Part shown: piece by piece, positions 1 through 64,000 of the stretch
How positions within the stretch are numbered: position 1 is the stretch's first letter
How the letters are laid out: each line of letters begins with the position of its first letter
NCBI GenBank assembly: GCA_024277065.1
Contig: JAJRVY010000272.1
Coordinates: 6,767-70,766 of the forward strand
Reading direction: 5' to 3'
Length of the DNA stretch: 64,000 nt
From: Planctomycetota bacterium
GTDB lineage: Bacteria > Planctomycetota > JAJSAM01 > JAJVHW01
Notes under the pieces: generated by a model
Databases searched by the model: none
Told to the model about the DNA's origin: nothing
What the model saw: only the letters and a program-made list of their open reading frames with translations
Made by a program: the position numbers and the translations under genes

Positions 1-499
1 GCACGCCGCCGCGTTGCACCGCAGCGCACACGAACAGGGCTTCGAGACGACGGCGCCGCTCGGCTACCGCAAGGACGGCCTCGACGGCGCGTTCCTCGAC
101 CGGCTGGACGCCGCGCGCGACGTCGCCGAGGACACCGGACGCTTCCTCGCCGCGCTGCCGCTGCCCGTCTGCACCGAAGGCGCCGGCCCGCTGACGGGCT
201 CGGCCGGCACCGAGGACGCCCTCGCGTGCGCGCTGACGGCGCTGGCGCTCGGCCACGCCGTGAAGCGCATCGCGGTGGACGCGCACGTCGTCGGTCACAA
301 GCTCGGCGCGGTGCTGCTCTCGTGCGGCGCGGACGACTTCGTCGGCGCGCAGGCCGCCGCGGCGTGGGCGCCGCCCACGTCCGACGGACCACGCCCCCTC
401 AACCCCGATCGCGTGCGGCGCTACGTCATCGAGGCGCGGCGCTCACCGGCGCTACGCGACGGGCTGCACCGCGCGTGCGAAGCGAGCAGCGGCGCATGA
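1..499 (+). CDS. Hypothetical protein, 5' end outside the window. It lies immediately upstream of moaD and overlaps it by ATGA.
   Basis: Open frame runs to the window edge. Balanced amino-acid composition. Stop overlaps the moaD start. Confidence 0.35.
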   Translation, partial: HAAALHRSAHEQGFETTAPLGYRKDGLDGAFLDRLDAARDVAEDTGRFLAALPLPVCTEGAGPLTGSAGTEDALACALTALALGHAVKRIAVDAHVVGHKLGAVLLSCGADDFVGAQAAAAWAPPTSDGPRPLNPDRVRRYVIEARRSPALRDGLHRACEASSGA

Positions 500-741
500 A
501 GGTGCGCGTACTCTTCTTCGCCGCCGCGCGCGAAATGGCCGGCGCGGGCGCCGCCGACGTCGAGGTCGCGGGCGGCGCCACGGTGGCGGCGCTCTTCGCC
601 CAGCTCGCGGCAGAGCACCCGCGTCTCGGCGACGTGCTGCACGCGTGCCGCGCAGCCGTGGACGAGGACTTCGCGCCGCCGGGGACCGTGCTGCGCGACG
701 GCCAGACCGTGGCGGTGCTGCCGCCGGTGTCGGGCGGCTGA
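496..741 (+). CDS. moaD: Molybdopterin synthase sulfur-carrier subunit MoaD.
   Basis: 81-aa ThiS/MoaD-like protein (MKVRVLFFAAARE...) ending in the diagnostic Gly-Gly (..PPVSGG*). Confidence 0.75.
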   Translation: MKVRVLFFAAAREMAGAGAADVEVAGGATVAALFAQLAAEHPRLGDVLHACRAAVDEDFAPPGTVLRDGQTVAVLPPVSGG

Positions 742-743
742 AG

Positions 744-1193
744 GTGGAGCGCTACGGCATCACGGACGGCCCGCTCGACCTCGGCGCTCTCGTCGCGCTC
801 GTCGCCGACCCCGCCGCCGGCGCCATCACCACGTTCCTCGGCACCTCGCGGCAGAGTTCCGCCGACGCCTCGAACGTCGAGCGCCCGGTCGAGACCCTCT
901 GGTACGAGGCCTACGGCCCGATGGCGGAGAGGCGCCTGCGGGCGATCGGCGAGGCCGCGCGAGCGCGCCACGACGCCTGCCGTGTCGCGTGCTGGCACCG
1001 TACGGGCGAAGTCGCGATCGGCGCCGCGTCGGTGGCCATCGCCGTCTCCGCCCCCCACCGCGCCGAGGCGTTCGCCTGCTGCCGCGACGTCATCGACGAG
1101 ATCAAGCGCTCCGTCCCCATCTGGAAGCGCGAGCGCTTCACCGACGGAGAGGAATGGGTCGAGGGGCACCGTACAGAGGACGGCGCCACGTGA
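744..1193 (+). CDS. moaE: Molybdopterin synthase catalytic subunit MoaE.
   Basis: GTG start 3 nt after the moaD stop. Carries the MoaE signature ...SVPIWKRERF.... Confidence 0.7.
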   Translation: MERYGITDGPLDLGALVALVADPAAGAITTFLGTSRQSSADASNVERPVETLWYEAYGPMAERRLRAIGEAARARHDACRVACWHRTGEVAIGAASVAIAVSAPHRAEAFACCRDVIDEIKRSVPIWKRERFTDGEEWVEGHRTEDGAT

Positions 1194-1266
1194 CGTGACA
1201 TCGTGGCCGCGCAGTTGCGGAGCTGCACGCAGTTCGGCGCACGCGTCCTCGCCGCAGGCTGACGGA

Positions 1267-2679
1267 TCAGCGGCGGCGACGGGATCCGGAGCGCGCGCCG
1301 GAACGGCCCGCTGCGCCGGACTTACCGCGATGCGACGGCCGGCGGGCACCGTGTCCCTGCGGCCCTCCTCGCGACGTCGCACCGTGCGCACCGTGCGCAC
1401 CGTGCGCACCGTGCGCAGCCGGCGACGGGGATGACGAAGACGACGTGCGACGCCGTCCGCCGCCCGCATTCCTCGGCCGACCACCGCTGCGTGGGCGACC
1501 GCCACCGCGCGGCGCGGTGTCGATCTCCTCGCTCTCGAAGCCCGGGTAGCGGCGCTGCTCGATGCTCGCGCCGAGCATGCGCTCGGTGGCGCGCACCCAC
1601 TCCGAGTCCTCGCGCGTCACGAACGTGACGGCCTTGCCGCTCGCGTCGGAGCGGCCCGTGCGGCCGATGCGATGCGTGTACGTCTCGGCGGTGCTCGGCG
1701 GGTCGAAGTTGATGACGTAGTCGATGCCCGCGACGTCCAGGCCGCGCGCGGCGATGTCCGTCGCGACGAGGATCTCGAACGTCCCGTCGCGGAACCCCTT
1801 CATCGCGCGATCACGCTGCGGCTGCGACATGTTGCCCTGCAGCGCGACGGCGTTGTGTCCCTCGCGCACGAGCTGCTGCGCCATGCGCTTGGCGCGATGC
1901 TTGGTGCGCGTGAACACGATGGCCGTGCGGCAGTCGTCCTCGGCGAGAACGCGGTCCAGGAGATCGCGCTTGCGCCCCTGTGACACGGGCCGCAGGAAGT
2001 GCTCGATGCGCTCGGCGGGCGCCGCGGGCGCCAGTTCGACGACGTGCGGCCTGTAGAGGATGCTGTGCGCCAGGTCGCGGACCTCGTTCGGCATCGTCGC
2101 CGAGAAGAGCAGGTTCTGACGATCGCGCGGCAGGGCCGCGAGGATGCGCTTGATACTCGGCAGGAACCCCATGTCGAACATGTGGTCCGCCTCGTCGAGC
2201 ACGAGCGTCTCGACCTCGGACAGATCGAGCTTGCGCTGCTGCAGGAGGTCGAGCACGCGCCCGGGGCAACCGACCACGATCTCGGGCCGGCCGCGCAGGG
2301 TCTGGATCTGCTTGTGCGCCGAGACGCCGCCGAAGATCGTCATCGACTTGATCCGGGTGTGCTTGGCGAGCATGCGGATCTCGGTGTCGATCTGGAGCGC
2401 GAGCTCGCGCGTCGGCGCCAGGATGAGGACGAGCGGGCCCTGGCCCGGCTCCTCGATCAGGCGCTGCAGGATGGGCAGCGCGAAGGCGGCGGTCTTGCCG
2501 GTTCCGGTCTGGGCGAGGCCCATGACGTCGCGGCCTTCGAGACAGGCGGGGATCGTGTCGTTCTGGATGGGACGCGGCTCCCTGAAGCCGGCATCGGCGA
2601 CGGCGCGCGTCAGCGCGCCGTCGAGACGGAAGCGGTCGAAGCCGCCCTCCGTCCGTGCGGGGGTTCGTGTACTGGACAG
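1267..2679 (-). CDS. DEAD-box ATP-dependent RNA helicase (RhlE-like) with an RGG/HGA-rich C-terminal tail.
   Basis: Q-motif (GFREPRPIQ), AQTGTGKT, DEAD, SAT and HRIGRTGR motifs are all present. The frame is open from the stop at 2710 with no ATG/GTG/TTG before the Q-motif. The only candidate start is CTG at 2677-2679, preceded by GGCGGAG 7 nt upstream. Confidence 0.85.
   Translation of the reverse strand: MSSTRTPARTEGGFDRFRLDGALTRAVADAGFREPRPIQNDTIPACLEGRDVMGLAQTGTGKTAAFALPILQRLIEEPGQGPLVLILAPTRELALQIDTEIRMLAKHTRIKSMTIFGGVSAHKQIQTLRGRPEIVVGCPGRVLDLLQQRKLDLSEVETLVLDEADHMFDMGFLPSIKRILAALPRDRQNLLFSATMPNEVRDLAHSILYRPHVVELAPAAPAERIEHFLRPVSQGRKRDLLDRVLAEDDCRTAIVFTRTKHRAKRMAQQLVREGHNAVALQGNMSQPQRDRAMKGFRDGTFEILVATDIAARGLDVAGIDYVINFDPPSTAETYTHRIGRTGRSDASGKAVTFVTREDSEWVRATERMLGASIEQRRYPGFESEEIDTAPRGGGRPRSGGRPRNAGGGRRRTSSSSSPSPAAHGAHGAHGAHGATSRGGPQGHGARRPSHRGKSGAAGRSGARSGSRRRR
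1378..1418. repeat. 9-bp tandem repeat (CGCACCGTG) x4.5 inside the helicase tail, encoding (HGA)n.
   Basis: Four perfect 9-mers at 1378-1413 plus a partial copy. The 9-mer is exactly 3 codons, so copy-number change stays in frame. Confidence 0.8.
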
Positions 2680-3109
2680 GTGTCTTCTCCGCCGTGCAGG
2701 CGCATGGGCTCAGGACGAGAACGCGTGGGCCCCACGTGGCACGGTCGTTGCATCCGGCCCGTACAACAGAGACGGGCAGGATAGGGGTGGTGGGCGGCGC
2801 GATCTCGATCGCCTGGCGAGAGATCCTGTTGTTCGCCGCATCGAGCCGCCGCGTCCGAGCGACGCGGCGGGGTTTCATTACTGGGATCGGTATGTAGACG
2901 CCGCGGACTGGAATGCCCAACTCTCCCGAGGGCGCCTCCGCGTTCTCTCGCCCCCCCCCCCGGCGCATCGGTAGGCGCCGAGGACGACGGCGCGTACTCT
3001 CCGCGGCGTATGTCCACGAAGAACACTCACGAGCGCGCGACGACGCACCGGGTCGCACACCGGGTCGCGCACGCACGCACGCCCCCTCGCGCACGACGCG
3101 GAGCGACGT

Positions 3110-4955
3110 CGTGAGCGCCGCCGTCGCCTTCGTCATCACGGACGTCCTGAAGCGCTACGCCGGCACGACCGTACTCGAGCATGCGAGCGTCTCCATCCAC
3201 GAGCGCAGCAAGGTCGGCATCATCGGACGCAACGGCGCCGGTAAGTCCACGCTCATCCGCCTGCTGCTCGGACAGGAGGAGCCGGACGACGGCACGATCA
3301 TCTCTGCCGACGGCCTGCGCATCGGCTACCTCGAGCAACACGATGCATTCTCGCTGGGCGAGACGGCGGGCGCCTTCCTCGAGCGGCACACCGGTCGCGA
3401 GGAATGGCGCTGCGGGCAGGTGGCCCACAAGCTGGGCCTGACTCCCGAGAACCTCGCGACGACGATGGGCGAACTGTCCGGCGGCTATCGCACGCGCGTG
3501 AAGCTCGCGGCGATGCTGCTCGCGGACCCCGACTTCCTCGTGCTCGACGAGCCGACGAACTTCCTCGACCTCTCGACCGTGCTGCTGCTGCAGGACTTCC
3601 TGGCAGGTTTCCGCGGCGGCGTGCTGGTCGTCTCCCACGACCGCGAGTTCCTGCGGGCATCGTGCGACCACACGCTGCTCGTCGAGCGCGGCGGTCTCAC
3701 GCTCTATCCCGGCGACATCGAGGAGTTCTTCGTCTGGAAGGCCGAGCAACTGGACCTGGCCCGGCGCACCAACGCCGCCGTGGACACCAGGCGCAAGCAC
3801 CTGCAGTCGTTCGTCGACCGCTTCGGCGCCAAGGCGTCCAAGGCGGCGCAGGCGAAGAGCAAGCGGCGCCAGATCGAACGCCTGCAGCCGGTGACCATCG
3901 CCAACCCGCTCGCCACCGCCCGCGTGCACATCCCGCGGGCGGGAGGGCGCCCGGGTCTCGCCATCGCCGCCGAGAACGTCGCGATCGGCTATCCCGGCCG
4001 CACCATCGCGACCGGCGTCGATCTGATGATCGACCGCGGCGACAAGATCGCCATCGTCGGGGACAACGGCCAGGGCAAGACGACGCTGCTGCGAACGCTC
4101 GCGTCCGACCTGGACGTAGTCTCCGGCAGTGTGCGCCGCGGGCACGACACCGGGATCAGCTACTACGCGCAGCACGTCTACCAGGCTCTGGACGCGAGCG
4201 ACACCATCTACGGGCACCTCGAACGCTGTGCGCCCCGCGACGTCTCGCGGCAGCAGGTCCTCGCCATGGCGGGCTCGCTGCTGTTCCGCGGCGACGATGT
4301 CCTGAAGCGCATCGCGGTCCTGTCCGGCGGAGAGCGCGCGCGCGTCTGCCTGGCGGGTCTGCTGCTGGCACGCAAGCCGGTGTTGATCCTCGACGAGCCC
4401 ACGAACCACCTGGACTTCGAGACCGTCGAGGCGCTCGGCGCAGCGCTCCGCGAGTTCGACGGAGCCGTGCTCTTCGTCAGCCACGATCGAACGTTCGTGA
4501 ACATGGCGGCGACGCACATCGTGGAGGTCGATCAGGGTCGCGTGCGACGCCTGTCCGGCACGTACGCGGACTACGTCGAGGAACTCCAGGTGCGCGCCCG
4601 CCGGACGTCCGCGCCGACGCGGCACGGCACAGGTCGTCGCGACGGTGCCGCCCTCCGGCAGCGACCGCGCGCGGCGAGCAACGCCGCAGAGACCGCCGCG
4701 CTGACGCCCAAGCAACTCCACGCCGAGACACGGCGCCGCAAGAACGCGCGTCAGAGCGCGGAGCGCAAGCTGCGCGAGATCGAACGGCGGATGGCGCAGT
4801 TCGAGGCGCAAAGGGCCGAGTTGCACGCGCGCATCGCCGCGAGCGCCGGCGACCGCGACCTCTACTCGCAACTCGCCGAGGTCGAAGACCGTCTCGCCGT
4901 CGTCGAGCCGGAGTGGATCGAGGTCTCGTCGCTTCTGGAGTCGCTGCCGACCTGA
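3110..4955 (+). CDS. ABC-F family ATPase with two nucleotide-binding domains and a C-terminal coiled coil (Uup/EttA-like translation factor class).
   Basis: Two Walker A motifs (GRNGAGKST, GDNGQGKTT) and two ABC signatures (LSGGYRTRV, LSGGERARV). No transmembrane domain. Likely GTG start at 3110; the ORF-track start at 2913 adds an R/P-rich leader. Confidence 0.85.
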
Positions 4956-4982
4956 CCGACCTGACCGACCTGACCGACGTGA
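4947..4982. repeat. Tandem 9-mer (CCGACCTGA) x4, each copy containing a TGA; the first copy supplies the ABC-F stop.
   Basis: Units read directly at 4947-4955, 4956-4964, 4965-4973 and 4974-4982 (last copy has C->G). They encode P-T-stop x4 in the ABC-F frame. Confidence 0.8.
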
Positions 4983-5008
4983 CGCGGCGCCCCGGGGGCC
5001 CGGTCGCG

Positions 5009-6226
5009 TCAGCGCAGCAGACGCGTCAGGGCCAGGATCAGGGACTCGCGCAGCGCCGCGCCGCGCGCGTTCGGCGCGACGACGGGCGGCGGTGGTTCGA
5101 CGCGCGTCGCGGCGACCCCGGCGGCCGTCAGCGCGAGCGCGAGCCGTTCATCGACGGCGACGTAGGCGATCCGCCAGGGCGCGTCTCCGCGCACGGCGCG
5201 CAATGCGTGCAGCGCATCGGCGTGCCACGCGGCGTGGAACCGGAACGGTCCGAGCGCGAGGCCGGCGATGGCGCGTGGGCTTGCGAGCGCCGCCGCAAAC
5301 GCACTCTGCGCGGCCGCAGGCGACAGCGACGCCATGAAGACGCGCGAGGCGTCCACGCGCTCGTCGGTGCGGAGGGCGGCCAACGCCTCTTCGATCTTCG
5401 CCACGGCGAAGCGCTCGTCGCCATCGACGAGGAGCCAGCGGCGGGATCGCGGCGTGGGGCGGACCGGCCCGGCGACGAACGCCAGCACGGCCGGGACCTC
5501 CGCGAGCGCCTCGCGCCAGTACGCCGCGCCACGCTCCACGTACTGGTCCTCGGCGAGCGCGACGATCACGCCCGGCAGCGATTCGGGCGCAATCTCGGCC
5601 GACGCGGCGGCGGCCGTGAGTTCGACCAGCGGCTCGCCGGCGCGCAGCAGCGGACGCAGCACGTCCTGGAAGTCGCTCCGGTCACGCAGGCTGTCCAGGT
5701 CCGGGTCCGCCAGGATGTGCGCGAACGAGAGGCCCGGGCTGAGCACGACGCGGCCGTCCGCGACAGGCGTCACCAGTGGCCTGATCCCGTACTCGACGCT
5801 CTCGGCGAAGGCGCGCACGGCGTCCTCGGCGCGGCCCAGGCGCGCCTGCGCGCACGCCACGTTGTAGAGACACTGGTCGCGCAGGCCACCCAGCAGCGCG
5901 TGCGGCTCGAGTGCGTCCGCGACCTCGCGAAAGGCCGGCACGGCGCCCTCCCAGTCATGCACGGCCAGGCGCTCGAACGCCCGCGCGAGCGTGGAACGCG
6001 TCGCCGCCACGGCGGCGGCGGCGGCCACCGGAGAGTCCGGCGCCGGTGCGTCGCCGGGCGCCGACGCCTCCGCGGCGTCCGCCCCGGGCTCCGGGACCGG
6101 CGGCTCTTCCTGTGCCGCCGCACGGGGCACACCGACGGTCAGCCCGCCGATGGCTGCGCAGAGCAGCGCGACGGCGGCAGCGCGTGAGACCACGGCTCGT
6201 GACGACGGACGGAGGAATGCGCGCAC
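5009..6226 (-). CDS. Secreted hypothetical protein with an N-terminal signal peptide and a TPR-like helical region.
   Basis: GTG start with GGGAGGG about 12 nt upstream. N-terminus VRAFLRPSSRAVVSRAAAVALLCAAIGG. Balanced composition, unlike the R/S-rich overlapping frames. The ORF-track extension up to 7249 is antisense to the DUF3179 gene. Confidence 0.55.
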   Translation of the reverse strand: MRAFLRPSSRAVVSRAAAVALLCAAIGGLTVGVPRAAAQEEPPVPEPGADAAEASAPGDAPAPDSPVAAAAAVAATRSTLARAFERLAVHDWEGAVPAFREVADALEPHALLGGLRDQCLYNVACAQARLGRAEDAVRAFAESVEYGIRPLVTPVADGRVVLSPGLSFAHILADPDLDSLRDRSDFQDVLRPLLRAGEPLVELTAAAASAEIAPESLPGVIVALAEDQYVERGAAYWREALAEVPAVLAFVAGPVRPTPRSRRWLLVDGDERFAVAKIEEALAALRTDERVDASRVFMASLSPAAAQSAFAAALASPRAIAGLALGPFRFHAAWHADALHALRAVRGDAPWRIAYVAVDERLALALTAAGVAATRVEPPPPVVAPNARGAALRESLILALTRLLR

Positions 6227-6232
6227 GCCGGG

Positions 6233-7312
6233 ATGGTACCCTCCCCCGCCGTGAGACTCCGACCTGTCGCCGTGCCGCTCCTCCTCCTCGCCGCCTGCGG
6301 TGCGTCGGGGCCGGCGCCGGTGCAGCGGCCGCCGCAGCCGGGGGACCTGCCGGACGAGACAGAGTTCCTGGCGCAGGTCGATCGCAGCCGGGGCACGCGC
6401 GACTGCTTCGCCGTCATCCGCGACCCGGTGTTCGTGCGCGCCACGGGCCGCCACGGCATCGCGGACGACGAGATCGTCATGGGTGTCGATCTCGGGACCA
6501 CGCAGGTGGCGTATCCGATCCAGCTCCTCAACTTCCACGAGATCGTGGAGCACACGACCCAGGGACTGGATCTGCTGGCGTGCTGGTGACCGCTCTGCCG
6601 GACGGGCGTCGTGCACGTCCGCGAGGTGAACGGCCGCTCGTTGCGTTTCGGGCACCGCGGCTGGCTCTGGAACAACGCGTTCCTGCTCTACGACAAGGAG
6701 ACGGACAGCATCTGGCACCACCTGACGGGCTGGGCGATGTCCGGTCCGCTGCGCGGTGCGTCCCTGCCGCGCTTCCCGACCGTACAGACGACGTTCGCCG
6801 CCTGGCGCGCGGAGTATCCCGCGACCCTCGTGCTCCCCAAGCCCGCGGGTGACGAGCGCCCGCTCGATCGCGACGTCTACGCGGGCCGCAACTCGGGACT
6901 CGCCTTCGGCCTCGGCGTGGACCTGCCGCAGGCGTTCAGGTTGTACCCGTTCGAGGCGCTCGCCGCGGCCGGCGGCGTCGTCACGGAGACCGTGGGCGAG
7001 ATGGCGCTGGTCGTCGCGCTGGACCCGGTCGCGCGCAGCGCGTTCGCCTACGAGAGCCGCACGGACGGCGACGATCTCGACCTGGTGCTCGTCGCGAACG
7101 CGGAACAGGGACCCGTGCTGCGTGAGCGCGACGGCAGACGCGCGTGGCGCCTGCGGAGCGGCAGGCCCGCGCCGGGATCGGGTGCCGGCACGCGTCTGCG
7201 GCCTCTCCTCGCAAGCCCCTGGGAGACCTTCGCCTGGCGCCGCCAACATCCTGCCGGGACCGTCTGGCCGGCGTCCGCGGAGGGCTCCGGTGTCCCCGCC
7301 GAGGGACGCTGA
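6233..7312 (+). CDS. DUF3179-family lipoprotein with an in-frame TGA (6587-6589) at the first Cys of the conserved CPLC motif. Candidate selenoprotein (W-U-P-L-C).
   Basis: Track ORFs 6233..6589 and 6611..7312 are in the same frame and separated by a single TGA. Both halves carry DUF3179 hallmarks (HEIVEHT...LLACW[TGA]PLCRTGVV...LRFGHRGWLWNNAFLLYDKETDSIWHHLTG). Lipobox LLLAAC near the N-terminus. Confidence 0.6.
6599..6621 (+). promoter_or_regulatory. Candidate SECIS-like stem-loop 9 nt downstream of the in-frame UGA.
   Basis: CGGACG / CGUCCG 6-bp stem with an 11-nt loop (GGCGUCGUGCA) that could add 2 further bp. Confidence 0.3.
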
Positions 7313-7443
7313 GAACTGCGCCGCGGGGATGGCGCAAGCCCGCCGCCGATCGGCCGGGCACTTGCTGGAGGGAACGCGGAGCGTTCGAGAGACGTCATGG
7401 ATGATGGTAGGCTGAGAGAGAGTCCCCCAAGGAGGATGTCCCC

Positions 7444-8163
7444 ATGTTCAAGCGACTGGCGGTCCTGACACTCACGGCGCTCGTCTCCGCGACGTTCATC
7501 GCGCCGACCGTGTTCGCCGGCAACGACGCCGAGAAGAACAAGCTGAACCGCGAGAAGGTGCGCGCCAAGTACACAGAGGACAGGGGCGGGTTCGCGTACT
7601 ACGACCTCGTCTACTGGGTGGACGTCGCCAAGCTCGAGGACAGCCGCTGGTCCGTCCAGGCGCTGCGCGAACCGAAGCACGACCGCGGCCTGCAGCTCTA
7701 CGCGAACTGGGTCAACACGGCCAACGCGGAGGGCATGAACATCAAGGTCTTCGGCTACAAGTTCCTCCACGAAGAGCGCGAAGGCAGCATCCGGCGCCCG
7801 TTCTCGTACCCCTTCAACAACCTCGGCGAGTCGGTGCGCTGCTCCGACATGAAGGGCATGCTCGAGGGCTTCTACGAGGACTGGAAGCGCGGCGCGTCCG
7901 ACGTGATCGAGGACCAGTGCGAGAAGCCGAAGAAATCGAAGTTCAAGATCCCCAAGATGCAGGCCGCCGCCGTGGGCACGGACCCCGAGCTGAAACAGCG
8001 CGTGCGCCGTGAGTGGTATGCTTGGAGCAACGGCAAGCAGATGTCCACGTACATCATCGAGATCCGCTACGGCCCAGCGCTCTACAACCGGGAAGGGCTC
8101 GTCGCCAAGGGCGCCGAGTTCGTCAAGAACCTCAAGGAGATCAAGGACAAGGTCAAGTGGTAG
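7444..8163 (+). CDS. Secreted Lys-rich hypothetical protein (239 aa) with a signal peptide.
   Basis: AGGAGG 6 nt before the ATG. Signal peptide MFKRLAVLTLTALVSATFIAPTVFA. Lower local GC but high GC3. Two tandem hairpins follow the stop. Confidence 0.7.
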   Translation: MFKRLAVLTLTALVSATFIAPTVFAGNDAEKNKLNREKVRAKYTEDRGGFAYYDLVYWVDVAKLEDSRWSVQALREPKHDRGLQLYANWVNTANAEGMNIKVFGYKFLHEEREGSIRRPFSYPFNNLGESVRCSDMKGMLEGFYEDWKRGASDVIEDQCEKPKKSKFKIPKMQAAAVGTDPELKQRVRREWYAWSNGKQMSTYIIEIRYGPALYNREGLVAKGAEFVKNLKEIKDKVKW

Positions 8164-8167
8164 GCCG

Positions 8168-8218
8168 CCGGGCGTAGGCGCCCGGTCGAAGACGGCCGGC
8201 TCCCGGACCGCCCGGGAG
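8168..8218 (+). terminator. Two consecutive GC-rich hairpins after the 7444-8163 gene.
   Basis: CCGGGCG-tagg-CGCCCGG at 8168-8185 and CTCCCGG-accgc-CCGGGAG at 8200-8218. No U-tract, as is common at this GC content. Confidence 0.4.
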
Positions 8219-8276
8219 TGGTCCGAGACGGCACTGCACCGCGAACCCTTGCGCACGCGCCGCGGTTGACGCTCCG

Positions 8277-9281
8277 ATGCAGACCGCCAAGAGCGCCGAC
8301 ACCACGCAGGCCGATCGTGTGCGCGGGCCCGATGGTGGCTATCCTCCGCGTCCCGTGGAGACCGTGTCCGTCCTGCAACTCGACAAGTCGTTCGGCGACG
8401 TCCGCGCGCTGCGTGAACTGACCGTCGATTTCCCGGCCGGCGCCGTGGGTCTCCTGGGCCCCAACGGCGCGGGCAAGTCGACGCTCCTCAAGATCCTGCT
8501 GGGGCTCTTGCCGGCGGACGGCGGCTCAGCCTCGGTGCTCGGACGCGACGTGCGGCGCGACCCCCTCGAAGTGCGGCGCGTGGCGGGCTACATGCCCGAG
8601 ATCGATGCCTACGTCCCGGGGCTGACGGGCGCCGAGTCCGTCGTCTTCTGCGGCGTGCTCTGCGGACTGCCGCGGCGCATCGCGCAGCAGCGCGCGCATG
8701 AGATCCTCTACTACGTCGGGCTGGCCGAGTCCCGCTACAGGCGCGTCGAGCAGTACTCGACGGGCATGCGGCAACGACTGCGCCTGGCGCAGGCGCTCGT
8801 CCACGACCCGGGCCTCATCTTCCTCGACGAGCCGACCAACGGACTCGATCCCGACGGCCGCGACGAGGTGCTCGCGCTGATCGAGGATCTGGCCACGAAC
8901 CACGGCAAGAGCATCGTGCTCTGTTCGCACCTGCTGCACGACGTCGAGGCGGTCTGCGAGCACGTCATCGTGCTGCGCGAGGGCGCCATCGCCCTCGAGG
9001 GCTCGGTGGACGAGGTCCGCAAGCTCGAGCGCGGCACCTTCCACGTGCGCATCTCGGGAGACCTCGAGGCATTCCTCGGGGCAGCGCAGCGCGGTGGACT
9101 GAGCGCGGAACGTCACGACGCCGAGATGCTGCGCGTGCGCGTTCCCGACGGCGCCGGCGCGCACGAGATCTTCGGCGCCGCGCGCGCCGCGAACTGCGCC
9201 GTGCGCTCACTCTCGACGGTCGAGCAGTCGCTCGAGGGCGTGTTCATCCGCGCGGTGTGCGACGTGAAGGGCGGCGACTGA
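8277..9281 (+). CDS. ABC transporter ATP-binding protein (ABC-2/NatA-like) with a C-terminal extension.
   Basis: Walker A GPNGAGKST, signature YSTGMRQRL and Walker B LIFLDEP. Confidence 0.85.
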   Translation: MQTAKSADTTQADRVRGPDGGYPPRPVETVSVLQLDKSFGDVRALRELTVDFPAGAVGLLGPNGAGKSTLLKILLGLLPADGGSASVLGRDVRRDPLEVRRVAGYMPEIDAYVPGLTGAESVVFCGVLCGLPRRIAQQRAHEILYYVGLAESRYRRVEQYSTGMRQRLRLAQALVHDPGLIFLDEPTNGLDPDGRDEVLALIEDLATNHGKSIVLCSHLLHDVEAVCEHVIVLREGAIALEGSVDEVRKLERGTFHVRISGDLEAFLGAAQRGGLSAERHDAEMLRVRVPDGAGAHEIFGAARAANCAVRSLSTVEQSLEGVFIRAVCDVKGGD

Positions 9282-10219
9282 TGCCCGTCTTCGAACAGGG
9301 CTATCGGCCGTTCGAAGGCGAGCTCGCGCGGCGCTCCCCCGTCCCGGCCGCCGTCTGGCACAACGTGCGCACGCGGCTGCGCTGGTGGATCTGGGTACTC
9401 ACGGCGGGGCTCCTGATGTATCCGTATGTCGTCTGGGGTGTGGCCGTCTTCCTGTTCACGGCCGGCCAGGCGCTGTTCGGCATCACGCCGCCCGGCGGCA
9501 TGGCGACCGTCCCACGCTTCGCCTACGAATCGGCCGGCGACCCCGACCCGACGAAGTTGCTGGCGATGCTCACTGCGAGTTCACCACGCGGAGCCCTCGC
9601 CCTCTACTGGACGATCCTCGAGCAGGCGTCGCTCGCGGCCATCGTGCTCCCGGCGGTCGCCTGCGGGGGCATCCTGGCCTCGGATCGCGCCACAGGTGCG
9701 ATGCAGATCTACTTCGCGCGCCCGGTCACGCGCTTCCAGTACCTGCTCTCGAAGATCCTCACCGTGTCGTGCTTCACGGCGCTCGTGACCTCCCTGCCCA
9801 CACTGTTCATCTGGGGCGAGACCGTGGCCTTCCACCCGGATGGAGACTTCCTGCTGCGCACGTGGATGGCGCCACTGTCCATCATCGGCGCGGGTCTCTT
9901 CTACGCGCTGTGGTCGTCGTCCATCGTGCTTGCTCTGTCGAGCGTGTTGCGACGCCCGGCACTGGCCTCGATCTGCGCCATCTTCGGCTACTTCCTGCTG
10001 CGCTACATCGGCTTCCTGGTGTCGAGCAGCCTGGACGACAAGACCTGGCGCCTGCTCGATCCGCACTACGCACTGGGCGGCATCGTCGCGCCGCTGTTCG
10101 GTCTCGAGCTCCCGGACTGGCTGGCAACGCCCTGGCTGCCGGTGCCATCGCTCCTCGTGCCGCTCGCCCTGCTGTTCTTCGTGTGGACCCGCGTCCGGGC
10201 CGTCGAGGTGACGACGTGA
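9281..10219 (+). CDS. ABC-2 type transporter permease (6 TM).
   Basis: TGATG stop/start overlap with the upstream ATPase. Multiple hydrophobic helices. Confidence 0.7.
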   Translation: MPVFEQGYRPFEGELARRSPVPAAVWHNVRTRLRWWIWVLTAGLLMYPYVVWGVAVFLFTAGQALFGITPPGGMATVPRFAYESAGDPDPTKLLAMLTASSPRGALALYWTILEQASLAAIVLPAVACGGILASDRATGAMQIYFARPVTRFQYLLSKILTVSCFTALVTSLPTLFIWGETVAFHPDGDFLLRTWMAPLSIIGAGLFYALWSSSIVLALSSVLRRPALASICAIFGYFLLRYIGFLVSSSLDDKTWRLLDPHYALGGIVAPLFGLELPDWLATPWLPVPSLLVPLALLFFVWTRVRAVEVTT

Positions 10220-11184
10220 GCGAGCAGGCGCGCCCACCGGTCATCCACGTCGAACGCCTCACGAGGTCGTACGGCGCGGTCGTGGCGATCAACGACATCT
10301 CCCTCGACGTCGCCGGGGGCGTGATCGGCCTGCTCGGCCCCAACGGCGCGGGCAAGTCCACGCTGCTGAAGACGCTGACGGGGGAGCTGCGGCCGGGCAT
10401 GGGCGACGTCACGGTGCTCGGCATGGCGCCCTTCGCCAACCCGGACCTGTACGCGCGCATCGGGATCTGCCCGGAGCAGGACGCGCTGTTCGAGGACATG
10501 ACGGCGCGCGAATTCATGTCGTTCCTGCTGCGGTTGCGCGGGCTCGAGAGCCGCGTCGCGCGCGACCGCGCGGACGCGTGGATCGAGCGCATGGGCCTCA
10601 CGGACGCGCGCAACCGACGCCTGCGCGGCTTCTCGAAGGGCATGCGCCAGCGCACGAAGCTGTGTACGGCGTTCGCCCACGAGCCGGAACTGCTGTTCCT
10701 CGACGAGCCGCTGACAGGGCTCGACCCGCTCTGGCGCCACCACGTGCAGGAGCTGGTGCGCGAGCGGGCGCGGGCGGGGGCGACCGTGCTGTTCTCGTCG
10801 CACGTCCTGCACGAGGTCGAGCAGGTGACGCACGAGGTCGTGCTGCTGCACCGCGGCCGCGTCGCCGCGCAGGGGGACGCGCGCGAGATCCGCGCGCTGA
10901 TCGACCGCGTGCCGCACCGCGTCGAGGTGCTCGCGACGCGTCCACGACACGTGGCCGTCATGCTCGCCGGCTGGGAGTGCGTCGAGAGCGTCCGCGTGCA
11001 CGAGGCGGGCGTGGACGTCACGACCCCGCGCCCCGACCTCTTCTACGCGTTGCTCACGGAGGCGTGCGCGGACGACGACCTCGGCGTGCAGGGTCTCAGC
11101 AGTCCCGACGACAGCCTGCAGGCACTGTTCGACACGCTCGTGAACGCGCGGCCCGAACGCACGCGGCGGAGGGCCGCGTCATGA
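10216..11184 (+). CDS. ABC transporter ATP-binding protein (second ABC-2 ATPase).
   Basis: GTGA start overlaps the permease stop. Walker A GPNGAGKST, signature FSKGMRQRT and LLFLDEP. Confidence 0.85.
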   Translation: MSEQARPPVIHVERLTRSYGAVVAINDISLDVAGGVIGLLGPNGAGKSTLLKTLTGELRPGMGDVTVLGMAPFANPDLYARIGICPEQDALFEDMTAREFMSFLLRLRGLESRVARDRADAWIERMGLTDARNRRLRGFSKGMRQRTKLCTAFAHEPELLFLDEPLTGLDPLWRHHVQELVRERARAGATVLFSSHVLHEVEQVTHEVVLLHRGRVAAQGDAREIRALIDRVPHRVEVLATRPRHVAVMLAGWECVESVRVHEAGVDVTTPRPDLFYALLTEACADDDLGVQGLSSPDDSLQALFDTLVNARPERTRRRAAS

Positions 11185-12050
11185 GCGCGGGGCACGCGAG
11201 CGGCTCCTCGCAGCCCCCGGAGTCCTCGGGGGCGGTGGGGGCGGCGCCCCCACCGCTGCGCCGGCTCGACGCCGTCGAGAGCGTCTATCAGGTCACTCTG
11301 CTGACGCTGCGGCGCACACTGCGCGGCAAGCGCATGCTCTGGATCGCAGCCCTCCTGGCGTTGCCGTGCATCCTGGCATGGTCGGTCGCGCGCGGTCTCG
11401 ATCCCGAACGCCAGGAGAGGTTCTTCTACGAGACGCTGGTCTTCTACCAGTTCGGGATCGCGGTGCCGTCCGTGGCGCTGCTGATGGCCACGGCGTTCCC
11501 CTGGCCCGAGAGCGACGAGGGTTCGCTGACCTACTGGTTCACGGCGCCGGTGCGGCGCTGGACCGTGCACCTCGGCCGCACGCTGGCCTCTCTCGCCATC
11601 GGCGCCATCGTCCTGCCCGTCGCCGTGCTCGCGCTGGCGCTGCCGCTCGATCCCGGCGACAGCGTCGAGCTCGCGGGGCCCGTGCGCACGGCGGTGACGG
11701 CGACGCTGCTCGCGTTCCCGGCCTACCTCGCGGTGTTCTCCTTGCTGTGCACGTGGCTGCGGCGAGGACTCATCGGCGGCGTGTTCCTGATCCTCGTCGA
11801 GAACTCGCTGTCGCTCGTCACCGGCAACCTCGCGAAACTGACCGTCGTGTACTACGTACGCTCGATCCTGTGGCCGGCCACGTCACTGCTCGGGCGCCGC
11901 GTCCTCGAGAACGCGGCGCGCATCGACGACCCGGCGTCGTCCGCGACCGCCATCACGGTCTTCGTCGCCGTGACGATCGTCGCCCTCGGCATCGCGATGG
12001 TGCTCGTCGAGGTGCTGGAGTACCGCGGCAAGCACGCCCAGCCGGGTTAG
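11181..12050 (+). CDS. ABC-2 type transporter permease (second).
   Basis: ATGA overlap with the upstream ATPase. Hydrophobic multi-TM protein. Confidence 0.65.
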   Translation: MSAGHASGSSQPPESSGAVGAAPPPLRRLDAVESVYQVTLLTLRRTLRGKRMLWIAALLALPCILAWSVARGLDPERQERFFYETLVFYQFGIAVPSVALLMATAFPWPESDEGSLTYWFTAPVRRWTVHLGRTLASLAIGAIVLPVAVLALALPLDPGDSVELAGPVRTAVTATLLAFPAYLAVFSLLCTWLRRGLIGGVFLILVENSLSLVTGNLAKLTVVYYVRSILWPATSLLGRRVLENAARIDDPASSATAITVFVAVTIVALGIAMVLVEVLEYRGKHAQPG

Positions 12051-12117
12051 CCTGCGCGGGTGCGGCGGCCGGCCTCGGAGCCGGGCCGCGGCAGGGACAT
12101 GCCCGGGAGACGCGAAC

Positions 12118-13536
12118 GTGGAGAGCGAACAGAGCCCGCCCCCGATTCCCCTCACGCCCCTGCGCATCGATCGCAGCGTGCGCAGGCGCCGCCGCACGTG
12201 GCTGCGGTGGACGATCGTGCTCGTCCTGCTGCTCGCCGTCGTCGCCGTGATCGCCGGGCCGCTGCGCAGCACGCTCTTCCCGCTGCGCGTCACGACCGCC
12301 GTGGTCACACGCTTGGCGGCGACCCAGGGCGCCGTGCGCACGACCGCCAGCGGCTATGTCCTCGCGCGGCACCGGGCGGCGATCTCCAGCCGGCTCTCGG
12401 GGCGGCTCGAGACGCTGCTCGTCGATGTCGGGGACCACGTCGAGAAGGACCAGCTCCTGGGGCGCCTGGGCCAGGCGGATCTGGTCGCGGCCGTGGCGGA
12501 AGCGCAGGCGGCCCTCGCGCAGGCGCGCCTCGAGGTGCCGGTGCTCGAGCGCCGCATCGACGTCGCCGTGGCGGCGGTGGCGACCACGAAGGGACGACTC
12601 GGGCAGATCGAGGCCGCGGTCGGTACGGCGCGCGACCGCCTCACCGAGGCCGAGCGCGTCGTGGCACTCGAGGAGCGTCTCGTGGAGACGGGCAGCTCGT
12701 CGCAGGACGCGGTGGACGCGAGCCGCGCGGACCGCGACATCCGGGCCACCGAGCTACGCGTGGCGACGGCAGCCGTGGGGGCCGCCCGCGCCGAGGTCGC
12801 CGAACGGCAGCAGGACGTCGGTGTCCTGCGCGCGCAGATCGAGTCGGCCCGCGCCGGCGTGCAGGCCGCCGAAGCGGCGCTGACGCGCGCCGAGGCGCTG
12901 CGCGCGGACGCCGACATCAGGGCCCCGTTCGCCGGCGTCGTGCTCCGCAAGGAAGCCGAGATCGGCGAGATGGTCTCCCCTGTCAACGCCGCGGGCAGCA
13001 CGACACGCGGCGCCATCGTGACCATCGCCGACTTCGCCTCGCTGGAGATGGAAGTGGACGTCATCGAGCGCGACATCGGCGAGGTCGCCGAGGGCATGCC
13101 CTGTCGCATCGTCCTCGACGCGCGTGACGGCCCGTACGCCGGACACGTGCGCCAGGTCGTGCCCACCGCCGATCGCACACGCGGCACGGTTCAGGTGAAG
13201 GTCGCCTTCGATGCGCTGGACGATCGCGTGCTCCCGGAGATGAGCGGGCGCGTCGAGTTCCTCGCGATGGGCGCGGAGGATGTCGTGCTCGGGGCGGACC
13301 GCGTTCTTGTCGATGAGCGCGCGCTGGTCGCAGTACCGGACTCCTGGCAGGTGTGGGTGGTGCGCGACGGAAGCGTGCACCGCACGCACGTGGAACTCGT
13401 GAGCGGCGAGGCACCGAGCGGCAAGCGCGAGGTCGCAAGCGGGCTGCGCGGCGGCGAGGAAGTCGTGCTCTCCCCGTCCACGGACCTCACCGACGGCGCG
13501 GCCGTCACGGCGCAACCCGCGGGAGACGCACCCTGA
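12118..13536 (+). CDS. HlyD/MacA-family periplasmic adaptor (membrane fusion protein).
   Basis: N-terminal TM anchor, long coiled-coil region, and a lipoyl/beta-barrel C-terminal half (..IRAPFAGVV..). Confidence 0.8.
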   Translation: MESEQSPPPIPLTPLRIDRSVRRRRRTWLRWTIVLVLLLAVVAVIAGPLRSTLFPLRVTTAVVTRLAATQGAVRTTASGYVLARHRAAISSRLSGRLETLLVDVGDHVEKDQLLGRLGQADLVAAVAEAQAALAQARLEVPVLERRIDVAVAAVATTKGRLGQIEAAVGTARDRLTEAERVVALEERLVETGSSSQDAVDASRADRDIRATELRVATAAVGAARAEVAERQQDVGVLRAQIESARAGVQAAEAALTRAEALRADADIRAPFAGVVLRKEAEIGEMVSPVNAAGSTTRGAIVTIADFASLEMEVDVIERDIGEVAEGMPCRIVLDARDGPYAGHVRQVVPTADRTRGTVQVKVAFDALDDRVLPEMSGRVEFLAMGAEDVVLGADRVLVDERALVAVPDSWQVWVVRDGSVHRTHVELVSGEAPSGKREVASGLRGGEEVVLSPSTDLTDGAAVTAQPAGDAP

Positions 13537-14222
13537 TGCTGATCGAGGCCCGGGGCGTCGTGAAGACGTACACGCGTGGCGATCAGGAGCTCTGCGTGCT
13601 CGACGACCTGGATCTGGACGTCGGCGACGGCGAATGGGTGGCGCTGATGGGCCCCAGCTGCAGCGGCAAGACGACGCTGCTCAACCTGATCGGCGGACTC
13701 GATGTTCCGGACGCCGGCTCCATCCGCGCGGGCGGGGACGAGATCGTGGGCCGCAGCGCGGCGGACCTGGCGGCGTGGCGCGCGCGGCACGTCGGGTTCA
13801 TCTTCCAACTCTACAACCTGCTGCCGGTCCTGACCGCGTGGCAGAACGTCGAGTTGCCGCTCCTGCTCGCGCCGCTCACGCGCCGCGAGCGGCGCGAGCA
13901 CGTCGATGTCGCGCTCTCCGTGGTCGGGCTCGCCGACCGCACCGAGCACTTCCCGTCGCAGCTCTCGGGCGGACAGCAGCAGCGCGTGGCGATCGCGCGC
14001 GCCATCGCCACGGACCCCAGCTTCCTCTTGGCCGACGAGCCGACGGGCGACCTCGACGCGAAGAGCGCCGAGGAGATCCTGGGCCTGCTCGGCCGCCTCC
14101 ACACGGACTTCGGCAAGGCCATCGTGATGGTCACGCACGACCCCCACGCCGCGCGCTACGCCGACCGGCTGGTGCACCTCGACAAGGGACGCATCGCGAC
14201 ATCCGAGGCGCTGCGCTCGTGA
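13536..14222 (+). CDS. MacB/LolD-type ABC ATPase.
   Basis: TGATG overlap with the adaptor gene. [23 protein letters not shown] and LLADEPTG motifs. Confidence 0.85.
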
Positions 14223-15382
14223 CGCCCTGGCGGCTGCTTTTAGCACATCTGCGACGGGCCTGGTTCCGCGTGGCGTTGACGGCGGGCGGCGTGGCGCTCG
14301 CCGTCTTCCTGCTCGCGTCACTGCGAACGTTCGTGACGAGCCTCGACGAGACGGTGAAGGCATCCGGCAGCAACCGCGTGATCGTGTCGAGCGCCGTGTC
14401 GCTGTTCGTGTTCCTACCGAGCAGGATCGAGCCCGAGCTGCGCTCGCTGCCGGGTGTCCGGGAGGTGACGCACTGGACGTGGTTCGGCGGCGTGTACGTG
14501 GATCCGAAGAACATGTTCGGCCGCTTCGCGACGGATCCCAACACGTTGCGCAACGTCTACGGCGACCGCTCCCCGAACGACGAGGAGATCGTCCTCACGG
14601 CCGACGAGTGGGACGCCTTCGCGGCCGATCGCGCCGGCTGCGTCGTCGGCGACGGGATCGCCGAGCAGTACGGCTTCCGCGTCGGGGACCAGATCGAACT
14701 GACGGGAACGCTCTTCGAGGGCGACTGGACGTTCAACGTCCGCGGCATCTACCACTCGGGCAGCGCGCAGGTGGACAACGCAACGATGTTCTTCCAGTGG
14801 GAGTACCTCGACGAGAAGTCCGGGCGACGCGGCGAGGTGAGCACGTACACCGTCGATCTGGAGCCCGGCGCGGACCTCGCCGCGATCAGCCGCGCGATCG
14901 ACGCGCGCTTCGAGTCCTCGGACCATCGCACGCGCACGCTGACCGAGGCGGCCTTCAACCAGATGTTCGTCTCGATGTGGGGCAACGTGCCCGTACTGCT
15001 CTCGATGATCGGCGGCGCGGTGCTGTTCGCGGCGTTCATGATCGCGCTGAACACGATGCTCCTGCACGGGCAGGAACGCCGGCTGGAGATCGGCGTGCTC
15101 GAGGCCCTGGGCTTCCCCAGCAGGGTCGTCGCCACGCTGTTCGTCGCCGAAGGCGTCATCGTCTGCGGTCTCGGCGGCCTGGTCGGCGTGGCGGGCGCGC
15201 ACCTGCTCTTCAACACGTTCGGCGTGCCCGCTCTGGAGCGCTTCTTCCCGGCGTTCCGCATCCTGCCCGAGACCGAACTGCTGGCGCTGCTCGTGGCCCT
15301 CGCGGTGGGCGCGGTCAGCGGGGCGATCCCCGCCTGGGTGGCGGTGCGCACGACCGTCGTGGACGCTCTGGCGAAACGCTGA
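14219..15382 (+). CDS. FtsX-like ABC permease (MacB-type, large periplasmic loop).
   Basis: GTGA overlap with the ATPase gene. N-terminal TM, large extracytoplasmic domain and three C-terminal TM helices. Confidence 0.8.
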   Translation: MTPWRLLLAHLRRAWFRVALTAGGVALAVFLLASLRTFVTSLDETVKASGSNRVIVSSAVSLFVFLPSRIEPELRSLPGVREVTHWTWFGGVYVDPKNMFGRFATDPNTLRNVYGDRSPNDEEIVLTADEWDAFAADRAGCVVGDGIAEQYGFRVGDQIELTGTLFEGDWTFNVRGIYHSGSAQVDNATMFFQWEYLDEKSGRRGEVSTYTVDLEPGADLAAISRAIDARFESSDHRTRTLTEAAFNQMFVSMWGNVPVLLSMIGGAVLFAAFMIALNTMLLHGQERRLEIGVLEALGFPSRVVATLFVAEGVIVCGLGGLVGVAGAHLLFNTFGVPALERFFPAFRILPETELLALLVALAVGAVSGAIPAWVAVRTTVVDALAKR

Positions 15383-16548
15383 TGCCGGTCCCCCTCCGCT
15401 ACAACCTGCGCAGTCTGGTCGTGAGGCGAGCCGGCACCCTTCTGAGCATCGCCTCGATCGGGCTGTCCGTCGCCGTGCTGGTCCTCGTGCTCGCGCTGGC
15501 CCGGGGCTTCGAACTGTCACTGGTCGGAACCGGCACCGACGGCAATCTCATCGTGCTGCGCAAGAGCGCCACGAGCGAGGGCGAGAGCGGCCTGCAGCGC
15601 TGGCAGTTCCGGGCGCTCTCGGCGTTCCCGGGCATCGCCGTCGGCGAGACGGGCGCGCCGCTGGCCGCCGCAGAGGTCTACGCGGCGCTCAACCTCGACA
15701 AGTCCGGCGGCGGCAGCGCGAACTTCCCGCTGCGCGGCGTCATGCTCAGCTCGTTTCGCATCCGCGACACCGCGCGCGTGGTCGCCGGCCGGCGCTTCAC
15801 GCCCGGCACGCGCGAGGTCGTCGTCGGCAAGGCGCTGCTGGGGCGCATCGACGGCTGCCGCCTGGGCGGCGCGCTCCAGCTCCAAGGGCAGGACTGGCCG
15901 GTCGTGGGCGTGATCGACTCGGGCGGCAGCGCCTACGACTCGGAGATCTGGTGCGACGTCGAGGTGTTCATGCAGGAGCTCGATCGACCGGTCTACGGCA
16001 TCGCGATCCTGCGCGTCGATGCGCAGATCGAGGGCGGCGCAGGCGCGCTGGCGACGTCCATCGAGGACGACCCGCGCTTCGACGCGAAGGTCATGACGGA
16101 GCCCGCCTACTTCGCCGCGCAGGCCGGCACGCTCGGAGAGGTGCTGCTCTTCACGGGGTACTTCATCGCCGGGATCATGGCCGTGGGCGCCGCGTTCGGA
16201 ACGGCGGTGACGCTGCTCGCTTCGCTCGCGCGGCGCACGCACGAGGTCGGCACGCTGCTGGCCGTCGGCTTCCGGCCACGCGAGATCCTCGCCGGTTTCC
16301 TCGTGGAGTCCCTCGTCCTCGGACTCGCCGGCGGCGTCGTCGGCGTGCTGATCGCGCTGCCGGTCAACGGTGTCGCCACGGGCACGATGAACTGGGACAC
16401 CTTCACCGAACAGGCGTTCGCATTCCGGATCACGCCCGGCGTCGTGATGCGGGCGGTCACGTTCAGCACGATCGTCGGCGTCCTCAGCGGCGTCGTCCCG
16501 GCGTGGAAGGCCGCCGGCCTCCCGCCCAGCGAAGCGCTGCGGCGCTGA
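15382..16548 (+). CDS. FtsX-like ABC permease (second copy).
   Basis: TGATG overlap. Same architecture as the previous gene. Confidence 0.8.
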   Translation: MPVPLRYNLRSLVVRRAGTLLSIASIGLSVAVLVLVLALARGFELSLVGTGTDGNLIVLRKSATSEGESGLQRWQFRALSAFPGIAVGETGAPLAAAEVYAALNLDKSGGGSANFPLRGVMLSSFRIRDTARVVAGRRFTPGTREVVVGKALLGRIDGCRLGGALQLQGQDWPVVGVIDSGGSAYDSEIWCDVEVFMQELDRPVYGIAILRVDAQIEGGAGALATSIEDDPRFDAKVMTEPAYFAAQAGTLGEVLLFTGYFIAGIMAVGAAFGTAVTLLASLARRTHEVGTLLAVGFRPREILAGFLVESLVLGLAGGVVGVLIALPVNGVATGTMNWDTFTEQAFAFRITPGVVMRAVTFSTIVGVLSGVVPAWKAAGLPPSEALRR

Positions 16549-16757
16549 ACCGCGTGTCCAGCGGAATGGACACGCCCGGCGCGCCGATGTCGCGCGATGC
16601 AGTCTCGCGCCGCCGAAATCCCGGAACGGGGGATAAGGATCCGCCTCGCCCGGAGCCGATCCCGGAAACACCCGGCGTCAGCGGCCCCGGCGAGCGAGCG
16701 ACGCTCGGCACGGCCCGCTGATTGCAGGGCAGTTGACTGCAACCCCCGGAGGTTCCG

Positions 16758-16910
16758 ATGTCATCGGTCGTGCGAAGTTGGCTGAGAGCGTGGTGCACCG
16801 GCTGTGAGAAGAAACAGGTCTTCGTACTCCAGCCCGGATGGGTGCTCGTCTGCTCGGAGTGCGGCCACGAGAAGCGCCTCGACAAGAGCGGCCTCATCCC
16901 ACAGCAGTAG
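16758..16910 (+). CDS. Small zinc-ribbon protein (50 aa, CxxC...CxxC). Not in the ORF track because it is under 60 aa.
   Basis: GGAGG 6 nt upstream of the ATG. Sequence MSSVVRSWLRAWCTGCEKKQVFVLQPGWVLVCSECGHEKRLDKSGLIPQQ. About 80 % G/C at third positions. Confidence 0.45.
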   Translation: MSSVVRSWLRAWCTGCEKKQVFVLQPGWVLVCSECGHEKRLDKSGLIPQQ

Positions 16911-17214
16911 CCGCTGGCTCGCGCGGGCAACGGCCGCAACGAACGGGCTCGACGGCGGCCACCCGGTGCTGCGCGGCCGACGCCACTCGTGAGTGCGCTC
17001 TCCCGGGCCACGCCGCGAGGGGCTTCACGTCCTGGTCCACCGCCGCGCAGCGGCCGCTGGTCCACCGTCCGAGGCGGCTCGGCGCGCCTCACACGGCCCC
17101 CGCGAGACCGTGGCCGCGGCCGTGGCCGGCGGCTTCTTGACAGGAAGCCACTCATGGAGTAGGGCCATAGGGGCCGTCGCGCAAGAAGGACGGTCCAGGC
17201 AACGGAGGCGAACG

Positions 17215-20172
17215 ATGGTCTCTCTCCGCTCCATCCCGGTTCTGCTGCCGGCCCTCTTCATCTTGGCCCTCGCGGCGGGGCCGGCCCGGGCCGAGGCGCC
17301 TGCCGAACCATCGCTCGCATTCTCCGAAACACCACCGCTCTCCCGACTGAAGGTCGGAACCCTCACGTCGTCGGGCAGGAGCACGAAGAAGTTCGCCGGC
17401 ACCGGAACGCTCACGTTCCTCGGCGACGTCGAGATCGATCTCGACGTCGTCGCCAGGAACAAGGTGAACAAGAAGCACCCGGCCCGTACGAGGGCCACTT
17501 ACATCCTCAAGTCTCCTCGAGGTGCGCTGCCCCGGGTGAGGGTGAAGTTCGTGATGCGGGGCGGCGCACTCTCCTCCCTCTCCGTGTCGCTCAAGGCCAA
17601 GGTGAAGAACGCGGCCGCCATCGCATCCACGGAACCCGGCGTCTATGAGATTCGGGGCATCCCGCCCCTCCGGGGAATCGACGTCCGCGGCGCCGCTCCG
17701 GTACTCGACCATGGCGAGCACCTCGGGCTGTCGGTGAAGAGCCAGACGGACAGGAAGGGCCGCACCACTCACTCGATCACTTCACGGTCGAAGAGTCCGA
17801 AGGTGAAGGGGAAGCTGACGATCGAAGGCGCGCCAGAGACGGTCGTGAGCGTCAACTTGAAGTACACCCTGTTCAAGAAGGGCCTGGACGGCGTCAGTCT
17901 CCGGACCGGCGCCTTCGCGATCGCGCCGCTCTCCGGCGTCGTCGCGGACGCACCCGGCGTCGTCGAGGTCAGGAACAGCCTGAGCAGTGCACCTGTCGGG
18001 TCCGGCGGCACGTTCACGATCAACGCCTTCGCCGAGGGCCGGCAGCTCGCCATGGGCGCGACATCCGACGGCACGCTCCTTCTCGGCTGGCTGGGAGAGG
18101 GGCGTACGACGCTGAGCGCCCGCAGCACGGCCGAGGTCATGCTCTTCGTGGCCGGTTCGATGTTCACGGTCCCTCTCGACCGCGTGGACACGGTGATCGA
18201 CGAGATCGCTGCATCGCAGCAGGCGGCAGACCTCGCCGTCGAGGTCGAGGCGGCGCTCTGGTCGGGCGCCTCGACGTTCGCGGAGTTGGTCGCAGACGTC
18301 GCGCCGCAGCTCTCCGATCTCACCGACCAACTCATCGCCGACGCCGGTGGGAAGAGCCTCCTGATCGACCCGATCGCGGGCAGCAGCGGCATCGACGTAA
18401 GCGCCGAGGGCTTCCAGAACGTCGTGATCACGAACTACTACCGCCGCCGCGCGCACGCTTTCATCCAGCGGCTCGGTCACACGCCCGAAGACGGGATCGG
18501 CTTCATCCAGGACGAGGCGGACCTCACGGATGTCGTGATCTCTCCCTCTCCGGGGATCAGTTCGGTGATCGGACTCCTCATCAGTCTCGGCAGCGGCGCC
18601 TACACGCCCGTCGAGAAGGGACCGTTCACGCTGCCGCTGACCCCCGACCGCGCGAGCTCGACCCTATACAAGGTCACGGTGGTGGGACTCGGCTTCTCGC
18701 AGGGAGACTTCGGCCAGCTGAATCAGACGCAGCGTACGTGGCACGCGCGCGTCGCCATCGAGACGATCGTACTCGATATCATCGGCCCCTGGCTGGCTGC
18801 GGCGGCGCTCCCGAGCGGCCCCCAGCAGGGGATGCAGCAGGTGGGTATTCGAATCGCCGGAGGCGGCGGGTTCGACAGGTTCACGGCCGAACTGCTCGTC
18901 GCCGTGCCTCTCGCCGCCGAGCAGGCCGCGGGCGGTGACTTCACCGGCGCCATCGGGGGGATACTCACCGCCTTGAACACCGACGACACGCTCACGACCC
19001 TGTTCACCGTCGCGCTCGCCGGGGCGGTGGAGAACGTGCTCGGCAAGGGAGCGGCCGAGGGAGTCACGGGTTTCATGGCCAAGTTCGCGCTCGAGGTACT
19101 GGCGCCTCTGGACATCAGCCTGAAGATCACCGACACCGTGGTCCAAGGTCTCCATATCGCGAAATCCAACAACGCGGACGTCTGGAACGTGGAGGTCACC
19201 AGCGCCAAGGTCTCGCTCGTACCCGAGTTCGAGATCGTCCGGAACACCAGCGGGCGGGTGGATCAGCCGGTCTTCGAGGCGATCGTCCAGGACGGCGAGG
19301 AACTGAACCTCACGTACAAGTGGTCGTGCGGCGACAAGGGCCGGATCGGCGACACCAAGGGCCACTTCGGCACGGAGTTCGAGTCCAGCGACGGGCAGGT
19401 CGTCTTCACTCCCGACGTCGGCGCCGAGGGAACCACTCACGTCACGGTCGAGGTGGAAGAGATCGTCGGCAGCGGTCGGAGACCGATCGGCAAGGCCAGA
19501 GCCAAGGTCGAGATCATCCGCCGCACCGTCCTCATCATCGAGCGGAAGGCATCGCTTGCCCCGAATGAGAGCAGGGACTTCGAAGTGCGCGTCGATCCAC
19601 CCGTCACCGACGGCACAGTCTTCTATCGCTGGAGCGGAACCGAGGACTTCGGACAGGCGGACGCCGCATTCGGCGAGGACACGAGCGACACGATCGTGAA
19701 CTACGTCGCCGGCGACGCAGAGGGGACGGACTCGCTTCACTGCGAGGCATTCCTCGTTCGCAACGGTCAGACCGAGTCGCTCGGCAAGGCAGACGGCGAG
19801 ATTCGCGTCGAGTTGCGCAAGAGCATCATCCTGGGCACCTACGTGTACGACGTGGTGGCCGTCACGGAAAACACCACATGTGGCGCCGCTCGGTGCCGGG
19901 TCGCCATCCCCGATGGCGCGATTCGTCTCGACCTGCGAGCCTACGGCCACACTGACCCCTCCTTCCACGGAAGCGAGATCAACAAGTCCGCCGTCCGGCT
20001 GGGCGACGGACGCTGGCGCTTCGGTTCGACGACCAACTCGCCGGACGACGCGTTCTGGAACCTGTCCGGGCTCTGTAGTAGTAGCGCGGAGAGCGTGACC
20101 GATGCGAAAGCCGTCTATGACGGCCGATTCGCCGCTTTCATCTACGAGATCGAGGTCACCTACGAGGAATGA
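17215..20172 (+). CDS. Large secreted protein (about 985 aa) of unknown function.
   Basis: GGAGG before ATG 17215. Signal peptide MVSLRSIPVLLPALFILALAAGPARA. No recognisable domain, few Cys, Lys-rich N-terminal module, about 60 % GC. The ORF-track start at 16993 adds R-rich junk. Confidence 0.75.
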   Translation: MVSLRSIPVLLPALFILALAAGPARAEAPAEPSLAFSETPPLSRLKVGTLTSSGRSTKKFAGTGTLTFLGDVEIDLDVVARNKVNKKHPARTRATYILKSPRGALPRVRVKFVMRGGALSSLSVSLKAKVKNAAAIASTEPGVYEIRGIPPLRGIDVRGAAPVLDHGEHLGLSVKSQTDRKGRTTHSITSRSKSPKVKGKLTIEGAPETVVSVNLKYTLFKKGLDGVSLRTGAFAIAPLSGVVADAPGVVEVRNSLSSAPVGSGGTFTINAFAEGRQLAMGATSDGTLLLGWLGEGRTTLSARSTAEVMLFVAGSMFTVPLDRVDTVIDEIAASQQAADLAVEVEAALWSGASTFAELVADVAPQLSDLTDQLIADAGGKSLLIDPIAGSSGIDVSAEGFQNVVITNYYRRRAHAFIQRLGHTPEDGIGFIQDEADLTDVVISPSPGISSVIGLLISLGSGAYTPVEKGPFTLPLTPDRASSTLYKVTVVGLGFSQGDFGQLNQTQRTWHARVAIETIVLDIIGPWLAAAALPSGPQQGMQQVGIRIAGGGGFDRFTAELLVAVPLAAEQAAGGDFTGAIGGILTALNTDDTLTTLFTVALAGAVENVLGKGAAEGVTGFMAKFALEVLAPLDISLKITDTVVQGLHIAKSNNADVWNVEVTSAKVSLVPEFEIVRNTSGRVDQPVFEAIVQDGEELNLTYKWSCGDKGRIGDTKGHFGTEFESSDGQVVFTPDVGAEGTTHVTVEVEEIVGSGRRPIGKARAKVEIIRRTVLIIERKASLAPNESRDFEVRVDPPVTDGTVFYRWSGTEDFGQADAAFGEDTSDTIVNYVAGDAEGTDSLHCEAFLVRNGQTESLGKADGEIRVELRKSIILGTYVYDVVAVTENTTCGAARCRVAIPDGAIRLDLRAYGHTDPSFHGSEINKSAVRLGDGRWRFGSTTNSPDDAFWNLSGLCSSSAESVTDAKAVYDGRFAAFIYEIEVTYEE

Positions 20173-20497
20173 GAACGTGAGCAGCCCTGACATCGACCAC
20201 CTCCCGGTCCCTCTCCGACGTGGCCCCGGACAGCGCTGACGGACTTCGTCAATCTGATCGAAGCGGTGACTCGCCGTGCTGCGCGCCAAGCGGTCATGCG
20301 CTCGCAAGGGCGCCCCCACCCGTCCCCACCCGCCCCCGCACGCGGGCGGAGCGAGCCGTGGCGCGTAGCGAGGGTGTGAGCCGGACCTCGCATGGCCGGT
20401 CCCCGAGCGGGGACGCGCCACCGACAAAGAGATCCCCGGTGCTGCGCGCCGAGCGCTCACGCACTCGCGAGACGGGTCCACCGCGCAGCGCCGGGGA

Positions 20498-21871
20498 TCA
20501 CCACTCGGTGAGCACCCAGGTCTTCCACTCCTTCTCCATGTCCTCGATCAGGGGGTAGTCGTACGTCGCGCGCCACGCGTCGTCGTCCGAGCGTCCGCCG
20601 CGGACGAGGTTGACGAGCAGTTCGGCGAACTTCTCACGGTCCTTCGTGACGAGCCAGGTGACGAGTCCGTACGCGCCCCCCTCCTCGGCCGGGCCGTAGT
20701 CGCCGATCTGCATGCGCAGGAACTTGCGCATGGCGGGGAACGTGCCGTCCTGGATCGCCTCGATGCACCGCTCCTTGCGTTCGTCGATGTCCTGCTTGCT
20801 GCCCTTCTTGCGCTTCTTCTTCCTACGCGCGTCGGACGTGCCGCCGGCGCCCTTGGCTGTCTTGCCACCGACGCAACTCGCGAGGTGCTCCCCCATCACC
20901 TCCATCTCGACCCACTCGCCGAGGCCCTCCTCGAGCCACGTCGGCGGCTTGCGGCTACCGCCCCAGATCTTCCAGACGGCGAGGTGGCCGACCATGTGTA
21001 CGCACGAGTACCACATGCCCTCGACGCCGCGTTTCGGGAAGCGGAGTTGCGTCGGGATCGGCCGGTCGCGCCAGACACCGCCGCCGGTCGGCAGCCGGGC
21101 GAACTTCATCCACGCCTCGCTCATGCCCCACTGCTTCGACAGCTTCGAGAGCACGGGCAGATACGACTCGTGGTTCGGCAGCGTGATGGTCGGCGAACGG
21201 TTGCGCCAGAGGCCCTCGCGACCGCTGAGATCGGCGATCAGCGCGTAGGCCTCCTCCAACGTCTCGGCGCGCTGCGCGAGATCCTGGTCCTCGGTACCGT
21301 CCACGAGCAGGAAGTGCTCGGTCTGGTAGACATCGACGGTGGTGCCGAGCTTCTGCGACCACTCGCGGCGCAGCTTCGTGCGCTCGGCCTCGGCCCGCAG
21401 GCGCGGCAGATCGACATTGCGCACCCACTTGCCCTCGAAGCGGACGTCGCCGTTCGCCTCACGCGCCGCCTCGTGGTCGGGGTCGAGCCGGAGGACCTTC
21501 GCCAGGAGTTTGCGGGCCTCCTTCGTGAGATCCTTGTCGCCGCCGGCGTGCTCGCGCAGGAAAGCGCAGAGTTCCCACAGGGCGGCGGCGGACTTGGGAG
21601 CGGCGTTCGCGGCTGCCGTGAGCCGTTCGTGGACCTCGACGGGCGACTCGCCGGACCGCCGCTCGGTGACCTTGGCCACCTCGAGTTTCTCGACGCCCGT
21701 GAGCGTCTTCACCCAGACGTACCCGCCGTCCTCGCGCAGGACCTTGCCGTCGATGGACGTTCCGTCGCCGAGGACGAACACGTCCGCGAACGAGAACGCC
21801 ACGAGGGCGCACACGAGGGCGGCGGCGAGGCCGGGGATGCGGCCGCGTGGGCCGGCGTCGTTGCTGGTCAT
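20498..21871 (-). CDS. Secreted hypothetical protein (457 aa) with a signal peptide and a KKKRKK basic patch.
   Basis: GGAG 7 nt before the ATG. Sequence MTSNDAGPRGRIPGLAAALVCALVAFSFA.... Contains an HMVGH element. Convergent with the large secreted gene. Confidence 0.7.
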   Translation of the reverse strand: MTSNDAGPRGRIPGLAAALVCALVAFSFADVFVLGDGTSIDGKVLREDGGYVWVKTLTGVEKLEVAKVTERRSGESPVEVHERLTAAANAAPKSAAALWELCAFLREHAGGDKDLTKEARKLLAKVLRLDPDHEAAREANGDVRFEGKWVRNVDLPRLRAEAERTKLRREWSQKLGTTVDVYQTEHFLLVDGTEDQDLAQRAETLEEAYALIADLSGREGLWRNRSPTITLPNHESYLPVLSKLSKQWGMSEAWMKFARLPTGGGVWRDRPIPTQLRFPKRGVEGMWYSCVHMVGHLAVWKIWGGSRKPPTWLEEGLGEWVEMEVMGEHLASCVGGKTAKGAGGTSDARRKKKRKKGSKQDIDERKERCIEAIQDGTFPAMRKFLRMQIGDYGPAEEGGAYGLVTWLVTKDREKFAELLVNLVRGGRSDDDAWRATYDYPLIEDMEKEWKTWVLTEW

Positions 21872-22066
21872 GGTCTACTCCTGTGCATCGCGGCGCTGCC
21901 ACCAGGATAGACGCGCGGCGCGCGCCGGGATTCCGCGATTCGAGGGCCGCCGGCGGCTTCTCGTGCCGCCGCCCGTGAGCGGGGGCGCGCCGTGGAAAGC
22001 GACGTGGGCGCCCGCGCTCGCGCGCGGACGCCCTTCGTTGTCGTGCCGGAGCAGCGACGACCACTG

Positions 22067-23065
22067 CTACATGTCGTCGTCTTCGCCGTCGGCATCGTCG
22101 GCGTCGTCATCGTCGCCGGACGCCTTCAACGCCTCGAGGCGCTTTTCCTGCGCGTCGAAGAAGCCCTTGGCCCGGGCGTTGTCACCGAACTTCTCGCGGA
22201 GTTTGCCCAGAGCGCGCTCGAAGAGATCGGCGTCGCCCTCGCGCTCGGCGTGACCGAGCAAGGCGATGAAGAAACTCTGGAATGCCGCTTCGGAGGTCGG
22301 CTCGCGGCCGGCCGCCCACATCTCGGCGAACTTCTTGCCGGCCGCCTCGGACAGCGCCTCGTACTCCTCGCGAGACTTCGGGCTGCCCATGGCATCCGCG
22401 ATCTCGAGGTCGGTCAGGAGACCGTCGATCTCCTTCTTCTGCGCGTCGGAGAGGCCCTCGAGCTTGGACACGCGGTCCTTGGCATCGTCGAGCTTCGCGT
22501 TGCCCATCTCGATGTCGTGCTTCAGCAGGAAGACGTGATCGTCCAGCGACTTGTCTTCCTTGGCACGGATCGCCATGAGCTTGGCGCCCGAATCCATCAT
22601 CGCGCGGAAGCCGGCGACGTCGCGGTTGCCGGACAGTTTGGCGATCACATCGCCGTTCTCGTCGAGGGCGGCCAGCGACGGAAAGCCGCCGAAGCCCTTC
22701 TCGGAGAGCAGGTTCTCGTACTTACGGCCCTCGAGCCGCGTCGTGACGTGTGCAAACATGACGAAGTCCTTGGCGAATGCCGCGAACTCTTCGGTGGAGA
22801 ACGGACCGTCCTCCAATGCTTTGCAGGGGGGTCAGAACGAGTACGAGCGCGTGAAGTAGGTGAAGATCGGCTTCCCCAACTCCTTCGAGCGCTGCCGGGC
22901 GACGTCGTAGTCGTCCGTGAAACCGTTGTCGGTGAACCAGGCCTCGGCCACCTTCGCTTCGTACTTCGCCTGGAGATCCGCCTGCGCGGAATCCTGAGCG
23001 AAACCGACCGCCGCTGCCCCGGCCACGAGCAGGCCGGAAAGGGCGATCCCGATCGATCGAATCAT
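22067..23065 (-). CDS. Periplasmic thioredoxin-fold protein (Thioredoxin_7-like) with an in-frame TGA at 22832-22834. Candidate selenoprotein (S-F-U-P-P-C-K).
   Basis: Track ORFs 22832..23065 and 22067..22816 are in the same frame with one TGA between them. The read-through gives ...ELGKPIFTYFTRSYSF[TGA]PPCKALEDGPFSTEEFAAFAKDFVMFAHV..., i.e. the thioredoxin active-site context with UxxC. Signal peptide MIRSIGIALSGLLVAGAAAVGFA; GGAGG RBS. Confidence 0.6.
22795..22816 (-). promoter_or_regulatory. Candidate SECIS-like stem-loop 17 nt downstream of the UGA (minus strand).
   Basis: GGAGGAC-GGUCC-GUUCUCC: 7-bp stem including one G-U pair, with a 5-nt loop. Confidence 0.3.
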
Positions 23066-23203
23066 GAACTACCTCCTAGGGGTCCGCGGCCCACGACGGG
23101 CCCGGACGCCAGAAACGCTATCACGTCGTGGCCCGAAACCCAGCCACCGACGATGCGCGCTCGGACGAGCGCCGCGCGCCACATGTTCCACGGAGTCCGC
23201 GAT

Positions 23204-24715
23204 TCAGATGTCCTCGGAGCGCCGCTGCAGCTCTTCGTCCAGCACACGGAGAACGTTCTCCCGCTCCTCGGGCACGACGTAGTCGAGGTTGACCTGGCGG
23301 TCGGTGACCTCCCAGAACATGGCATCCGTCGTGGACTCGATGTCGCGCGTCGCAACCTGCAGATCGTGCGCGGACGCCGTCGCCAGCAGACGCCGCAGGC
23401 GTGCGCACTCGTTCTCGTGCCCGAGCGACTCGAGCGCGGCGTGGAGCATGGCCTGGGACTTGACGAAGCGCGGTCCCGAACCCTCCTCGCAGAGACTGCT
23501 GAACTCGTCGAACAGCCTGGGCGCCGCCGTGTTGTCGCGCTCGTAGGCGGCACGGACGACGGCGGCGAAATCGGCCGCAGCGAGTTCCTGGATGAAGCCG
23601 AGATCCGCGCCACGGGCGAGACCTGCGTAGTAGCGGAAGTAGCGCCCGATGTCGATCACGCGGCTCGAGCGCGTCGCCAGCAGGTCGATCGCGAGCAGGC
23701 GGTACTCGTGCAGCACGTCGAACACGGCGTGCGCGTCGCGTTTCGCGATGGCGGCGCGCACGAACGTGTTGAAGAAGCGGATGCTCAGCACGAGCACGGC
23801 GTGGTTGCCCACGGCGCTGGCGCGCAGCCCGACGCGCCCGTTGATCAGCGAGATGGCGCTGACGGCGTCCGGCATCTTGGCCAGCGCGGCCTCGTACGCG
23901 AGGTAGAGTTGCAGGAGCGTCTTGTGCTCGACCCACGTGCGCTCCTCGTGGAGCAGCGCGATGGCCTCGGCCGAACGCCCGGGAAAGCGCTCGCGCTCGA
24001 CACGGAACCACGCCTCGTTCAGGCGCTTCTTCGTCTTGGCGTACGCGACGAGTGTCTCGTCGAGAGCTCGGATCGCCTCCAGCGCGACGTCGCGGTCCGA
24101 GCGATCGACGGCGCGCAGGACGACGTTGCCGAGCTGCAGGATGCGGTCGTCGAGGCGCCGCCGGGCATCGGAGTACGGCCCCTCGGCGGGGATGCGCTGG
24201 ATCTCGTCCGTCACGCGCTCGCGAACGCGCCGGATGATCGTCGAGGGGTTCAGGAAATCGACGACGTAGATGTAGTACGGAATGACGACGACGAAGCCGA
24301 GGATGCCCGAGAACGACAGCACGTAGACGTGGAGGCTGGGCGTCCAGCCGTTGACGAAGATCGTCTGGCAGTAGATCGCGTGCGCCCCCATCGCGGCGAA
24401 GTAGAGCAGGCATATCTGGTTGATGCGGTCCTGGAAGAAGATCTCGACGAGCTTCGGCGTGTACATGTTCGCCGTGATCGGGATCGCGATCGCGACGAAC
24501 GCCAGGACCATCGCCAGCAGGTTGTTGATCGCACGGGACACCGTGGAGGCGAGCGCGCGGGCCGTCGGCGGGTCGTACTCCAGCGCCATCGGGTCGATGC
24601 CGTGCCGCCACAACTCCCAGAGCGTCTCGGCGACGAAGACGACGGCGAGTGAGAGCACGAGGCCGCCCAGAATCCGGATGGCGAGTCGCTGCATCGAGCC
24701 TTTGATCCTGCGCAT
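23204..24715 (-). CDS. DUF2254-family integral membrane protein.
   Basis: N-terminal TM helices (LAIRILGGLVLSLAVVF, AMVLAFVAIAIPI...) and a long soluble C-terminal domain. Start chosen at MRRIKGSMQRL; ATG 24694 is an alternative. Confidence 0.6.
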   Translation of the reverse strand: MRRIKGSMQRLAIRILGGLVLSLAVVFVAETLWELWRHGIDPMALEYDPPTARALASTVSRAINNLLAMVLAFVAIAIPITANMYTPKLVEIFFQDRINQICLLYFAAMGAHAIYCQTIFVNGWTPSLHVYVLSFSGILGFVVVIPYYIYVVDFLNPSTIIRRVRERVTDEIQRIPAEGPYSDARRRLDDRILQLGNVVLRAVDRSDRDVALEAIRALDETLVAYAKTKKRLNEAWFRVERERFPGRSAEAIALLHEERTWVEHKTLLQLYLAYEAALAKMPDAVSAISLINGRVGLRASAVGNHAVLVLSIRFFNTFVRAAIAKRDAHAVFDVLHEYRLLAIDLLATRSSRVIDIGRYFRYYAGLARGADLGFIQELAAADFAAVVRAAYERDNTAAPRLFDEFSSLCEEGSGPRFVKSQAMLHAALESLGHENECARLRRLLATASAHDLQVATRDIESTTDAMFWEVTDRQVNLDYVVPEERENVLRVLDEELQRRSEDI

Positions 24716-24785
24716 GGGCGCCCGATTGAACGGGCCGCCCGCCCGGACCGCAACCCGCGATTGACGGTGACGGCGCGCGCGGCCC

Positions 24786-26219
24786 TCAGTCGCGGGTCCA
24801 GCGCACGCCGTCCGGCCCGTCCTCGAGCCGGATGCCGCGGGCCGCGAGTTCGTCCCTGATGGCGTCGGCACGAGCCCAGTCACGGTCCTCGCGCGCCGCC
24901 GTTCGGGCGTCCACGAGACCCTGTATCTCGGCGTCGTCGGGCCGCGCCTCGGGCGTGGACGCGGCGTGGGCGAGCAGGTCGAGCCCGAGCACCGAATCGA
25001 GCCGCTCCCACGTCCCGCGCAGGCGCGCCGCGTCGCCGCGTGACACGGTCTGCGCCCGATTGACCGCCGCGCGCAACTCGTGGACGACGGCCAGGGCGGC
25101 CGAGACGTTCAGGTCGTCCTCGAGCGCAGCGAGGAATCGCGTCTCCGCGCCGGCAGAGAGCGCGGCGAGCGACGGGTCGTCGGCGACGCCGTCCGCGGCG
25201 GTGATGCCGCGCACGCTCGTGTCGAGACTGCGCACCGCGCCCGCAGCGGCGTCCAGCGCGGGCCACGTGAAGTTCATGGGCTGGCGGTAGTGCGTCGCGA
25301 GGAGCATGTAGCGCAGCGCACGCAGGGAGTGCCCGCGCGCCTCGATGTCGTCCACCGTGTACATCGTGCCGGAGCTCTTGGACATCTTGCGACCGTCCAC
25401 GAGCAGGTGGCGGTTGTGCAACCAGAGACGCGCGAACGGCTTGCCGGTGAGCCCCTCGCTCTGCGCGATCTCGCACTCGTGGTGCGGGAAGATGTTGTCC
25501 TCGCCGCCGGTGTGGATGTCGATCTCGTCGCCCAGGTACTTGCGCGCCATCGCCGAGCACTCGACGTGCCAGCCGGGGTAACCCCGGCCCCAGGGCGAGT
25601 CCCACTGCATCTGGTGCTGCTCGTCGCGCTTCCAGAGCGCGAAGTCGGCCGGGTGGCGCTTCTCCGGGACGACGGCCACCCGCGCCCCCGCCTCGAGTTC
25701 CTCGACCGTGTTGCCCGACAGCCGCCCGTAGGCGGGAAACGTCGCGACGTCGTAGTAGACGTTGCCCGCCGGCGTCACGTACGCGTGGCCGCGGTCGATC
25801 AGGCCCCGGATCATGGCGATCATCTCGGGCACGTGCTGCGTGGCGCGCGGGTACTCGTGGGCCGGGAGAATGTTCAGACGGCGCGCGCTCTCGAAGAACT
25901 CCTCGGTGTAGCGCGCGGCGATGTCCCAGGCCGTCACGCCCTCGCGCCGCGAGGCCGCCTCGAGCTTGTCCTCGCCGCTCTCGGTGTCGTCGAGCGTCAG
26001 GTGCCCGACGTCGGTGATGTTCATGATCTGCCGCACCTCGTGCCCCCCGAGTTCGAGGGCACGCCGCAGCACGTCGGCGAACATCCAGGCCCGGAAGTTG
26101 CCGATCTGGGGCGTCGAGTAGACCGTCGGGCCGCAGTTGTACATGCGCACGACGCCGGGCTCGAGGGTGGCGAGCTCACGCGTCTCGCCGGTCAGCGTGT
26201 CACGGAACAGGAAGGGCAT
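24786..26219 (-). CDS. cysS: Cysteine--tRNA ligase.
   Basis: Class I aaRS with a KMSKS motif; NCGPTVY in place of HIGH. Length about 477 aa. Confidence 0.9.
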   Translation of the reverse strand: MPFLFRDTLTGETRELATLEPGVVRMYNCGPTVYSTPQIGNFRAWMFADVLRRALELGGHEVRQIMNITDVGHLTLDDTESGEDKLEAASRREGVTAWDIAARYTEEFFESARRLNILPAHEYPRATQHVPEMIAMIRGLIDRGHAYVTPAGNVYYDVATFPAYGRLSGNTVEELEAGARVAVVPEKRHPADFALWKRDEQHQMQWDSPWGRGYPGWHVECSAMARKYLGDEIDIHTGGEDNIFPHHECEIAQSEGLTGKPFARLWLHNRHLLVDGRKMSKSSGTMYTVDDIEARGHSLRALRYMLLATHYRQPMNFTWPALDAAAGAVRSLDTSVRGITAADGVADDPSLAALSAGAETRFLAALEDDLNVSAALAVVHELRAAVNRAQTVSRGDAARLRGTWERLDSVLGLDLLAHAASTPEARPDDAEIQGLVDARTAAREDRDWARADAIRDELAARGIRLEDGPDGVRWTRD

Positions 26220-26222
26220 CGG

Positions 26223-26714
26223 TCAGTCCGAAATGGGTGCGAGGAGGACGACGGCGCGCGCCTCGATGGCGCGCCCCTCTCCGATCGCGCCGAGGCCCTC
26301 GGCGGTCTTGGCCTTGACGCCGACGCGGTCGGCGGGAAGCCCCAGCATAGACGCCAGGCTCGCGCGGATGGCGTCCTTCCACGGGCTCAGCCGCGGACGC
26401 TCGGCGATCACGATCGAATCGACGCTGACCGGCGCGAATCCGAGCGCGCGCGCGCGGCGCAGCGCCTCATCGAGGAACGGTCGCGAGTCGGCCCCCGCGA
26501 GCCGCTCGTCGGACGGCGGGAAGATGTCGCCGATGTCGCCCTCGCCACAGGCGCCCAACACGGCATCGGTGATCGCGTGCAGGAGCGCATCGCCGTCGCT
26601 GTGGCCGAGCGGGCCGACGTCCGAGGGGATCTCGACGCCGCCGAGGATGCACGCCCGCCCGGCGGCGAGGCGGTGCAGGTCCGCTCCGATCCCGATGCGC
26701 GGGGCCTCTTTCAT
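26223..26714 (-). CDS. ispF: 2-C-methyl-D-erythritol 2,4-cyclodiphosphate synthase.
   Basis: IGIGADLHRL...HSDGD motif. 163 aa. Confidence 0.9.
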   Translation of the reverse strand: MKEAPRIGIGADLHRLAAGRACILGGVEIPSDVGPLGHSDGDALLHAITDAVLGACGEGDIGDIFPPSDERLAGADSRPFLDEALRRARALGFAPVSVDSIVIAERPRLSPWKDAIRASLASMLGLPADRVGVKAKTAEGLGAIGEGRAIEARAVVLLAPISD

Positions 26715-27439
26715 GCGAAGTTCTCCCCCGTCTCTCCGGGCGCGTCCGCGGACGATCTCCGTCGCTCGAGGAGCGCGGCGGCCACGACGAGGTCCTGCGG
26801 CTCGGTCACCTTGAGGTTCCAGCGATCTCCCCGCACGACGGGCACCGGGTGGCCGAGAAGTTCCACGAGCGCCGCGTCATCGGTGGCGACGACACCGTCG
26901 CGCGCCGCCTGCTCGTGGGCGCGCAGGAGCACGTCCGTGGCGAAGCACTGCGGCGTCTGCGCCTGCCACAGCCGCGCACGGTCCGGCGTCCCGACGATCT
27001 GCCCGCCGCCGTCCACTTCCTTGATGGTGTCGGAGACCGGCACCGCCACGAGCGCGGCGCCGTGCTCGGCGGCCACGGCGACCGCACGCGCCGCCGTCGA
27101 GATGCGCAGCAGCGGCCGCGCCGCGTCGTGGACGGCCACGACGTCCGCGGCGACGTCGATCGCCGCCAGCCCGAGGCGCACCGAGTCCTGGCGGCGCTCC
27201 CCGCCGACGGTGACGCGCGCCAAGGGCAGATCGGCGGCGCCCTGCGTGACCTCGTCGATGCGATCCACCGCCGTGACGAGCACCAGGCGTCGGCAGCCGG
27301 GCACAGCGACCAGCGTCCGCGCGGCGTGGCGCCACAGCGGCTCGCCCGCGAGCGTCGCGAAGATCTTGGGCCGCGGCCCGCCGAAGCGGCGGCCGGAGCC
27401 GGCCATGACAAGGATCGCGGCGAACGTCGGAGCGGACAC
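26711..27439 (-). CDS. ispD: 2-C-methyl-D-erythritol 4-phosphate cytidylyltransferase.
   Basis: VMAGSGRRFG...PKIFATLAG N-terminus. 4-nt overlap with ispF. GTG start at 27439. Confidence 0.85.
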   Translation of the reverse strand: MSAPTFAAILVMAGSGRRFGGPRPKIFATLAGEPLWRHAARTLVAVPGCRRLVLVTAVDRIDEVTQGAADLPLARVTVGGERRQDSVRLGLAAIDVAADVVAVHDAARPLLRISTAARAVAVAAEHGAALVAVPVSDTIKEVDGGGQIVGTPDRARLWQAQTPQCFATDVLLRAHEQAARDGVVATDDAALVELLGHPVPVVRGDRWNLKVTEPQDLVVAAALLERRRSSADAPGETGENFA

Positions 27440-27534
27440 GGGACCATCGTACGGAGAAGGCGGCCGCGCGCACGCACAGTCGGCGCCGCCGAGAGATCGC
27501 AGCGCCGCGCCGCGGCGTCGTGTAGCGTCGCGCC

Positions 27535-28056
27535 GTGAGCCCTGACGAGCCCCCGACCGCCGCCGAGTGCGTACTCGGCATCGATCCCGGCACACGCGTC
27601 ACCGGCTGGGGAGTCGTGGAAGTGCGCGGCAACCGGGCGCGGGTGATCGCCGCGGGAGCGATCACGACGCGCACCGGCTCCGTACCCGAGCGTCTGCATG
27701 AGATCCACGAGGCGCTGCGCAAGGTGGTCGCGGCGCACGCCCCCGGCGCCATCGCGGTGGAGCGGCCCTTCTTCGGCAAGAACGCCTCGTCGGCGCTGGT
27801 CGTCGGCATGGCGCGGGGCGTGGCGCTGCTCTCCGCCGCCGAGGCCGGGCTCGGCGTCCACGAATATCCGCCCGCGACCGTGAAGAAGGCCGTCGTCGGC
27901 CGCGGCTCGGCGTCCAAGGCGCAGGTCGCGGCCATGGTCCGCGTCATCCTCGGCCTCGCCGTGACGCCGACTCCCTCGGACGTGACGGACGCGCTGGCCG
28001 TGGCGCTCGCGCATGTCCATCGATCCGCCGGTGCGAAGATCCCCTCCCGATCGTAG
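27535..28056 (+). CDS. ruvC: Crossover junction endodeoxyribonuclease RuvC.
   Basis: VLGIDPGTRVTGWGVV N-terminus and catalytic Asp/Glu pattern. 173 aa. Confidence 0.85.
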   Translation: MSPDEPPTAAECVLGIDPGTRVTGWGVVEVRGNRARVIAAGAITTRTGSVPERLHEIHEALRKVVAAHAPGAIAVERPFFGKNASSALVVGMARGVALLSAAEAGLGVHEYPPATVKKAVVGRGSASKAQVAAMVRVILGLAVTPTPSDVTDALAVALAHVHRSAGAKIPSRS

Positions 28057-28065
28057 AATCCCCTC

Positions 28066-28959
28066 GTGTCCACCCGCGTCGTACTCTCCGCCACCGTCCT
28101 CGTCGTCGCGCTGACGGCGGGCGCCATCGCCTTGCTGGGCGGCGACGAGCCGGCGCCGGCGCCACCGGAGTCCTCCGGGGAGGGCGCTCCCGCGCCACAT
28201 GAAAGTGACGCCGCGTCACCGTCCATCGCACAGATGACGCAGCGCGAGCGCGTGCAGACCCGTCACGACCAGCCGTGGCCGTACGGGGACTTCGCCGCGG
28301 ACATCGCCGAGATGAAGCGGCCGCGGCGCCGCGAGATCGTCTATGAGCGCGACCAGATCGAACTGCGGCTCGGCACCGCGCTGTCAGAGCGCAAGGTGAC
28401 CATCCGTCTCGAGAACGCCACGCCCGCCGACGTGATCGCGCAGCTCACGCGGCAGTTCGCCGATGACGATCTCGCCGTCTACACGCGTGACCCGCCCGTC
28501 GAAAACGACCCGGTGTTCGAGCACTTCTACATGACCGACGTCTCGGTGTGGGACGTCATCGAGTCGATGCGCGTGCGCACCAACGACCTCGTGACCTACG
28601 CCATCACGCCCGTCGGGCTCTGCATCGGCTCGAAGAAGGCCTGCCAGAACGCCCGCATCGACGCGACGCTCTGGGAGCAGCAGCAGGTCGGCAAGGGCTC
28701 GCCGGACGATGCCTTCGACTTCGTGAAGGGCGAGTACCGGCCGGACTTCCGCGGCGCGCAGATCGGCGCCGTCGTCCGCGACATCCGTGAGAAGACCGGC
28801 GTCGAGGTCGTCGTGGACGCCGAGCTGTGGAGCAGCCCCGTCACACTCACGTGGACGGCGGACCCGATGCCCGTCCTCGCCGCACTGCGCCAGATCGCGA
28901 TGAAGCTCGGCGGAGGAATCTTCGCGCGCGACGGGCGCGTGTTCCTGTTGGGGCGATGA
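28066..28959 (+). CDS. Hypothetical membrane-anchored protein (297 aa).
   Basis: N-terminal TM segment (VVLSATVLVVALTAGAIALL) and a Pro-rich linker. No recognisable domain. Confidence 0.55.
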   Translation: MSTRVVLSATVLVVALTAGAIALLGGDEPAPAPPESSGEGAPAPHESDAASPSIAQMTQRERVQTRHDQPWPYGDFAADIAEMKRPRRREIVYERDQIELRLGTALSERKVTIRLENATPADVIAQLTRQFADDDLAVYTRDPPVENDPVFEHFYMTDVSVWDVIESMRVRTNDLVTYAITPVGLCIGSKKACQNARIDATLWEQQQVGKGSPDDAFDFVKGEYRPDFRGAQIGAVVRDIREKTGVEVVVDAELWSSPVTLTWTADPMPVLAALRQIAMKLGGGIFARDGRVFLLGR

Positions 28960-29001
28960 GGAGGCCCGCCGCCCTGCGCGGAACCGGGCTGACGAGATAG
29001 C

Positions 29002-29775
29002 GTGCCGCAGCGCCGTGTCCGCGCCCTGATCCTGCGCACGTTCGAGTTCAGCGAGAACAGCCAGGTCGCGCACATCCTGACCCTGGACGAGGGCCGCGTG
29101 CACGGGCTGGCGAAGGGCGCGCGCCGGTTGAACGGCGCCTTCCACGGCGGCCTCGACGCGCTGGCGCTCGGCGAGCTGGGGCTGTACACCCGCCGCCCGG
29201 GCGCGGGTCTGCGGACGCTCGCGAGCTTCCGCGTCAGCACCAACTTCCCCGGACTGCGGCGGCGGCTCCCGCGCTTCCACGCCGCCGAGCACGCGCGCGC
29301 GCTGGTGCTGGGCTTCGCCCGCGAGGAAGAGGCCGCGCCACGCCTGTTCGAGCTCACGGTGTCGCTGCTGCGGATGCTCGAGGTGGCGGAGGACGACGCG
29401 GCGCCGGCGCTCGGTCTCGGATTCGAAGCCATGCTGCTCGCGCTCTCGGGCTTCGCGCCGGGGCTCACGTGCTGCGTGCGCTGCGAGCGGCCCGCACGCA
29501 ACGTCCACACGACGCGTCTCTCCGCGCTCCGCGGCGGCCTCCTGTGTCGCGGCTGCCGCGGCGAGGACCCGGGCGCGCCCGAGATCTCGGGACGCGCGGT
29601 CGCGGCGCTGGTCGCGCTCGGCGGCGGCCCACTCGTCCAGGCCGTCCGCATGGCCCCGGACCACGAACTGCTCGGCGAGCTCGCAGCCGCGCTGGACTCG
29701 TGGACGTCCGCGGTCCTCGACCGCCGCCTCGCAACGCGCGCGACGATGATGCACGTGGGCACGGCGGCGCGGTAG
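29002..29775 (+). CDS. recO: DNA repair protein RecO.
   Basis: OB-fold N-terminus and a C4 zinc motif (CVRCERP...CRGC). Confidence 0.8.
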   Translation: MPQRRVRALILRTFEFSENSQVAHILTLDEGRVHGLAKGARRLNGAFHGGLDALALGELGLYTRRPGAGLRTLASFRVSTNFPGLRRRLPRFHAAEHARALVLGFAREEEAAPRLFELTVSLLRMLEVAEDDAAPALGLGFEAMLLALSGFAPGLTCCVRCERPARNVHTTRLSALRGGLLCRGCRGEDPGAPEISGRAVAALVALGGGPLVQAVRMAPDHELLGELAAALDSWTSAVLDRRLATRATMMHVGTAAR

Positions 29776-29807
29776 CATCACCCGGCTCAGCCCTGGAGAT
29801 CCCCCAC

Positions 29808-30749
29808 ATGAATCCGCGTCGGCGCACCTGGCTCCCGCTCCTGGCGATCGTCCCGCTCCTCGCGAGCTGCTCCCTGTTCGGCGGGTCGAAGCAGGTGGAC
29901 GACTCTCCGGAGGCGGCCTACGAGCGAGCCCGTGACTCCTTCCGCCAGGAGCAGTGGGAAGACGCCGAGGACATCTTCGGCGACATCTGGAAGGACCACC
30001 CCGACTCGCCCCTGGCCGCGGACGCCCGCTTCTACGAGGCCGAGGCGCGCTACGGCCGCGGCAAGTACAACGGCGCCTTCGAGCTGTACAAGCGCTTCCT
30101 CACGGCGCACCCCCTCTCACCCCATTCGCCGCTGATCCAGCAGCGCCTCTACGACATGGGCACGTTCCTCGTCGAGGAGGGCAAGGAGGGCCTGTTCGGC
30201 GTCCTGACGTATTCCGAGGAGGGCATCAAGATCCTCGACTACCTGGTCGCCGCGTTCCCCCACGGGGACCTCGCCGACGACGCGCTCGTCTACGCCGCGG
30301 ACCACGAGTGGCGTGCGCGGCAGCCGCTGCGCGCGATCGGCCACCTGCACGACCTCATCGACGGCTACCCGGGCAGCGAGTGGGCGCTCGAGGCGCGCAT
30401 CCGGCTGGCCCGCGCCTACCGCGACGTCAACCGTGGGACGCGCTACGACGGCGACGCGCTGCGGCGCGCGAAAGCACAGTACCTGGCGTACATCGACATC
30501 GTGAGCGCCGACGCGGCCCGCGAGCGCGAGTACGCGGACCTGCTCGCGCAGGCGCGCACGGAATTGGCCGAGGTGGAGGACATGCTCGGCCGCAAGATGA
30601 TCGAGGCTGCGGACTTCTACCTGCGCACGGGCAAGCCCGACGCCGCCCAGGCGGAACTGCGCAACCTGGTTCGCGATCACCCCGGGACGACCGCCGCCGC
30701 CGAGGCGCGCAAGCGTCTCGGGCGCACCGACGAAGAGGAGACACCGTGA
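29808..30749 (+). CDS. bamD: Outer membrane protein assembly factor BamD (TPR lipoprotein).
   Basis: Lipobox LLASCSLFGG. TPR repeats. GGAG RBS. Confidence 0.7.
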   Translation: MNPRRRTWLPLLAIVPLLASCSLFGGSKQVDDSPEAAYERARDSFRQEQWEDAEDIFGDIWKDHPDSPLAADARFYEAEARYGRGKYNGAFELYKRFLTAHPLSPHSPLIQQRLYDMGTFLVEEGKEGLFGVLTYSEEGIKILDYLVAAFPHGDLADDALVYAADHEWRARQPLRAIGHLHDLIDGYPGSEWALEARIRLARAYRDVNRGTRYDGDALRRAKAQYLAYIDIVSADAAREREYADLLAQARTELAEVEDMLGRKMIEAADFYLRTGKPDAAQAELRNLVRDHPGTTAAAEARKRLGRTDEEETP

Positions 30750-31303
30750 GACACGGCCGCCACGCCCGCCTGCTGCTGACGTTCCTCGCCGCGCTGGTCA
30801 TCGCGGGCTGCGGTTACACGACGCGCGCGCTCGTCGCGGAGCAGTACCAGACGATCGCCGTCCCCATCTTCGACAACACGACGCGCCGCCACGACCTCGA
30901 GTGGGAGGTGACGCGCGCCGTGATCGAGGAACTGCACGCGCGCACGCACCTCGTCGTGGTGCCCGAGGACGCGAACCCCGACCTCGTGCTGACCGGCACG
31001 CTCGTCGAGGTGGACGAGAACACGCTCTCGCGCCGCAAGTTCCAGCGCCCCCGCGACTCGGCCGTCTTCGTCACGGCCGAGATGGCCGTCCGCGACACGC
31101 ACTCGGGCGAGGATCTCGTGGCCCGGCGCCGCGTCTCCGAACGCGAGTCGTACACGTACCTGGCGGGCGAGGACGTCCGCACCGCCCGCGAGGAGGCCGT
31201 GCGCTCGCTGGCCGAACGCATCGTCCGACAGTTGGAAGAGGGCTGGTTAACGACGAGGTCGCGACGGACCTCGACCTGCCGCTCCCGCACGGCGGCCGCC
31301 TGA
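30746..31303 (+). CDS. LptE-like lipoprotein (putative).
   Basis: GTGA overlap with bamD. Lipobox VIAGCGY. Size and context are consistent with LptE, but the family assignment is weak. Confidence 0.5.
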   Translation: MRHGRHARLLLTFLAALVIAGCGYTTRALVAEQYQTIAVPIFDNTTRRHDLEWEVTRAVIEELHARTHLVVVPEDANPDLVLTGTLVEVDENTLSRRKFQRPRDSAVFVTAEMAVRDTHSGEDLVARRRVSERESYTYLAGEDVRTAREEAVRSLAERIVRQLEEGWLTTRSRRTSTCRSRTAAA

Positions 31304-31326
31304 GGTGCGGCGGACGCACGCTGCTG

Positions 31327-32190
31327 ATGGGCATCGTCAACGTCACGCCGGACTCGTTCTCGGATGGCGGACGGCACGCGGATGCGCGCGCCGCCATCGA
31401 GTTCGCCGAACGCGCCATCGACGACGGCGCCGACATCCTGGACATCGGCGGCGAGAGCACGCGCCCCGGCGCCGCGGAGGTCCCGGCGGCGGAGCAGTTG
31501 CGCCGCATCCTGCCCGTCGTCCGCGCGCTCGCCGCGCGCCGCCCGGACGTGCCGCTCTCGATCGACACGCGCAGCGCCCGCGTCGCTCGTGAGACCGTGG
31601 CCGCCGGCGCGTCCATCGTCAACGACGTGTCCGGGCTCACGCATGACCCGGCCATGGCGCAGGCCGTCGCCGCCCTCGGCGCGCCGGCCGTCGTCATGCA
31701 CATGCGCGGCAGCCCCGGCGACATGCAGCAGCTCACGAGTTACGACGACGTCGTCGGCGAGGTCCTGACGGAGTTGCGCGAGCGCCTCGACGCGGCCCGC
31801 GGCGCGGGCGTCCGGCACCTGATCGCGGACCCGGGACTCGGCTTTGCGAAGACCGCTGGGCAGAGCGCGGCGCTGCTCGCCGCGACGCCGCGCTTCCTCG
31901 CTCTCGGGGTGCCGCTCCTCGTCGGCCCCTCGCGCAAGAGTTTCCTCGCCGCGGCCACCGGCGAGCGCAGCGGAACGCCGGCGCGCACGCGCCTCCACAC
32001 CACCGTCGCGGCGGTCACGGTAGCGGCGCTCGGCGGCGCGCACATCGTCCGCGTCCACGACGTCGCAGCGTGCGCCGACGCCGTCCGCGTCGCCCACATG
32101 CTGCGCATGCCGGAAGGGCGGGCGCCGGAGGGGTGGACTTCGGAAGGCGGCGCCGCGAGGATGGAGCCTGCTCCCCCACGCTCGGTGTAG
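31327..32190 (+). CDS. folP: Dihydropteroate synthase.
   Basis: MGIVNVTPDSFSDGG start and ..DIGGESTRPGA... motif. Confidence 0.85.
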   Translation: MGIVNVTPDSFSDGGRHADARAAIEFAERAIDDGADILDIGGESTRPGAAEVPAAEQLRRILPVVRALAARRPDVPLSIDTRSARVARETVAAGASIVNDVSGLTHDPAMAQAVAALGAPAVVMHMRGSPGDMQQLTSYDDVVGEVLTELRERLDAARGAGVRHLIADPGLGFAKTAGQSAALLAATPRFLALGVPLLVGPSRKSFLAAATGERSGTPARTRLHTTVAAVTVAALGGAHIVRVHDVAACADAVRVAHMLRMPEGRAPEGWTSEGGAARMEPAPPRSV

Positions 32191-32217
32191 AGCAGCGGGA
32201 CGCGAGCGCGGTCAGCC

Positions 32218-33108
32218 TTGGACTTCCACTCCCTCCTACCGACGACCTGGCCCGACGGCGTGCAGTTCGTCGTGATCTTCCTGGTCATCTACGGGTTGCT
32301 GAGGCTCGTCCGTGGCACGATCGCCGCCAGCATCCTGCGCGGCGCGCTCCTGATGGTGGCGGCGGCCATCGTGCTGGCGGCGTTCGTGCTGAGCGCGTTC
32401 GAGCTGACGGTGCTGCAGGCGATCCTCTCGCAGCTCCTCAACGCCGTGATCTTCGCCCTGATCGTGGTCTTCCAACCGGAACTGCGCCGCGGCCTCCTCT
32501 CGCTGGGCGAGCATCGTTTCTTCGATCGCTTCCGCGCCCGCCCGCGCAGTTGCCTGGACGACCTGGCGCGCGCCGCGGTGAACCTCTCGCGCGAGCGACA
32601 CGGGGCGTTGTTCGCGATCGAACGCCGCGCGGCCCTCAACGACATCGTCGAGACGGGCGTCCAGATCGAGGCCGACGCCCGCGCCGAGCTGCTCGACAAC
32701 ATCTTCTGGCCGGGAGCGCCGCTGCACGACGGTGGCGTCGTGATCCGCGGCGACCGCGTGATCGCCGCGGGCTGCATCTGCCCGCTCGCCGAGCGGCGCG
32801 ACATCTCGTCGCGCCTCGGCACGCGGCACCGCGCCGGGATCGGGATGTCCGAGCAGAGCGATGCCGTCGTCGTGATCGTCAGCGAGGAGACGGGCCGCGT
32901 CTCCGTGGCCGTGGACGGTGAGATCCGCCCGATCGACCCGCCGAGCGACCTCGCCCGCATCCTGCGCGAACTGACGGCGTCCACCACCGAGCCCGTGGAC
33001 GAGGTCGAGATCGATCCCGACGCGGACGACGACGCGCCGCCGGGCGACGCGTTGCGGCGCGCCGACGGCGACGAACGACCCGGGAGCGAGGGGGAGGCGG
33101 CGGCATGA
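32218..33108 (+). CDS. cdaA: Diadenylate cyclase CdaA (DacA).
   Basis: Three N-terminal TM helices plus a DAC domain (DGAVVI..., RHRAGIGMSE). Confidence 0.9.
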   Translation: MDFHSLLPTTWPDGVQFVVIFLVIYGLLRLVRGTIAASILRGALLMVAAAIVLAAFVLSAFELTVLQAILSQLLNAVIFALIVVFQPELRRGLLSLGEHRFFDRFRARPRSCLDDLARAAVNLSRERHGALFAIERRAALNDIVETGVQIEADARAELLDNIFWPGAPLHDGGVVIRGDRVIAAGCICPLAERRDISSRLGTRHRAGIGMSEQSDAVVVIVSEETGRVSVAVDGEIRPIDPPSDLARILRELTASTTEPVDEVEIDPDADDDAPPGDALRRADGDERPGSEGEAAA

Positions 33109-34172
33109 GGCTCCTAGGGCTCATCTTCGACAATCTCGGCCTCAAGACGCTCGCCCTCTGCATGGCATGGGCCGTCTGGTTCATGGTGAGTCAGAGCCTG
33201 ACGGACGAGAAGACGGTCCCGCTGCGGCTCGAGATCGCCGTCGATGACAGCAATCAGTTCGAGGCGACACCGGTGCCCGCGGACCTGACGACCGTCACGG
33301 TCACGGTCGCCGGTCCCGTGCGGCTGGTCGAGGACTTCGAGCGCATGGCGACGTCGAGCGTCGCCATGATCCACGTCGGCCGCGAGAACTACCCGCCCGA
33401 CGAGGAGCGGCAGGCGGTCTTCCGCCTCGAGGACGTCGAGATCCGGCAGCTCGCGGACTTCCCCGCTCTGCGCGTCACCGCGATGGACCCGAAGGAGATC
33501 CGCCTCAACGTCGAACGCATGGAGATGCGCGAGGTGCCCGTGGGCCGTCCGGCCGTGCCCAAGACCGTGGGCACGGCGAGCGTGCGCGTCGTCACCTGGG
33601 ACACCGTCGTCAAAATCCGCGCCTCGGCCAACAACCTCCGGACGCAGCTCGCGACGCTGAAGACGAGCGTCGATGCGGCGGCGCTCAAACAGGCCGCGGA
33701 GAGCATCGGCGACGCGCCCTCCATCACGGTCCCGGTCGATCTGACCCTCGACCCCGATCAGGCCAAGCTGTTCACGCTGGTCGATCGGGACGAGATCACG
33801 GTGCGACTCGAGCTGCGCCACGTGGAGATCGGGACGTTCGCGGTGCCCGTACGCATCCTGCGCCGCGCAGGCCGCGCCAGCACGTCGCTCGGGAACGTGC
33901 ACTTCTCACCCGGCAACGACATGGACATGCGCCTCAGCGGAATCTACGAGAAGGGCGAGGACGGCGCACCGCCGACCCTGCGTCTGACCCTCGAGGGCTC
34001 CCCGGCGGCCATCGCCGCCGTGGATCCCGAGCGCCTGATCGCGTTCGTGCTGGAAGACGACATGTCGGCCGACGACGAGATCTCCAACCTGCCCGTACAC
34101 GTGGCCGGGCTGCCGGTCGGCGTGCGTCTCAAGCCCCAGCCGCTCACGCTCTCGGTCGAGCGCGACCGCTGA
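33105..34172 (+). CDS. cdaR: CdaA regulatory protein CdaR (YbbR-like).
   Basis: ATGA overlap with cdaA. N-terminal TM and repeated YbbR-like beta domains. Confidence 0.75.
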   Translation: MRLLGLIFDNLGLKTLALCMAWAVWFMVSQSLTDEKTVPLRLEIAVDDSNQFEATPVPADLTTVTVTVAGPVRLVEDFERMATSSVAMIHVGRENYPPDEERQAVFRLEDVEIRQLADFPALRVTAMDPKEIRLNVERMEMREVPVGRPAVPKTVGTASVRVVTWDTVVKIRASANNLRTQLATLKTSVDAAALKQAAESIGDAPSITVPVDLTLDPDQAKLFTLVDRDEITVRLELRHVEIGTFAVPVRILRRAGRASTSLGNVHFSPGNDMDMRLSGIYEKGEDGAPPTLRLTLEGSPAAIAAVDPERLIAFVLEDDMSADDEISNLPVHVAGLPVGVRLKPQPLTLSVERDR

Positions 34173-34330
34173 TCACAGCGGCGCCGGACCACGAACGCGC
34201 GTCGCCGCGCCGCGCCGCCGGCTCACGACGCGTTTGCGGCCGACGCGGCGGTATCGCGTGGGCGCCGGCCGCGGTCTGACGTAGGATCCCTCCACCCCCG
34301 ACCGGACCGCGCTCTCGCCGCGTCCACCCC

Positions 34331-35689
34331 ATGCCCGAGCGACTCTTCGGAACCGACGGAATACGCGGTCCCGCCGGCGTTGGAAAACTCGCGCCGCCCG
34401 CACTCGCCCGCCTCGGCCTCGCCGTGGCGCGTACGCTGCGCGCATGTCCTCGCGACCGCCCGCCGCGCGCCCTGCTCGGACGCGACACGCGACTCTCCGG
34501 CCCGTCGGTCACCGCAGCGATGACCGCCGGGCTGCTCACGGGGGGCGTCGCCGTGGACGATGGCGGTGTGCTACCCACGCCGGCCGTGGCGCTGCTCACG
34601 CGACGCCGCGCCTACGACGTCGGCGTCGTGATCTCGGCCTCCCACAACCCGTGGCCCGACAACGGCGTCAAGCTGCTCGGAGCCGGCGGCGCGAAGCTCT
34701 CGGACGAAGCGGAGGCGGCGATCGAGTCGGCCTACGCCGATCCCGCGCTCGAGGCTGCCGCGGACCCGCGCGACGTCGCGCGCCCACGCCCACTCGACGA
34801 CGCCCGCGACGCCTACGAGCGCGCGCTCGCCACCGAGTTCCGCGACGTGCGCCTGCGTCGCCTGCACGTCGTCATCGACGCCGCCCACGGCGCCCAGAGC
34901 GGGATCGCACGCCGCGTGCTGCGGCGCCTGGGCGCCCGCGTGACCGAGTTGCACGCGGCGCCGGACGGACGCAACATCAACGAGTCGTGCGGCGCCATGC
35001 ACACGCGCCCACTGCGGCGCGCCGTCAAGCAGCTCGGGGCGGCCGTCGGCATCGCCTTCGACGGCGACGCGGACCGCGTACAGCTCGTGGACGAGAAGGG
35101 CCGCCTGCGCGACGGCGACGTGATCCTCGCCGCGCTGGCGCCGCGGCTCCTCGCGCGGCGCAGACTGCCCGGGCGCACCGTCGTCGGTACGCTCATGACC
35201 AACGCCGCGCTCGAGGCGCACCTCGCCGCAGAGGGCATCCGGCTCGTGCGCACGCCGGTCGGCGACCGGCACATCGTGGCGGCCATGACGGAGCACGGCT
35301 ACGGGCTCGGCGGTGAGCCCTCGGGGCACGTTCTCGTCCCCCGCCGCGGGCTGCTCACGGGTGACGGGCTGGTGGCCGCCGTCGCCTGTCTGCGCATCCT
35401 CGCGAACGAGCGCATCCGCGCCTCCGAACTGGCAGCGGGCTACCGCGCGTGGCCGCTCGAGATCGTGTCGCTGCGCGTCGCGCGCAAGACGCCGCTGTCC
35501 CGTCTGAAGCGCTCGTCCGCGGCCGTCCGCGAGGCCGAGGAGTGCTTCGCGGGGAAGGCACGCATCGTCGTGCGCTACAGCGGCACGGAGCCGAAGGTGC
35601 GCGTGATGGTGGAGGCCCGGCGACGACGCGACGTGGACGCGGCCATGGCCCCCATCGTCGCCGCGCTGCGCGCGGAGGTCGGCGCATGA
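34331..35689 (+). CDS. glmM: Phosphoglucosamine mutase.
   Basis: FGTDGIRG, SASHNPWPDNG and GDADR motifs. 452 aa. Confidence 0.9.
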   Translation: MPERLFGTDGIRGPAGVGKLAPPALARLGLAVARTLRACPRDRPPRALLGRDTRLSGPSVTAAMTAGLLTGGVAVDDGGVLPTPAVALLTRRRAYDVGVVISASHNPWPDNGVKLLGAGGAKLSDEAEAAIESAYADPALEAAADPRDVARPRPLDDARDAYERALATEFRDVRLRRLHVVIDAAHGAQSGIARRVLRRLGARVTELHAAPDGRNINESCGAMHTRPLRRAVKQLGAAVGIAFDGDADRVQLVDEKGRLRDGDVILAALAPRLLARRRLPGRTVVGTLMTNAALEAHLAAEGIRLVRTPVGDRHIVAAMTEHGYGLGGEPSGHVLVPRRGLLTGDGLVAAVACLRILANERIRASELAAGYRAWPLEIVSLRVARKTPLSRLKRSSAAVREAEECFAGKARIVVRYSGTEPKVRVMVEARRRRDVDAAMAPIVAALRAEVGA

Positions 35690-36552
35690 TCGCCCTCGCC
35701 CTCGATACGAGCGGTCCCGTCGGCAGCGTGGCGGTGCTGAGGACCTGTCCGGGAACAAGTGCGTCGACCACCGAGGGCGCGCGAGACGGTTCAGGGCAAG
35801 GCGCGCCGACGACGGCGACGGCGACTCATGGCGAAGCCGAGTCGCGGAGGAGGCACAACGCAGCCCTGGACCGTCGCAGCCGACCGAATGGAGCGGTTGT
35901 TTCCGGACAGGTCCTGAACGGCGAGGCGCCGCAGGCGCAGGTCCTCGCGTTGCGGACGATCGACGACGGCATGCGACGCGGCGTCGAGCTCTTCCCGGCG
36001 ATCGAGGCCGCACTCGACGAGGCGGGCGTCCGCGCCCGCGAGATCAGCGTGGTCGCGGTGGGCACCGGACCGGGGAGCTACACGGGGCTGCGCGTCGGCG
36101 TCACGGCGGCGCGCGCGCTGGCCTACGCCACCGGGGCCGAGCTGATGGGCGTGCCGAGCTGCGACGCACTCGCCGCGGCCGCTCCGCAGGACGCCGGCAC
36201 GCTCGCCGTCGTCGTGGACGCCCGCGTGCGCGCCGTCTACGTCGCCGTCTACACACGCGCAGCGGATGGGCGCCGGCAGCGCGCGGGACCACCGCGGATC
36301 CTCCCGCCCGCGGAGGCCGCGGAGGCCATTCCGGGCGGCGCTCTCGTCGTCGGCGACGCGCTCGACGCCCACGGTGAGGCGTTCGCGCACTTCCGCTGCG
36401 CTCCGCAGCCGCGCAACGCGGGTGCCCCGGAGATCGCGCGGCTCGCGCTGGCCGCCAGGGCGCGCGGCGAACACCAGACGATCGACGCGGTGGTGCCGCT
36501 CTACCTCAGGAAGACCGCAGCAGAGCGCAAGCTCGAGGAAGGACGGGCATGA
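35686..36552 (+). CDS. tsaB: tRNA threonylcarbamoyladenosine biosynthesis protein TsaB, with a 58-codon in-frame insertion.
   Basis: MIALALDTSG...VGTGPGSYTGLRVGV. An insertion sits between the VAVLR strand and ..VLALRTIDDG... Confidence 0.8.
   Translation: MIALALDTSGPVGSVAVLRTCPGTSASTTEGARDGSGQGAPTTATATHGEAESRRRHNAALDRRSRPNGAVVSGQVLNGEAPQAQVLALRTIDDGMRRGVELFPAIEAALDEAGVRAREISVVAVGTGPGSYTGLRVGVTAARALAYATGAELMGVPSCDALAAAAPQDAGTLAVVVDARVRAVYVAVYTRAADGRRQRAGPPRILPPAEAAEAIPGGALVVGDALDAHGEAFAHFRCAPQPRNAGAPEIARLALAARARGEHQTIDAVVPLYLRKTAAERKLEEGRA
35741..35914. repeat. Inverted-repeat-flanked 174-bp segment inserted in frame within tsaB (MITE-like or long hairpin).
   Basis: GGACCTGTCCGGGAACAA at 35741-35758 matches its reverse complement TTGTTtCCGGACAGGTCC at 35897-35914 at 17 of 18 positions. 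The insertion encodes a low-complexity peptide absent from canonical TsaB. Confidence 0.5.
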
Positions 36553-37733
36553 CGGCGATCGACGGACGGTCCGAGACCTCTGCGGCGGGCGACCACCCGC
36601 TGCCCCCGCTCGACGCACGTGCCCGCGTCTGGGCCGAGATCGACCTCGGCGCGCTCGAACGCAATTTCCGCTACCTGGAACAGCGGCTGCCCGAGACGAC
36701 GCGCATCATGGCCGTGCTCAAGGCGAACGCGTACGGGCACGGCGCCGTGATCACCGCGCGCAAGCTCGCGGAGCTCGGCGTGGCGATGCTCGGGGTCGGG
36801 GACTCCAGCGAGGCACTCGAGTTGCGCGAGGCCGGCATCGACGCTCCCGTGCTCGTGCTCGGCGCCATCGTCCCGGGTGAGATGGAGGCGCTGGTCCGCG
36901 GCGACATCGCGACGTGCATCCACTCGCACGACCGCGCGCGTCTGCTGTCGAACGTCGCGCGCGCCCTCGGCAGGCGGGTGCGCGTACACATCAAGATCGA
37001 CACCGGCATGGGGCGCCTCGGCGTGCGACCCGAGGTCGCGTGCGGGCTCGCCAAGCAGCTCGCGGACGATCCGCACATCGTACTCGAGGGCGTCTGCACG
37101 CACTACGGCAGCGCCGCGTCGCCGGTGCCCTTCCACACGTCCGAGCAGATCTCGCTCTTCGTGCGCATCGTCCAGGAGATCCGCGCCTTCGGCGTGCAAC
37201 CGAAGTTCCTGCACGCCAGCAACTCGGCCGCCGTCTTCTCGACCCTCTCGGAGCACTTCTCGATGGCGCGCGTCGGTCTGGCCCTGTTCGGTCTCAACCC
37301 CGGCAACCTGCCGCTCGGGACGCCGCCCATCGACCCCGTCCTGGCGCTGCGCTCCCAGGTGGCGTTCCTCAAGGACGTCCCCGAGGGCACGCCGGTGGGC
37401 TACAATCGCATGTGCCTGACACGCCGCGCGACGCGCCTCGCCGTGCTGCCCCTCGGCTACAACGACGGACTGCCCTACGCGCTCTCGAACCGCGCCTTCG
37501 TGCTGATCCGCGGCGAACGCGCCCCCGTCCTCGGTGCCATCTCCATGGACTACACGACGGTGGACGTGACGGACATCGCCGGCGTGGGCGTCGGCGACCG
37601 CGCCACCGTCATCGGCGCCGACGGCAAGCAGCGCATCACCGTCGAGGACCTGGCACGCACGATCGGCACGATCCCGTACGAGATCACGACGCGTCTCGGC
37701 ATCCGCGTCGCCCGCATCCCCGTCTCACACTGA
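36549..37733 (+). CDS. alr: Alanine racemase.
   Basis: VLKANAYGHG PLP-lysine motif. ATGA overlap with tsaB. Confidence 0.9.
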   Translation: MTAIDGRSETSAAGDHPLPPLDARARVWAEIDLGALERNFRYLEQRLPETTRIMAVLKANAYGHGAVITARKLAELGVAMLGVGDSSEALELREAGIDAPVLVLGAIVPGEMEALVRGDIATCIHSHDRARLLSNVARALGRRVRVHIKIDTGMGRLGVRPEVACGLAKQLADDPHIVLEGVCTHYGSAASPVPFHTSEQISLFVRIVQEIRAFGVQPKFLHASNSAAVFSTLSEHFSMARVGLALFGLNPGNLPLGTPPIDPVLALRSQVAFLKDVPEGTPVGYNRMCLTRRATRLAVLPLGYNDGLPYALSNRAFVLIRGERAPVLGAISMDYTTVDVTDIAGVGVGDRATVIGADGKQRITVEDLARTIGTIPYEITTRLGIRVARIPVSH

Positions 37734-37896
37734 TCCCGTCTCGATCGCCGCGCACCCGGCGCGCGGCTCGGCTCCGCAGTGAGTCGCGTCGTCGAGGCGC
37801 CTTGCCCCGCGCCGTCTCGCTCGCCCTCGGTCCTACGAGCTCATTCCTGCGCGGGCCCATGCGGAACGCGAGCGCGTGCGTGATGGGAGGATGTGC

Positions 37897-38375
37897 ATGA
37901 CGAAGTCGTGGATCTGGTCGCGCGCGCTCGGCGCGGCGGCCCTGGCTCCCTTCCTCCTGGCCGCCCTCCTCCTGGCCGCCTGGGCGCCGGACGGGCCGGC
38001 AAGGGGGGAGAAGGTGGACGTCGCAGCGCTTCTGGACACGTTCTCCGCCGCATGGCCGGCGGACCGCATCGACCACCGCACGCCCGGCGACGACTCCTGG
38101 AAGGTCTACGTGCGCACGCTGCGCGACGCCGTCGCGACCGGCGACGCGGCCGCGCTACGCGACGGCCTGCAGCACGAGAACCGGCAGGTGCGGGCCCTGT
38201 GCGCCCGGGCCCTGGGCTACCTCGCTCGCCCCGCGTCGGCCGCGCCACTGACGCGTGCGCTCGCGGACGGCTGGGCGACGTGGTCCACCGGGCGGGGCCG
38301 GTCGAGACGCCCAACCCGCTCGCAGCGCTCGACGACTACCTCACCGCGCGGGCCCCTACCTCAGAAGCTCGGTGA
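37897..38375 (+). pseudogene. HEAT-repeat (PBS-lyase-like) protein with an apparent frameshift near 38285.
   Basis: GGGAGGA RBS. Signal/TM N-terminus. ..ENRQVRALCARALGYLARPASAAPLTRALADG, then the plausible sequence continues in another frame (..DVVHRAGPVETPNPLAALDDYLTARAP*). Confidence 0.3.
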
Positions 38376-39339
38376 CGAAGGGCCGCAGGGCCGCCGCCGC
38401 GATCCCGTGCGCGGCGGCGTTGGGATGGTGGTCCGTGGGGTGTACCCAGAGCGCTGCCTCGTCGCGACCGGCGAACGCCGCGCCGAGGTCGAGGTACGGG
38501 ATGCCCGCGACGCGGCACTTGCGGCTGAGTTCGGCGTGGACGTCGGCGAGCGGCAGATCGTCCAGGCGGTGCAGCAGCGGGAAGCAGGCGACGCCGAGCC
38601 GGGCGCCGGCGCGCGCGCACTCCTCTGCGGCGACCTGCAGAGCGACCCCGAGTCCGTCGCCGAAGCGGCGGTTGGCGCCGAGCCAGTACGAGCGATACCA
38701 CTCCTCGGTGGCGCGCGCCGCCCCCGGCGCGCGCAGCAGCGCGAGCAGCCGCAGGCCGCCAGCGCCCGGGAGGGCGAGGAGATCGCCGCCGTCACGTCGC
38801 TGGGCGTGCGCGATCGGCACGGCGTCGTTGGGCTGGGCGACGATCAGCACGGCCCGCGGGCGGCGCGCGGCGAGCAGTTCGGGGAGTACGGCGACCTCGT
38901 CCATCGTGGACCAGCCGGGCACGCCGGCGTTGTAGATGCCCGCGCCCGCGAGGACGTCCCGCGACGAGGCCGCGAGCCGCTCGGTGAACCTGTCCGGGAC
39001 GCGCACGCCCTCGCCGAAGGTGAACGAGTCCCCCATCACGAGCAACGCCGTCGGGATTCCTGCGGCGGCGCCCGAGCGGTACCCCGCGGCGTCGATCTCG
39101 TAGCTCAGCGCGGCGCCCGGCGGCAGCGCGCCCAGCGGATCGCCGTCCCACTCCTCACGGAAGCTCGTGCCGGGCGCCAAACGGTAGAGCGGCCCGCCCT
39201 CGCCGCCGGGCACGATCACGGGCTGGCCGCGACGCGGTGCGAGACGCGGCGCAGCCAGCCGCAGTGAGGCCTCGGCGAGCACGAGAGCCAGCAACGTCGC
39301 CGCGGCGGCGAGCACGAGCCGGGAGCGTGTTCGTCGCAT
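38356..39339 (-). CDS. SGNH/GDSL-family hydrolase (327 aa).
   Basis: N-terminal signal/TM. GDSFTFGEG block I, and a DHHPN catalytic Asp/His block near the C-terminus. Confidence 0.75.
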   Translation of the reverse strand: MRRTRSRLVLAAAATLLALVLAEASLRLAAPRLAPRRGQPVIVPGGEGGPLYRLAPGTSFREEWDGDPLGALPPGAALSYEIDAAGYRSGAAAGIPTALLVMGDSFTFGEGVRVPDRFTERLAASSRDVLAGAGIYNAGVPGWSTMDEVAVLPELLAARRPRAVLIVAQPNDAVPIAHAQRRDGGDLLALPGAGGLRLLALLRAPGAARATEEWYRSYWLGANRRFGDGLGVALQVAAEECARAGARLGVACFPLLHRLDDLPLADVHAELSRKCRVAGIPYLDLGAAFAGRDEAALWVHPTDHHPNAAAHGIAAAALRPFVTELLR

Positions 39340-39390
39340 GCACTTCGTTCTAGTCCACCCCGGCACTGCGACGTACCGTTCTCCGGTCCC

Positions 39391-42300
39391 ATGCGCGCCC
39401 GCAACCGTCTGGCCCTCGCCGCTGCGGGGGCCCTCTGTCTGATCGCCACGGTCTACGTGACCGCCACCCGGCGCAGCGCCGTGGAGGCGCGGCTGCGCGC
39501 GCTGCTCGCAGCGCAGCTCCGCGCGCCCTGCGTCTTCGAGAGCGCCGAGTTCAGTTTCCTGGGCGGGTTCACGATCACGGGCCTGCGCGTGCTCGATCCG
39601 GAGGACCCCCTGCGTCCGCCGCTCGTCGAGGTCGGCGAGGCGCGCCTCGACTTCAATCTCGATCTGCTCGGGCGCGGCCCCCACGTCACCCTCGTGCAAC
39701 TGCGGCGGCCGGTGGTGCGCGTGACCGCAGACCGTGACGGCAGGCTGCTCCTGCTCCAGGTCGCCGCACCGCCCGAGGCCGGGCAGCCGACGCCGGTGCT
39801 GCCGGTCATCCGGATCTTCGACGGCACGGTGGTACTCGACGGTCCGCCGACGCTGCCCGTGGGCGACGGAGCGGTGCTCACGAGCATCCGCGCGGACGTC
39901 ATCTCGGAGGACGGCCGCGTGGCGGTGCGCAGCGGCCACGCCCGCGGCGCGGCGCTCGGGCCGCTGGACTTCACGGTGGACCTCGGCGGAGACGGGCGCT
40001 CGATCACGGCCACCGTTCGCGCCAGCGAGATCGACGCCCGCGAGTTCCGAGAGCACGCCCGGCTCGAGGCCGTCACCCGCGTGCTCGAACGTCTCGACGT
40101 CGTGGGGCGCGCATCCGCCGACATCGTCCTGGACATCGAGGGCGGCGCCGTCACCGGAAGCCGCGTCGAGCTGCGTATCGAGGACGCTGCGGCCACGGTC
40201 ACGCTCACCGACGAACCGCAATGGACGCCGCCCGAACCGTTTCGCGTCGCGCTCCGCGAAACCCACATCACGTTCGTGAACGGTCACGTCGAGGTCGAGC
40301 GGGCGCGGGGCGAGGCTCTCGGCGCGGCCTTCGAGGTCTCGGGCAGCGCCGACATCGGCCGTGTGCTCGGCATCGGGGCCGACGTGGCGCCCGCGCTCGA
40401 CGTGACGCTGCGGGTGACCGGCGCCCACGTCGGACCGGAACTCGAGGCCTACGTTCCCGAGTACCTGCGCCGCATCCGCCAGGCGTTCTCGCTCGTCGGG
40501 GGGACCGACGCCGAGTTCCACATCCGCGGCCCGCTCGAGGAGCCGTCGGTGGACGGCACGTTGGGCGTGCGCGGCATCAGCGCCGCGTACGCGGGCTACG
40601 TCGATGACGAGACCGGTGAGCGACACGGGTTCCCGTGGAAAGTGGACGACCTGCAAGGGACCGTCACGGTCGCCGGCGCGCGCGTCAGCTTCGACGCCCG
40701 CGGCAGGCACGGTGCCGCGTCCGTCGCCGTCAGCGGGTTCCACGACTCGACGCCGGAGAACGGTCCACGCACGAGTGTGACGATCGCTGCGACGGACGTG
40801 CCCCTCGACGCAGCGCTCGGGCGGGCGTTCGGCGATCGCGAGGACGCCACTCTCGGGCCGTGGCGCCCCGAGGGCGTGGCCGCCCGCATCGACGTCATCG
40901 TCACCGAGGACCCCGCCGTCGCCGGCGGCGAGGTCGGCACCGACGTCGTGGCGCTGCTGGACGGGCGCGCCGGCTTCACACCCGACGTGTTTCCCGTGCC
41001 CCTGCAGGGCACGCGCGGCACGCTGCGCATCCTCGAGCCGGAGGTGGACGGGCGGCGCGTGTCACGCGTCGTGCTCGAGGGCATCGGCGCGGCCGGGGAC
41101 GGCTTCCGCATCGTCGCGGTCGATGGCGTCATCGAGGGGCACGACGAGGATCTGCGCATCGCCATCGACGTGGAGCGTCTCTCCGGACCGTTCCGCGCAG
41201 GCGTGCTCGGCTCGGACGCGTTGCCCGAGAACACCAAGGACGCGGTCCGCCGCCTCGCCCCGACGGGGAGCGCGGCCCTCGAGGCGCGGCTACGAAGCGC
41301 GAACGGGGAACGCGACGACGTCGTCACGGCGACGCTGCGAGGCACCGGCGTGCGCGGCTGGGGCGACGTGCCGCTCGCCGCGGACGCCCTCGTGGGCCGC
41401 ATCCGGTACGAGGACGACACGCTCGTGGCCGAGGACGTGAGGGGCACCGTGCTGGGAGGCGCCGTGCTGCGCCTTCGCGGCTCCCTCGCGAACCTCTCGG
41501 CGGACACGCCCGAGCCGCGGCTCGAGATCGCGGCCGAGGGACTGCCCCTCGGGGACGAGCTGCGCGACGGCCTCGGCACGTTGGCGCGGGATGCCGCGGC
41601 CGCGTGGGACGAGCTCGCCCCGGCGCCCGACGCGCGCGCCGACGTCTCGTTGACCGTGCGCCCGCCCGGAGACCCGGCAGGCGAGCTGACGCTGCGGCTA
41701 CGCGATCTACGCGGCGGCGTGCGCCTGCTCGGCCTGCCCATCGACGTCGAGATCGCGGACGTGACCTACGATCGAGGCGTCGTCAGCGGTTCCCTGCGGG
41801 GAGTGCGCGCAGGCGGCGAAATCGCGAGCGAGGCGTTCACGTACGACACCCACAGCGGCGACCTCGACGCGGAGGTCTCGGCGCGCGGCCTGGCCTTCCC
41901 GAGCGACCTCGTGCCGCTGCTTCCCGCAGAGGCTTCAGCGACCATCGCCAAGACACTGCGCCCGGCGCTCCTGCACGTACCACGCCTCATGCTGCGCTGG
42001 GACGCGGCGGCCCGCACGCTCTCCGCCGCGGGCGCGGTGGCGCTGCGCGACGCACGGTCCGCGGCGCCGGACGACGGGCTGCACGTGCGGACGTCCATCG
42101 CCATCGAGGAGCTCACGGTGACCCTGCCGGAGGACGCGCCGGCGACCATGGCCGGCCGCGTCGAGCTGCGCGAAACGTCGCTCGACCCGGGCGTGGCCAT
42201 CACCGAGCTCGCGGGCGCGGCCGCGATCGAGGGCACGTTCGGTGGCGACGACGACGCGTTCGCGGTGGACATCGCGAGCGGCCGGGCACGCGTGAGCGGG

Positions 42301-43062
42301 CTGCTCCTCGAGGACCTGAGCCTGCGGCTCGAGGTCGAGGGCGCGCGTATCCGCATCCCCGACATCACCGCCGAGATCTACGGCGGCAAGCTGACCGGCC
42401 GCTTCAATCGGGGTGGCGAACGCCTCGTCCATCGCGGCGCATTCGATGTCGTGGACGCGGACCTGGCGCAGTACGCGCGCGACCAGCAGCGCGAGGTGAT
42501 GGCCGGCACCGTGAACGGCGGACTGCGGTTCCGTGACCCCGGCGGACCCGGAAGCACCCTCGAGGGCAGCGGTCACGTCGAGCTCTCCGGCGCCGAGATC
42601 CGGCTCCCGTGGATCTCGGCGGCACTGCGCGCCATCGACGACGCGCTGTTCGGCATCGCGGCGATCGAGGGCAACTTCCACGCCGGGAACATGAAATTCG
42701 ACCTCCGCGGACGCCGCGTGCTGATCCGCGAACTCCATTTCGAGGGGCCCAGCGTGCCACTGCTCCTCGGCGCGACACTGGAGCTCCAGGACGGCCGCGG
42801 GGCCATCGAACTCGACGGCAACCGGATCGACCTCGTCGTCTACCCGCGCATGAAACTCGGAGTGCTCGGGCTCGACCCCACCGGGATCTTCGACCGCGTG
42901 GTCGGGCTGGCGCAGTTCATGGTGCGGCGGCTGCGCATCGAAGGGACCACGCGCAATCCGCGTGCGCGCTGGGAACTCATCGGTGGCGATCTCGACGAGG
43001 AGTTCCGGCGCCGCCCGCGACCGATCGGCGACGTGCGGCGCTCGGGCCCCGAGCCCTGGTGA
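39391..43062 (+). CDS. AsmA-family / TamB-like giant envelope protein (1223 aa).
   Basis: Single N-terminal TM (LALAAAGALCLIATVYV) followed by a long repetitive beta-rich periplasmic region. Family-level call only. Confidence 0.55.
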   Translation: MRARNRLALAAAGALCLIATVYVTATRRSAVEARLRALLAAQLRAPCVFESAEFSFLGGFTITGLRVLDPEDPLRPPLVEVGEARLDFNLDLLGRGPHVTLVQLRRPVVRVTADRDGRLLLLQVAAPPEAGQPTPVLPVIRIFDGTVVLDGPPTLPVGDGAVLTSIRADVISEDGRVAVRSGHARGAALGPLDFTVDLGGDGRSITATVRASEIDAREFREHARLEAVTRVLERLDVVGRASADIVLDIEGGAVTGSRVELRIEDAAATVTLTDEPQWTPPEPFRVALRETHITFVNGHVEVERARGEALGAAFEVSGSADIGRVLGIGADVAPALDVTLRVTGAHVGPELEAYVPEYLRRIRQAFSLVGGTDAEFHIRGPLEEPSVDGTLGVRGISAAYAGYVDDETGERHGFPWKVDDLQGTVTVAGARVSFDARGRHGAASVAVSGFHDSTPENGPRTSVTIAATDVPLDAALGRAFGDREDATLGPWRPEGVAARIDVIVTEDPAVAGGEVGTDVVALLDGRAGFTPDVFPVPLQGTRGTLRILEPEVDGRRVSRVVLEGIGAAGDGFRIVAVDGVIEGHDEDLRIAIDVERLSGPFRAGVLGSDALPENTKDAVRRLAPTGSAALEARLRSANGERDDVVTATLRGTGVRGWGDVPLAADALVGRIRYEDDTLVAEDVRGTVLGGAVLRLRGSLANLSADTPEPRLEIAAEGLPLGDELRDGLGTLARDAAAAWDELAPAPDARADVSLTVRPPGDPAGELTLRLRDLRGGVRLLGLPIDVEIADVTYDRGVVSGSLRGVRAGGEIASEAFTYDTHSGDLDAEVSARGLAFPSDLVPLLPAEASATIAKTLRPALLHVPRLMLRWDAAARTLSAAGAVALRDARSAAPDDGLHVRTSIAIEELTVTLPEDAPATMAGRVELRETSLDPGVAITELAGAAAIEGTFGGDDDAFAVDIASGRARVSGLLLEDLSLRLEVEGARIRIPDITAEIYGGKLTGRFNRGGERLVHRGAFDVVDADLAQYARDQQREVMAGTVNGGLRFRDPGGPGSTLEGSGHVELSGAEIRLPWISAALRAIDDALFGIAAIEGNFHAGNMKFDLRGRRVLIRELHFEGPSVPLLLGATLELQDGRGAIELDGNRIDLVVYPRMKLGVLGLDPTGIFDRVVGLAQFMVRRLRIEGTTRNPRARWELIGGDLDEEFRRRPRPIGDVRRSGPEPW

Positions 43063-43153
43063 ACGCGGCGCCGGGATCTGCAATCCACGGCGCAGAGAGG
43101 ACGATGGCGGGAAATCCCCGTGGCCGCGGCGGGCACACGCGGACAATCGCAGT

Positions 43154-44233
43154 GTGAACATCCACGCAGCCGTTCTCGCCGGAGGCTCGGGCACGAGGTT
43201 CTGGCCCGCCGGCACCCTGGACGTCCCGAAGCAGATGCTGCCGCTCACGGGGGGGGAGCCGCTCATCTGCGAGACCGTGGCGCGCCTGCGGGGGCTCGTG
43301 ACACCCGAGCGGACGTTCGTCGTGACCGGCGCGCGCTACGCCGACCGGGTGCGCACTCTGCTTCCGCAGTTGCCGCGCGACAACGTCCTGGGCGAACCAC
43401 GTCCACGCAACACGGCGGCCGCCTGCGCCCTGGCCGCGCACCGCGCACTGCGCGACGACGCGGACGCGGTGATGGTCGTCCTGCCCTCGGACCACGTGAT
43501 CGCCCCCGACGACGAGCTGCGCGCGCAACTCCTCACGGCCTGCGAGCGCGCGAACGCCGCCCGGACGCTGGTCACGCTCGGACTGACGCCGCGCTTCGCC
43601 GCGACCGGCTACGGCTGGATCGAGACCGGCGCGGCGGCGGCACCGGGCGCCGGCGGCGAGGTGCGCGCGGTCACGCGCTTCACCGAGAAGCCCGACCGAG
43701 AGACGGCGGAGGCGTTCCTGGCGGGCGGCGGCCATCTCTGGAACCTCGGGCTGTTTGCGTGGCGCGCCGACGTGCTGCTGGAAGAGATCGCACGCCACCA
43801 GCCCGGAGTCGCGGCGCCCCTCGCGGCCGCCGCCCCGGCGCTCGGCACGGCGGACGAACCGGCCGCCCTCGCCGCGGCCTTCGACGCCTGCACGTCGATC
43901 TCGATCGACCACGGCGTGCTGGAGCACTCCACACGCATCGAGTGCCTCCCGTGCGGCTTCGAGTGGGACGATCTCGGCGCCTTCCCCGCACTCCTACGGC
44001 ACCTCCCGACCGACGCGGACGGCAACGCCGCGGTGGGACCGCTGCTGGCACTCGACGCACGTGGCTGCGTGGCCTTCTCCGAGGACGGCGACATGACCGC
44101 GCTGCTCGGCGTGAGCGACCTGATCGTCGTCCACGCGAACGGCGTCACGCTCGTCGCGCCGCTGACACGCGCCGAGGACGTCCGGCGACTGGTGGCCGAG
44201 CTCGCGGCGCGGGGGCTCGAGAGGTTCCGGTGA
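43154..44233 (+). CDS. manC: Mannose-1-phosphate guanylyltransferase.
   Basis: AAVLAGGSGTRFWP... and GYGWIE motifs. About 360 aa with no PMI domain. Confidence 0.85.
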   Translation: MNIHAAVLAGGSGTRFWPAGTLDVPKQMLPLTGGEPLICETVARLRGLVTPERTFVVTGARYADRVRTLLPQLPRDNVLGEPRPRNTAAACALAAHRALRDDADAVMVVLPSDHVIAPDDELRAQLLTACERANAARTLVTLGLTPRFAATGYGWIETGAAAAPGAGGEVRAVTRFTEKPDRETAEAFLAGGGHLWNLGLFAWRADVLLEEIARHQPGVAAPLAAAAPALGTADEPAALAAAFDACTSISIDHGVLEHSTRIECLPCGFEWDDLGAFPALLRHLPTDADGNAAVGPLLALDARGCVAFSEDGDMTALLGVSDLIVVHANGVTLVAPLTRAEDVRRLVAELAARGLERFR

Positions 44234-44655
44234 CCGTCCGCGCCATCGGCATCGACTTCGGGGAGAAGCGCATCGGCGTGGCGGCGACGGACTGGCTCGG
44301 TCTCGCCGCGAGGCCACTCGAGATCGTCACCTCGACGCCGCGCGACGCCGCGGCGGATCGCATCGCGGAGATCGCCCGCGAGCGCGAGGCAACGGTGCTG
44401 GTCATCGGGATGCCGGCGAACATGGACGGTTCCCGCCATGACTCCGAGCCCCAGGTGCGCGCGTTCGCACGCCGCTGCGCCGAGCGCACGAACCTGCCGG
44501 TGGAATTCGTGGACGAGCGCCTCAGCACGGTCGAGGCGGAGCGGCTCATGCGCGAGACGGGCAAGCGCCGCCGGCACCAGCGGGCGCTCGTGGACATGTT
44601 CTCCGCAGCGGTCATCCTCGGCGACTGGCTCGCGGCGCACCCGGGCGATCACTGA
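44230..44655 (+). CDS. ruvX: Putative pre-16S rRNA nuclease YqgF/RuvX.
   Basis: IGIDFGEKRIGVA N-terminus. GTGA overlap with manC. Confidence 0.85.
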   Translation: MTVRAIGIDFGEKRIGVAATDWLGLAARPLEIVTSTPRDAAADRIAEIAREREATVLVIGMPANMDGSRHDSEPQVRAFARRCAERTNLPVEFVDERLSTVEAERLMRETGKRRRHQRALVDMFSAAVILGDWLAAHPGDH

Positions 44656-44842
44656 CGCTCCCGCGCGGCAGGCCGCCCTCGATCGGGCGCCGGACGCTCG
44701 GATTATCGGTCGCAGGAACAGGAGTGCGGGCTACCGTCCGCCGCTCGGTCCCCTACCGGAGGGGACACTCGAATGGGACCCGGGCGGCGGTTGCGGCGGA
44801 TCCGCGTACTGCTCCCCGTGGTGACGAGACAGAGGCGAAGAG

Positions 44843-45118
44843 ATGTCGATCACGAAGGAAGAGAAGACGGAGTTGGTAGCCGAGTACGGCCTGTCCGAAG
44901 GGGACACCGGCTCGACGGAGGTGCAGGTCGCGCTGCTCACGAAGCGCATCCGGAGCCTGACCGAGCACCTCAAGATGCACAAGAAGGACCACGCCTCCCG
45001 CCGGGGGCTCCTCAAGCTGGTGGGGCGCCGTGCGGCACTCCTCAAGTACCTCGCTCGCACCGAGCGCCCGCGCTACCTCGAGCTGGTTCAGCGCCTGGGC
45101 ATTCGCCGCAAGAACTAG
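44843..45118 (+). CDS. rpsO: 30S ribosomal protein S15.
   Basis: [12 protein letters not shown]...[16 protein letters not shown]. Confidence 0.95.
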
Positions 45119-45448
45119 CGGTACCGACAGCGAGACCGCCTCTCGGCGGCGCCACGTGACCGCGGGCCCCGGCTCGCGCAACCTGGTCCGAGGCCGGTGT
45201 CCGTGCAACGACACGAACTCCCGCGACGCGGGGGTGCCCGTGAAGTGCGGAACGTGACGGCGCGAGCGCGCCGGCGTCCCGCGCGACGGCAGCCGGATCC
45301 GCCCGAGGACGCAGCACGCCCGACGCGCTGCTCCCCGGCCACGTCCGGCTGAGAACGGACGACAACGAAACCGAGCCCCACACGACGTGGGGCCAACGAT
45401 GGCCCGGGCGCAGGAGGGATGCCTCCGCCGGGCGAAGGAGAACGCAGT
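45119..45448 (+). promoter_or_regulatory. rpsO terminator/attenuator and the long structured pnp 5' leader.
   Basis: Hairpin CCGCC-tctc-GGCGG just after the rpsO stop. Hairpin CCCCAC-acgac-GTGGGG about 50 nt before the pnp RBS. A 330-nt leader is typical of autoregulated pnp. Confidence 0.4.
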
Positions 45449-47632
45449 ATGGCTCACGTTGTGAGCGTGCCCGTCGGGGCACACGAGATGAAGTTCGAGA
45501 CAGGACGTCTGGCGCGCATGGCGGCCGGATCCTGCATCGTCACCATCGGCGACACGATCGTGCTCGCCGCCGCGTCCCACGGGACGCCGCGCTTCAAGAT
45601 GAACTTCCTGCCGCTGACGATGGACTACCGCGAGAAGATGTACGCGGGCGGTCTGATCCCCGGTGGGTTCTTCAAGCGCGAGGGTCGCCCTTCGGAGAAG
45701 GAGATCCTCACCATGCGGATGATGGACCGCCCGATGCGGCCCCTCTTCCCCACCGGCCTGCAGCGCGACATCCAGGTCCAGGCGGCGGTGCTGTCCTCGG
45801 ACCGCGAGATCGACGGCGACGTGCTCGCCATCAACGCCGGCTCGGCCGCGCTCGCCCTGTCGAACCTGCCCTGGGACGGCCCCGTCGGCGCCGTGCGCAT
45901 CGGTCGCGTCGATGGCAACTGGATCCTCAACCCCACGCTCACCGAGCGTGAGGAGAGCGACATCGACATGGTCGTCGTCGGCACGCTCCAGGCCATCACG
46001 ATGGTCGAGGCCTCCGCGAAGGAGCTTCCCGAGGCCGAGATGGTGCGCGCCCTCGAGATCGCGCACGAGACGATCGCCGCGATCTGCAAGGCCCAGGCCG
46101 AACTCGTCGCCCTCGGCGGCAAGCCGAAGATGGAGTTCGAGGGACCGGCCGAGAACGCCGATCTTCTGGCGCGGATCAGCGAGATGCGCGACCGCATCGA
46201 GACCGCGCACCGCACGCCCGGCAACAAGCACGAGCGCAACGCGGCGCACAAGGCATGCCTCGCGGCGATCGTCGCCGAGGTCTGCCCGGCCGATGCCGAC
46301 GGCAACGTGGACGCCACGTGCGTCGAGATCGCCAAGCGCTACGCCGAGCAGGTGTCGCAGGAGGTCTTCCGCGCGGTCTGCCTGTCCGGCAAGCGTTACG
46401 ACGATCGCGCGCCGAGCGACGTGCGCGCGCTCGAGTGCGAGGCCAGTTTCCTGCCGCGCACGCACGGCTCCGCGTTCTTCCAGCGCGGCGAGACACAGAC
46501 GCTCTCGGTCGTGACCCTCGGCACGAAGCGCGAGGAGCAGCTCATCGAGGGCCTGCACGAGACCTACTACCGCAAGTTCATGCTGCACTACAATTTCCCG
46601 AACTTCTGCGTCGGCGACACCAAGCCGATCCGCGGGACGAGCCGCCGCGAGGTGGGTCACGGGAAGCTCGGCGAACGCGCGCTCCAGGCAGTGCTGCCGG
46701 AACACGAGGACTTCCCGTACACGATCCGCATCGTGTCCGAGACCCTAGAGTCCAACGGCTCCTCGTCGATGGCCAGCGTCTGCGCGGGCACGCTCGCACT
46801 GATGGACGCCGGCGTGAAGATCAGTCAGCCGGTGGCGGGCATCGCCATGGGCCTGATCAAGGATGGCGACCGTGAGGTCATCATGACCGACATCGCAGGC
46901 AAGGAAGATGCCTGGGGCGACATGGACTTCAAGGTCGCCGGCACCCAGCGCGGCATCACCGCGCTGCAGATGGACATCAAGATCGACGGCGTGTCCAGCG
47001 ACCTGTTGCAGCGCGCCCTCGAGCAGGCCAAGGAAGCCCGCATCCACATTCTGAAGACGATGCTCGGTGCACTGCGCCGGCCGCGCACGGAACTCAACCG
47101 CTTCGCGCCGCGCCTCGAGCGCATCTACATCCCGAAGGACAAGATCGGCGCCATCATCGGCCCCGGCGGCAAGATCATCCGGCAGATGCAGGAGGACTAC
47201 GAGGTCACGATCAACGTCGATGACGACGGTGCCGTGACGATCTACTCCACGAACGCCGCCGGCATCGAGGCGGCCAAGGCCCAGATCGAGGGCATGACGC
47301 AGGAAGCCGAGATCGGCCGCGACTACATCGGCAAGGTGATCTCCATCAAGGACTTCGGCGCGTTCCTCGAGATCGCCCCGGGTATGGAGGCGCTCTGCCA
47401 CGTCAGTGAGCTGGATGACGCCTACGTCGAGCGTCCGGACGACGTCGTCCAGATGGGCGACGAGATCAAGGTGCGCTGCATCAACGTCGATCCCTCCGGC
47501 AAGGTGAAGGTGTCGCGCAAGGCCGTCATCCGCGAGGAGAAGGGCCTGCCCCCGGAGCCGTCGTCGGGCGGCGGCGGTGGACGCCGGGGTGGCGGGGATC
47601 GCGGTGGCCGCGGTCGTCGCGACCGGCGCTGA
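45449..47632 (+). CDS. pnp: Polyribonucleotide nucleotidyltransferase (PNPase) with an RGG-rich tail.
   Basis: Two RNase PH domains, KH and S1 domains, FFKREGRPSEKEIL motif. GGAG RBS. Confidence 0.95.
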   Translation: MAHVVSVPVGAHEMKFETGRLARMAAGSCIVTIGDTIVLAAASHGTPRFKMNFLPLTMDYREKMYAGGLIPGGFFKREGRPSEKEILTMRMMDRPMRPLFPTGLQRDIQVQAAVLSSDREIDGDVLAINAGSAALALSNLPWDGPVGAVRIGRVDGNWILNPTLTEREESDIDMVVVGTLQAITMVEASAKELPEAEMVRALEIAHETIAAICKAQAELVALGGKPKMEFEGPAENADLLARISEMRDRIETAHRTPGNKHERNAAHKACLAAIVAEVCPADADGNVDATCVEIAKRYAEQVSQEVFRAVCLSGKRYDDRAPSDVRALECEASFLPRTHGSAFFQRGETQTLSVVTLGTKREEQLIEGLHETYYRKFMLHYNFPNFCVGDTKPIRGTSRREVGHGKLGERALQAVLPEHEDFPYTIRIVSETLESNGSSSMASVCAGTLALMDAGVKISQPVAGIAMGLIKDGDREVIMTDIAGKEDAWGDMDFKVAGTQRGITALQMDIKIDGVSSDLLQRALEQAKEARIHILKTMLGALRRPRTELNRFAPRLERIYIPKDKIGAIIGPGGKIIRQMQEDYEVTINVDDDGAVTIYSTNAAGIEAAKAQIEGMTQEAEIGRDYIGKVISIKDFGAFLEIAPGMEALCHVSELDDAYVERPDDVVQMGDEIKVRCINVDPSGKVKVSRKAVIREEKGLPPEPSSGGGGGRRGGGDRGGRGRRDRR

Positions 47633-47703
47633 GCGACGGAAGAACCTCGACGGGTGTGCGGCAGCGCGTGCAGGGCACGCGTGCCGCGCCCCGATCGGAC
47701 ATC

Positions 47704-47735
47704 ACGCGGGGGGCGCGGCAGCGCCCCCCGTTTCC
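47704..47735 (+). terminator. Rho-independent terminator after pnp.
   Basis: GCGGGGGGCGC-ggca-GCGCCCCCCG stem followed by TTT. An additional hairpin GCGTGC-agg-GCACGC lies at 47666-47680. Confidence 0.65.
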
Positions 47736-47981
47736 GATTCCGTGTCCGAAGTCGCTGCCGCACCCGGATCGGACATAGCGGGCGGCGGCCAGAGTGCGCA
47801 GGGCACGGACGATCCGCCGCGATTCGACGGGTCGGCGTCCGATCCCGCATCCGCCCCGGATTCGGCCGTCGAGAGGGAAGCGCTGACCGAGCCTGGGCGC
47901 AGCCTGTGAGCCGTCGCGGTGTCGAGTCCGCTGCGGGGCTCGTCGCCGCCATGGCGGTTCGCGACCGATCCGGTGCCTCCT

Positions 47982-47997
47982 TGGCATCCGCCTGGCG
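47982..47997 (+). promoter_or_regulatory. Candidate sigma54 (-24/-12) promoter upstream of the 48016 operon.
   Basis: TGGCAT-N5-TGGCG compared with the consensus TGGCAC-N5-TTGCA (GG and GC at correct spacing). It lies about 20 nt before the GTG start. Confidence 0.25.
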
Positions 47998-48015
47998 GAC
48001 ATCTAGCATTCCGAC

Positions 48016-50487
48016 GTGCAACGTCGGATTCGCCGTGGCCTCGTCGGATTGAGCCTGGGGCTGGTCTTCGTATCCGCCACAGCCCTGGCGCAGACGGAGC
48101 ATACCGACATCGTGATCTGTCCCCCGGTCGAGGGCGACATCACGCTCGACGGGCAGCTCGACGAGTGGGTGCGCGGCCCCGAGATCCGCCTCGGCGAGGC
48201 GGATCTCGTCAAGCGCGACCCGCAATACCTCGGCGAGGGCGACCTCTCCGGCGAGATCTACGTCGCGCGCGACAGCACGACGCTCTACGTGGCAGGTCGC
48301 ATCCAGGACGACACGCTCTTCTGGAACCCGCGCGTGCCCTGGCTCGGCGACGGGGTGGAGATCTTCCTCGACTTCCACCCCGACCCGATGTCGCGCACGC
48401 CGGACTCGACCTACGACAGCTACACGAGCCAGATCATCCTCCACCCACTCGCGCGTGAGGTGCGCTGGAGTTTCTCCAGGTACCGCGGCAAGGAAGGGCA
48501 GATGGACGATCCCGTGGACGGCATCCGGCTCGCCGGACTGCCGCTCCGCGACGCGCGCGGCGCCACCGTCGGCTACACCTTCGAGATCGCCCTCCCGTTC
48601 TCGAACTTCACCGACGAGGAGCTCACGGAAGGTCGCGTGCTCGGCTTCGACGTCGCGCTCTCGGACTCCGACGGGCTGCCCGAACAGAAGAACTACGCCA
48701 CGAGCTCGGGCAAGTCCGGCCTCGCGCAGTTCGTGGACCGCATGGGCCGGATGCGACTCGGCCCGGACCCCGAACCCCGCGGCGGGGATGGCTCGTCGGG
48801 AGCACGAGGGCTCTCTCCGACGGGCCCGCTCGCCGTGCTCTGCGCGGTCCTCGGCGCCCTTCTCTTCCTCTGGCTCGGACGACTGACGACTCCCGGCGGC
48901 AGACGACTCGCCGCGCTGCTCGACCGCGTTCGTCGCATCCGTCTACGGCCCAAGGTCATCGCCGTCGTCGTCGTGGTCGTGTTGCTCGCGGTCGCGCGTC
49001 TCGTCGGCGACTACGCATCGTCGCGGCTGGCGGATCGCGACGTGGCGACGCACCGTGAGCTCGTGGACCGCCTGCGCCGCGCCACCGCCGAAGCACGCCG
49101 CCTGGGACTGCTCGATGCGCCGCCCGAGGCCGAGGACGACCCCGTGCTGCGCCTGCTCAGCGGCCGCAGCGTGCAGCCGCCGACGCGCTACGACTACTCG
49201 CTCGTCCCGGTCACCGACGAGGTCCCCCATCGTACGGCCGACGGCACACCGTTCCTCCGCAGGGACATCCCGGCGCAGGGCGTGCGGCCGCTCGCGTTCA
49301 TCGTGCAGCCGGCCATCCGGGCGCGCCGCGCGACGTTCGTCTACTCCTGGCACGCCGCCGCCGGCGCGTCGGCGGCGCCGGAGGACGAGACGCCGCTCGC
49401 CGAGGTGCGCCTCGTCCACGAAGACGGGCGCGTCGCGCCGGCCGTCGAGATCCTGACCGGCCGGCATGTCGCACCGTTCGCCGACGAGACCGCCGCGCCA
49501 CCCGAGGCGCAGCCGGCATTCACGGGCACCGTGCCCTTCTTCGCCAGCCGCGGCCGCGCGTACGAACTCACGGTGGAGGTCCCACGCGAAGGAGACGACG
49601 CCCCCATCGTCCGCGTCGAGCTCGACAGCCGCTCTCCCATCGGGACCTTCGTGCTGCACGGGGTGACGCTCGATGCCGGCGACGGGACTCCGCCGCGCAC
49701 GCTGCGTCTGGGACGCGCCACCGACGCCGGCGTCCCGACGACAGCCTCGCCGTTCCCCTCCACGGCGGCGCTGGCGACACTCGACGCGCAGCACGACTGG
49801 ACGGTGCTGCGCGACCTGGACGTGCCGGCCGACCGCCTCTGGTTGATCGCCGCGCTGCGCAGCAGTCCCCCGGATCATCGCTTCCGCGCGCCGGTGCTCA
49901 CCGTGGAGGCGGTATTCGACGACGGCTCCATCGACGGCCCGTTCCGCGTCGAGAACGGGATCTCGATCGAGTCCGAGACTCTCCCGGCGCGTCAGCACGC
50001 GGCCACGTTCCGTTCGACGGTGGCTCTCGAGTGGGGCCTGCCCGGTGAGGCACGGCGACATTTCGACGTGATGTCGATCCCTCTCGAGCGCACCGGACGC
50101 CGCCTCTCCGAACTCCAGTTGCGTTTCACCGGCGAGAACGAGGTCGTGCGCATCGCGGGCATCACCGCGGGTGCCGAGACCCCTGCCGCTCCGCCGCAGG
50201 ACGTGCAGTACCTCGAGGAGGGACCGGACGGTTTCAGGCTGCCGCGGCCCGACCTCGAGGCGCTCGCGGGCCTGTCCTTCACGCTCTATCGCAACGGGAC
50301 CGCCATCGGCACGACGCTGCCGGACGAGAGCCGCGACCGCTCACTGGCCCGCCGCCTGACCGCGGCGCAGTTCGAGGCGCTCACGGCGAATGACGCCGGC
50401 GTCCACGAGCCCCGCGTCTCCGATGGCGAGCGCCAGCACGCGTTGCTCGTGCCGCTCGCCGGCGGCGCGCGTGGCGACGTCCTCTAG
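48016..50487 (+). CDS. Membrane-associated protein with an N-terminal carbohydrate-binding (CBM9/DOMON-like) module.
   Basis: Signal peptide, two hydrophobic segments (PLAVLCAVLGALLFLWL, VIAVVVVVVLLAV) and a large C-terminal extracytoplasmic domain. TAGATG junction with the downstream regulator. Confidence 0.6.
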   Translation: MQRRIRRGLVGLSLGLVFVSATALAQTEHTDIVICPPVEGDITLDGQLDEWVRGPEIRLGEADLVKRDPQYLGEGDLSGEIYVARDSTTLYVAGRIQDDTLFWNPRVPWLGDGVEIFLDFHPDPMSRTPDSTYDSYTSQIILHPLAREVRWSFSRYRGKEGQMDDPVDGIRLAGLPLRDARGATVGYTFEIALPFSNFTDEELTEGRVLGFDVALSDSDGLPEQKNYATSSGKSGLAQFVDRMGRMRLGPDPEPRGGDGSSGARGLSPTGPLAVLCAVLGALLFLWLGRLTTPGGRRLAALLDRVRRIRLRPKVIAVVVVVVLLAVARLVGDYASSRLADRDVATHRELVDRLRRATAEARRLGLLDAPPEAEDDPVLRLLSGRSVQPPTRYDYSLVPVTDEVPHRTADGTPFLRRDIPAQGVRPLAFIVQPAIRARRATFVYSWHAAAGASAAPEDETPLAEVRLVHEDGRVAPAVEILTGRHVAPFADETAAPPEAQPAFTGTVPFFASRGRAYELTVEVPREGDDAPIVRVELDSRSPIGTFVLHGVTLDAGDGTPPRTLRLGRATDAGVPTTASPFPSTAALATLDAQHDWTVLRDLDVPADRLWLIAALRSSPPDHRFRAPVLTVEAVFDDGSIDGPFRVENGISIESETLPARQHAATFRSTVALEWGLPGEARRHFDVMSIPLERTGRRLSELQLRFTGENEVVRIAGITAGAETPAAPPQDVQYLEEGPDGFRLPRPDLEALAGLSFTLYRNGTAIGTTLPDESRDRSLARRLTAAQFEALTANDAGVHEPRVSDGERQHALLVPLAGGARGDVL

Positions 50488-53400
50488 ATGGTGTGGCGCA
50501 GCGACTCCGCGGGTCGCATCGACAACGCCGTCGCCGTCGCGCGCGGCGTGCTGGCGGCGCTGCTCCTGCCTCTGCTCGTACTCATCGCAGCCGACCTCGC
50601 GCTGCGCATCGCATCGCTCCACATGCGCCTCGTGGCGACGTTCGCCGCGGCGGTCGCCGTGCCCATCGCACTGGCGGTGTTCGCCGTGCCGCACCTCGTC
50701 GGGGCGAAGATCGAGGGCGTCGAGGAGGAGGCGGTGCTGGAGAAGGCGCAGGCCGTGCTGCGGCGCCTGACCGCCCTGCGATCCGTCGCGCGGCAGAGCG
50801 CCGAGTCCGCCCTTGGCTACGAAGGGTTGCAGGACGCCCTGCGCCGCCGCGACGCCGAGGACTACGCTGCCGCCGTCGCGGCGGCGCTGCGCGATGCAGA
50901 GCGACTCGTCACGGCGGCCGATGGCGGCGAGGTGCGCGTCGCCCTCGAGGTCTCGCCGCCTCCGGGCAGCGGCGGCGAGCCGCTCGTCTTTCCGGAGCAG
51001 GCGCGCTGGACGGTGTTCAAGAACCCGCTCGTGAACATGAGCGACGCGTTCGCCAAGCGGTGGTCGCGCCTCTACGCGAGCGGTGTGGCGAAGCGCTTCG
51101 ACGCCGAGGGTTGGAGCACTTCGCTCGTCGTGGAACTGCCGCTCGAACACGCGGCGCTCCAGGAGGCCGCCCGCGCCGCAGGCGGTGGCGTGCAGGTTCT
51201 GCTCTACGCGCCGAGCGGCTTCCCACTCGCGGCGACACTCGACGCGCGCGACCAGGAAGCCACGCCTGAGCGCAAGCGCAAGCAGGCGGTGCTGCGACGC
51301 GTGCTTGCGGCGCAGCAGCCGATCGTCGAGCCGTTCGCCATGCGCGGCAACCTCTACACCGTGGCCTACGACGTGCTGCGCGAGGGTGCCGATCCGGTGT
51401 GTCTCGTCGCCACGGCGCTGCCGCGCGCGGGCACCGATGCGCTCGTGCGCCGCGTCGAGTCCGTCTCGCTGATGATCTTCGGCGTGGGCATCGTCATGCA
51501 GTTCCTGCTGGCGGTGCTCGTCGTCGGCGGCGCGACGCGACGCTTCGAGCGCACGCTCGGGCGGGCGCGCCTCGCGACGCAGCACACGGACAACGCCGGG
51601 CACGACGATCTCACGGCACTCGACGAAGTCCTGCGCGAGCTGCGGCGTGATCGGGACGTGTACCGTACCGAACTGGCGCAGCTCCACGAGGCCGTCGAGG
51701 CGCTGTCGATCGCACGTTCGCCGGACGAAGTCGTCGAGGCGGCTCTGGGCGTCGTGCGCGGCGCCATCGCGCCGTGGGGCGCGCTGATCGTCGTCGGCGG
51801 CGATCGGGAGTCGGCCGAGCTCCTCGGCGGCTTCCACGGCAGCGAGGGCGTCGGCCCCGCGCGGCTCCGTCTGCACGAGGACGGCGTTCTCTCGAAGATC
51901 GTGCGCGGCGGACGCGAGTGGCGCGGTGCGGCGACGGAGTTCGGCGACGGACCGGCCCGGGTCACCATCGCCGGTGCGGCGCAGCGGCTCGAGGCGTACC
52001 CGCTCGGGGGCGTCGGCGGACCGGGCGGCGCGCTGCTTCTCCTGCACGACGCAGCGACACGTCCGAAGACCTACCACCCGGAGTTCGCGGCGGCCCTCGC
52101 GCAGCACGCAGGCCAGGCCCTCAGCAGCGCGAGGCTGGTCCGTCTCGCCGTGCACGACCAGGAGTCGGGCGCCTACGTCGGGAAGTACTTCGAGCAGCGA
52201 CTCGCCCAAGAGGTGGATCACGCCGTCGCCGCCAAGCGCTCGATCGCGGTGCTCCTGGTCAGGGTGGACGGCATCGCACCCGGCCCCGGTGGTGGTCGCG
52301 ACCGCAGCCGGCTCGCCGCTGCGATCCGTGATCGCGCACCCGCCCGCGCCTTTCTCGGGCAGTACGAGAGCGGCGTGCTCGGTGTCGCGGTGCCGGAGAC
52401 GGATCGCGCCGGCGCGGAGGCTTTCGCGCGAGACATGCAACGCTCGGCGAGCGACTTCGGGTCGAGCCCGGCGGCGGTCTCCATCGGCCTCGCCGCGTGT
52501 CCGGAGGACGCCGGGAGCTGTGAGTTCCTGCTCGCCGAGGCGCGGCGGGCGCTGGCCGGCACGGCGCTCGAGAGCTCCGGCGACGGCGACGCGATGGAGG
52601 ATCGCCAGCGACGCCTGGTCGAAGACGCCCGCGCACTCGGCGCCGTGTTCCGGAGCGAGAAGGGCATCCACCTGCTCGAGACGATCGAGCGTATCGCGGC
52701 GAGCAACCTCACGATCCTCATCGAGGGCGAGACGGGTGTCGGCAAGGAGGTCGTCGCCGACCTGATCCATCGCAAGAGCGCGCGCGGCGCCCGCCCGCTC
52801 GTCAAGATCAACTGCGCGGCACTACCCGACACCCTGCTCGAGAGCGAGCTCTTCGGCTACGAACCCGGTGCGTTCACCGGCGCCGATCGCCTCAAGCCCG
52901 GGCGCTTCGAACTGGCCGACGGCGGGACCATCTTCCTCGACGAGATCGGCGACATCCCGCAGGCGACGCAGGTCAAGCTGCTGAACGTTCTGGAGGACCG
53001 CGTGGTCGAGCACCTGGGCGGCACGCGCCCGATCCCGGTGGACGTTCGCGTCATCGCCGCCACGAACCGCGATCTGCGTGGTGAGATCGCCGCCGGGCGG
53101 TTCCGCGAGGACCTCTACTACCGCCTCAACGGCGTGGGCATCGCCGTTCCGCCGCTGCGCGCCCGCAAGGAGGACATCCCCGCGCTCGCCCGCGACATCG
53201 TGCGGCGGGCCGCCGAGAGCGCCGGCAGGCGCCCGCCCGAGATCTCCCCGGACGCGATGGACACCCTGTACCGCCATCCGTGGCCGGGCAACGTCCGTTA
53301 ACTCCGCAACGCTCTCGAGCAGGCCGTCGTGCTCTCCGCCGGGGAGGTGCTCCGCGCGAGCGACATCCGCCCCGCGCTCCAGGCATCGACGGCGCGATGG

Positions 53401-53637
53401 ACGTCGCGGCGCCCCGCCGCGTCGCCGGCCGCCCGGCGCGCCACGAACGAGCTGTCGGATCGCCAGCGCCGCGTGCTCCAGATCCTCGCCGAACAGGAGT
53501 GGCTGACGAACACCGAGTACTGCGAGCTCGTCGGGATCTCGACACGCACCGGTCTGCGCGATCTCAAGGAGCTCATCGAACGTGGGCTCGTCGCCATGGA
53601 AGGCAAGCGCCGCGGCGCACGCTACCGCCTGCGCTGA
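50488..53637 (+). pseudogene. Sigma54-dependent transcriptional activator (TM sensor, GAF, degenerate GGDEF, AAA+ and HTH domains) interrupted by an in-frame TAA at 53299-53301.
   Basis: [23 protein letters not shown] and WPGNVR[TAA]LRNALEQAVVL. The stop replaces the Glu of the RELxN motif. The downstream same-frame ORF 53329..53637 carries the HTH (LTNTEYCELVGISTRTGLRDL). Confidence 0.7.
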
Positions 53638-53789
53638 CGTCGCATACGCCCGCGAGTTGCAGAAGGTCGCCCGTGGGAGGGCGAATTGGGTAGTCTTGCG
53701 ACATCGTCCGCGCATGTTCGCAGCATGGAACGTCCGCGCCGCCGCTGCGGCGCAGGACACGCGCGGACGCCGACCAGGAGGAAAACGGT

Positions 53790-55253
53790 ATGAGAATCCG
53801 CAAGAGAACGGTCCTGACGCTCGTCGCGCCGGCGCTGCTGGCGCTGTCCGTGCCGGCGCTGGGCGAGACGACGATCGACTCGGAGTTGCAGGTATCGGTC
53901 GCCAAGGGCACGAAGTTCGTCGTCCAGGCCGATGTCACGATGTCGAACAGCGGCCAAGTCACGCTCGCCGGCACGCTCGGCTCCAAGCAGTTCTCGTTCA
54001 AGAAGAAGTTCAAGACCAAGGCCGGCCGGAGCAAGTCCAAGACGGTCAAGTTCACGGTCGATCCCAAGAAGATCGGCCTGCGCGACCTCACCGACACTCT
54101 GATCCTGCGGGCGGCCGTGTCGGCCAAGGAAGACGGTGAGGCCGAGCCGGTGACGGCGGTCGGCGGCGCGGCGCTGCCCCCGCCGCTGATGATCGTGCCC
54201 GGTCTCGGCAACGAGCTCCCGCCGGACCAGTTCAAGCTCATCTACAACCCGTTCCGTGACGCCCTCAACGAGAACGGCGGAGGCGTCTGGATCGCCAGGG
54301 GCAAGCGCGCGACGATCCGCACGCAGAAGTACTTCAGCACGAGCTTCCCCATCGAGCAGCTCGGCGCCGCGGTCGCCAAGCAGGGCGCGAAGATGCTGAA
54401 GAAGTCGAGGCTCTTCGCGCGCATGGACTTCATCGGGCAGTCGACCGGCGGTCTCGTGATCCGGCAGGCGATGGTGCCGATCGCCAGGGGCAAGGGGAAG
54501 GGCCCCGTCTCGTTGGCCGGACAGGTACGCCAGGTGTTCTTCATGGGCGCGCCGCAGTCCGGGACGCCGATCGCTTTCCTCGCCCGTCAGGCTCTCATCG
54601 GCACGATGGACCTCCCCAACGGGGTCCGCGAGCGCGCGCTCGCGGAGATTCAGGACTCCCTCGTCGCCAGCGTGGACAGTCCCACCGCGGCCAGCCTCGC
54701 CGGTCTGCTGCTGCGCCCGGCTCGCAAGCAGGGCCAGACGCCGCCGTTCCTCGGCGTGGTCGATCTCTTCCTGCCGACGTACCCCTTCGCCACGATCCCG
54801 GTCGGCGCGAACACGACGGCGACGATCGATCTCCCGACGCTCACCGGCCTGTCCGGTACGCCGCTGACCCCGATCCTCGCCGGGCTGAACGGCGTGGCCC
54901 CCGACCCGAACACGACGTACTACGCTCTCTACTACAGCGACGTGATCGAAGCCACGGGCGCCGTGCGGTCGGTGGACGGGCTCGACATGATCGCGTTCGT
55001 CGCGGGCGGATCGTCGGACAGTTCGCTAATCCAGTCCGTCAACGGCGCCGGCGACGGCCTCGCGACGAGAACCAGCACGCTGATGACCGCCCATCCCGCT
55101 TGGAACGCCGTGCTGCAGGCCCTCGACCTCGGTCCCGGGCTGCACAGTATCGATCCCGCGCGTCCGAGCCTTCCGGCGTACTACAACGATCCCAACGTCC
55201 TCGGGTTCATCCTGCCGCGGTTGCTCTCCCCGACGACGGTGTCGAAGCAGTAG
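53790..55253 (+). CDS. Secreted alpha/beta-hydrolase (lipase/esterase-like) with an N-terminal beta-rich domain.
   Basis: AGGAGG RBS. Signal peptide. GQSTG nucleophile elbow (GxSxG). Confidence 0.65.
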   Translation: MRIRKRTVLTLVAPALLALSVPALGETTIDSELQVSVAKGTKFVVQADVTMSNSGQVTLAGTLGSKQFSFKKKFKTKAGRSKSKTVKFTVDPKKIGLRDLTDTLILRAAVSAKEDGEAEPVTAVGGAALPPPLMIVPGLGNELPPDQFKLIYNPFRDALNENGGGVWIARGKRATIRTQKYFSTSFPIEQLGAAVAKQGAKMLKKSRLFARMDFIGQSTGGLVIRQAMVPIARGKGKGPVSLAGQVRQVFFMGAPQSGTPIAFLARQALIGTMDLPNGVRERALAEIQDSLVASVDSPTAASLAGLLLRPARKQGQTPPFLGVVDLFLPTYPFATIPVGANTTATIDLPTLTGLSGTPLTPILAGLNGVAPDPNTTYYALYYSDVIEATGAVRSVDGLDMIAFVAGGSSDSSLIQSVNGAGDGLATRTSTLMTAHPAWNAVLQALDLGPGLHSIDPARPSLPAYYNDPNVLGFILPRLLSPTTVSKQ

Positions 55254-55333
55254 CCCGACAAGACGCGCCGTCGGGCAACATCGAGGCGCACGCGGCCCTG
55301 CCGCGTGCGCCTCGCGCCAGAAGAAGGGACGGC

Positions 55334-55371
55334 CGCAACCTACGGGCTCGAGCGCAACCTACGGGCTCGAG
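55334..55371. repeat. Perfect 19-bp tandem duplication (GCAACCTACGGGCTCGAGC x2) in a convergent intergenic region.
   Basis: Two copies read directly at 55334-55352 and 55353-55371. Confidence 0.7.
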
Positions 55372-55805
55372 CAACGAACGGCCACCGACCGGCGACGCAG
55401 CAGAGGCATCCACGGCGCCGCTCCACACGCCACGCCCGCGCTGTCACGACGCCGCGCCCGCGTGAGGTCCGCGTGATGTGCCATTGCACCGATAGGGTGG
55501 GTACGTCGTAGCGAGGGCGTGAACAAGGACCGCGTTTTCGGCCCCACCGCCCCCCCCCCGCCACGCCAACCCGGCACCCCGGATCGTGCGTATCCCGGTG
55601 TAGGGGCGACCCTACGTGGTCGTCCCCGAAGGGGCCGGGCATTGGTCCCGGCCCCGGAGGTTCGATCACCGCCTCGGCAACGGCATACCCAGGCGGGCGC
55701 AGCCCGCCCCACGAGCGGGGACGCGCCACCAACAACAACGGCGCAGGGCCGGCAGGTTTCCCTGCCGGCCCCATGGATCCGGTCCGGTCCGGTCGATCCG
55801 CCGCG

Positions 55806-57944
55806 CTAGTTGACGCGGTGGGCGGTCATGACCTCGGCACGCTGTTCGTCGCTGAGTTTGGTGGCCCCCAGGGCGCCGCCGGCAGCCGTGCGGACGGCGA
55901 CGCTGTCGTCGCCCATCGCCTCGAGCAGTGCCTTGAAGGCGCCGTCCGAGACTTCCTGTCCGCGCAGGGCCGTACCGAGCGCCTTGGCGGCGGCGGCACG
56001 GATGTCGGCACTGTTGTCGCTGCGCGCGACGACGCCCGCCAGGGTGTCGATCGCGTCGTTGTCGGCGATGTTCGCCAGGGCGCCGAGCGCCGCGAGGCGC
56101 ACGTCGTCAGCCGCGCCGTCGCGCAGAGCCGCGAGCAGGCCCGGCTGGGCATCCTTCAGCATGAAGGCGCGGCCGCGCACGCCGGCAAGGGCGTTGCTGG
56201 CGCGCACCGAGAGGCCGTTGGCCATCGCCGCGTTGCGATCCGTGCCGTCGCCGAGCGCGGCCTTGACGGCGTTGATGACGCCGACGGAGTCGTCACTCGT
56301 GGGCGCGGCACCGGCGATGCCGCGGCTCTCGAAGTCGGAGGTGGCCGCGCCGAGGTCGGCGTTCGCCGCCATGACGACCGTCTTGATGCGGTCGGTGCGG
56401 AAGTCGCGCTTCAACTCGTCGAGCACCTGGAACGTCGTGATGTCGCCGAGCGTGTCGCGCACGACGATGGCGTCGAACGCGCCCGTCGCCTTGGCGATCA
56501 TGAGGCCCTCGGCGCCGGACTGCGCCGCGACGACGTGATAGCCGGCCCCGTTCAGCGCCCGCTGCACGTTCATGGCGTTCTTGCTGTCGCTGTCGATCAC
56601 GAGCACCTGCTGGATCGCGGCCTCGGACGCCGCGTCGCCCGCGGCCTTCGCCACGAGGTTCGACATCGGGAACGACTTGCCGGGGTCCAAACGGAGCAGC
56701 GCGATGGCGGCGCCGTAGCGGATGGTCTTGTCGGCGTTCGTGAGCGCCTCGGTGAGGGCGTTGCCACCGGCGAGCTCACAGCCGCAGGCGACGCCGAGAT
56801 CGGCGATGGCGCTGCAGATCATGCTGGCGGCGTCGCCGTGCTTCATGTGGACGGCCATGGCGAGGGCGTCCATGAGGCCCGCGGTGCCCGTCGATGCAGC
56901 CAGTGCGGCGGCACCGTCGAGAGCGGCCTTCGTCTCGGCGAGTCCCTCGCTGGCCTTGGCCTCGTCGCCGAGGGCGTCCCACGCCGACAGTTCCGCGTAC
57001 ACGGTGACGGCGATCATCGAACGCGCCTTGCCGAGCGCCGGGTTCAGTGCGAGGGCGTCGTAGCAGGCCTGTTCCGCCATCTCGTACTGGTAGAGGAACT
57101 GCGGTACGTCGCGGCTCGTGAGCTCGCCGTCCACGGCGCTCCAGACCGTGTAGGTCCCGTCGTAGTTCAGGAGCGTCTGTGCATCGCCGTGGAAGTACAT
57201 CATCGCCAGGTGCAGGTACGCCTCGGCGGCATCGCCGTCACCGCCGAGCTTCGCGGCGGCAGCCGCTGCGGACTCGGCGGCCATGCCCTCACCGCCCGCG
57301 GCGGCGAGAAGTGCCGGAAGTGCGCGGTGGTCGCCGATACGGCCGAGCACCTCGGCGGCGTTGCGGCGCTGCATGTCGTTGCCCGTCGCCAACCCGGCGG
57401 CGAGTGGCGTGACGGCATCCATGCCGACGCGCGACAGCGCGATGATCGCGTTGGCGCGGGCATCGATGTCGTTCGACCCCAGGTAGTTGAGCAGCGCCGG
57501 GACGGCGTACTCGCCGTGGGACGCGACGATCTGATGCACGGCGCGCATACGCTCGCCCAGATCCTTGCCGCGCACGGCCTGCGTGACAAGCGCCTTGATG
57601 GCGGCTTCGTCCTGCGACTTCGCCGTCTCGGACTGGTGGGACAGATCCAGGAGGCGCGCGGCCACCTGTTCCGAGTTCCCGCCGGCCTTGAGCATCTCGA
57701 GGAACACGCGGAAATCGGTGGACTTCACCAGGTTGTACGCGTCATCGCTGCTCGGATCGGCCGCCAGAACGGCCCGGAACTTCGCGTTCGCGTCCTCGGT
57801 CTTGCCGCGCTTGAGCAGCTCGACGCCGTCCTTGAGGAGATCTTCCATCTCGCCGGCGACGGCACGCGTCGGAGCAACGAGGAAGCCCACGGAGGCGACC
57901 AGCGCAGCCGTCGCGAGCGAACGCTTCATGAACCGCAACATCAT
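55806..57944 (-). CDS. Secreted HEAT-repeat protein with an embedded receiver (REC)-like domain.
   Basis: GGGAGGG RBS. Signal peptide MMLRFMKRSLATAALVASVGFLVAPTRAVA. Multiple HEAT/PBS-lyase repeats. Central segment VLVIDSDSKNAMNVQRALNGAGYHVVAAQSGAEGL...AIVVRD...TVVMAAN resembles a CheY-like fold. Confidence 0.6.
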   Translation of the reverse strand: MMLRFMKRSLATAALVASVGFLVAPTRAVAGEMEDLLKDGVELLKRGKTEDANAKFRAVLAADPSSDDAYNLVKSTDFRVFLEMLKAGGNSEQVAARLLDLSHQSETAKSQDEAAIKALVTQAVRGKDLGERMRAVHQIVASHGEYAVPALLNYLGSNDIDARANAIIALSRVGMDAVTPLAAGLATGNDMQRRNAAEVLGRIGDHRALPALLAAAGGEGMAAESAAAAAAKLGGDGDAAEAYLHLAMMYFHGDAQTLLNYDGTYTVWSAVDGELTSRDVPQFLYQYEMAEQACYDALALNPALGKARSMIAVTVYAELSAWDALGDEAKASEGLAETKAALDGAAALAASTGTAGLMDALAMAVHMKHGDAASMICSAIADLGVACGCELAGGNALTEALTNADKTIRYGAAIALLRLDPGKSFPMSNLVAKAAGDAASEAAIQQVLVIDSDSKNAMNVQRALNGAGYHVVAAQSGAEGLMIAKATGAFDAIVVRDTLGDITTFQVLDELKRDFRTDRIKTVVMAANADLGAATSDFESRGIAGAAPTSDDSVGVINAVKAALGDGTDRNAAMANGLSVRASNALAGVRGRAFMLKDAQPGLLAALRDGAADDVRLAALGALANIADNDAIDTLAGVVARSDNSADIRAAAAKALGTALRGQEVSDGAFKALLEAMGDDSVAVRTAAGGALGATKLSDEQRAEVMTAHRVN

Positions 57945-58047
57945 CCCAATGCCCTCCCTGTGGCCATCCGTGGAGCCGGAATGGCGCGCACGAAGTCCTG
58001 TCGTTTACCCCACTTACGGCGACTCCGTACGTCCGAAAGCGAGGCGG

Positions 58048-58075
58048 ATACTAGGTGGCACAAAAACGGTGGCAA
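58048..58075 (-). promoter_or_regulatory. Candidate sigma70 promoter for the 55806-57944 gene.
   Basis: On the minus strand: TTGCCA (-35), 16-nt spacer, TAGTAT (-10), about 95 nt upstream of the ATG. Confidence 0.25.
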
Positions 58076-58208
58076 TCAAAAAACCCAAGCACGGAAGACC
58101 CATGCGGAGCGTGTTTTAGCGCCTTCCGGGTCGCTGCTGCAAGGGGCCTTTCGGGGCTTCTCGACTCGGATCCTCGCCGCAGCCGGATCCGAGCCTGGAA
58201 CGCGCGCC

Positions 58209-59771
58209 TCATGCCGCGGTTTCCGGCGCCGGGTCGAGGCCGCGCATGGGGCTGCCGGACAGGAGGACGTCCAGCGCCGCGCGCACCGACACGGGCGCGT
58301 CCCCCCAGGCCGCGATCAGCGTCCGCGGCTGCGGCCGCACGTCGGCGATCACGCCGGGCGAGGCGAGCAACAGGCACACGACCCTGCCCTCCGCGCGCTC
58401 GATCACATGCCCCACGAGATCCCGCAACGACGGCTTGAGACCCGGCCGCCCCTTCCACGCGCGCTGCGCACAGGCAACGGCCAGGACGACGAGCGCGGCC
58501 TCATCGACGAGGCTGACGAGCGGGCCGTTGCGGTCGCCGTCCCAGTCGGTCACGCGCGCGAACCCGGCAGGGAAGCCGTGGCCCGCAGCCCGCATGGCGT
58601 GTTCGCGCCCCGGCTCGTTGTCGTCGTCGATCAGGAGCGCCATCACGTTGTCGCCGGGGCGCACGCTCAGCGGCAGCAGCGGCAGCTCGTCGCGGATGAC
58701 GGTGATGCCGTCGCGGGCGAGCCCGTACGCGTCATAGAGATGGTCGGCGGCGAGCTTCTGCGGCTCACGGGACTCGACGATGAGATCCGCGAGCGTGAGC
58801 CCCAGGCGGCCGTCGATCGCCTGTAGATCGATGTGCCCCGCGGTGTGCGCCTCCTCGAGGGCGGCAGCGGTCACGTACGCGTCGTCGGGGTAGAGCAGGA
58901 GGTCGCAGCCGGCAGAGATGCAGCGCAGCGCCGCCTCGGCGCCCGAGAGCGGCTCCGGCCCCTCGCCGGAGTCGAGCAGCCCCGCCATGACCAGCGCGTC
59001 GGACACGATGAGCCCGCCGAACCCCAGTTCCCCCCGCAGCACGTCCTGCAGGATGTGAGCGGAGAGGCTCGCCGGCAGACGCGGCAACGGGTCGAGCGCG
59101 GGATAGGCGACGTGCGCGGTCATGATCGCCCCGACGCCGGCCCGCACCGCGGCACGGAACGGGACGAGTTCCCGCACGTCCAGCGTCTCCCGATCCGCGA
59201 CGACGATCGGCAGCCCCTCGTGGGAGTCCACCGACGTGTCGCCGTGCCCGGGGAAGTGCTTGGCGCAGGCGAGCACACCCTGGTCCTGGGCGCCGGAGAT
59301 CCACGCGGCGGTCAGCGACGCGACGGTCTCCGGGTTGGCGCCGAAGGAGCGGTTGCCGATGATCGGATTCGTGGCGTGCGACAGCACGTCGGCCACGGGC
59401 GCCAGCAGCATGTTGATGCCCAGCGCGCGCGCCTCGAGCGCTGTGGCGCGACCGTGCTCGTACGCGCGCTCCTCGGACAGCGTGGCGCCGACGGCGAGCA
59501 GCGGTGGCAGGTCCAGGCAGCCCTCGACCTGCTGCCCCACGCCGCGCTCGGCATCCATCATGAACAGCAGCGGCCGCCGGGCGGCCTGGCGCAGGCCCGC
59601 GAGCAGCGCCGGCATGAGGTCGCGCTCCCCGCCGAACACGAGGAAACCCGCGACGCCGTCGGCAGCGAGCCGCCGGAAGTGATCGACGCGGGCGTAGTCG
59701 CGCGGCAGGCGGATGGCAGGAACCAGCACGCCCAGCCCCGGACAGCGGCGCGGTACGGGTACCGAGAACAT
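58209..59771 (-). CDS. nagZ: Beta-N-acetylhexosaminidase, glycoside hydrolase family 3 (NagZ-like).
   Basis: KHFPGHGDT...DSH catalytic block and GH3 N-terminal domain. Confidence 0.8.
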   Translation of the reverse strand: MFSVPVPRRCPGLGVLVPAIRLPRDYARVDHFRRLAADGVAGFLVFGGERDLMPALLAGLRQAARRPLLFMMDAERGVGQQVEGCLDLPPLLAVGATLSEERAYEHGRATALEARALGINMLLAPVADVLSHATNPIIGNRSFGANPETVASLTAAWISGAQDQGVLACAKHFPGHGDTSVDSHEGLPIVVADRETLDVRELVPFRAAVRAGVGAIMTAHVAYPALDPLPRLPASLSAHILQDVLRGELGFGGLIVSDALVMAGLLDSGEGPEPLSGAEAALRCISAGCDLLLYPDDAYVTAAALEEAHTAGHIDLQAIDGRLGLTLADLIVESREPQKLAADHLYDAYGLARDGITVIRDELPLLPLSVRPGDNVMALLIDDDNEPGREHAMRAAGHGFPAGFARVTDWDGDRNGPLVSLVDEAALVVLAVACAQRAWKGRPGLKPSLRDLVGHVIERAEGRVVCLLLASPGVIADVRPQPRTLIAAWGDAPVSVRAALDVLLSGSPMRGLDPAPETAA

Positions 59772-59780
59772 CAGCGCAGT

Positions 59781-60992
59781 CTACTCAGAGGGCGTTCCTG
59801 CGGACAAAGGGAGCGCACCGTCCGAAGGTGTGAACGCGCCGAGTACGCGTGGTGCCGCGGCGCCCGTGACGGCGGGGAGATTGCCCGGGCGGCCGCGCAC
59901 GGCCTCGCACGCCAGCACGGCGAAGGCGACGGCCTCACGCAGGTCGGGCTGCACACCGATCTCCGCCGACGAGAGCACCGGCAACGGCTCCAGCAGCGCC
60001 GCGAGACGCCGCATGAGGGTGGCGTTGTGTACGCCGCCGCCCGACACGACGACGTCGCGCACGCGCGGCCCCCCACGCGTGCCGAGCGCCAGATGATCGC
60101 GATAGGCGGCCACGACCGAGCGCGCGACGAACTCGGTGAGCGTCGCCATGAGGTCGTCCGGCGCGAGATCCGGCCGGCGCTCGCGCAACGCACGCACGAG
60201 CGGCTCGGCGAACGTCTCCCGCGCGAGCGAGCGCGGCGGCGGGCTCCGGAACCAGGGATGCGCGAGCAGCCGCTCGACCTCCGAGGCAACCGGGCGGCCG
60301 CGCGCCGCCGCCGCCCCGCCGCGGTCGCTGTCCATGCCGAGCACCGCCCGCGCCGCGGCGTCGAGCGGCCCGTTCGCCGGCCCCGTGTCGAACGCGCGGA
60401 CGTCGGCGGCCTCCGCCGTCACGAGCGTGACGTTGCCCACTCCGCCGAGGTTCTGCACGAGACGGTCGCCGTCGGCGCGCGCCAGGAGCAGCCAATCGAC
60501 GAGCGGCACGAGCGGCGCGCCCTCGCCGCCCGCAGCGACGTCGCGCGCACGGAAGTCCGAGACGACGGCGATGCCGGTGCGCTCGGCGATGCGCGCCGGG
60601 CAGCCGATCTGGAGCGTGGCCGTACCACACGGACCGCGTGGCAGATGGGCGACCGTCTGACCGTGACTGCCGATCAGATCCACCGTGCCGGGATCGAGCC
60701 CGGCGTCGTGGATCGCGGCGCGTGCAGCAGCGGCGAAGCGCTCCCCGAGTTCTGCGTGCAGGAGCGCGATCTCGTCGGCGCCGGCCGTGCGCACGGCCAG
60801 GATGCGCGCGCGCAGGTCGCTCGCGTGCGCCGCGACGGCGCCGCCGAGCGTCTCGGCGCGAAGGCCGCGCCCGGATCCGGTGACGCGCACGACGGCGGCG
60901 TCGATGCCGTCGGCGGACGTGCCGGACAGCAGCCCGATCGCGGTCAGCGACGGCCGCGCAGCGAGCGCCGCGAGCCGCTGCAGTGGCGTCAC
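59781..60992 (-). CDS. anmK: Anhydro-N-acetylmuramic acid kinase.
   Basis: GLLSGTSADGID and IGSHGQTV motifs. GTGA overlap with the murQ stop. Confidence 0.85.
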   Translation of the reverse strand: MTPLQRLAALAARPSLTAIGLLSGTSADGIDAAVVRVTGSGRGLRAETLGGAVAAHASDLRARILAVRTAGADEIALLHAELGERFAAAARAAIHDAGLDPGTVDLIGSHGQTVAHLPRGPCGTATLQIGCPARIAERTGIAVVSDFRARDVAAGGEGAPLVPLVDWLLLARADGDRLVQNLGGVGNVTLVTAEAADVRAFDTGPANGPLDAAARAVLGMDSDRGGAAAARGRPVASEVERLLAHPWFRSPPPRSLARETFAEPLVRALRERRPDLAPDDLMATLTEFVARSVVAAYRDHLALGTRGGPRVRDVVVSGGGVHNATLMRRLAALLEPLPVLSSAEIGVQPDLREAVAFAVLACEAVRGRPGNLPAVTGAAAPRVLGAFTPSDGALPLSAGTPSE

Positions 60993-61912
60993 GCGTCCCC
61001 GAGTGCGACCGACAGGACGTTGCGCGCGCGCGCCAGTCGCTCCCGCGCGGCGTCCACCGCGAGATCCGCGCGCGCCATGAGGATGGCGAGCTTGGCGCTG
61101 CCCTCCGCCTCGTCGAGCAGATCCGCGGCGCATGCGTCCTCGACACCTCCCAGCTCGACGACGAGCCGCGTCGCGCGGTCGCGCAACTTCGCCGACGTGA
61201 CACGCACATCGACCATGCGATTGCCGTGCACCTTGCCGATCCGCGCCATGGCGCCGAGCGACAACGCGTTCAGCACCATCTTGGTCGCCGATCCGGCCTT
61301 CATGCGCGTGCTCCCCGCCAGCACCTCGGGCCCGGTCGCGAGAACGACGACGATCTCGGCCGGAAACGAGGGCTCGACCACGTTGCACACGATGGCGCCC
61401 GTGCGCGCGCCGCGGCGGCGCGCGGTGTGCAGGGCCCCCAGCGTGAACGGCGTGCGCCCGCTCGCGCTGACTCCGACGACGAGATCGAGGGGTCCGACGC
61501 CCGCCTTCTGTACCGCGCGCCCGCCGTCGATCTCACGATCCTCGGCGCCCTCGCGCGAGCGGAACACCGCGTCGCGCCCGCCGGCGAGCAGCACCGGGAC
61601 GCGCTCGACGTCGAAGTCGAACGTCGGCCCGAGTTCGACGGCGTCGAGCAGCGCCAGGCGGCCGCTGGTACCCGCCCCGGCGTAGACGAGCCGACCACCG
61701 ACGGAGAGCGCCTCGGCCGCAGCGTCGATGAGCCGTCCGACGTCGGCCGCCGCGGCCGCACAGGCGGTCTGCACGGCGCGATCCTCCGCGAACACCAGCG
61801 CGGCCAGCGCGGCGCCGTCCAGCCGGTCGAGGTCCGCGCTGCGCGGGTTCGGCAACTCGGTGACGAGCCCCTCGTGTGCGCCACACCCCGTGGCTCGTGG
61901 CTCCACGCTCAC
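60989..61912 (-). CDS. murQ: N-acetylmuramic acid 6-phosphate etherase.
   Basis: SIS domain with GAGTSGR and GSTRMKAGSATK motifs. Confidence 0.9.
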   Translation of the reverse strand: MSVEPRATGCGAHEGLVTELPNPRSADLDRLDGAALAALVFAEDRAVQTACAAAAADVGRLIDAAAEALSVGGRLVYAGAGTSGRLALLDAVELGPTFDFDVERVPVLLAGGRDAVFRSREGAEDREIDGGRAVQKAGVGPLDLVVGVSASGRTPFTLGALHTARRRGARTGAIVCNVVEPSFPAEIVVVLATGPEVLAGSTRMKAGSATKMVLNALSLGAMARIGKVHGNRMVDVRVTSAKLRDRATRLVVELGGVEDACAADLLDEAEGSAKLAILMARADLAVDAARERLARARNVLSVALGDA

Positions 61913-63096
61913 CGCTCCGACGCCACCACGCCGCGGCCGAACACGCCCAGCCGGCCGCCGCGCACGAGGACCGTGACCTCGCTCCCGTCGCGGACGACGA
62001 CCACGGGAACGGCGGCGCGCCCGTCCACGGCGCTCGCCGCGGTCTGCAAGGCGTCCGCGGTCGGGATCGCGCGGCCGTCGTAGGAGACCAGCACGTCGCC
62101 CACGCGCAGCCCCGCCGCCGCCGCCTGGCTGTCCGGCAACGTGCCGGTGACGAGGTAGCCGGTGGCCGGCGGATCGCGGGCGATCAACGCCGCGCGCGCC
62201 GCGTCGCGTACCGCAGCGTCCTCGTCGCTGCGCGCGGCGGTCTCGAGCACACGGACGAGGCCCTCGTCCGCGGTCGTCGCGAGCTCCGCGGCGGCCGCTG
62301 CGCGCAGCGCGGCGGCGCGGCCCGTGTCGGCGAGGATGCCGCCGAGCAGCCGCTCGGCGGCCGGATCACGCAGGCGGCCGAGATTGGCGACGAGGGCGCG
62401 CTGGACCTCGCTCGCGCGTTCGCTCCGCAGGGCGCCCGCGAACTGCGACAGCGTGCGCGACGCGTCCTGCGTCCACGGCAGGCTGTAGGCGGCGATCACG
62501 CGGAAGCCCGGCGGCGTCTCGTCGCGCACGAGCGCCCAATCCATCAGTTCCTTGACGGCGGGATCTCCGAGCCCCGAGTAGAAGGCCACGTCCGAGAGCT
62601 GCAGGCGCCCCTCGCCCGAGACGTCGGCGTTGATGGCGAGCGCGAGCGCCATGGCCGCCTCGCGCCCCTCGGGCACGAGCGCCGACAGTTCGCGCAACGC
62701 CGCGAGGGCCTCGTCTCCGGCGCCGTGCTCGAACCACCGCGGCCGGGCCGCCACCAGATCGGCGACGCGCGCGGCGCGTGCCGCGCCGTCGGGCAGTTCG
62801 CCCGTCGCCGCCGACGGACGCGCGCCGACGGCTGCGGGAGCGTCGCTCCCGGCGACGCCGGGAGACGCGACGTCCGCGGCACGGACGCGCGACCGGCCCA
62901 CGACCGGCGGCGGTCGCTGCGGCGGGAGCTCCGACGCCGACCGGGCGCGCGCCGCTGCATCGCGGGCGAGACGCAGCTCGCCGCGCAGGCTCTCGAGACG
63001 GGACACGGACCACGACGAGGCGACGATCAGGCCGAGCGCCGCGCCGACGAACACGCCGGCGCCGAACAGCAGCATCAGGGCCTTGGGTCCTCGCAT
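61909..63096 (-). CDS. Membrane-anchored HEAT-like protein with a C-terminal PDZ domain.
   Basis: N-terminal TM (ALMLLFGAGVFVGAALGLIVA). PDZ-like C-terminus (GYLVTGTLPDSQAAAAGLRVGDVLVSYDG...VVVVRDGSEVTV). Confidence 0.65.
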   Translation of the reverse strand: MRGPKALMLLFGAGVFVGAALGLIVASSWSVSRLESLRGELRLARDAAARARSASELPPQRPPPVVGRSRVRAADVASPGVAGSDAPAAVGARPSAATGELPDGAARAARVADLVAARPRWFEHGAGDEALAALRELSALVPEGREAAMALALAINADVSGEGRLQLSDVAFYSGLGDPAVKELMDWALVRDETPPGFRVIAAYSLPWTQDASRTLSQFAGALRSERASEVQRALVANLGRLRDPAAERLLGGILADTGRAAALRAAAAAELATTADEGLVRVLETAARSDEDAAVRDAARAALIARDPPATGYLVTGTLPDSQAAAAGLRVGDVLVSYDGRAIPTADALQTAASAVDGRAAVPVVVVRDGSEVTVLVRGGRLGVFGRGVVASER

Positions 63097-63155
63097 ACGG
63101 CGGCCTCCGCAACGGATCCTATACCGCGGCGCCGGGAGTCCGCCCGGAGAGTCGC

Positions 63156-64000
63156 TCAGCGGTCCTCGCCCGGCGCCGCGTCATCGGGCGTCTCGGGCGG
63201 GGGCACGGGAGGCGCCGGGGGCGCGCCGTGGCCGGATGCCGCCCAGGAGGCGCGGGCGTCGAAGCCGGGCGTACGGTCGGGCAGGTGGCAGGCGTAGCAG
63301 TCCCCGAAGTCCACAGCGCCGTAGCCGGGCCCCGGATCAGCCTCGTGGGCTGATGCCGGACCGTGACAGCGCTCGCACGAGATACCCGCGAGATCGGCCG
63401 GATCAGCGTCCGGCAGCCAGCCGCCCAGGCGGAACGGCGCCGTCACGTGGCAGGGCAGACACGCCGGGCTGCCCGCGAGCCGCGAGTCCGCAAGGAGCTG
63501 CGGCACGTTGACGTGCGGCGAGCCGGCGTGCTGCACCGCCTCGTCGGGGTGACAGTCGGCACAGAGGGTGGCACCGACGTAGTCGCCACGGGGATCGGGC
63601 GCGCGTTCGTCCTTGGCGCTCATGCTGGGGAAACCGAACTCCATGAGCGTGCCGCCCACACCGAGGAGAGCGTTCTCGTAGGGCGAGCCACGCGTGGAGA
63701 CGCGATCACCGATGCGCGCGAGCAGGAGCTCGACGTTCTCGAACGAGCCGCCGGTCAGCATGTGCCACACGAATCGCGCACCGCGGCCGGGGTAGATGAT
63801 CGGCGTACCCTCCACGGTGCGCGGGTGCAATTCGGGGATCACCGGACCGCGCGCCGCGACGACCACATCGAACCCCGGAACGTCGCGCACGATGGCCGCT
63901 GCCTCATCGACCGTGCCCTGCACGAGCAGCAGCGTCGTCATCGCCGGGCTCCCGACGTCCTGCGCCCGCGCGGAACCCTCCGCGAGGGCACGCGCCGCGA
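63156..64000 (-). CDS. Multiheme c-type cytochrome (at least 4 CxxCH) with an N-terminal non-heme domain. 5' end probably beyond the window.
   Basis: CADCH, CLPCH, CERCH and CYACH motifs in the last 130 aa. The frame stays open upstream of the first ATG (63941) to the window edge. Confidence 0.7.
   Translation of the reverse strand, partial: AARALAEGSARAQDVGSPAMTTLLLVQGTVDEAAAIVRDVPGFDVVVAARGPVIPELHPRTVEGTPIIYPGRGARFVWHMLTGGSFENVELLLARIGDRVSTRGSPYENALLGVGGTLMEFGFPSMSAKDERAPDPRGDYVGATLCADCHPDEAVQHAGSPHVNVPQLLADSRLAGSPACLPCHVTAPFRLGGWLPDADPADLAGISCERCHGPASAHEADPGPGYGAVDFGDCYACHLPDRTPGFDARASWAASGHGAPPAPPVPPPETPDDAAPGEDR

Follow-up and report, generated by a model that had tools for sequence, protein, structure and literature searches.

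The 64-kb stretch of Planctomycetota DNA analyzed here (the window) very probably contains a selenoprotein gene of the DUF3179 family, a call that we consider solid and ordinary. With high confidence, positions 6233-7312 of the forward strand constitute a single gene for a DUF3179 protein that is predicted to be extracytoplasmic and lipid-anchored, and in which the UGA codon at 6587-6589 would be decoded as selenocysteine (Sec). The initial annotation had put this UGA forward as a candidate Sec codon, and Sec is indeed its most likely meaning, as supported by the recurrence of the TGA in 14 loci, the selection acting on the gene, Cys-form orthologues in the same operon context, and a covarying hairpin downstream of the codon.

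Gene structure and family assignment

The reconstructed gene comprises 359 codons in one frame with one internal stop, and the open reading frames (ORFs) 6233..6589 (118 aa, ATG start) and 6611..7312 (233 aa, GTG start) are the two halves of the split DUF3179 gene (Table 1). The sequence around the stop reads DLLACW-TGA-PLCRTGVVH; the protein carries the family motif [TW][FYW]-C-P-L-C in the form C-W-U-P-L-C, with the TGA replacing the first Cys. When Cys is substituted for the TGA, the Pfam profile of DUF3179 (PF11376) matches residues 57-340 of the window protein unbroken across the stop, covering profile positions 2-290 of 292 (E = 1.6e-48, 166.1 bits, cut-off 27), whereas NCBIfam offers no model for this family. 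Both the ORF list with the single-frame translation and this one continuous match agree with the initial annotation, which had described two same-frame ORFs parted by one TGA with DUF3179 hallmarks in each.

Public gene calls report the window gene and each of its relatives as two 'hypothetical' ORFs, and do so in every Sec-form locus, as would be expected if a 118-aa lipoprotein ended at the TGA and a 233-aa protein were separately initiated from the GTG at 6611. However, the codons from the TGA to the annotated downstream start encode the DUF3179 motif P-L-C-R-T-G-V in frame, including the invariant P-L-C-R-T-G; the second product, although part of one fold unit with the first, would have no signal peptide; the first repeat module would be halved by the split; and the Cys-form orthologues are single proteins. 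Two separate polypeptides are therefore extremely improbable, and we treat the locus as one gene.

Table 1. Features of the DUF3179 locus and its surroundings in the window
Feature	Position	Strand	Basis or remark
Predicted complete DUF3179 selenoprotein gene	6233..7312	+	359 codons, Sec at codon 119; called as two ORFs
Predicted signal peptide with lipobox L-A-A-C (Cys22 codon, 6296-6298)	6233..6298	+	sequence pattern
DUF3179 repeat 1, residues ~80-200, holding U-P-L-C	6470..6832	+	
In-frame UGA, predicted Sec codon, residue 119 of U-P-L-C	6587..6589	+	aligned with invariant Cys
Cys122 codon, partner of Sec in UxxC	6596..6598	+	invariant column C122
Candidate SECIS hairpin, CGGGCGU / loop CGUGC / ACGUCCG	6603..6621	+	starts 13 nt past UGA
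Possible lower SECIS stem around the hairpin, 6590-6599 paired with 6625-6633	6590..6633	+	window MFE fold; weakly supported
DUF3179 repeat 2, residues ~224-344, duplicate without the Cys motif	6902..7264	+	'DPVA' replaces U-P-L-C
Downstream partner, 239-aa Lys-rich protein with signal peptide	7444..8163	+	no family match
Transporter genes	8277..16548	+	Pfam matches

Conservation of the UGA and of the downstream hairpin

In an alignment of 16 sequences, every Cys form has Cys at the TGA column (C119), and the second Cys (C122) is likewise invariant; distant Cys-form proteins with the motifs TFCPLC and TYCPLC also place Cys at this column. The initial assignment of the TGA to the first Cys of CPLC was thereby confirmed. 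A TGA in the same column is found in 14 independently assembled loci with 33-65% protein identity, namely the window, L001, L002, L004, L006, L087-L091, L097, L092, L093, and L094, and these include distant Sec forms with about 33% identity (TW-U-PLCRTA in L092 and L093, TW-U-SYCNTA in L094). Cysteinyl-tRNA synthetase (CysRS) identity of 66-74% between the window and its sister loci indicates that they come from different organisms. All 10 pairwise comparisons among the window gene and four orthologues give a dN/dS of 0.24-0.60 on either side of the TGA (0.34-0.60 for the C-terminal half), and thus both halves of the gene are under purifying selection. A metagenome DNA pattern anchored on W-TGA-PLCRTGVVH matched five loci, and the pattern HEIVEH...CW-TGA-PL gave no match. 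When a genome collection was scanned with the protein alignment, the matches listed were all Cys forms, because one back-translated pattern demanded a Cys codon; [FYW]C[PA]LC is present in 70 of the 80 DUF3179 genome loci among the matches listed.

Among the closest 150 representative protein clusters, 89 begin 1-25 residues past the Cys/Sec column, 70 of these exactly 7-8 residues past it, and an intact CxxC is present in only 42 of the 150, truncated calls of the Sec type being commoner. Given this dominance of the truncated form and the split public gene calls, DUF3179 selenoproteins are systematically mis-annotated and probably under-counted. A GC3-based scan for in-frame coding signal across stops flagged TGA 6587-6589 alone in the 64-kb window, with no further selenoprotein candidates there; it flagged only the orthologous TGA in four sister loci and no stop in two Cys-form loci. 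Other same-frame adjacent ORFs in the window (27526-28056 and 28057-28959; 48007-50487, 50488-53301, and 53302-53637) are parted by TAG or TAA rather than TGA.

A Cys codon (TGC or TGT) becomes TGA by a single base change, and so a nonsense pseudogene or a sequencing or assembly error might be invoked, the more readily as the contig is metagenome-assembled, another gene of the window has an unexplained in-frame TAA at 53299-53301, and no Sec machinery is seen in the window. Such an origin is nevertheless highly improbable and we reject it, because the TGA recurs in 14 separately assembled loci, the 240 codons past it form a conserved open frame subject to purifying selection, Cys-form orthologues are found in the same operon context, and the hairpin described below is conserved; moreover, the sister loci are other organisms, and gene calls that start right past the motif dominate the closest representative clusters.

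Downstream of the UGA, a hairpin of 7-8 bp (6603-6609 paired with 6615-6621) forms part of the minimum free energy (MFE) fold at a fixed offset in each of the 14 Sec-form loci, and the RNAalifold consensus is the same hairpin as in the single-locus MFE folds. Across the loci, 94% of its cells are paired, and two of its seven pairs covary (GU/GC/CG and CG/UA/AU) in sequences that are related to each other, with a covariation score reached by none of 500 shuffles. In the distant locus L094, a 7-bp hairpin of different sequence sits at an identical offset. The three Cys-form controls each break one to three of the seven pairs. The hairpin lies within coding sequence, and the amino-acid constraint (T-G-V-V-H) accounts for part of its conservation. 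The SECIS region of the window is no more stable than dinucleotide shuffles (z = -0.03; 97 of 200 shuffles equally stable; 71% G+C) and has no Rfam match, whether gathering scores or more permissive thresholds are applied. A possible lower stem enclosing the hairpin is paired in only 70% of cells across the loci. The initial annotation had likewise placed a SECIS-like structure here, in the form of a 6-bp stem, 6599-6604 with 6616-6621. This stem can be drawn in the window; however, 8-9 of the 14 Sec-form loci disrupt the two pairs at its center, and it shows no covariation. The conserved structure past the UGA is in a register four bases further 3', the 3' arm being common to both pairings.

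Bacterial SECIS elements of the Escherichia coli fdhF type, the model used by bSECISearch, likewise lie within the gene, just 3' of the UGA. The candidate hairpin resembles them further in its apical loop, which begins about 20 nt past the UGA and contains G/U, and possibly in an extended lower stem starting immediately past the UGA; however, it has neither sequence similarity to them nor a match to an Rfam covariance model.

A UGA could also be read through without Sec, by a near-cognate Trp or Cys tRNA or after lineage-specific reassignment, giving a full-length protein without selenium. The conserved C-terminal two thirds clearly need read-through, and selA, selB, selD, and tRNA-Sec were absent from the 64-kb window and from approximately 95 kb of sister loci. 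This explanation is nevertheless improbable. TGA is the stop codon of 26 of the 40 GC3-supported ORFs in the window, which shows that UGA is not reassigned and otherwise acts as a normal stop; the codon stands at the invariant Cys, the signature of a Sec/Cys pair; a conserved, covarying hairpin follows it at SECIS spacing; and DUF3179 already stands in the lists of selenoprotein families. A 95-nt 'tRNA-Gly' reported by ARAGORN in L004 was considered as a tRNA-Sec and rejected, since its position is antisense within a CHAT-domain gene, its anticodon is ccc, and Rfam gives it no support as a tRNA.

For the decoding of this UGA as Sec, we propose the standard bacterial pathway. The hairpin would act as a SECIS during translation and recruit SelB carrying Sec-tRNA(Sec), upon which the ribosome would insert Sec and continue through the remaining 240 codons.

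Relation to known selenoproteins

The initial annotation suggested a new selenoprotein family, which did not hold. Two reviews, PMC9312934 (2022) and PMC13188914 (2026), list DUF3179 (pfam11376) among prokaryotic selenoproteins with the motif UxxC/T and credit this listing to Zhang and Gladyshev (Nucleic Acids Res 2007, PMC1976440), who described metagenome sequences of Olavius symbionts. Hence the window gene is a new member of a listed family. It shares with the listed proteins the Pfam family, a Sec in UxxC at the conserved Cys, and the existence of Cys-form homologues; it differs from the Olavius symbiont sequences in coming from an uncultured Planctomycetota lineage. The accessible portions of these accounts do not mention a lipobox, an operon, a fold, or SECIS covariation for DUF3179, and the words 'periplasm', 'lipoprotein', and 'signal peptide' do not occur in PMC13188914. 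No experimental incorporation of selenium is reported for DUF3179 in the available parts of the selenoprotein literature. Our results leave the knowledge of selenocysteine decoding unchanged and add no selenoprotein family. Within DUF3179, the conservation of a Sec/Cys pair identifies U/CxxC as the functional center of these proteins.

A further parallel is offered by the DsbA/TlpA-like extracytoplasmic thiol:disulfide oxidoreductase selenoproteins, also listed in the two reviews, which, like the window protein, are exported and carry a redox-type UxxC or CxxU motif. Some lineages have a fusion of DUF3179 to a TlpA-like thioredoxin domain. However, the fold of DUF3179 is not thioredoxin-like, and its oxidoreductase role is only putative.

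Predicted export signal, fold, and genomic context

The N-terminus of the window protein, MVPSPAVRLRPVAVPLLLLAAC-G, matches the lipobox pattern [LVI][ASTVI][GAS]C, with an Arg-containing n-region and then a hydrophobic stretch ahead of Cys22. In the alignment, most orthologues of either form retain the lipobox Cys; together with the pattern match, this upholds the lipobox noted at the outset. Past the signal peptide, the protein has an internal tandem duplication, two copies of one β-rich module. In a structure model of the Cys-form orthologue P0006, a domain of about 90-100 residues is Rieske/NirD-like and has the Rieske β-fold. At the sequence level, there is no Pfam Rieske match and no CxH...CxxH ligand set, the hhalign probability against a Rieske/NirD alignment is 0.35%, and a search of PDB sequences with the family profile gave chance matches only. 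By eye, UxxC may correspond to Rieske box II (C-P-x-H); the hhalign alignment, which is not significant, puts it at box I. In the family alignment His102 is not invariant and there is only one CxxC/UxxC. Since neither the ligands nor profile membership was found, the likeness of DUF3179 to Rieske proteins is confined to the fold, and it does not belong to them. Moreover, Rieske [2Fe-2S] proteins and the cluster-less NirD small subunits (3c0d, 2qpz, 3gce, 1vm9) lack the two modules and insertions of DUF3179, which has CxxC/UxxC instead of CxH...CxxH.

The Cys-form orthologues P0002-P0008 (loci L095 and L096) are 50-54% identical to the window protein and have the same lipobox, length, and downstream gene. 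They carry TGC or TGT in place of the TGA, Glu, Asp, and Gly are all allowed at the codon after His, and one to three of the seven hairpin pairs are missing; they end in ..WRRP, whereas the Sec forms end in ..VPxxGR. In all loci of either form, the gene after DUF3179 encodes a protein of about 245 aa, represented in the window by the 239-aa partner, for which neither Pfam nor NCBIfam yields a match. The transporter genes beyond it encode two pairs of ABC ATPase and ABC-2 permease, an HlyD-type membrane fusion protein, a MacB-type ATPase, and two MacB/FtsX permeases, and their order is the same in L001, L002, L004, L006, and L095. Among the Cys-form orthologues, P0005 and P0006 share the adjacent ~245-aa gene, and P0006 (L095) also has the full transporter cluster.

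In the mature protein, the first of the two tandem β-rich modules would hold U119-P-L-C122 in place of the invariant C-P-L-C. With less certainty, and judging from fold and context only, this pair may act as a selenol/thiol redox couple, or possibly as two soft-metal ligands, and would work outside the cytoplasm with the ABC/MacB exporters and the co-conserved 239-aa protein, which is secreted. A redox role for DUF3179 is suggested by the TlpA/ResA-type WCxxC thioredoxin-like domains fused to it in P0024 and L085, and by a pyridine-nucleotide disulfide oxidoreductase that adjoins it in 9 of 80 loci among the matches listed. The Rieske/NirD-like fold, the duplication, the thioredoxin fusions, and the exporter operon lead to concrete hypotheses on DUF3179 function. 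A more speculative reading, less likely than not, is that DUF3179 is a duplicated extracytoplasmic module derived from the Rieske fold, in which a C/U-x-x-C site for redox chemistry or soft metals may have taken the place of the cluster-binding region, and which in a clade of Planctomycetota might serve as a lipid-anchored selenoprotein with a dedicated secreted partner and exporters, the Sec form being prevalent in the subfamily. If true, this would be an exported, membrane-tethered selenoenzyme with a fold not previously linked to selenium. Clustering of flanking ORFs in the 80 loci listed gave mostly antisense noise from high-G+C genomes, and only an ECF sigma/anti-sigma pair, the disulfide oxidoreductase, and the thioredoxin fusion stood out.

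An interrupted DUF3179 gene in an established selenoprotein family

Both plus-strand ORFs (118 and 233 aa) that the initial annotation had joined across one TGA are present, and the combined translation gives 359 codons in a single frame whose sole internal stop is this TGA (..GLDLLACW-TGA-PLCRTGVVHVR..). With Cys substituted for the stop, the Pfam DUF3179 model (PF11376) aligns without interruption to residues 57-340 (E=1.6e-48, 166 bits versus a cut-off of 27), and the N-terminus, MVPSPAVRLRPVAVPLLLLAAC-G, is shaped like a lipoprotein signal peptide with the lipobox L-A-A-C, all of which bears out the original observation. Between the TGA and the GTG annotated as a 'start' lie seven codons, and these spell the family motif P-L-C-R-T-G-V.

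Homologous proteins split into two classes: full-length proteins of 334-349 aa that read ..ACWCPLCGTG.., and about fifteen proteins of 217-236 aa that are limited to 61-65% of the query at its C-terminal end and begin at the first Met/Val past the motif. The loci of four short homologues (sister loci L001, L002, L004, and L006) encode N- and C-terminal DUF3179 fragments in frame, with one TGA between them at the identical column (..CW-TGA-PLCRTG..). Five more metagenome loci with a TGA at the first Cys codon (Sec forms L087-L091) were found by a DNA pattern anchored on W-TGA-P-L-C-R-T-G-V-V-H, and L097 is one further such locus. Three distant relatives (~33% identity) are split in like manner, with L092 and L093 reading TW-TGA-PLCRTA and L094 reading TW-TGA-SYCNTA, which brings the total to 14 independent assemblies. 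In a 16-sequence alignment, every Cys form, down to the distant TFCPLC/TYCPLC proteins, has Cys at this column, as had been predicted; the second Cys of the motif is likewise invariant.

All ten pairwise Nei-Gojobori comparisons of five Sec-form orthologues gave dN/dS of 0.24-0.49 before the TGA (N-terminal half) and 0.34-0.60 after it (C-terminal half), and thus the part following the TGA is under protein-level selection. A GC3-based scan for coding signal continuing in frame across stops flagged only this TGA in the window, only the orthologous TGA in the four sister loci, and no stop in two Cys-form loci. Since TGA terminates 26 of 40 GC3-supported ORFs in the window, being its usual stop, reassignment of UGA was rejected. 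Taken together, conservation, selection, the GC3 scan, and TGA usage lead us to reject three other readings: a pseudogene (the column is kept and both halves are under selection), an assembly error (the column is identical in 14 independent assemblies), and a split gene (the motif is encoded between TGA and GTG in a continuous frame). The sequence evidence thus gives good support to a genuine predicted selenoprotein gene that public gene calls have halved, and its UGA would be decoded by the ordinary bacterial Sec pathway.

The suggestion of a new selenoprotein family fails, because DUF3179 is already catalogued in two reviews. The 2022 review 'Selenium Metabolism and Selenoproteins in Prokaryotes' (PMC9312934) lists 'DUF3179 domain-containing protein, pfam11376, UxxC/T, MBW1804167.1' with its reference [63], which is the study of Olavius algarvensis symbionts by Zhang and Gladyshev (Nucleic Acids Res 2007, PMC1976440); the new families named in that study are YHS, putative redox protein, OS_HP1-3, and COG1810. 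The 2026 review (PMC13188914) lists the family again (PF11376, UxxC/T, MDJ0986319.1), and its text contains none of the words 'periplasm', 'lipoprotein', 'signal peptide', or 'secreted'. The gene is a Planctomycetota member new to an already known family; judging from the DUF3179 selenoprotein sources consulted, its lipoprotein/exported nature, Rieske-like fold, duplication, operon, and Sec-form prevalence may be previously undescribed. Sec forms are apparently prevalent among the closest relatives: of the 150 representative clusters (50% identity) that the C-terminal half matched best, 89 start 1-25 residues past the Cys/Sec column (exactly 7-8 past in 70 of these) and 42 have an intact CxxC, a count that infers Sec forms from truncated calls and is skewed to the query subfamily, the TGA itself being confirmed in 14 loci. 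Eleven of these clusters cover the motif region without a recognisable [FYW]CxxC (P0160, P0168, P0208, P0213, P0232, P0236, P0281, P0287, and others) and could be other-motif variants, such as the 'UxxT'-type partners of the reviews, or mis-calls.

Coordinates of the features discussed (window, unless a homologous locus is named)
Feature	Position	Strand	Description
DUF3179 lipoprotein gene	6233-7312	+	ORFs 6233..6589 and 6611..7312
In-frame TGA	6587-6589	+	First Cys of CPLC
Candidate SECIS hairpin	6603-6621	+	CGGGCGU / CGUGC / ACGUCCG, MFE folds of Sec-form loci
Initially proposed stem	6599-6604/6616-6621	+	Rejected
Conserved tail	7286-7309	+	..VPxxGR-stop
~245-aa-type neighbour	7444-8163	+	239 aa, signal peptide, Lys-rich
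ABC-F ATPase	2913-4955		Upstream neighbour
ORF, strong coding signal	16993-20172	+	1059 aa
ORF, strong coding signal	39268-43062	+	1264 aa
ORF, strong coding signal	53694-55253	+	519 aa
Sigma-54-dependent activator	50488-53637	+	In-frame TAA 53299-53301
'tRNA-Gly (ccc)' call	L004 483-577	+	95 nt, ARAGORN
Thioredoxin-DUF3179 fusion	L085 2404-3846	+	Methanosarcinales MAG

A candidate SECIS hairpin downstream of the UGA

The same hairpin, starting 13 nt past the UGA, appears in the minimum-free-energy fold of 14/14 Sec-form sequences (-9.8 to -16.8 kcal/mol taken alone), and its 7-bp consensus was likewise recovered by RNAalifold. In the ungapped, codon-registered alignment A2, 94% of cells are paired, and two pairs change on both sides with pairing kept (GU, GC, or CG at column 20/32; CG, UA, or AU at column 21/31). 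In 500 shuffles, neither the covariation score nor the paired fraction of these sequences, which are related to one another, was ever reached, and sliding the register always gave a far poorer result. The encoded residues differ as a result of these compensatory changes (Gly-GGC with Val-GUC or Ala-GCC; Gly-GGA with Ser-UCC; Ala-GCU with Ser-AGC), and at the identical offset L094 forms a 7-bp stem of unrelated sequence (CGGCCCU...AGGGCCG). The three Cys-form controls have the T-G-V-V-H peptide in common with the Sec forms, yet of the seven pairs L095 breaks 3, L096 breaks 1, and L007 breaks 2; Cys forms tolerate Glu/Asp/Gly at the codon forming the 3' arm. The apical loop starts ~20 nt after the UGA and contains G/U, which we take to fit the bacterial SECIS model of bSECISearch.

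The initial annotation also placed a hairpin 3' of the UGA; the 6-bp stem it proposed, which has its 3' arm in common with this hairpin, is not conserved. We rejected that stem, as, of 14 sequences, 9 leave one of its two central pairs open and 8 the other; it has no covariation, and 323/500 shuffles score as well. A lower stem may extend as far back as the nucleotide that follows the UGA; only 70% of its cells pair. Folding recovers the hairpin, but the 48-nt region of the window is no stabler than dinucleotide shuffles (z=-0.03), so that in 71% G+C sequence stability by itself is no evidence for a SECIS. The hairpin region had no Rfam match at any threshold.

Lineage, gene neighbourhood, and Sec machinery

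The closest named relatives of the window CysRS are from Planctomycetota MAGs (56-65% identity), and the contigs that hold L001, L004, and L006 also encode CysRS orthologues (74, 73, and 66% identity), the L001 contig carrying a Planctomycetota bin label. The CysRS divergence of these contigs implies that the TGA has persisted across considerable divergence in an uncultured Planctomycetota clade. Sec-form and Cys-form loci have a common gene order: DUF3179, a ~245-aa protein, two ABC ATPase and ABC-2 permease pairs, an HlyD-type membrane fusion protein, and a MacB-type ATPase with two MacB/FtsX permeases. The ~245-aa-type gene is always directly downstream of DUF3179 in both; the window copy had no family match in Pfam or NCBIfam, and its composition is atypical for the genome (GC of 0.57/0.38 at codon positions 1/2). 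Upstream synteny (a CofH/MqnE-like radical SAM gene, a 339-aa protein, and ThiS-MoaE) is partly kept among L002, L004, and L006, and not in the window.

No tRNA gene was found anywhere in the 64-kb window, Pfam scans detected no SelA, SelB, or SelD among its 39 GC3-supported ORFs, and neither these nor tRNA-Sec were found in the sister loci. The tRNA-Gly call in L004, antisense within a CHAT-domain gene, was rejected as a tRNA-Sec: it is without Rfam tRNA support and was judged a G+C-rich false positive. The three other ORFs with strong coding signal had no family match except a sub-threshold DUF748 for the 1264-aa product. In the sigma-54-dependent activator gene, Pfam AAA_lid_14 positions 1-47 stop at the last residue before the TAA and 49-82 resume right after, followed by the HTH; this stop, probably a nonsense mutation or assembly error, is TAA and not TGA, and so no Sec candidate.

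Fold, internal duplication, and possible function

AlphaFold2 gave a confident model of the Cys-form orthologue P0006 (pLDDT 91, pTM 0.87), and the Foldseek agreement of this model is local (probabilities 0.95-0.99). A PDB profile search was empty, giving no sequence-level similarity, and hhalign gave 0.35% probability with a Rieske/NirD alignment assembled from authentic PDB sequences as its target. Rieske domains have a CxH...CxxH ligand set, whereas DUF3179 does not; on the predicted structure, the likeness to Rieske/NirD is one of fold and not of family membership. The N- and C-terminal halves of the family alignment match each other in hhalign (probability 99.4%, E=1.4e-21), and thus DUF3179 is an internal tandem duplication, with the Cys motif confined to the first copy.

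In L085 and in the Acetothermia protein P0024, DUF3179 carries an N-terminal TlpA/ResA-like thioredoxin domain with a WCxxC motif (FWASWCTPC / FWATWCAPC), a fusion that hints at thiol-disulfide chemistry. Among the matches listed, a class-I pyridine-nucleotide disulfide oxidoreductase adjoins DUF3179 in 9 of 80 loci, and ECF sigma and anti-sigma genes in 12 and 5. From the Sec/Cys pair and these wider-family clues, we favour a thiol/selenol redox role of the U/CxxC outside the cytoplasm and regard a soft-metal site as the other possibility. Structure and gene context now supply testable leads to the biochemical function of DUF3179.

Many Sec-form orthologues of the clade end in the conserved tail (SGVPAEGR, APVPDRGR, RGVPGGGR, APVPGGGR, and GGVPNRGR among the window, L001, L004, and the homologous proteins P0009 and P0010), unlike the Cys-form orthologues, which terminate in ..WRRP.

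Follow-up and report, generated by a model that had tools for sequence, protein, structure and literature searches.

Periplasmic selenoproteins include FDH-N (FdnG) and the [NiFeSe] hydrogenase. Selenocysteine (Sec) forms have been catalogued among DsbA-like, DsbG-like, TlpA-family, thiol:disulfide interchange and substrate-binding proteins, and for a TonB-dependent receptor (PMC13188914). DUF3179 is also already catalogued, as a UxxC/T selenoprotein family (PMC9312934, PMC13188914), and both papers cite Zhang & Gladyshev 2007 (PMC1976440) for DUF3179 selenoproteins. In the rules for a bacterial Sec insertion element (bSECIS), the apical loop is 3-9 nt with a G in its first two positions, the stem is 4-16 bp, the loop lies 16-37 nt after the UGA, and the minimum free energy (MFE) is at or below -7.5 (PMC13188914, section 5). 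Here, we examined a 64-kb stretch of Planctomycetota DNA (the window), for which an initial annotation had proposed two exported UxxC selenoproteins and, from them, a dedicated periplasmic seleno-redox or oxidative-folding system. That annotation regarded exported selenoproteins as unusual, which is overstated, as catalogued exported-type Sec proteins exist (PMC13188914).

The first candidate, a DUF3179 lipoprotein gene (gene 1), occupies positions 6233-7312 of the + strand, from an ATG at 6233 to a TGA stop at 7310-7312, and read-through translation gives 359 codons including Sec119. Its in-frame TGA (6587-6589) lies within LLACW-U-PLCRTG, which gives the motif U-P-L-C. With U read as C, Pfam DUF3179 (PF11376) matched residues 57-340 across the TGA, with an E-value of 1.6e-48 and a score of 166 bits against a gathering cut-off of 27. 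We conclude that gene 1 is a member of the known DUF3179 selenoprotein family and is nothing new as a family. Orthologues were found in seven Planctomycetota genomes, and the TGA fell in the same column in 7/7 Sec-form loci (the window, L001, L005, L006, L007, L009 and L010). The same column holds a TGT Cys codon in L008 and Cys in P0002-P0008 and P0021, and U-P-L-C aligns with the CPLC of distant DUF3179 members. Protein identity was 64-80% upstream of the TGA and 52-65% downstream. The N-terminus reads MVPSPAVRLRPVAVPLLLLAAC, and by sequence inspection it carries a signal peptide (6233-6298, + strand; hydrophobic core KD 2.46) with the lipobox L-A-A-C at residues 19-22. The lipobox Cys (Cys22) is kept in the orthologues, as LAAC, VAAC, VVAC or LGGC. 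Our definition of a lipoprotein was a signal peptide ending in [LVI][ASTVI][GAS]C, a pattern that gene 1 matches on inspection.

The second candidate (gene 2) lies on the - strand at 22067-23065, with its ATG at 23065 and a TAG stop at 22067-22069. Its 332 codons, including Sec78, encode a secreted thioredoxin-like (Thioredoxin_7) protein with a helical domain and an acidic tail. The in-frame TGA (22832-22834, - strand) falls within TRSYSF-U-PPCKAL, giving U-P-P-C, and Pfam Thioredoxin_7 (PF13899) spans it, matching residues 50-134 with 29.8 bits against a cut-off of 27 when U is read as C. Together with the orthologues in L002, L003, L004, L011, L013 and L014, the TGA was found in the same column in all seven distinct Sec-form loci. 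Other codons at this column are TGC in L015/L016 (P0056, with CGPC) and GTC (Val) in L017, and Cys occupies it in 12 of the 19 full-length family members. Protein identity was 55-77% upstream of the TGA compared with 54-67% downstream. Sequence inspection placed a Sec-type signal peptide at 22997-23065 (- strand), MIRSIGIALSGLLVAGAAAVGFA followed by QD, with an n-h-c layout common to four orthologues. No curated selenoprotein model matched gene 2. The best was the C-terminal domain of TsoB, and PF13098 reached 19.8 against a cut-off of 27. Assignment as the TsoB rhodanese/DsbD-fusion selenoprotein (NF045694) was rejected, since its 23.1 bits against a cut-off of 805 came from the C-terminal thioredoxin part only, as was assignment as DsbH (NCBIfam equivalog NF043050, 28.4 bits against 190).

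In both genes, the UGA sits inside a continuous domain, in a conserved column with conserved flanks, has Cys homologues, and is followed by a bSECIS hairpin. GC3 was 0.87-0.90 on either side of each TGA. TGA is in normal use as a stop in the window, ending 21 of 26 confident genes, so the code is not globally recoded. The two TGAs could instead be true stops, arising from pseudogenes or assembly errors or separating two independently translated ORFs, given that every database record shows both genes split by the gene caller and that another gene in the window has an in-frame TAA resembling a nonsense mutation or assembly error. However, the same TGA stands at the catalytic Cys column in seven independent assemblies per gene, with both flanks conserved at the protein level, and a stop at this point would split the active-site motif in two. 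The downstream ORFs also lack a conserved start codon, with called starts varying between homologues, and the conserved hairpin is confined to TGA forms. We therefore regard true stops as highly improbable, and conclude that both in-frame TGAs are real and almost certainly Sec codons. Other same-frame ORF junctions in the window (ispF/cysS, 37783/39268, 27526/28057 and 48007/50488) were considered as further Sec sites and rejected as merely adjacent genes.

The hairpin of gene 1 (6603-6621, + strand) has a 7 bp stem and the apical loop CGUGC, which starts 20 nt after the UGA, and that of gene 2 (22795-22815, - strand) has a 9 bp stem and the loop GUC, starting 25 nt after the UGA. Folded alone and in context, the window hairpins had an MFE of -8.7 and -10.0 for gene 1, and of -11.4 and -12.1 for gene 2. 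A single hairpin is not rare in this GC-rich window, and the evidence that counts is comparative: at 71% GC, a bSECIS-like hairpin of such quality follows 9% of codons by chance, and single-sequence fold z-scores were not significant. Every Sec form had a 7-9 bp hairpin with a G-U apical loop, and the hairpin was lost in three Cys or Val forms. The apical loops across Sec forms (GUC, GUG, CGUGU and CGUGC) and the 20 and 25 nt spacings fall within the bSECIS rules. For gene 1, the stem was 100% paired in seven Sec forms with one compensatory C-G to A-U change, and the MFE was -9.8 to -14.8 kcal/mol in Sec forms versus -5.0 in the Cys form. For gene 2, pairing was 93.7% in seven Sec forms, the helix was kept through changes from GA/UU to AG/UU and from CG[GUC]CG to C[AGUGU]G, and the MFE was -12.1 to -14.2 in Sec forms versus -4.9 in the Cys form and -3.6 in the Val form. 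Sliding the 3' partner by 1-3 columns brought pairing down to 25-70%. The covariation itself is thin, coming from seven sequences per family with one or two double-change pairs, and 12-69 of 500 shuffles reached the observed score. Each stem partly overlaps codons for conserved residues, and some of its conservation therefore comes from protein constraint. Searching Rfam gave no family at the gathering threshold in the window or around either TGA.

Two bona fide exported Sec-gene candidates imply a working selA/selB/selC/selD system, which we infer the organism has. Neither the 64-kb window nor the fetched loci contained selA, selB, selC or selD, Pfam annotation identified no selenium-related genes in the rest of the window, and ARAGORN detected no tRNA in the window, so there is no tRNA-Sec there. 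A 95-nt "tRNA-Gly" called by ARAGORN in L007 was rejected for lack of Rfam support. By the standard mechanism, SelB carrying Sec-tRNA(Sec) would bind each hairpin with the ribosome at the UGA, and Sec would be inserted. The finished polypeptides would then be exported through the Sec translocon, with the gene 1 product lipid-anchored through its lipobox Cys and the signal peptide of the gene 2 product cleaved. Taken together, these results uphold part of the initial annotation. The two UxxC selenoprotein candidates are borne out by domain continuity, a conserved TGA column, Cys homologues and conserved hairpins. The export signals, a lipobox on gene 1 and a Sec signal peptide on gene 2, are supported by inspection and by conservation in orthologues, and the two genes together imply an active Sec-insertion system.

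The genomic surroundings of the two genes differ from the earlier description. By Pfam, the interval between the two candidates consists mostly of ABC-2 and MacAB-type transporter genes rather than secreted proteins of unknown function. Gene 1 is followed by a Lys-rich secreted protein of 239 aa (7444-8163, + strand) with no Pfam match, which adjoins DUF3179 in 8/8 loci, the Cys-form L008 included. It has no conserved Cys pair, and so is no obvious disulfide substrate. Next comes a transporter block (8277-16548, + strand; Pfam) of two ABC-2 ATPase/permease pairs, then an HlyD-like adaptor, a MacB-type ATPase and two FtsX permeases, with synteny in L001 and L005-L010. The unit of DUF3179, Lys-rich protein and ABC/MacB block is conserved in eight loci, and we found no description in the literature of DUF3179 in this context. 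Upstream and divergently transcribed is a secreted protein (5009-6226, - strand) that often accompanies DUF3179, with tblastn matches upstream of it in L001, L005, L006, L007 and L010. It belongs to no Pfam family, and its earlier label as a TPR protein found no Pfam TPR match to confirm it. What had been listed as large secreted proteins at 17215-21871 resolves into two genes on opposite strands. One encodes a 985-aa secreted protein (17215-20172, + strand) without a Pfam match, a lineage-specific insertion outside any conserved unit, for which tblastn found no counterpart at the same position in L002, L007 or L009. The other encodes a 457-aa secreted protein (20498-21871, - strand) with a weak C-terminal match to Peptidase_MA_2, which lies downstream of the thioredoxin gene only here and in L002 and L003. 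Near the distant DUF3179 genes P0026 and P0027, we found no redox partners in their neighbourhoods.

We considered whether the two selenoproteins form one pathway, a dedicated periplasmic relay in which the thioredoxin-like protein would maintain the reduced state or correct fold of the DUF3179 U-x-x-C and perhaps of nearby secreted proteins. The two proteins are alike in being exported and in carrying UxxC, and in the window and its closest relative their genes lie on the same contig at a distance of about 15 kb. In addition, P0024 from Acetothermia is a fusion of DUF3179 with a TlpA-like thioredoxin domain (WCAPC), a Rosetta-stone hint of a thioredoxin-fold partner. However, the fused domain is of the TlpA/Redoxin type and not Thioredoxin_7, and the Lys-rich conserved neighbour lacks a conserved Cys pair. 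Moreover, the two genes are on opposite strands with eight transporter genes between them, and thus form no operon. The window and its closest relative (L001/L002) are the only cases of a shared contig, and the two genes are unlinked in the more distant relatives L009, L011, L013 and L014. This could be observed directly in L009, the one genome spanning the whole interval, and the others were examined within 10 kb of the match. L009 has the DUF3179 cluster, the 457-aa gene and then cysS, with no thioredoxin gene in the slot between the last two and no thioredoxin-family member in the locus by profile HMM. In L011, L013 and L014, the neighbours of the thioredoxin gene are metH/arsR-methyltransferase or pseudouridine synthase/PIG-L genes, and these loci contain no DUF3179. 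The conserved co-localisation that marks selenoprotein operons or modules such as grdA-grdB, SAO and Tso is thus not seen for this pair. Conservation of the two genes together in related genomes, the absence of which was to count against the seleno-redox pathway, is largely missing, and the 985-aa protein is lineage-specific. We consider the relay improbable, and the dedicated seleno-redox or oxidative-folding system is unsupported. With no gene linkage behind it, this idea needs co-occurrence evidence before it is taken further. Very probably, the window holds two genuine exported selenoprotein genes that are independent of each other, their 15 kb proximity reflecting the local gene order of the lineage and not an operon or module.

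DUF3179 is partnered in the genome not by the thioredoxin gene but by the Lys-rich protein and the ABC-2/MacAB-type exporters, and this fixed association with a transporter cluster provides a first handle on its function. Gene 1 is of an all-beta lipoprotein type with a weak Rieske/NirD-like domain resemblance, and a sequence search of the PDB returned no solved DUF3179 relative. Judging from fold and context only, we slightly favour a model in which the U-x-x-C serves as a redox-active nucleophile at the membrane surface, working with the transporter cluster. A different reading is that U-x-x-C is a metal-binding site, for Cu, Hg or similar, with metal passed to or from the ABC-2 (NosY-like) and MacB-type transporters. 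The best PDB matches of the DUF3179 AF2 model, built for a Cys homologue, are Rieske ferredoxins and NirD, which hold a metal cluster in the corresponding loops (E about 1e-2, probability 1.0, TM 0.6), although this is a weak match over only about 100 residues. Permeases of the ABC2_membrane_2 type are a conserved part of the gene cluster, and many catalogued UxxC selenoproteins handle metal, among them MerT, CopZ-like proteins, cation ATPases and YHS proteins (PMC13188914). On the other hand, only the two motif residues are kept across distant DUF3179 members and nearby His is not, the catalogued UxxT variants fit a lone redox nucleophile more readily than a chelate, and the P0024 fusion points to thiol-disulfide chemistry. 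We think metal binding rather unlikely, and the redox-active nucleophile remains our preferred reading.

For gene 2, the AF2 model of the Cys homologue P0056 (pLDDT 90) shows a strand at 64-70 (beta-1), C75-G-P-C78, a helix at 76-86 (alpha-1) and then eight helices, and the family alignments show an invariant P129 in the cis-Pro loop. Gene 2 thus belongs to PF13899 and the thioredoxin fold, with geometry read from the model of its Cys homologue. On this model, the product is predicted to be a thioredoxin-fold oxidoreductase of the DsbD-gamma/DsbH/ERp19 (Thioredoxin_7) type, in which Sec is the N-terminal nucleophile of the motif that opens alpha-1. Judged by fold and context alone, it would act as a periplasmic selenol/thiol-disulfide reductase or isomerase. 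By analogy with the TPR domain of YbbN/CnoX, its all-helical C-terminal domain probably holds a substrate or partner.

The thioredoxin-like family comprises 1027 clusters at 50% identity, and gene calls are N-truncated in 130 of the best 150 clusters. That most calls are N-truncated suggests that Sec forms dominate. A GTDB scan gave 70 pattern matches and no true relative, its peptide patterns being too strict for this to be evidence of absence, and a metagenome scan gave two loci only. Tentatively, the family may be large, Planctomycetota-centred, predominantly Sec and missing from curated selenoprotein catalogues, and in some lineages it could partner DUF3179 and similar UxxC lipoproteins in periplasmic redox chemistry. 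If true, gene callers would systematically split this family, and it would be among the most Sec-biased thioredoxin-fold families. It merits a curated selenoprotein model because most database entries appear to be truncated fragments without the active site. More broadly, an uncultured Planctomycetota lineage almost certainly uses Sec and places it in exported proteins, and standard gene calling splits both genes in every public record examined.

Compared with the catalogued DUF3179 family, gene 1 is essentially the same: it shares the Pfam domain, Sec first in U-P-L-C, Cys homologues with CPLC, and a bSECIS hairpin just downstream. This version, a Planctomycetota lipoprotein, has one more Cys, placed two residues before the Sec (C-W-U-P-L-C). 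For gene 2, Foldseek with the P0056 model returned ERp19, AGR2, DsbH and DsbD-gamma as top matches (E 1e-4 to 1e-3, TM to target 0.53-0.62), and YbbN along the full length. With DsbD gamma, Chlamydia DsbH, ERp19/TXNDC12 and AGR2, gene 2 shares the thioredoxin fold, a motif starting alpha-1, the cis-Pro loop and a non-cytoplasmic location. It differs from them in having Sec in place of the first Cys, an added C-terminal helical domain of about 190 residues with an acidic tail, and no DsbD membrane domain. YbbN/CnoX shares the two-part architecture, with a Foldseek alignment of about 290 columns over the whole length, but at an RMSD of about 20 Angstrom and 13-15% identity. CnoX is a cytoplasmic protein whose motif is the non-canonical SQHC, whereas the gene 2 protein is secreted and has U-P-P-C. 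Finally, gene 2 is of the same kind as the catalogued thioredoxin-fold UxxC selenoproteins (Trx, PF13098 thiol:disulfide interchange, DsbA-like, DsbG-like, TlpA-family, SaoT and the TsoB C-terminal domain), several of which are predicted to be exported, and among these the C-terminal helical domain is specific to the gene 2 family.

The in-frame TGAs that the initial annotation had placed in two genes were confirmed. Gene 1, which codes for a DUF3179 lipoprotein, runs from an ATG at 6233 to 7312 (+), and its frame is open except for a TGA at 6587-6589, in LLACW-U-PLCRTG, where U is selenocysteine (Sec). Gene 2, which codes for a thioredoxin-like protein, runs from an ATG at 23065 to 22067 (-) and is open except for a TGA at 22834-22832, in TRSYSF-U-PPCKAL. 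When each TGA was read as Cys, a Pfam match continued unbroken across it: DUF3179 in gene 1 (residues 57-340, E = 1.6e-48) and Thioredoxin_7 in gene 2 (residues 50-134, 29.8 bits with a cut-off of 27). The G+C content of the window is ~71%, and third-position GC is 0.87-0.90 on either side of both TGAs.

We compared the Sec column with that of relatives at the DNA level. For DUF3179, the column is TGA in the window, in the Planctomycetota metagenome contig L001 and in GTDB Planctomycetota MAGs (L005, L006, L007, L009 and L010), and TGT in the relative L008. The full-length DUF3179 proteins P0002-P0008 and P0021 carry CWCPLC, and alignment of distant members showed the CPLC motif to be the only conserved feature. 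For the thioredoxin-like gene, the column is TGA in the window and in the loci L002, L003, L004, L011 (identical to L012), L013 and L014, TGC in L015/L016 (protein P0056, CGPC), and GTC in L017 (protein P0054). In protein searches with both genes, most close homologues were database ORFs starting just past the motif, with full-length proteins a minority, and protein identity upstream of the TGA was at least as high as identity downstream. TGA is the terminator of 21 of the 26 confident genes in the window, and therefore the code is standard. Pseudogenes or assembly errors would not strike the catalytic Cys column again and again, in seven assemblies. Given the flanking identity, the standard code and the recurrence of TGA across seven assemblies, we conclude that the Sec reading is supported. 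The main weight lies with the comparison between genomes, and one hairpin by itself counts for little here.

Published rules for the bSECIS, the bacterial hairpin downstream of the UGA, are quoted in PMC13188914: the apical loop has 3-9 nt and a G at position one or two, the upper stem has 4-16 bp, the loop lies 16-37 nt from the UGA, and the MFE is no higher than -7.5 kcal/mol. The DUF3179 hairpin (6603-6621, +) is CGGGCGU-CGUGC-ACGUCCG, with a 7-bp stem and a loop that starts 20 nt after the UGA. The thioredoxin-like hairpin (22815-22795, -) is UGGAGGACG-GUC-CGUUCUCCA, with a 9-bp stem and a loop that starts 25 nt after the UGA. In relatives, the DUF3179 loop is GUC on an 8-bp stem, and the thioredoxin-like loop is (A)GUG(U) or CGUGU. 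Over seven Sec forms, 100% of the DUF3179 cells and 93.7% of the thioredoxin-like cells were paired, and sliding the 3' partner by 1-3 columns lowered pairing to 25-63% and 40-70%, respectively. The MFE of the DUF3179 hairpin was -9.8 to -14.8 kcal/mol in Sec forms, compared with -5.0 in the Cys form; for the thioredoxin-like hairpin it was -12.1 to -14.2 kcal/mol, compared with -4.9 (Cys) and -3.6 (Val). One compensatory change, C-G to A-U, was found in the DUF3179 hairpin of L005 (GGC to GGA, paired with GUC to UCC). The thioredoxin-like helix is kept while the peptide shifts from E-D/S-G-P-F-S to E-S-S/R-V-L-S, through the changes GA/UU to AG/UU and CG[GUC]CG to C[AGUGU]G. Covariation was modest, the observed score being reached by 12-69 of 500 shuffles with only seven sequences per family. 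Folding of the 64-100 nt past each TGA gave z-scores no better than shuffled sequence, and in window genes 9% of all codons are followed by chance by a hairpin that satisfies the bSECIS rules. A G-U apical loop of the same kind occurs in both genes, as should be the case if they share a single SelB.

An exhaustive profile search for the thioredoxin-like family returned 1027 clusters (50% identity, E <= 1e-3), and P0042 and P0060-P0208 are proteins of this family. Because 130 of the best 150 representatives begin no more than 8 residues from the profile start, and are thus N-truncated, we conclude that most public gene calls for the family are truncated and begin after a probable Sec codon. Every truncated call checked at the DNA level had a TGA, and the layout recurred in one further truncated member, where a 73-aa ORF is followed by a stop and an in-frame ORF. 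Full-length members (n = 19) have Cys at the Sec column in 12 cases and another residue in 7. All named family members are from Planctomycetota.

Two further observations concern stop codons and tRNAs. A sigma-54-dependent activator at 50488-53637 (+) (Sigma54_activat, E = 1.8e-66) contains an in-frame TAA at 53299-53301, at the Glu of the conserved GNVRELxN motif (PWPGNVR*LRNALEQ), and its AAA_lid_14 profile and HTH domain continue past the TAA; the appearance is that of a nonsense mutation (GAA to TAA) or of an error in the assembly. In L007 (795-889), ARAGORN called a tRNA-Gly(ccc) of 95 nt within GC-rich sequence that resembles coding DNA; it has no Rfam tRNA match and is probably a false positive rather than a tRNA-Sec.

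Both UxxC proteins had been proposed to be exported, and inspection of sequence patterns agrees with this prediction. The N-terminus of gene 1, MVPSPAVRLRPVAVPLLLLAAC, carries a predicted lipobox whose Cys is kept in orthologues, and that of gene 2, MIRSIGIALSGLLVAGAAAVGFA followed by QD, has a signal-peptide layout that recurs in four orthologues. FDH-N and [NiFeSe] hydrogenase are periplasmic. Exported selenoproteins are not rare in published catalogues (PMC13188914).

The initial annotation further suggested that the two genes might form a dedicated periplasmic pathway. Local tblastn and profile-HMM searches covered all fetched loci. In 8/8 loci, the Cys-form L008 among them, one and the same block lies downstream of DUF3179. 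It consists of the gene for the Lys-rich secreted protein (239 aa), two pairs of ABC-2 ATPase and permease genes, and then exporter genes for an HlyD-like adaptor, a MacB-type ATPase and two FtsX permeases. A divergent 405-aa protein is usually upstream. The Lys-rich protein (7444-8163, +) is always directly downstream of DUF3179, in Sec and Cys forms alike (window, L001, L005-L010); across these orthologues it has no known domain and its Cys residues are not conserved. The thioredoxin gene adjoins the 457-aa gene only in the window, L002 and L003. In L011 and L014 it comes after metH and a gene for an ArsR-methyltransferase, and in L013 after one for a pseudouridine synthase. In L009, tblastn and profile HMM detected neither a thioredoxin-family member nor a DUF2254 gene between the 457-aa gene and cysS. 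The two selenoprotein genes also lie on opposite strands. With a thioredoxin neighbourhood that varies, an L009 slot that lacks the gene, and opposite strands, a dedicated pathway unit was not borne out, and we attribute the siting of the genes on either side of the interval to local gene order of the lineage.

Within that interval, a 985-aa secreted protein (17215-20172, +) without a Pfam family separates the FtsX genes from the 457-aa gene as a lineage-specific insertion; tblastn found no counterpart at the same position in L002, L007 or L009. A zinc-ribbon-like ORF of 50 aa (16758-16910, +; CTGC...CSEC) recurs as a conserved neighbour of the 457-aa gene in L002 and L009.

The sequence comparison shows the conserved UGA with its hairpin and the Cys homologues, and from these we propose a mechanism of three steps. 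Sec would be inserted in a SelB-dependent manner, the proteins would be exported post-translationally via the Sec translocon, with gene 1 lipidated and the gene 2 signal peptide cleaved, and Sec would serve as the attacking nucleophile of the U-x-x-C redox motif. The thioredoxin-like protein may act in the periplasm as a reductase or isomerase, with its helical domain recruiting the client. DUF3179 may be a membrane-anchored redox-active module operating together with the neighbouring exporters; metal binding is less likely. In P0024, a partial protein from Candidatus Acetothermia, a TlpA/Redoxin-like domain (WCAPC) is fused N-terminally to DUF3179 (FCPLC). As a Rosetta-stone fusion it is the only hint that may tie DUF3179 to a thioredoxin-fold reductant, and its WCAPC domain belongs to a different thioredoxin subfamily from that of gene 2.

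A search of the PDB by sequence found no solved DUF3179 relative. The AF2 model of the Cys orthologue P0002 is all-beta (pLDDT 91), and its sole PDB resemblance, a weak one, is to Rieske ferredoxins and NirD. DUF3179 is listed as a UxxC/T selenoprotein family in reviews that credit Zhang & Gladyshev 2007 (PMC9312934, PMC13188914), and DUF3179-Sec is thus already known. The thioredoxin-like protein matched none of the curated NCBIfam selenoprotein models, its best NCBIfam scores being 28 bits for DsbH (cut-off 190) and 23 for the TsoB C-terminal domain (cut-off 805). The AF2 model of its Cys homologue P0056 (pLDDT 90) has a thioredoxin fold, with a strand at 64-70, then C75-G-P-C78, a helix at 76-86 and eight further helices, and the cis-Pro position P129 is invariant in family alignments. 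A poly-Asp/Glu tail of variable length, SGDDDDADDADGEDDDM, ends the protein (22067-22120, -) and is present in most orthologues. Foldseek matched the first domain of the P0056 model to ERp19, AGR2, DsbH and DsbD-gamma, and the overall two-domain layout to YbbN/CnoX. Taken together, the result amounts to a solid correction of the annotation, with a lead on a large family that is mis-called, rather than a new system. The thioredoxin-like protein adds a new member to the well-known class of thioredoxin-fold UxxC selenoproteins and possibly stands for an uncatalogued family within it.

Follow-up and report, generated by a model that had tools for sequence, protein, structure and literature searches.

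What is a 174-bp segment bounded by inverted repeats doing inside tsaB, a conserved housekeeping gene, in a planctomycete, and how did it come to be there? An earlier note on this locus, which had correctly described the segment as in frame and free of stop codons within tsaB, offered a MITE-like element or a long RNA-level hairpin as possible answers. We analysed a window of 64,000 nucleotides of contig JAJRVY010000272.1, from the Planctomycetota bacterium assembly GCA_024277065.1, and we consider it likely that the segment is a copy of a non-autonomous DNA transposon (MITE) belonging to a low-copy family of this planctomycete lineage. The coordinates on which the argument depends are collected in Table 1.

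Table 1. Features of the tsaB insertion and its surroundings, in positions of the window.
Feature	Position	Strand	Remarks
tsaB	35686-36552	+	288 aa; TIGR03725 TsaB (E=9e-44) and PF00814
Target-site duplication TGA, left copy	35738-35740	+	3 bp
MITE-like element, in frame	35741-35914	+	174 bp
Left terminal inverted repeat, GGACCTGTCCGGGAACAA	35741-35758	+	18 bp
Left arm of inner stem, GACGGTTCAGGGC	35785-35797	+	pairs with 35863-35875 in RNA and DNA folds
GGCGAC-GGCGAC tandem duplication	35814-35825	+	tsaB copy only; encodes an extra Ser-Pro in the minus-1 frame
Right arm of inner stem, GCCCTGGACCGTC	35863-35875	+	13/13 pairs, including one G-U in sense RNA
Right terminal inverted repeat, TTGTTTCCGGACAGGTCC	35897-35914	+	17/18 complementary; the one mismatch is G-U in sense RNA
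Target-site duplication TGA, right copy	35915-35917	+	3 bp
Second family copy, decayed and truncated	37762-37858	-	spacer downstream of alr, 1.9 kb from the tsaB insert

The product of the host gene scores 149.9 bits against the TIGR03725 equivalog model, for which the cut-off is 69.3, and the GPGSYTGLR block is kept across our 21-sequence TsaB alignment. Homologues are 228-236 aa long, as against 288 aa in the window. The gene lies in the cluster cdaA-cdaR-glmM-tsaB-alr, with its ATG overlapping the glmM stop and its TGA overlapping the alr start; these ATGA overlaps (35686-35689 and 36549-36552), which are also found in the gene calls of relatives, suggest translational coupling in an operon.

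The ends of the segment are well defined. As the earlier note had stated, its 18-bp terminal inverted repeats match at 17 of 18 positions and stand 138 nt apart, and they are not a product of base composition, since none of 100 dinucleotide shuffles contained two matches to the 18-mer. In the 64-kb window these are the only two sites that match it with three or fewer mismatches. A further pair of inverted repeats at 20058/20220 (5 and 6 mismatches) was at chance expectation and was rejected.

Comparison with relatives indicates that the segment was added to the gene. It is missing from all 20 aligned relatives (20/20), including the closest, at about 77-79% identity, and the syntenic DNA of L001 (the Planctomycetota_PLA2_1 bin), L002 and L167 is likewise without it. 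TGA stands on both sides, and identical TNA-type flanks would be expected by chance at about 1e-4. Excising the element together with one TGA (177 bp) yields ...GTG CTG AAC GGC GAG..., or VAVL-NGEAPQAQ-VLA, with a loop of 8 residues as in P0002, P0004 and P0006. Because excision brings back a loop as long as that of the closest relatives, we regard the two TGA triplets as a 3-bp target-site duplication. The added DNA, duplicated TGA included, thus comes to 177 bp or 59 codons, residues 19-77 of the protein. The alignment and the search for flanking duplications that the earlier note had proposed both came out in favour of insertion. Its statement that the segment replaces the beta2-beta3 loop of TsaB was right as to location and wrong as to replacement, for the native NGEAPQAQ remains downstream of the insert.

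At the level of the protein, the insert falls between beta2 (residues 13-20) and beta3 (residues 84-92), and comparisons with PDB structures place it before YeaZ residue ~37, again in the beta2-beta3 interval. An AlphaFold model of the window TsaB (mean pLDDT 82; beta1 at 2-7, beta2 and beta3 as above) leaves residues 21-83 unstructured: the mean pLDDT of blocks of 10 residues is 38-62 there, and it exceeds 90 in most blocks outside that range. The predicted TsaB fold thus appears intact, with the insert as a disordered excursion from it, and on the strength of this model we propose that the allele is tolerated; we infer that the window TsaB is functional. The same loop reaches ~19 residues among relatives in the 21-sequence alignment, and such variation in length fits a tolerated site. 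Independent short expansions of this loop are seen in P0009, P0011 and P0065 (alignment columns 26-90). A second variable insertion, of up to ~35 residues, follows the conserved CDALA block in P0007-P0011 (columns 173-210), which makes two indel-tolerant surface sites in the TsaB of the window's clade.

The composition of the insert is unlike that of the gene around it. GC content at codon positions 1, 2 and 3 is 0.66, 0.73 and 0.68 in the insert, against 0.81, 0.56 and 0.90 in the rest of tsaB, and GC3 of glmM and alr is 0.90-0.93. Many of the insert's codons are rare, and its mean log codon frequency is far below that of the rest of tsaB. The flat GC profile and the rare codons indicate that the insert is DNA of non-coding type that translation has not reshaped. 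Translation of the element in six frames gives low-complexity peptides whose only database matches are TsaB itself and one other protein, P0121, and at 174 bp the element is without coding capacity for a transposase. We also considered two devices by which an insert might be removed or skipped. An intein has His-Asn followed by Cys, Ser or Thr at its C-terminal junction. The 58 low-complexity residues here appear to have no such junction, and an intein was rejected, as was programmed translational bypass, for which CTGA at both junctions might have been used and which is unneeded because the insert is open in frame.

The earlier note had also proposed a search for additional copies, and this brought two further loci to light. 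One lies in the window itself, just downstream of alr, in the orientation opposite to that of the tsaB copy. It matches the element at 72% over 106 nt by blastn and with E=2.5e-5 by nhmmer, its core is ~86% identical with a 7-nt gap, and its local alignment score of 93 compares with 57+-3.9 (maximum 70) in 100 shuffles. This copy is a relic: it keeps the core and a degenerate left terminal repeat (11/18), neither a right terminal repeat nor TNA flanks are recognisable in it, and it folds no better than shuffled sequence (z=0.49).

The spacer that holds the relic, between alr and a convergent GDSL-lipase gene (37734-38355), has features of its own. It is ~620 bp long, against 34 bp in L002, 89 bp in L001 and 433 bp in L167. 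In L167 the homologous spacer contains a foldback element of another kind (6472-6809), ~338 bp long, whose 88-nt arms show 73% complementarity, and hairpin or MITE-like elements may have landed repeatedly in the alr-lipase spacer of this lineage. An open reading frame from ATG 37897 begins with a signal-peptide-like N-terminus, has a weak match to HEAT_2 (24.8 bits, below the cut-off) and continues into the lipase gene, antisense to it. Such a frame may represent a fragment of a gene, or else a gene that has suffered a frameshift. At the other edge of the spacer, alr ends in PVSH where its L002 counterpart ends in PV, an extension of two codons (37715-37750). A near-direct repeat, ATCCCCGTCTCA / ATCCC-GTCTCG, brackets the alr stop codon, and the relic abuts this TGA, which would fit an old insertion at a TNA target followed by decay. 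Read on the plus strand, relic and tsaB insert are antisense to each other, with a predicted RNA duplex of -171.8 kcal/mol as compared with -122+-6.5 for shuffled partners. It is a further possibility that the two pair over ~80 nt, provided that one glmM-tsaB-alr transcript reads into the spacer.

The other locus emerged when the protein collection was queried with a concatenation of the element's six-frame translations. P0121 is a TPR protein of 472 aa, encoded on an NCBI contig of 7,048 bp, and its N-terminus is laid out as MRP + S + 56 residues + S + 56 residues + LSRLLSLAVLL.... The two units are tandem in-frame copies in the element's minus-1 frame, placed after codon 3 with a 171-nt period and in the orientation opposite to that in tsaB. 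One residue separates them from each other, and 6-7 of 56 separate each from the tsaB copy. At the site of the GGCGAC duplication the P0121 copies are 2 residues shorter than the tsaB copy, and the copy downstream of alr is 7 nt shorter. Seven orthologues of P0121, of 345-360 aa, are without the units and start with M-R/K-x-x followed by a signal peptide, and with 114 residues taken away P0121 would measure 358 aa, exactly like its orthologue P0124. It follows from these lengths, and from the orthologues without the units, that the second locus also represents an in-frame insertion within a coding region. As judged from the protein sequence, the Ser codons around the first unit are compatible with a TCA duplication, after the second unit Leu stands where a Ser codon would be expected, and one terminal repeat of the units appears altered, at about 15-16/18.

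The double insertion moves the signal peptide of P0121 (residues 1-135) ~115 residues away from the annotated start. A TTG within the terminal repeat (TTGTTCCCGGACAGG) would yield MFPDRSLSRLLSLAVLL... in P0121, and it is plausible from the sequence that this TTG acts as a replacement start giving the protein a normal signal peptide.

The nearest relatives of the window TsaB are P0003 and P0004, those of the body of P0121 are P0123 and P0124, and the two pairs share their sources: JGI sample 3300041024 and the ENA PLA2_1 bin. This shared provenance indicates that P0121 derives from the window's lineage, and the two contigs are probably from the same MAG. The family as we know it consists of at least three full copies and one partial copy, at three loci on two contigs of one lineage, and it has entered two unrelated open reading frames, tsaB with one copy and the TPR gene with two in tandem. 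With empty sites in the relatives, the TGA duplication and copies at two other loci, the suggestion of a MITE-like element in the earlier note is well supported.

Wider searches indicate how restricted this family is. A metagenome scan with a block of 19 specified bases from the core, common to both window copies, returned 43 loci, all of them seed-only matches. The element had no match in 162 collected loci, and plasmids, phages and viral contigs yielded no copies and nothing beyond chance. Searching exhaustively by HMMER for the peptide of the minus-1 frame yielded only an unrelated repeat-derived open reading frame, P0122. Since no copies turned up in JGI metagenomes, in the loci of relatives, or among plasmids, phages and viral contigs, the family appears to be very narrow. 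By contrast with these searches, a scan of the genome collection with the 18-nt terminal repeat matched more than 116 unrelated loci in many phyla; among the matches listed, none had a partner repeat and none was from the source genome. In one frame the 18-mer reads DLSGNK, a leucine-rich-repeat consensus, and a recurring context among the matches listed is GAC CTG TCC GGC AAC AAG CTG, the leucine-rich-repeat motif DLSGNKL. The many unrelated matches arise because the terminal repeat encodes this consensus, and the coincidence is a caution for the design of search patterns from terminal repeats.

Could the structure of the segment, rather than its mobility, be the reason for its presence? A long hairpin whose inner stem measures 13 bp is predicted for the element, both as RNA (-109.7 kcal/mol, z=-6.2, for the sense strand; -94.5 kcal/mol, z=-4.05, for the antisense) and as single-stranded DNA (-61.7 kcal/mol, z=-5.1). 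The long RNA hairpin of the earlier note therefore stands as a prediction. If it had been selected, as a regulatory or stabilising structure in the glmM-tsaB-alr mRNA, the family would be a module that works at the RNA level, and the stronger fold of the sense strand is in keeping with this, as is the fact that both stem mismatches are G-U pairs on that strand. Two G-U pairs on the same strand arise in ~25% of cases by chance, which makes them weak evidence for RNA selection. Moreover, the orientations are mixed, sense in tsaB and antisense in P0121 and after alr; the relic downstream of alr folds no better than shuffled sequence; Rfam held no match to the element, and a scan for promoters and terminators found no consensus. 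The target duplication and the empty sites, for their part, point to insertion at the level of DNA. We consider selection for RNA structure very unlikely to explain the segment: given copies in both orientations and the empty Rfam result, the simplest view of the hairpin is that the inverted repeats give rise to it incidentally.

Three readings at the level of DNA also have to be weighed. A break in tsaB might have been repaired by copying the sequence downstream of alr in inverted orientation, a one-off templated insertion without transposition, and it is true that the sole other copy in the 64 kb lies only 1.9 kb away and is inverted, which would be unlikely for a small family scattered at random. 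Yet that copy is only ~86% identical in its core, it could not have templated a complete element because it is without the right third, right terminal repeat included, and it resembles the tsaB copy less than do the two units in P0121, which belongs to another contig. Templated repair would also fail to account for the perfect TNA-type duplication, and we find it highly improbable. We find it hardly credible that the segment is a REPIN or REP-type element mobilised by a RAYT (IS200/IS605-like) transposase rather than a MITE of DDE type, even though it is a short, palindromic, GC-rich dispersed repeat with a stable single-stranded DNA hairpin and tandem copies in P0121. The tsaB copy has a 3-bp target duplication, and we know of no target duplication in HUH-type (RAYT) transposition. 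As described in PMC3733652, moreover, REPs are 20-40 bp long, compared with 174 bp here, and bear a GTAG or CGTC tag at one end, whereas the ends of our element begin GGAC. Least credible of all is an ordinary lineage-specific expansion of the TsaB loop by slippage or duplication, or an artefact of assembly. The loop does vary in length, with extra residues in the three relatives noted above, but the occurrence of the same sequence at two other loci already contradicts an expansion confined to TsaB, as do the terminal inverted repeats, the target duplication and the non-coding base composition; an assembly error within a 73-kb contig would not leave an insertion that is both in frame and flanked by a target duplication.

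Taking the segment to be a MITE, we propose that its 18-bp terminal repeats would be recognised by a DDE transposase, most likely from the IS1031 group, whose gene lies elsewhere in the genome. The element would have inserted at a 5'-TNA-3' target, in tsaB the TGA spanning codons 18 and 19, and 3 bp would have been duplicated in the process. Element and duplication, 177 bp together, would have entered the frame without a stop. As 177 is a multiple of three, tsaB stays open, and the N-terminal domain of its product gains the 59 residues in the loop of the beta2-beta3 hairpin. The strong hairpin would follow from the element's inverted repeats.

Several features hint at the identity of the parent. 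The ends of the element begin GGACCTGTC, and 8 of their first 9 bases are those of ISLrh (P about 1e-4); over the whole terminal repeat 11 of 17 positions are identical (P about 6e-4), in a comparison with this one element only. ISLrh, whose terminal repeat is GAACCTGTCTAGTATCT, was inserted at TGA, and elements of the IS1031 group prefer TNA and generate exclusively a 3-bp repeat (PMC12016507). A three-nucleotide target is a feature of this group, in which IS1237 and ISLxx6 are relatives of ISLrh (PMC2516522), and our element shares with it both the TNA target and the 3-bp repeat; the terminal repeats of the element and of ISLrh both begin G-R-ACCTGTC. The TGA/TGA flanks and the ISLrh-like ends support the action of an IS1031-type DDE transposase in trans, and on this likeness of ends and flanks we judge the chance of an IS1031-type (IS5 family) parent to be about even, or slightly better. 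Unlike the insertion sequences of the group, which are about 860-930 bp, the element has 174 bp and is without a transposase gene. No autonomous insertion sequence with these terminal repeats was found in the window or among the genome-collection matches listed, and the transposase family is proposed from the traces described here; the element may still be mobile today.

Insertion of this type is already known in other bacteria, and the repeat family itself is previously undescribed. Rickettsia palindromic elements (RPEs) are said to have been described by Ogata et al. in 2000 and 2002. By the account in PMC10969869, they are about 100-150 bp long, lie in frame in protein-coding genes and number dozens of copies. 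Like RPEs, the family described here is a short, palindromic, dispersed repeat (168-174 bp) that sits in frame in unrelated genes, housekeeping genes included, and adds a peptide segment compatible with the host fold, in our case by predicted structure. Unlike RPEs, it belongs to another phylum and a high-GC genome, has 3 known genic copies in 2 genes instead of dozens, and combines well-marked 18-bp terminal inverted repeats with a TNA target duplication, features that point to a DDE transposase. Membership in the RPE sequence families is implausible, given the phylum and the base composition, and the resemblance is functional only.

QMITE2 of Coxiella burnetii, which has variable direct repeats of 7-11 nt and ~50 copies per genome (PMC5896051), offers another comparison. 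Both are non-autonomous elements in a size range of 150-190 bp with terminal inverted and direct repeats, sometimes in frame in open reading frames or at gene ends; our element differs in its 3-bp TGA duplication and its apparently low copy number. Canonical Harbinger elements also make 3-bp target duplications, and Tourist-like MITEs are similar in size and in their terminal inverted repeats. PIF/Harbinger transposons have been compared with the IS5 family in a phylogeny (PMC12730594). The Tourist-like MITEs derived from PIF/Harbinger are eukaryotic, unlike our element, and the likeness is one of size, ends and duplication.

It is tempting to go further and ask whether the family is an RPE-like, coding-compatible MITE of Planctomycetota that repeatedly colonises open reading frames. 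The unit, of 168 or 174 bp, gives a multiple of three whenever the 3-bp duplication is added, three of its frames are open, and open reading frames hold 3 of the 4 copies known, a tally that is biased because the P0121 locus came from a protein search. We think such specialisation unlikely. If it were true, a coding-compatible MITE would be adding disordered loops and N-terminal extensions to housekeeping and secreted proteins, and would be doing so in a free-living, high-GC bacterium.

As a MITE copy, the segment in tsaB would be a clean and well-bounded case of a transposon fragment turned part of a conserved housekeeping protein, one for which the empty site, the target duplication and the sister copies can all be identified. 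Such inserts inflate protein lengths and can create misleading N-terminal extensions, as in P0121, and annotation should allow for them. The insertion also marks out the beta2-beta3 hairpin in TsaB as tolerant of ~60 extra residues, and with it a phenomenon familiar from RPEs and a small number of other MITEs would extend to an uncultured lineage of Planctomycetota.
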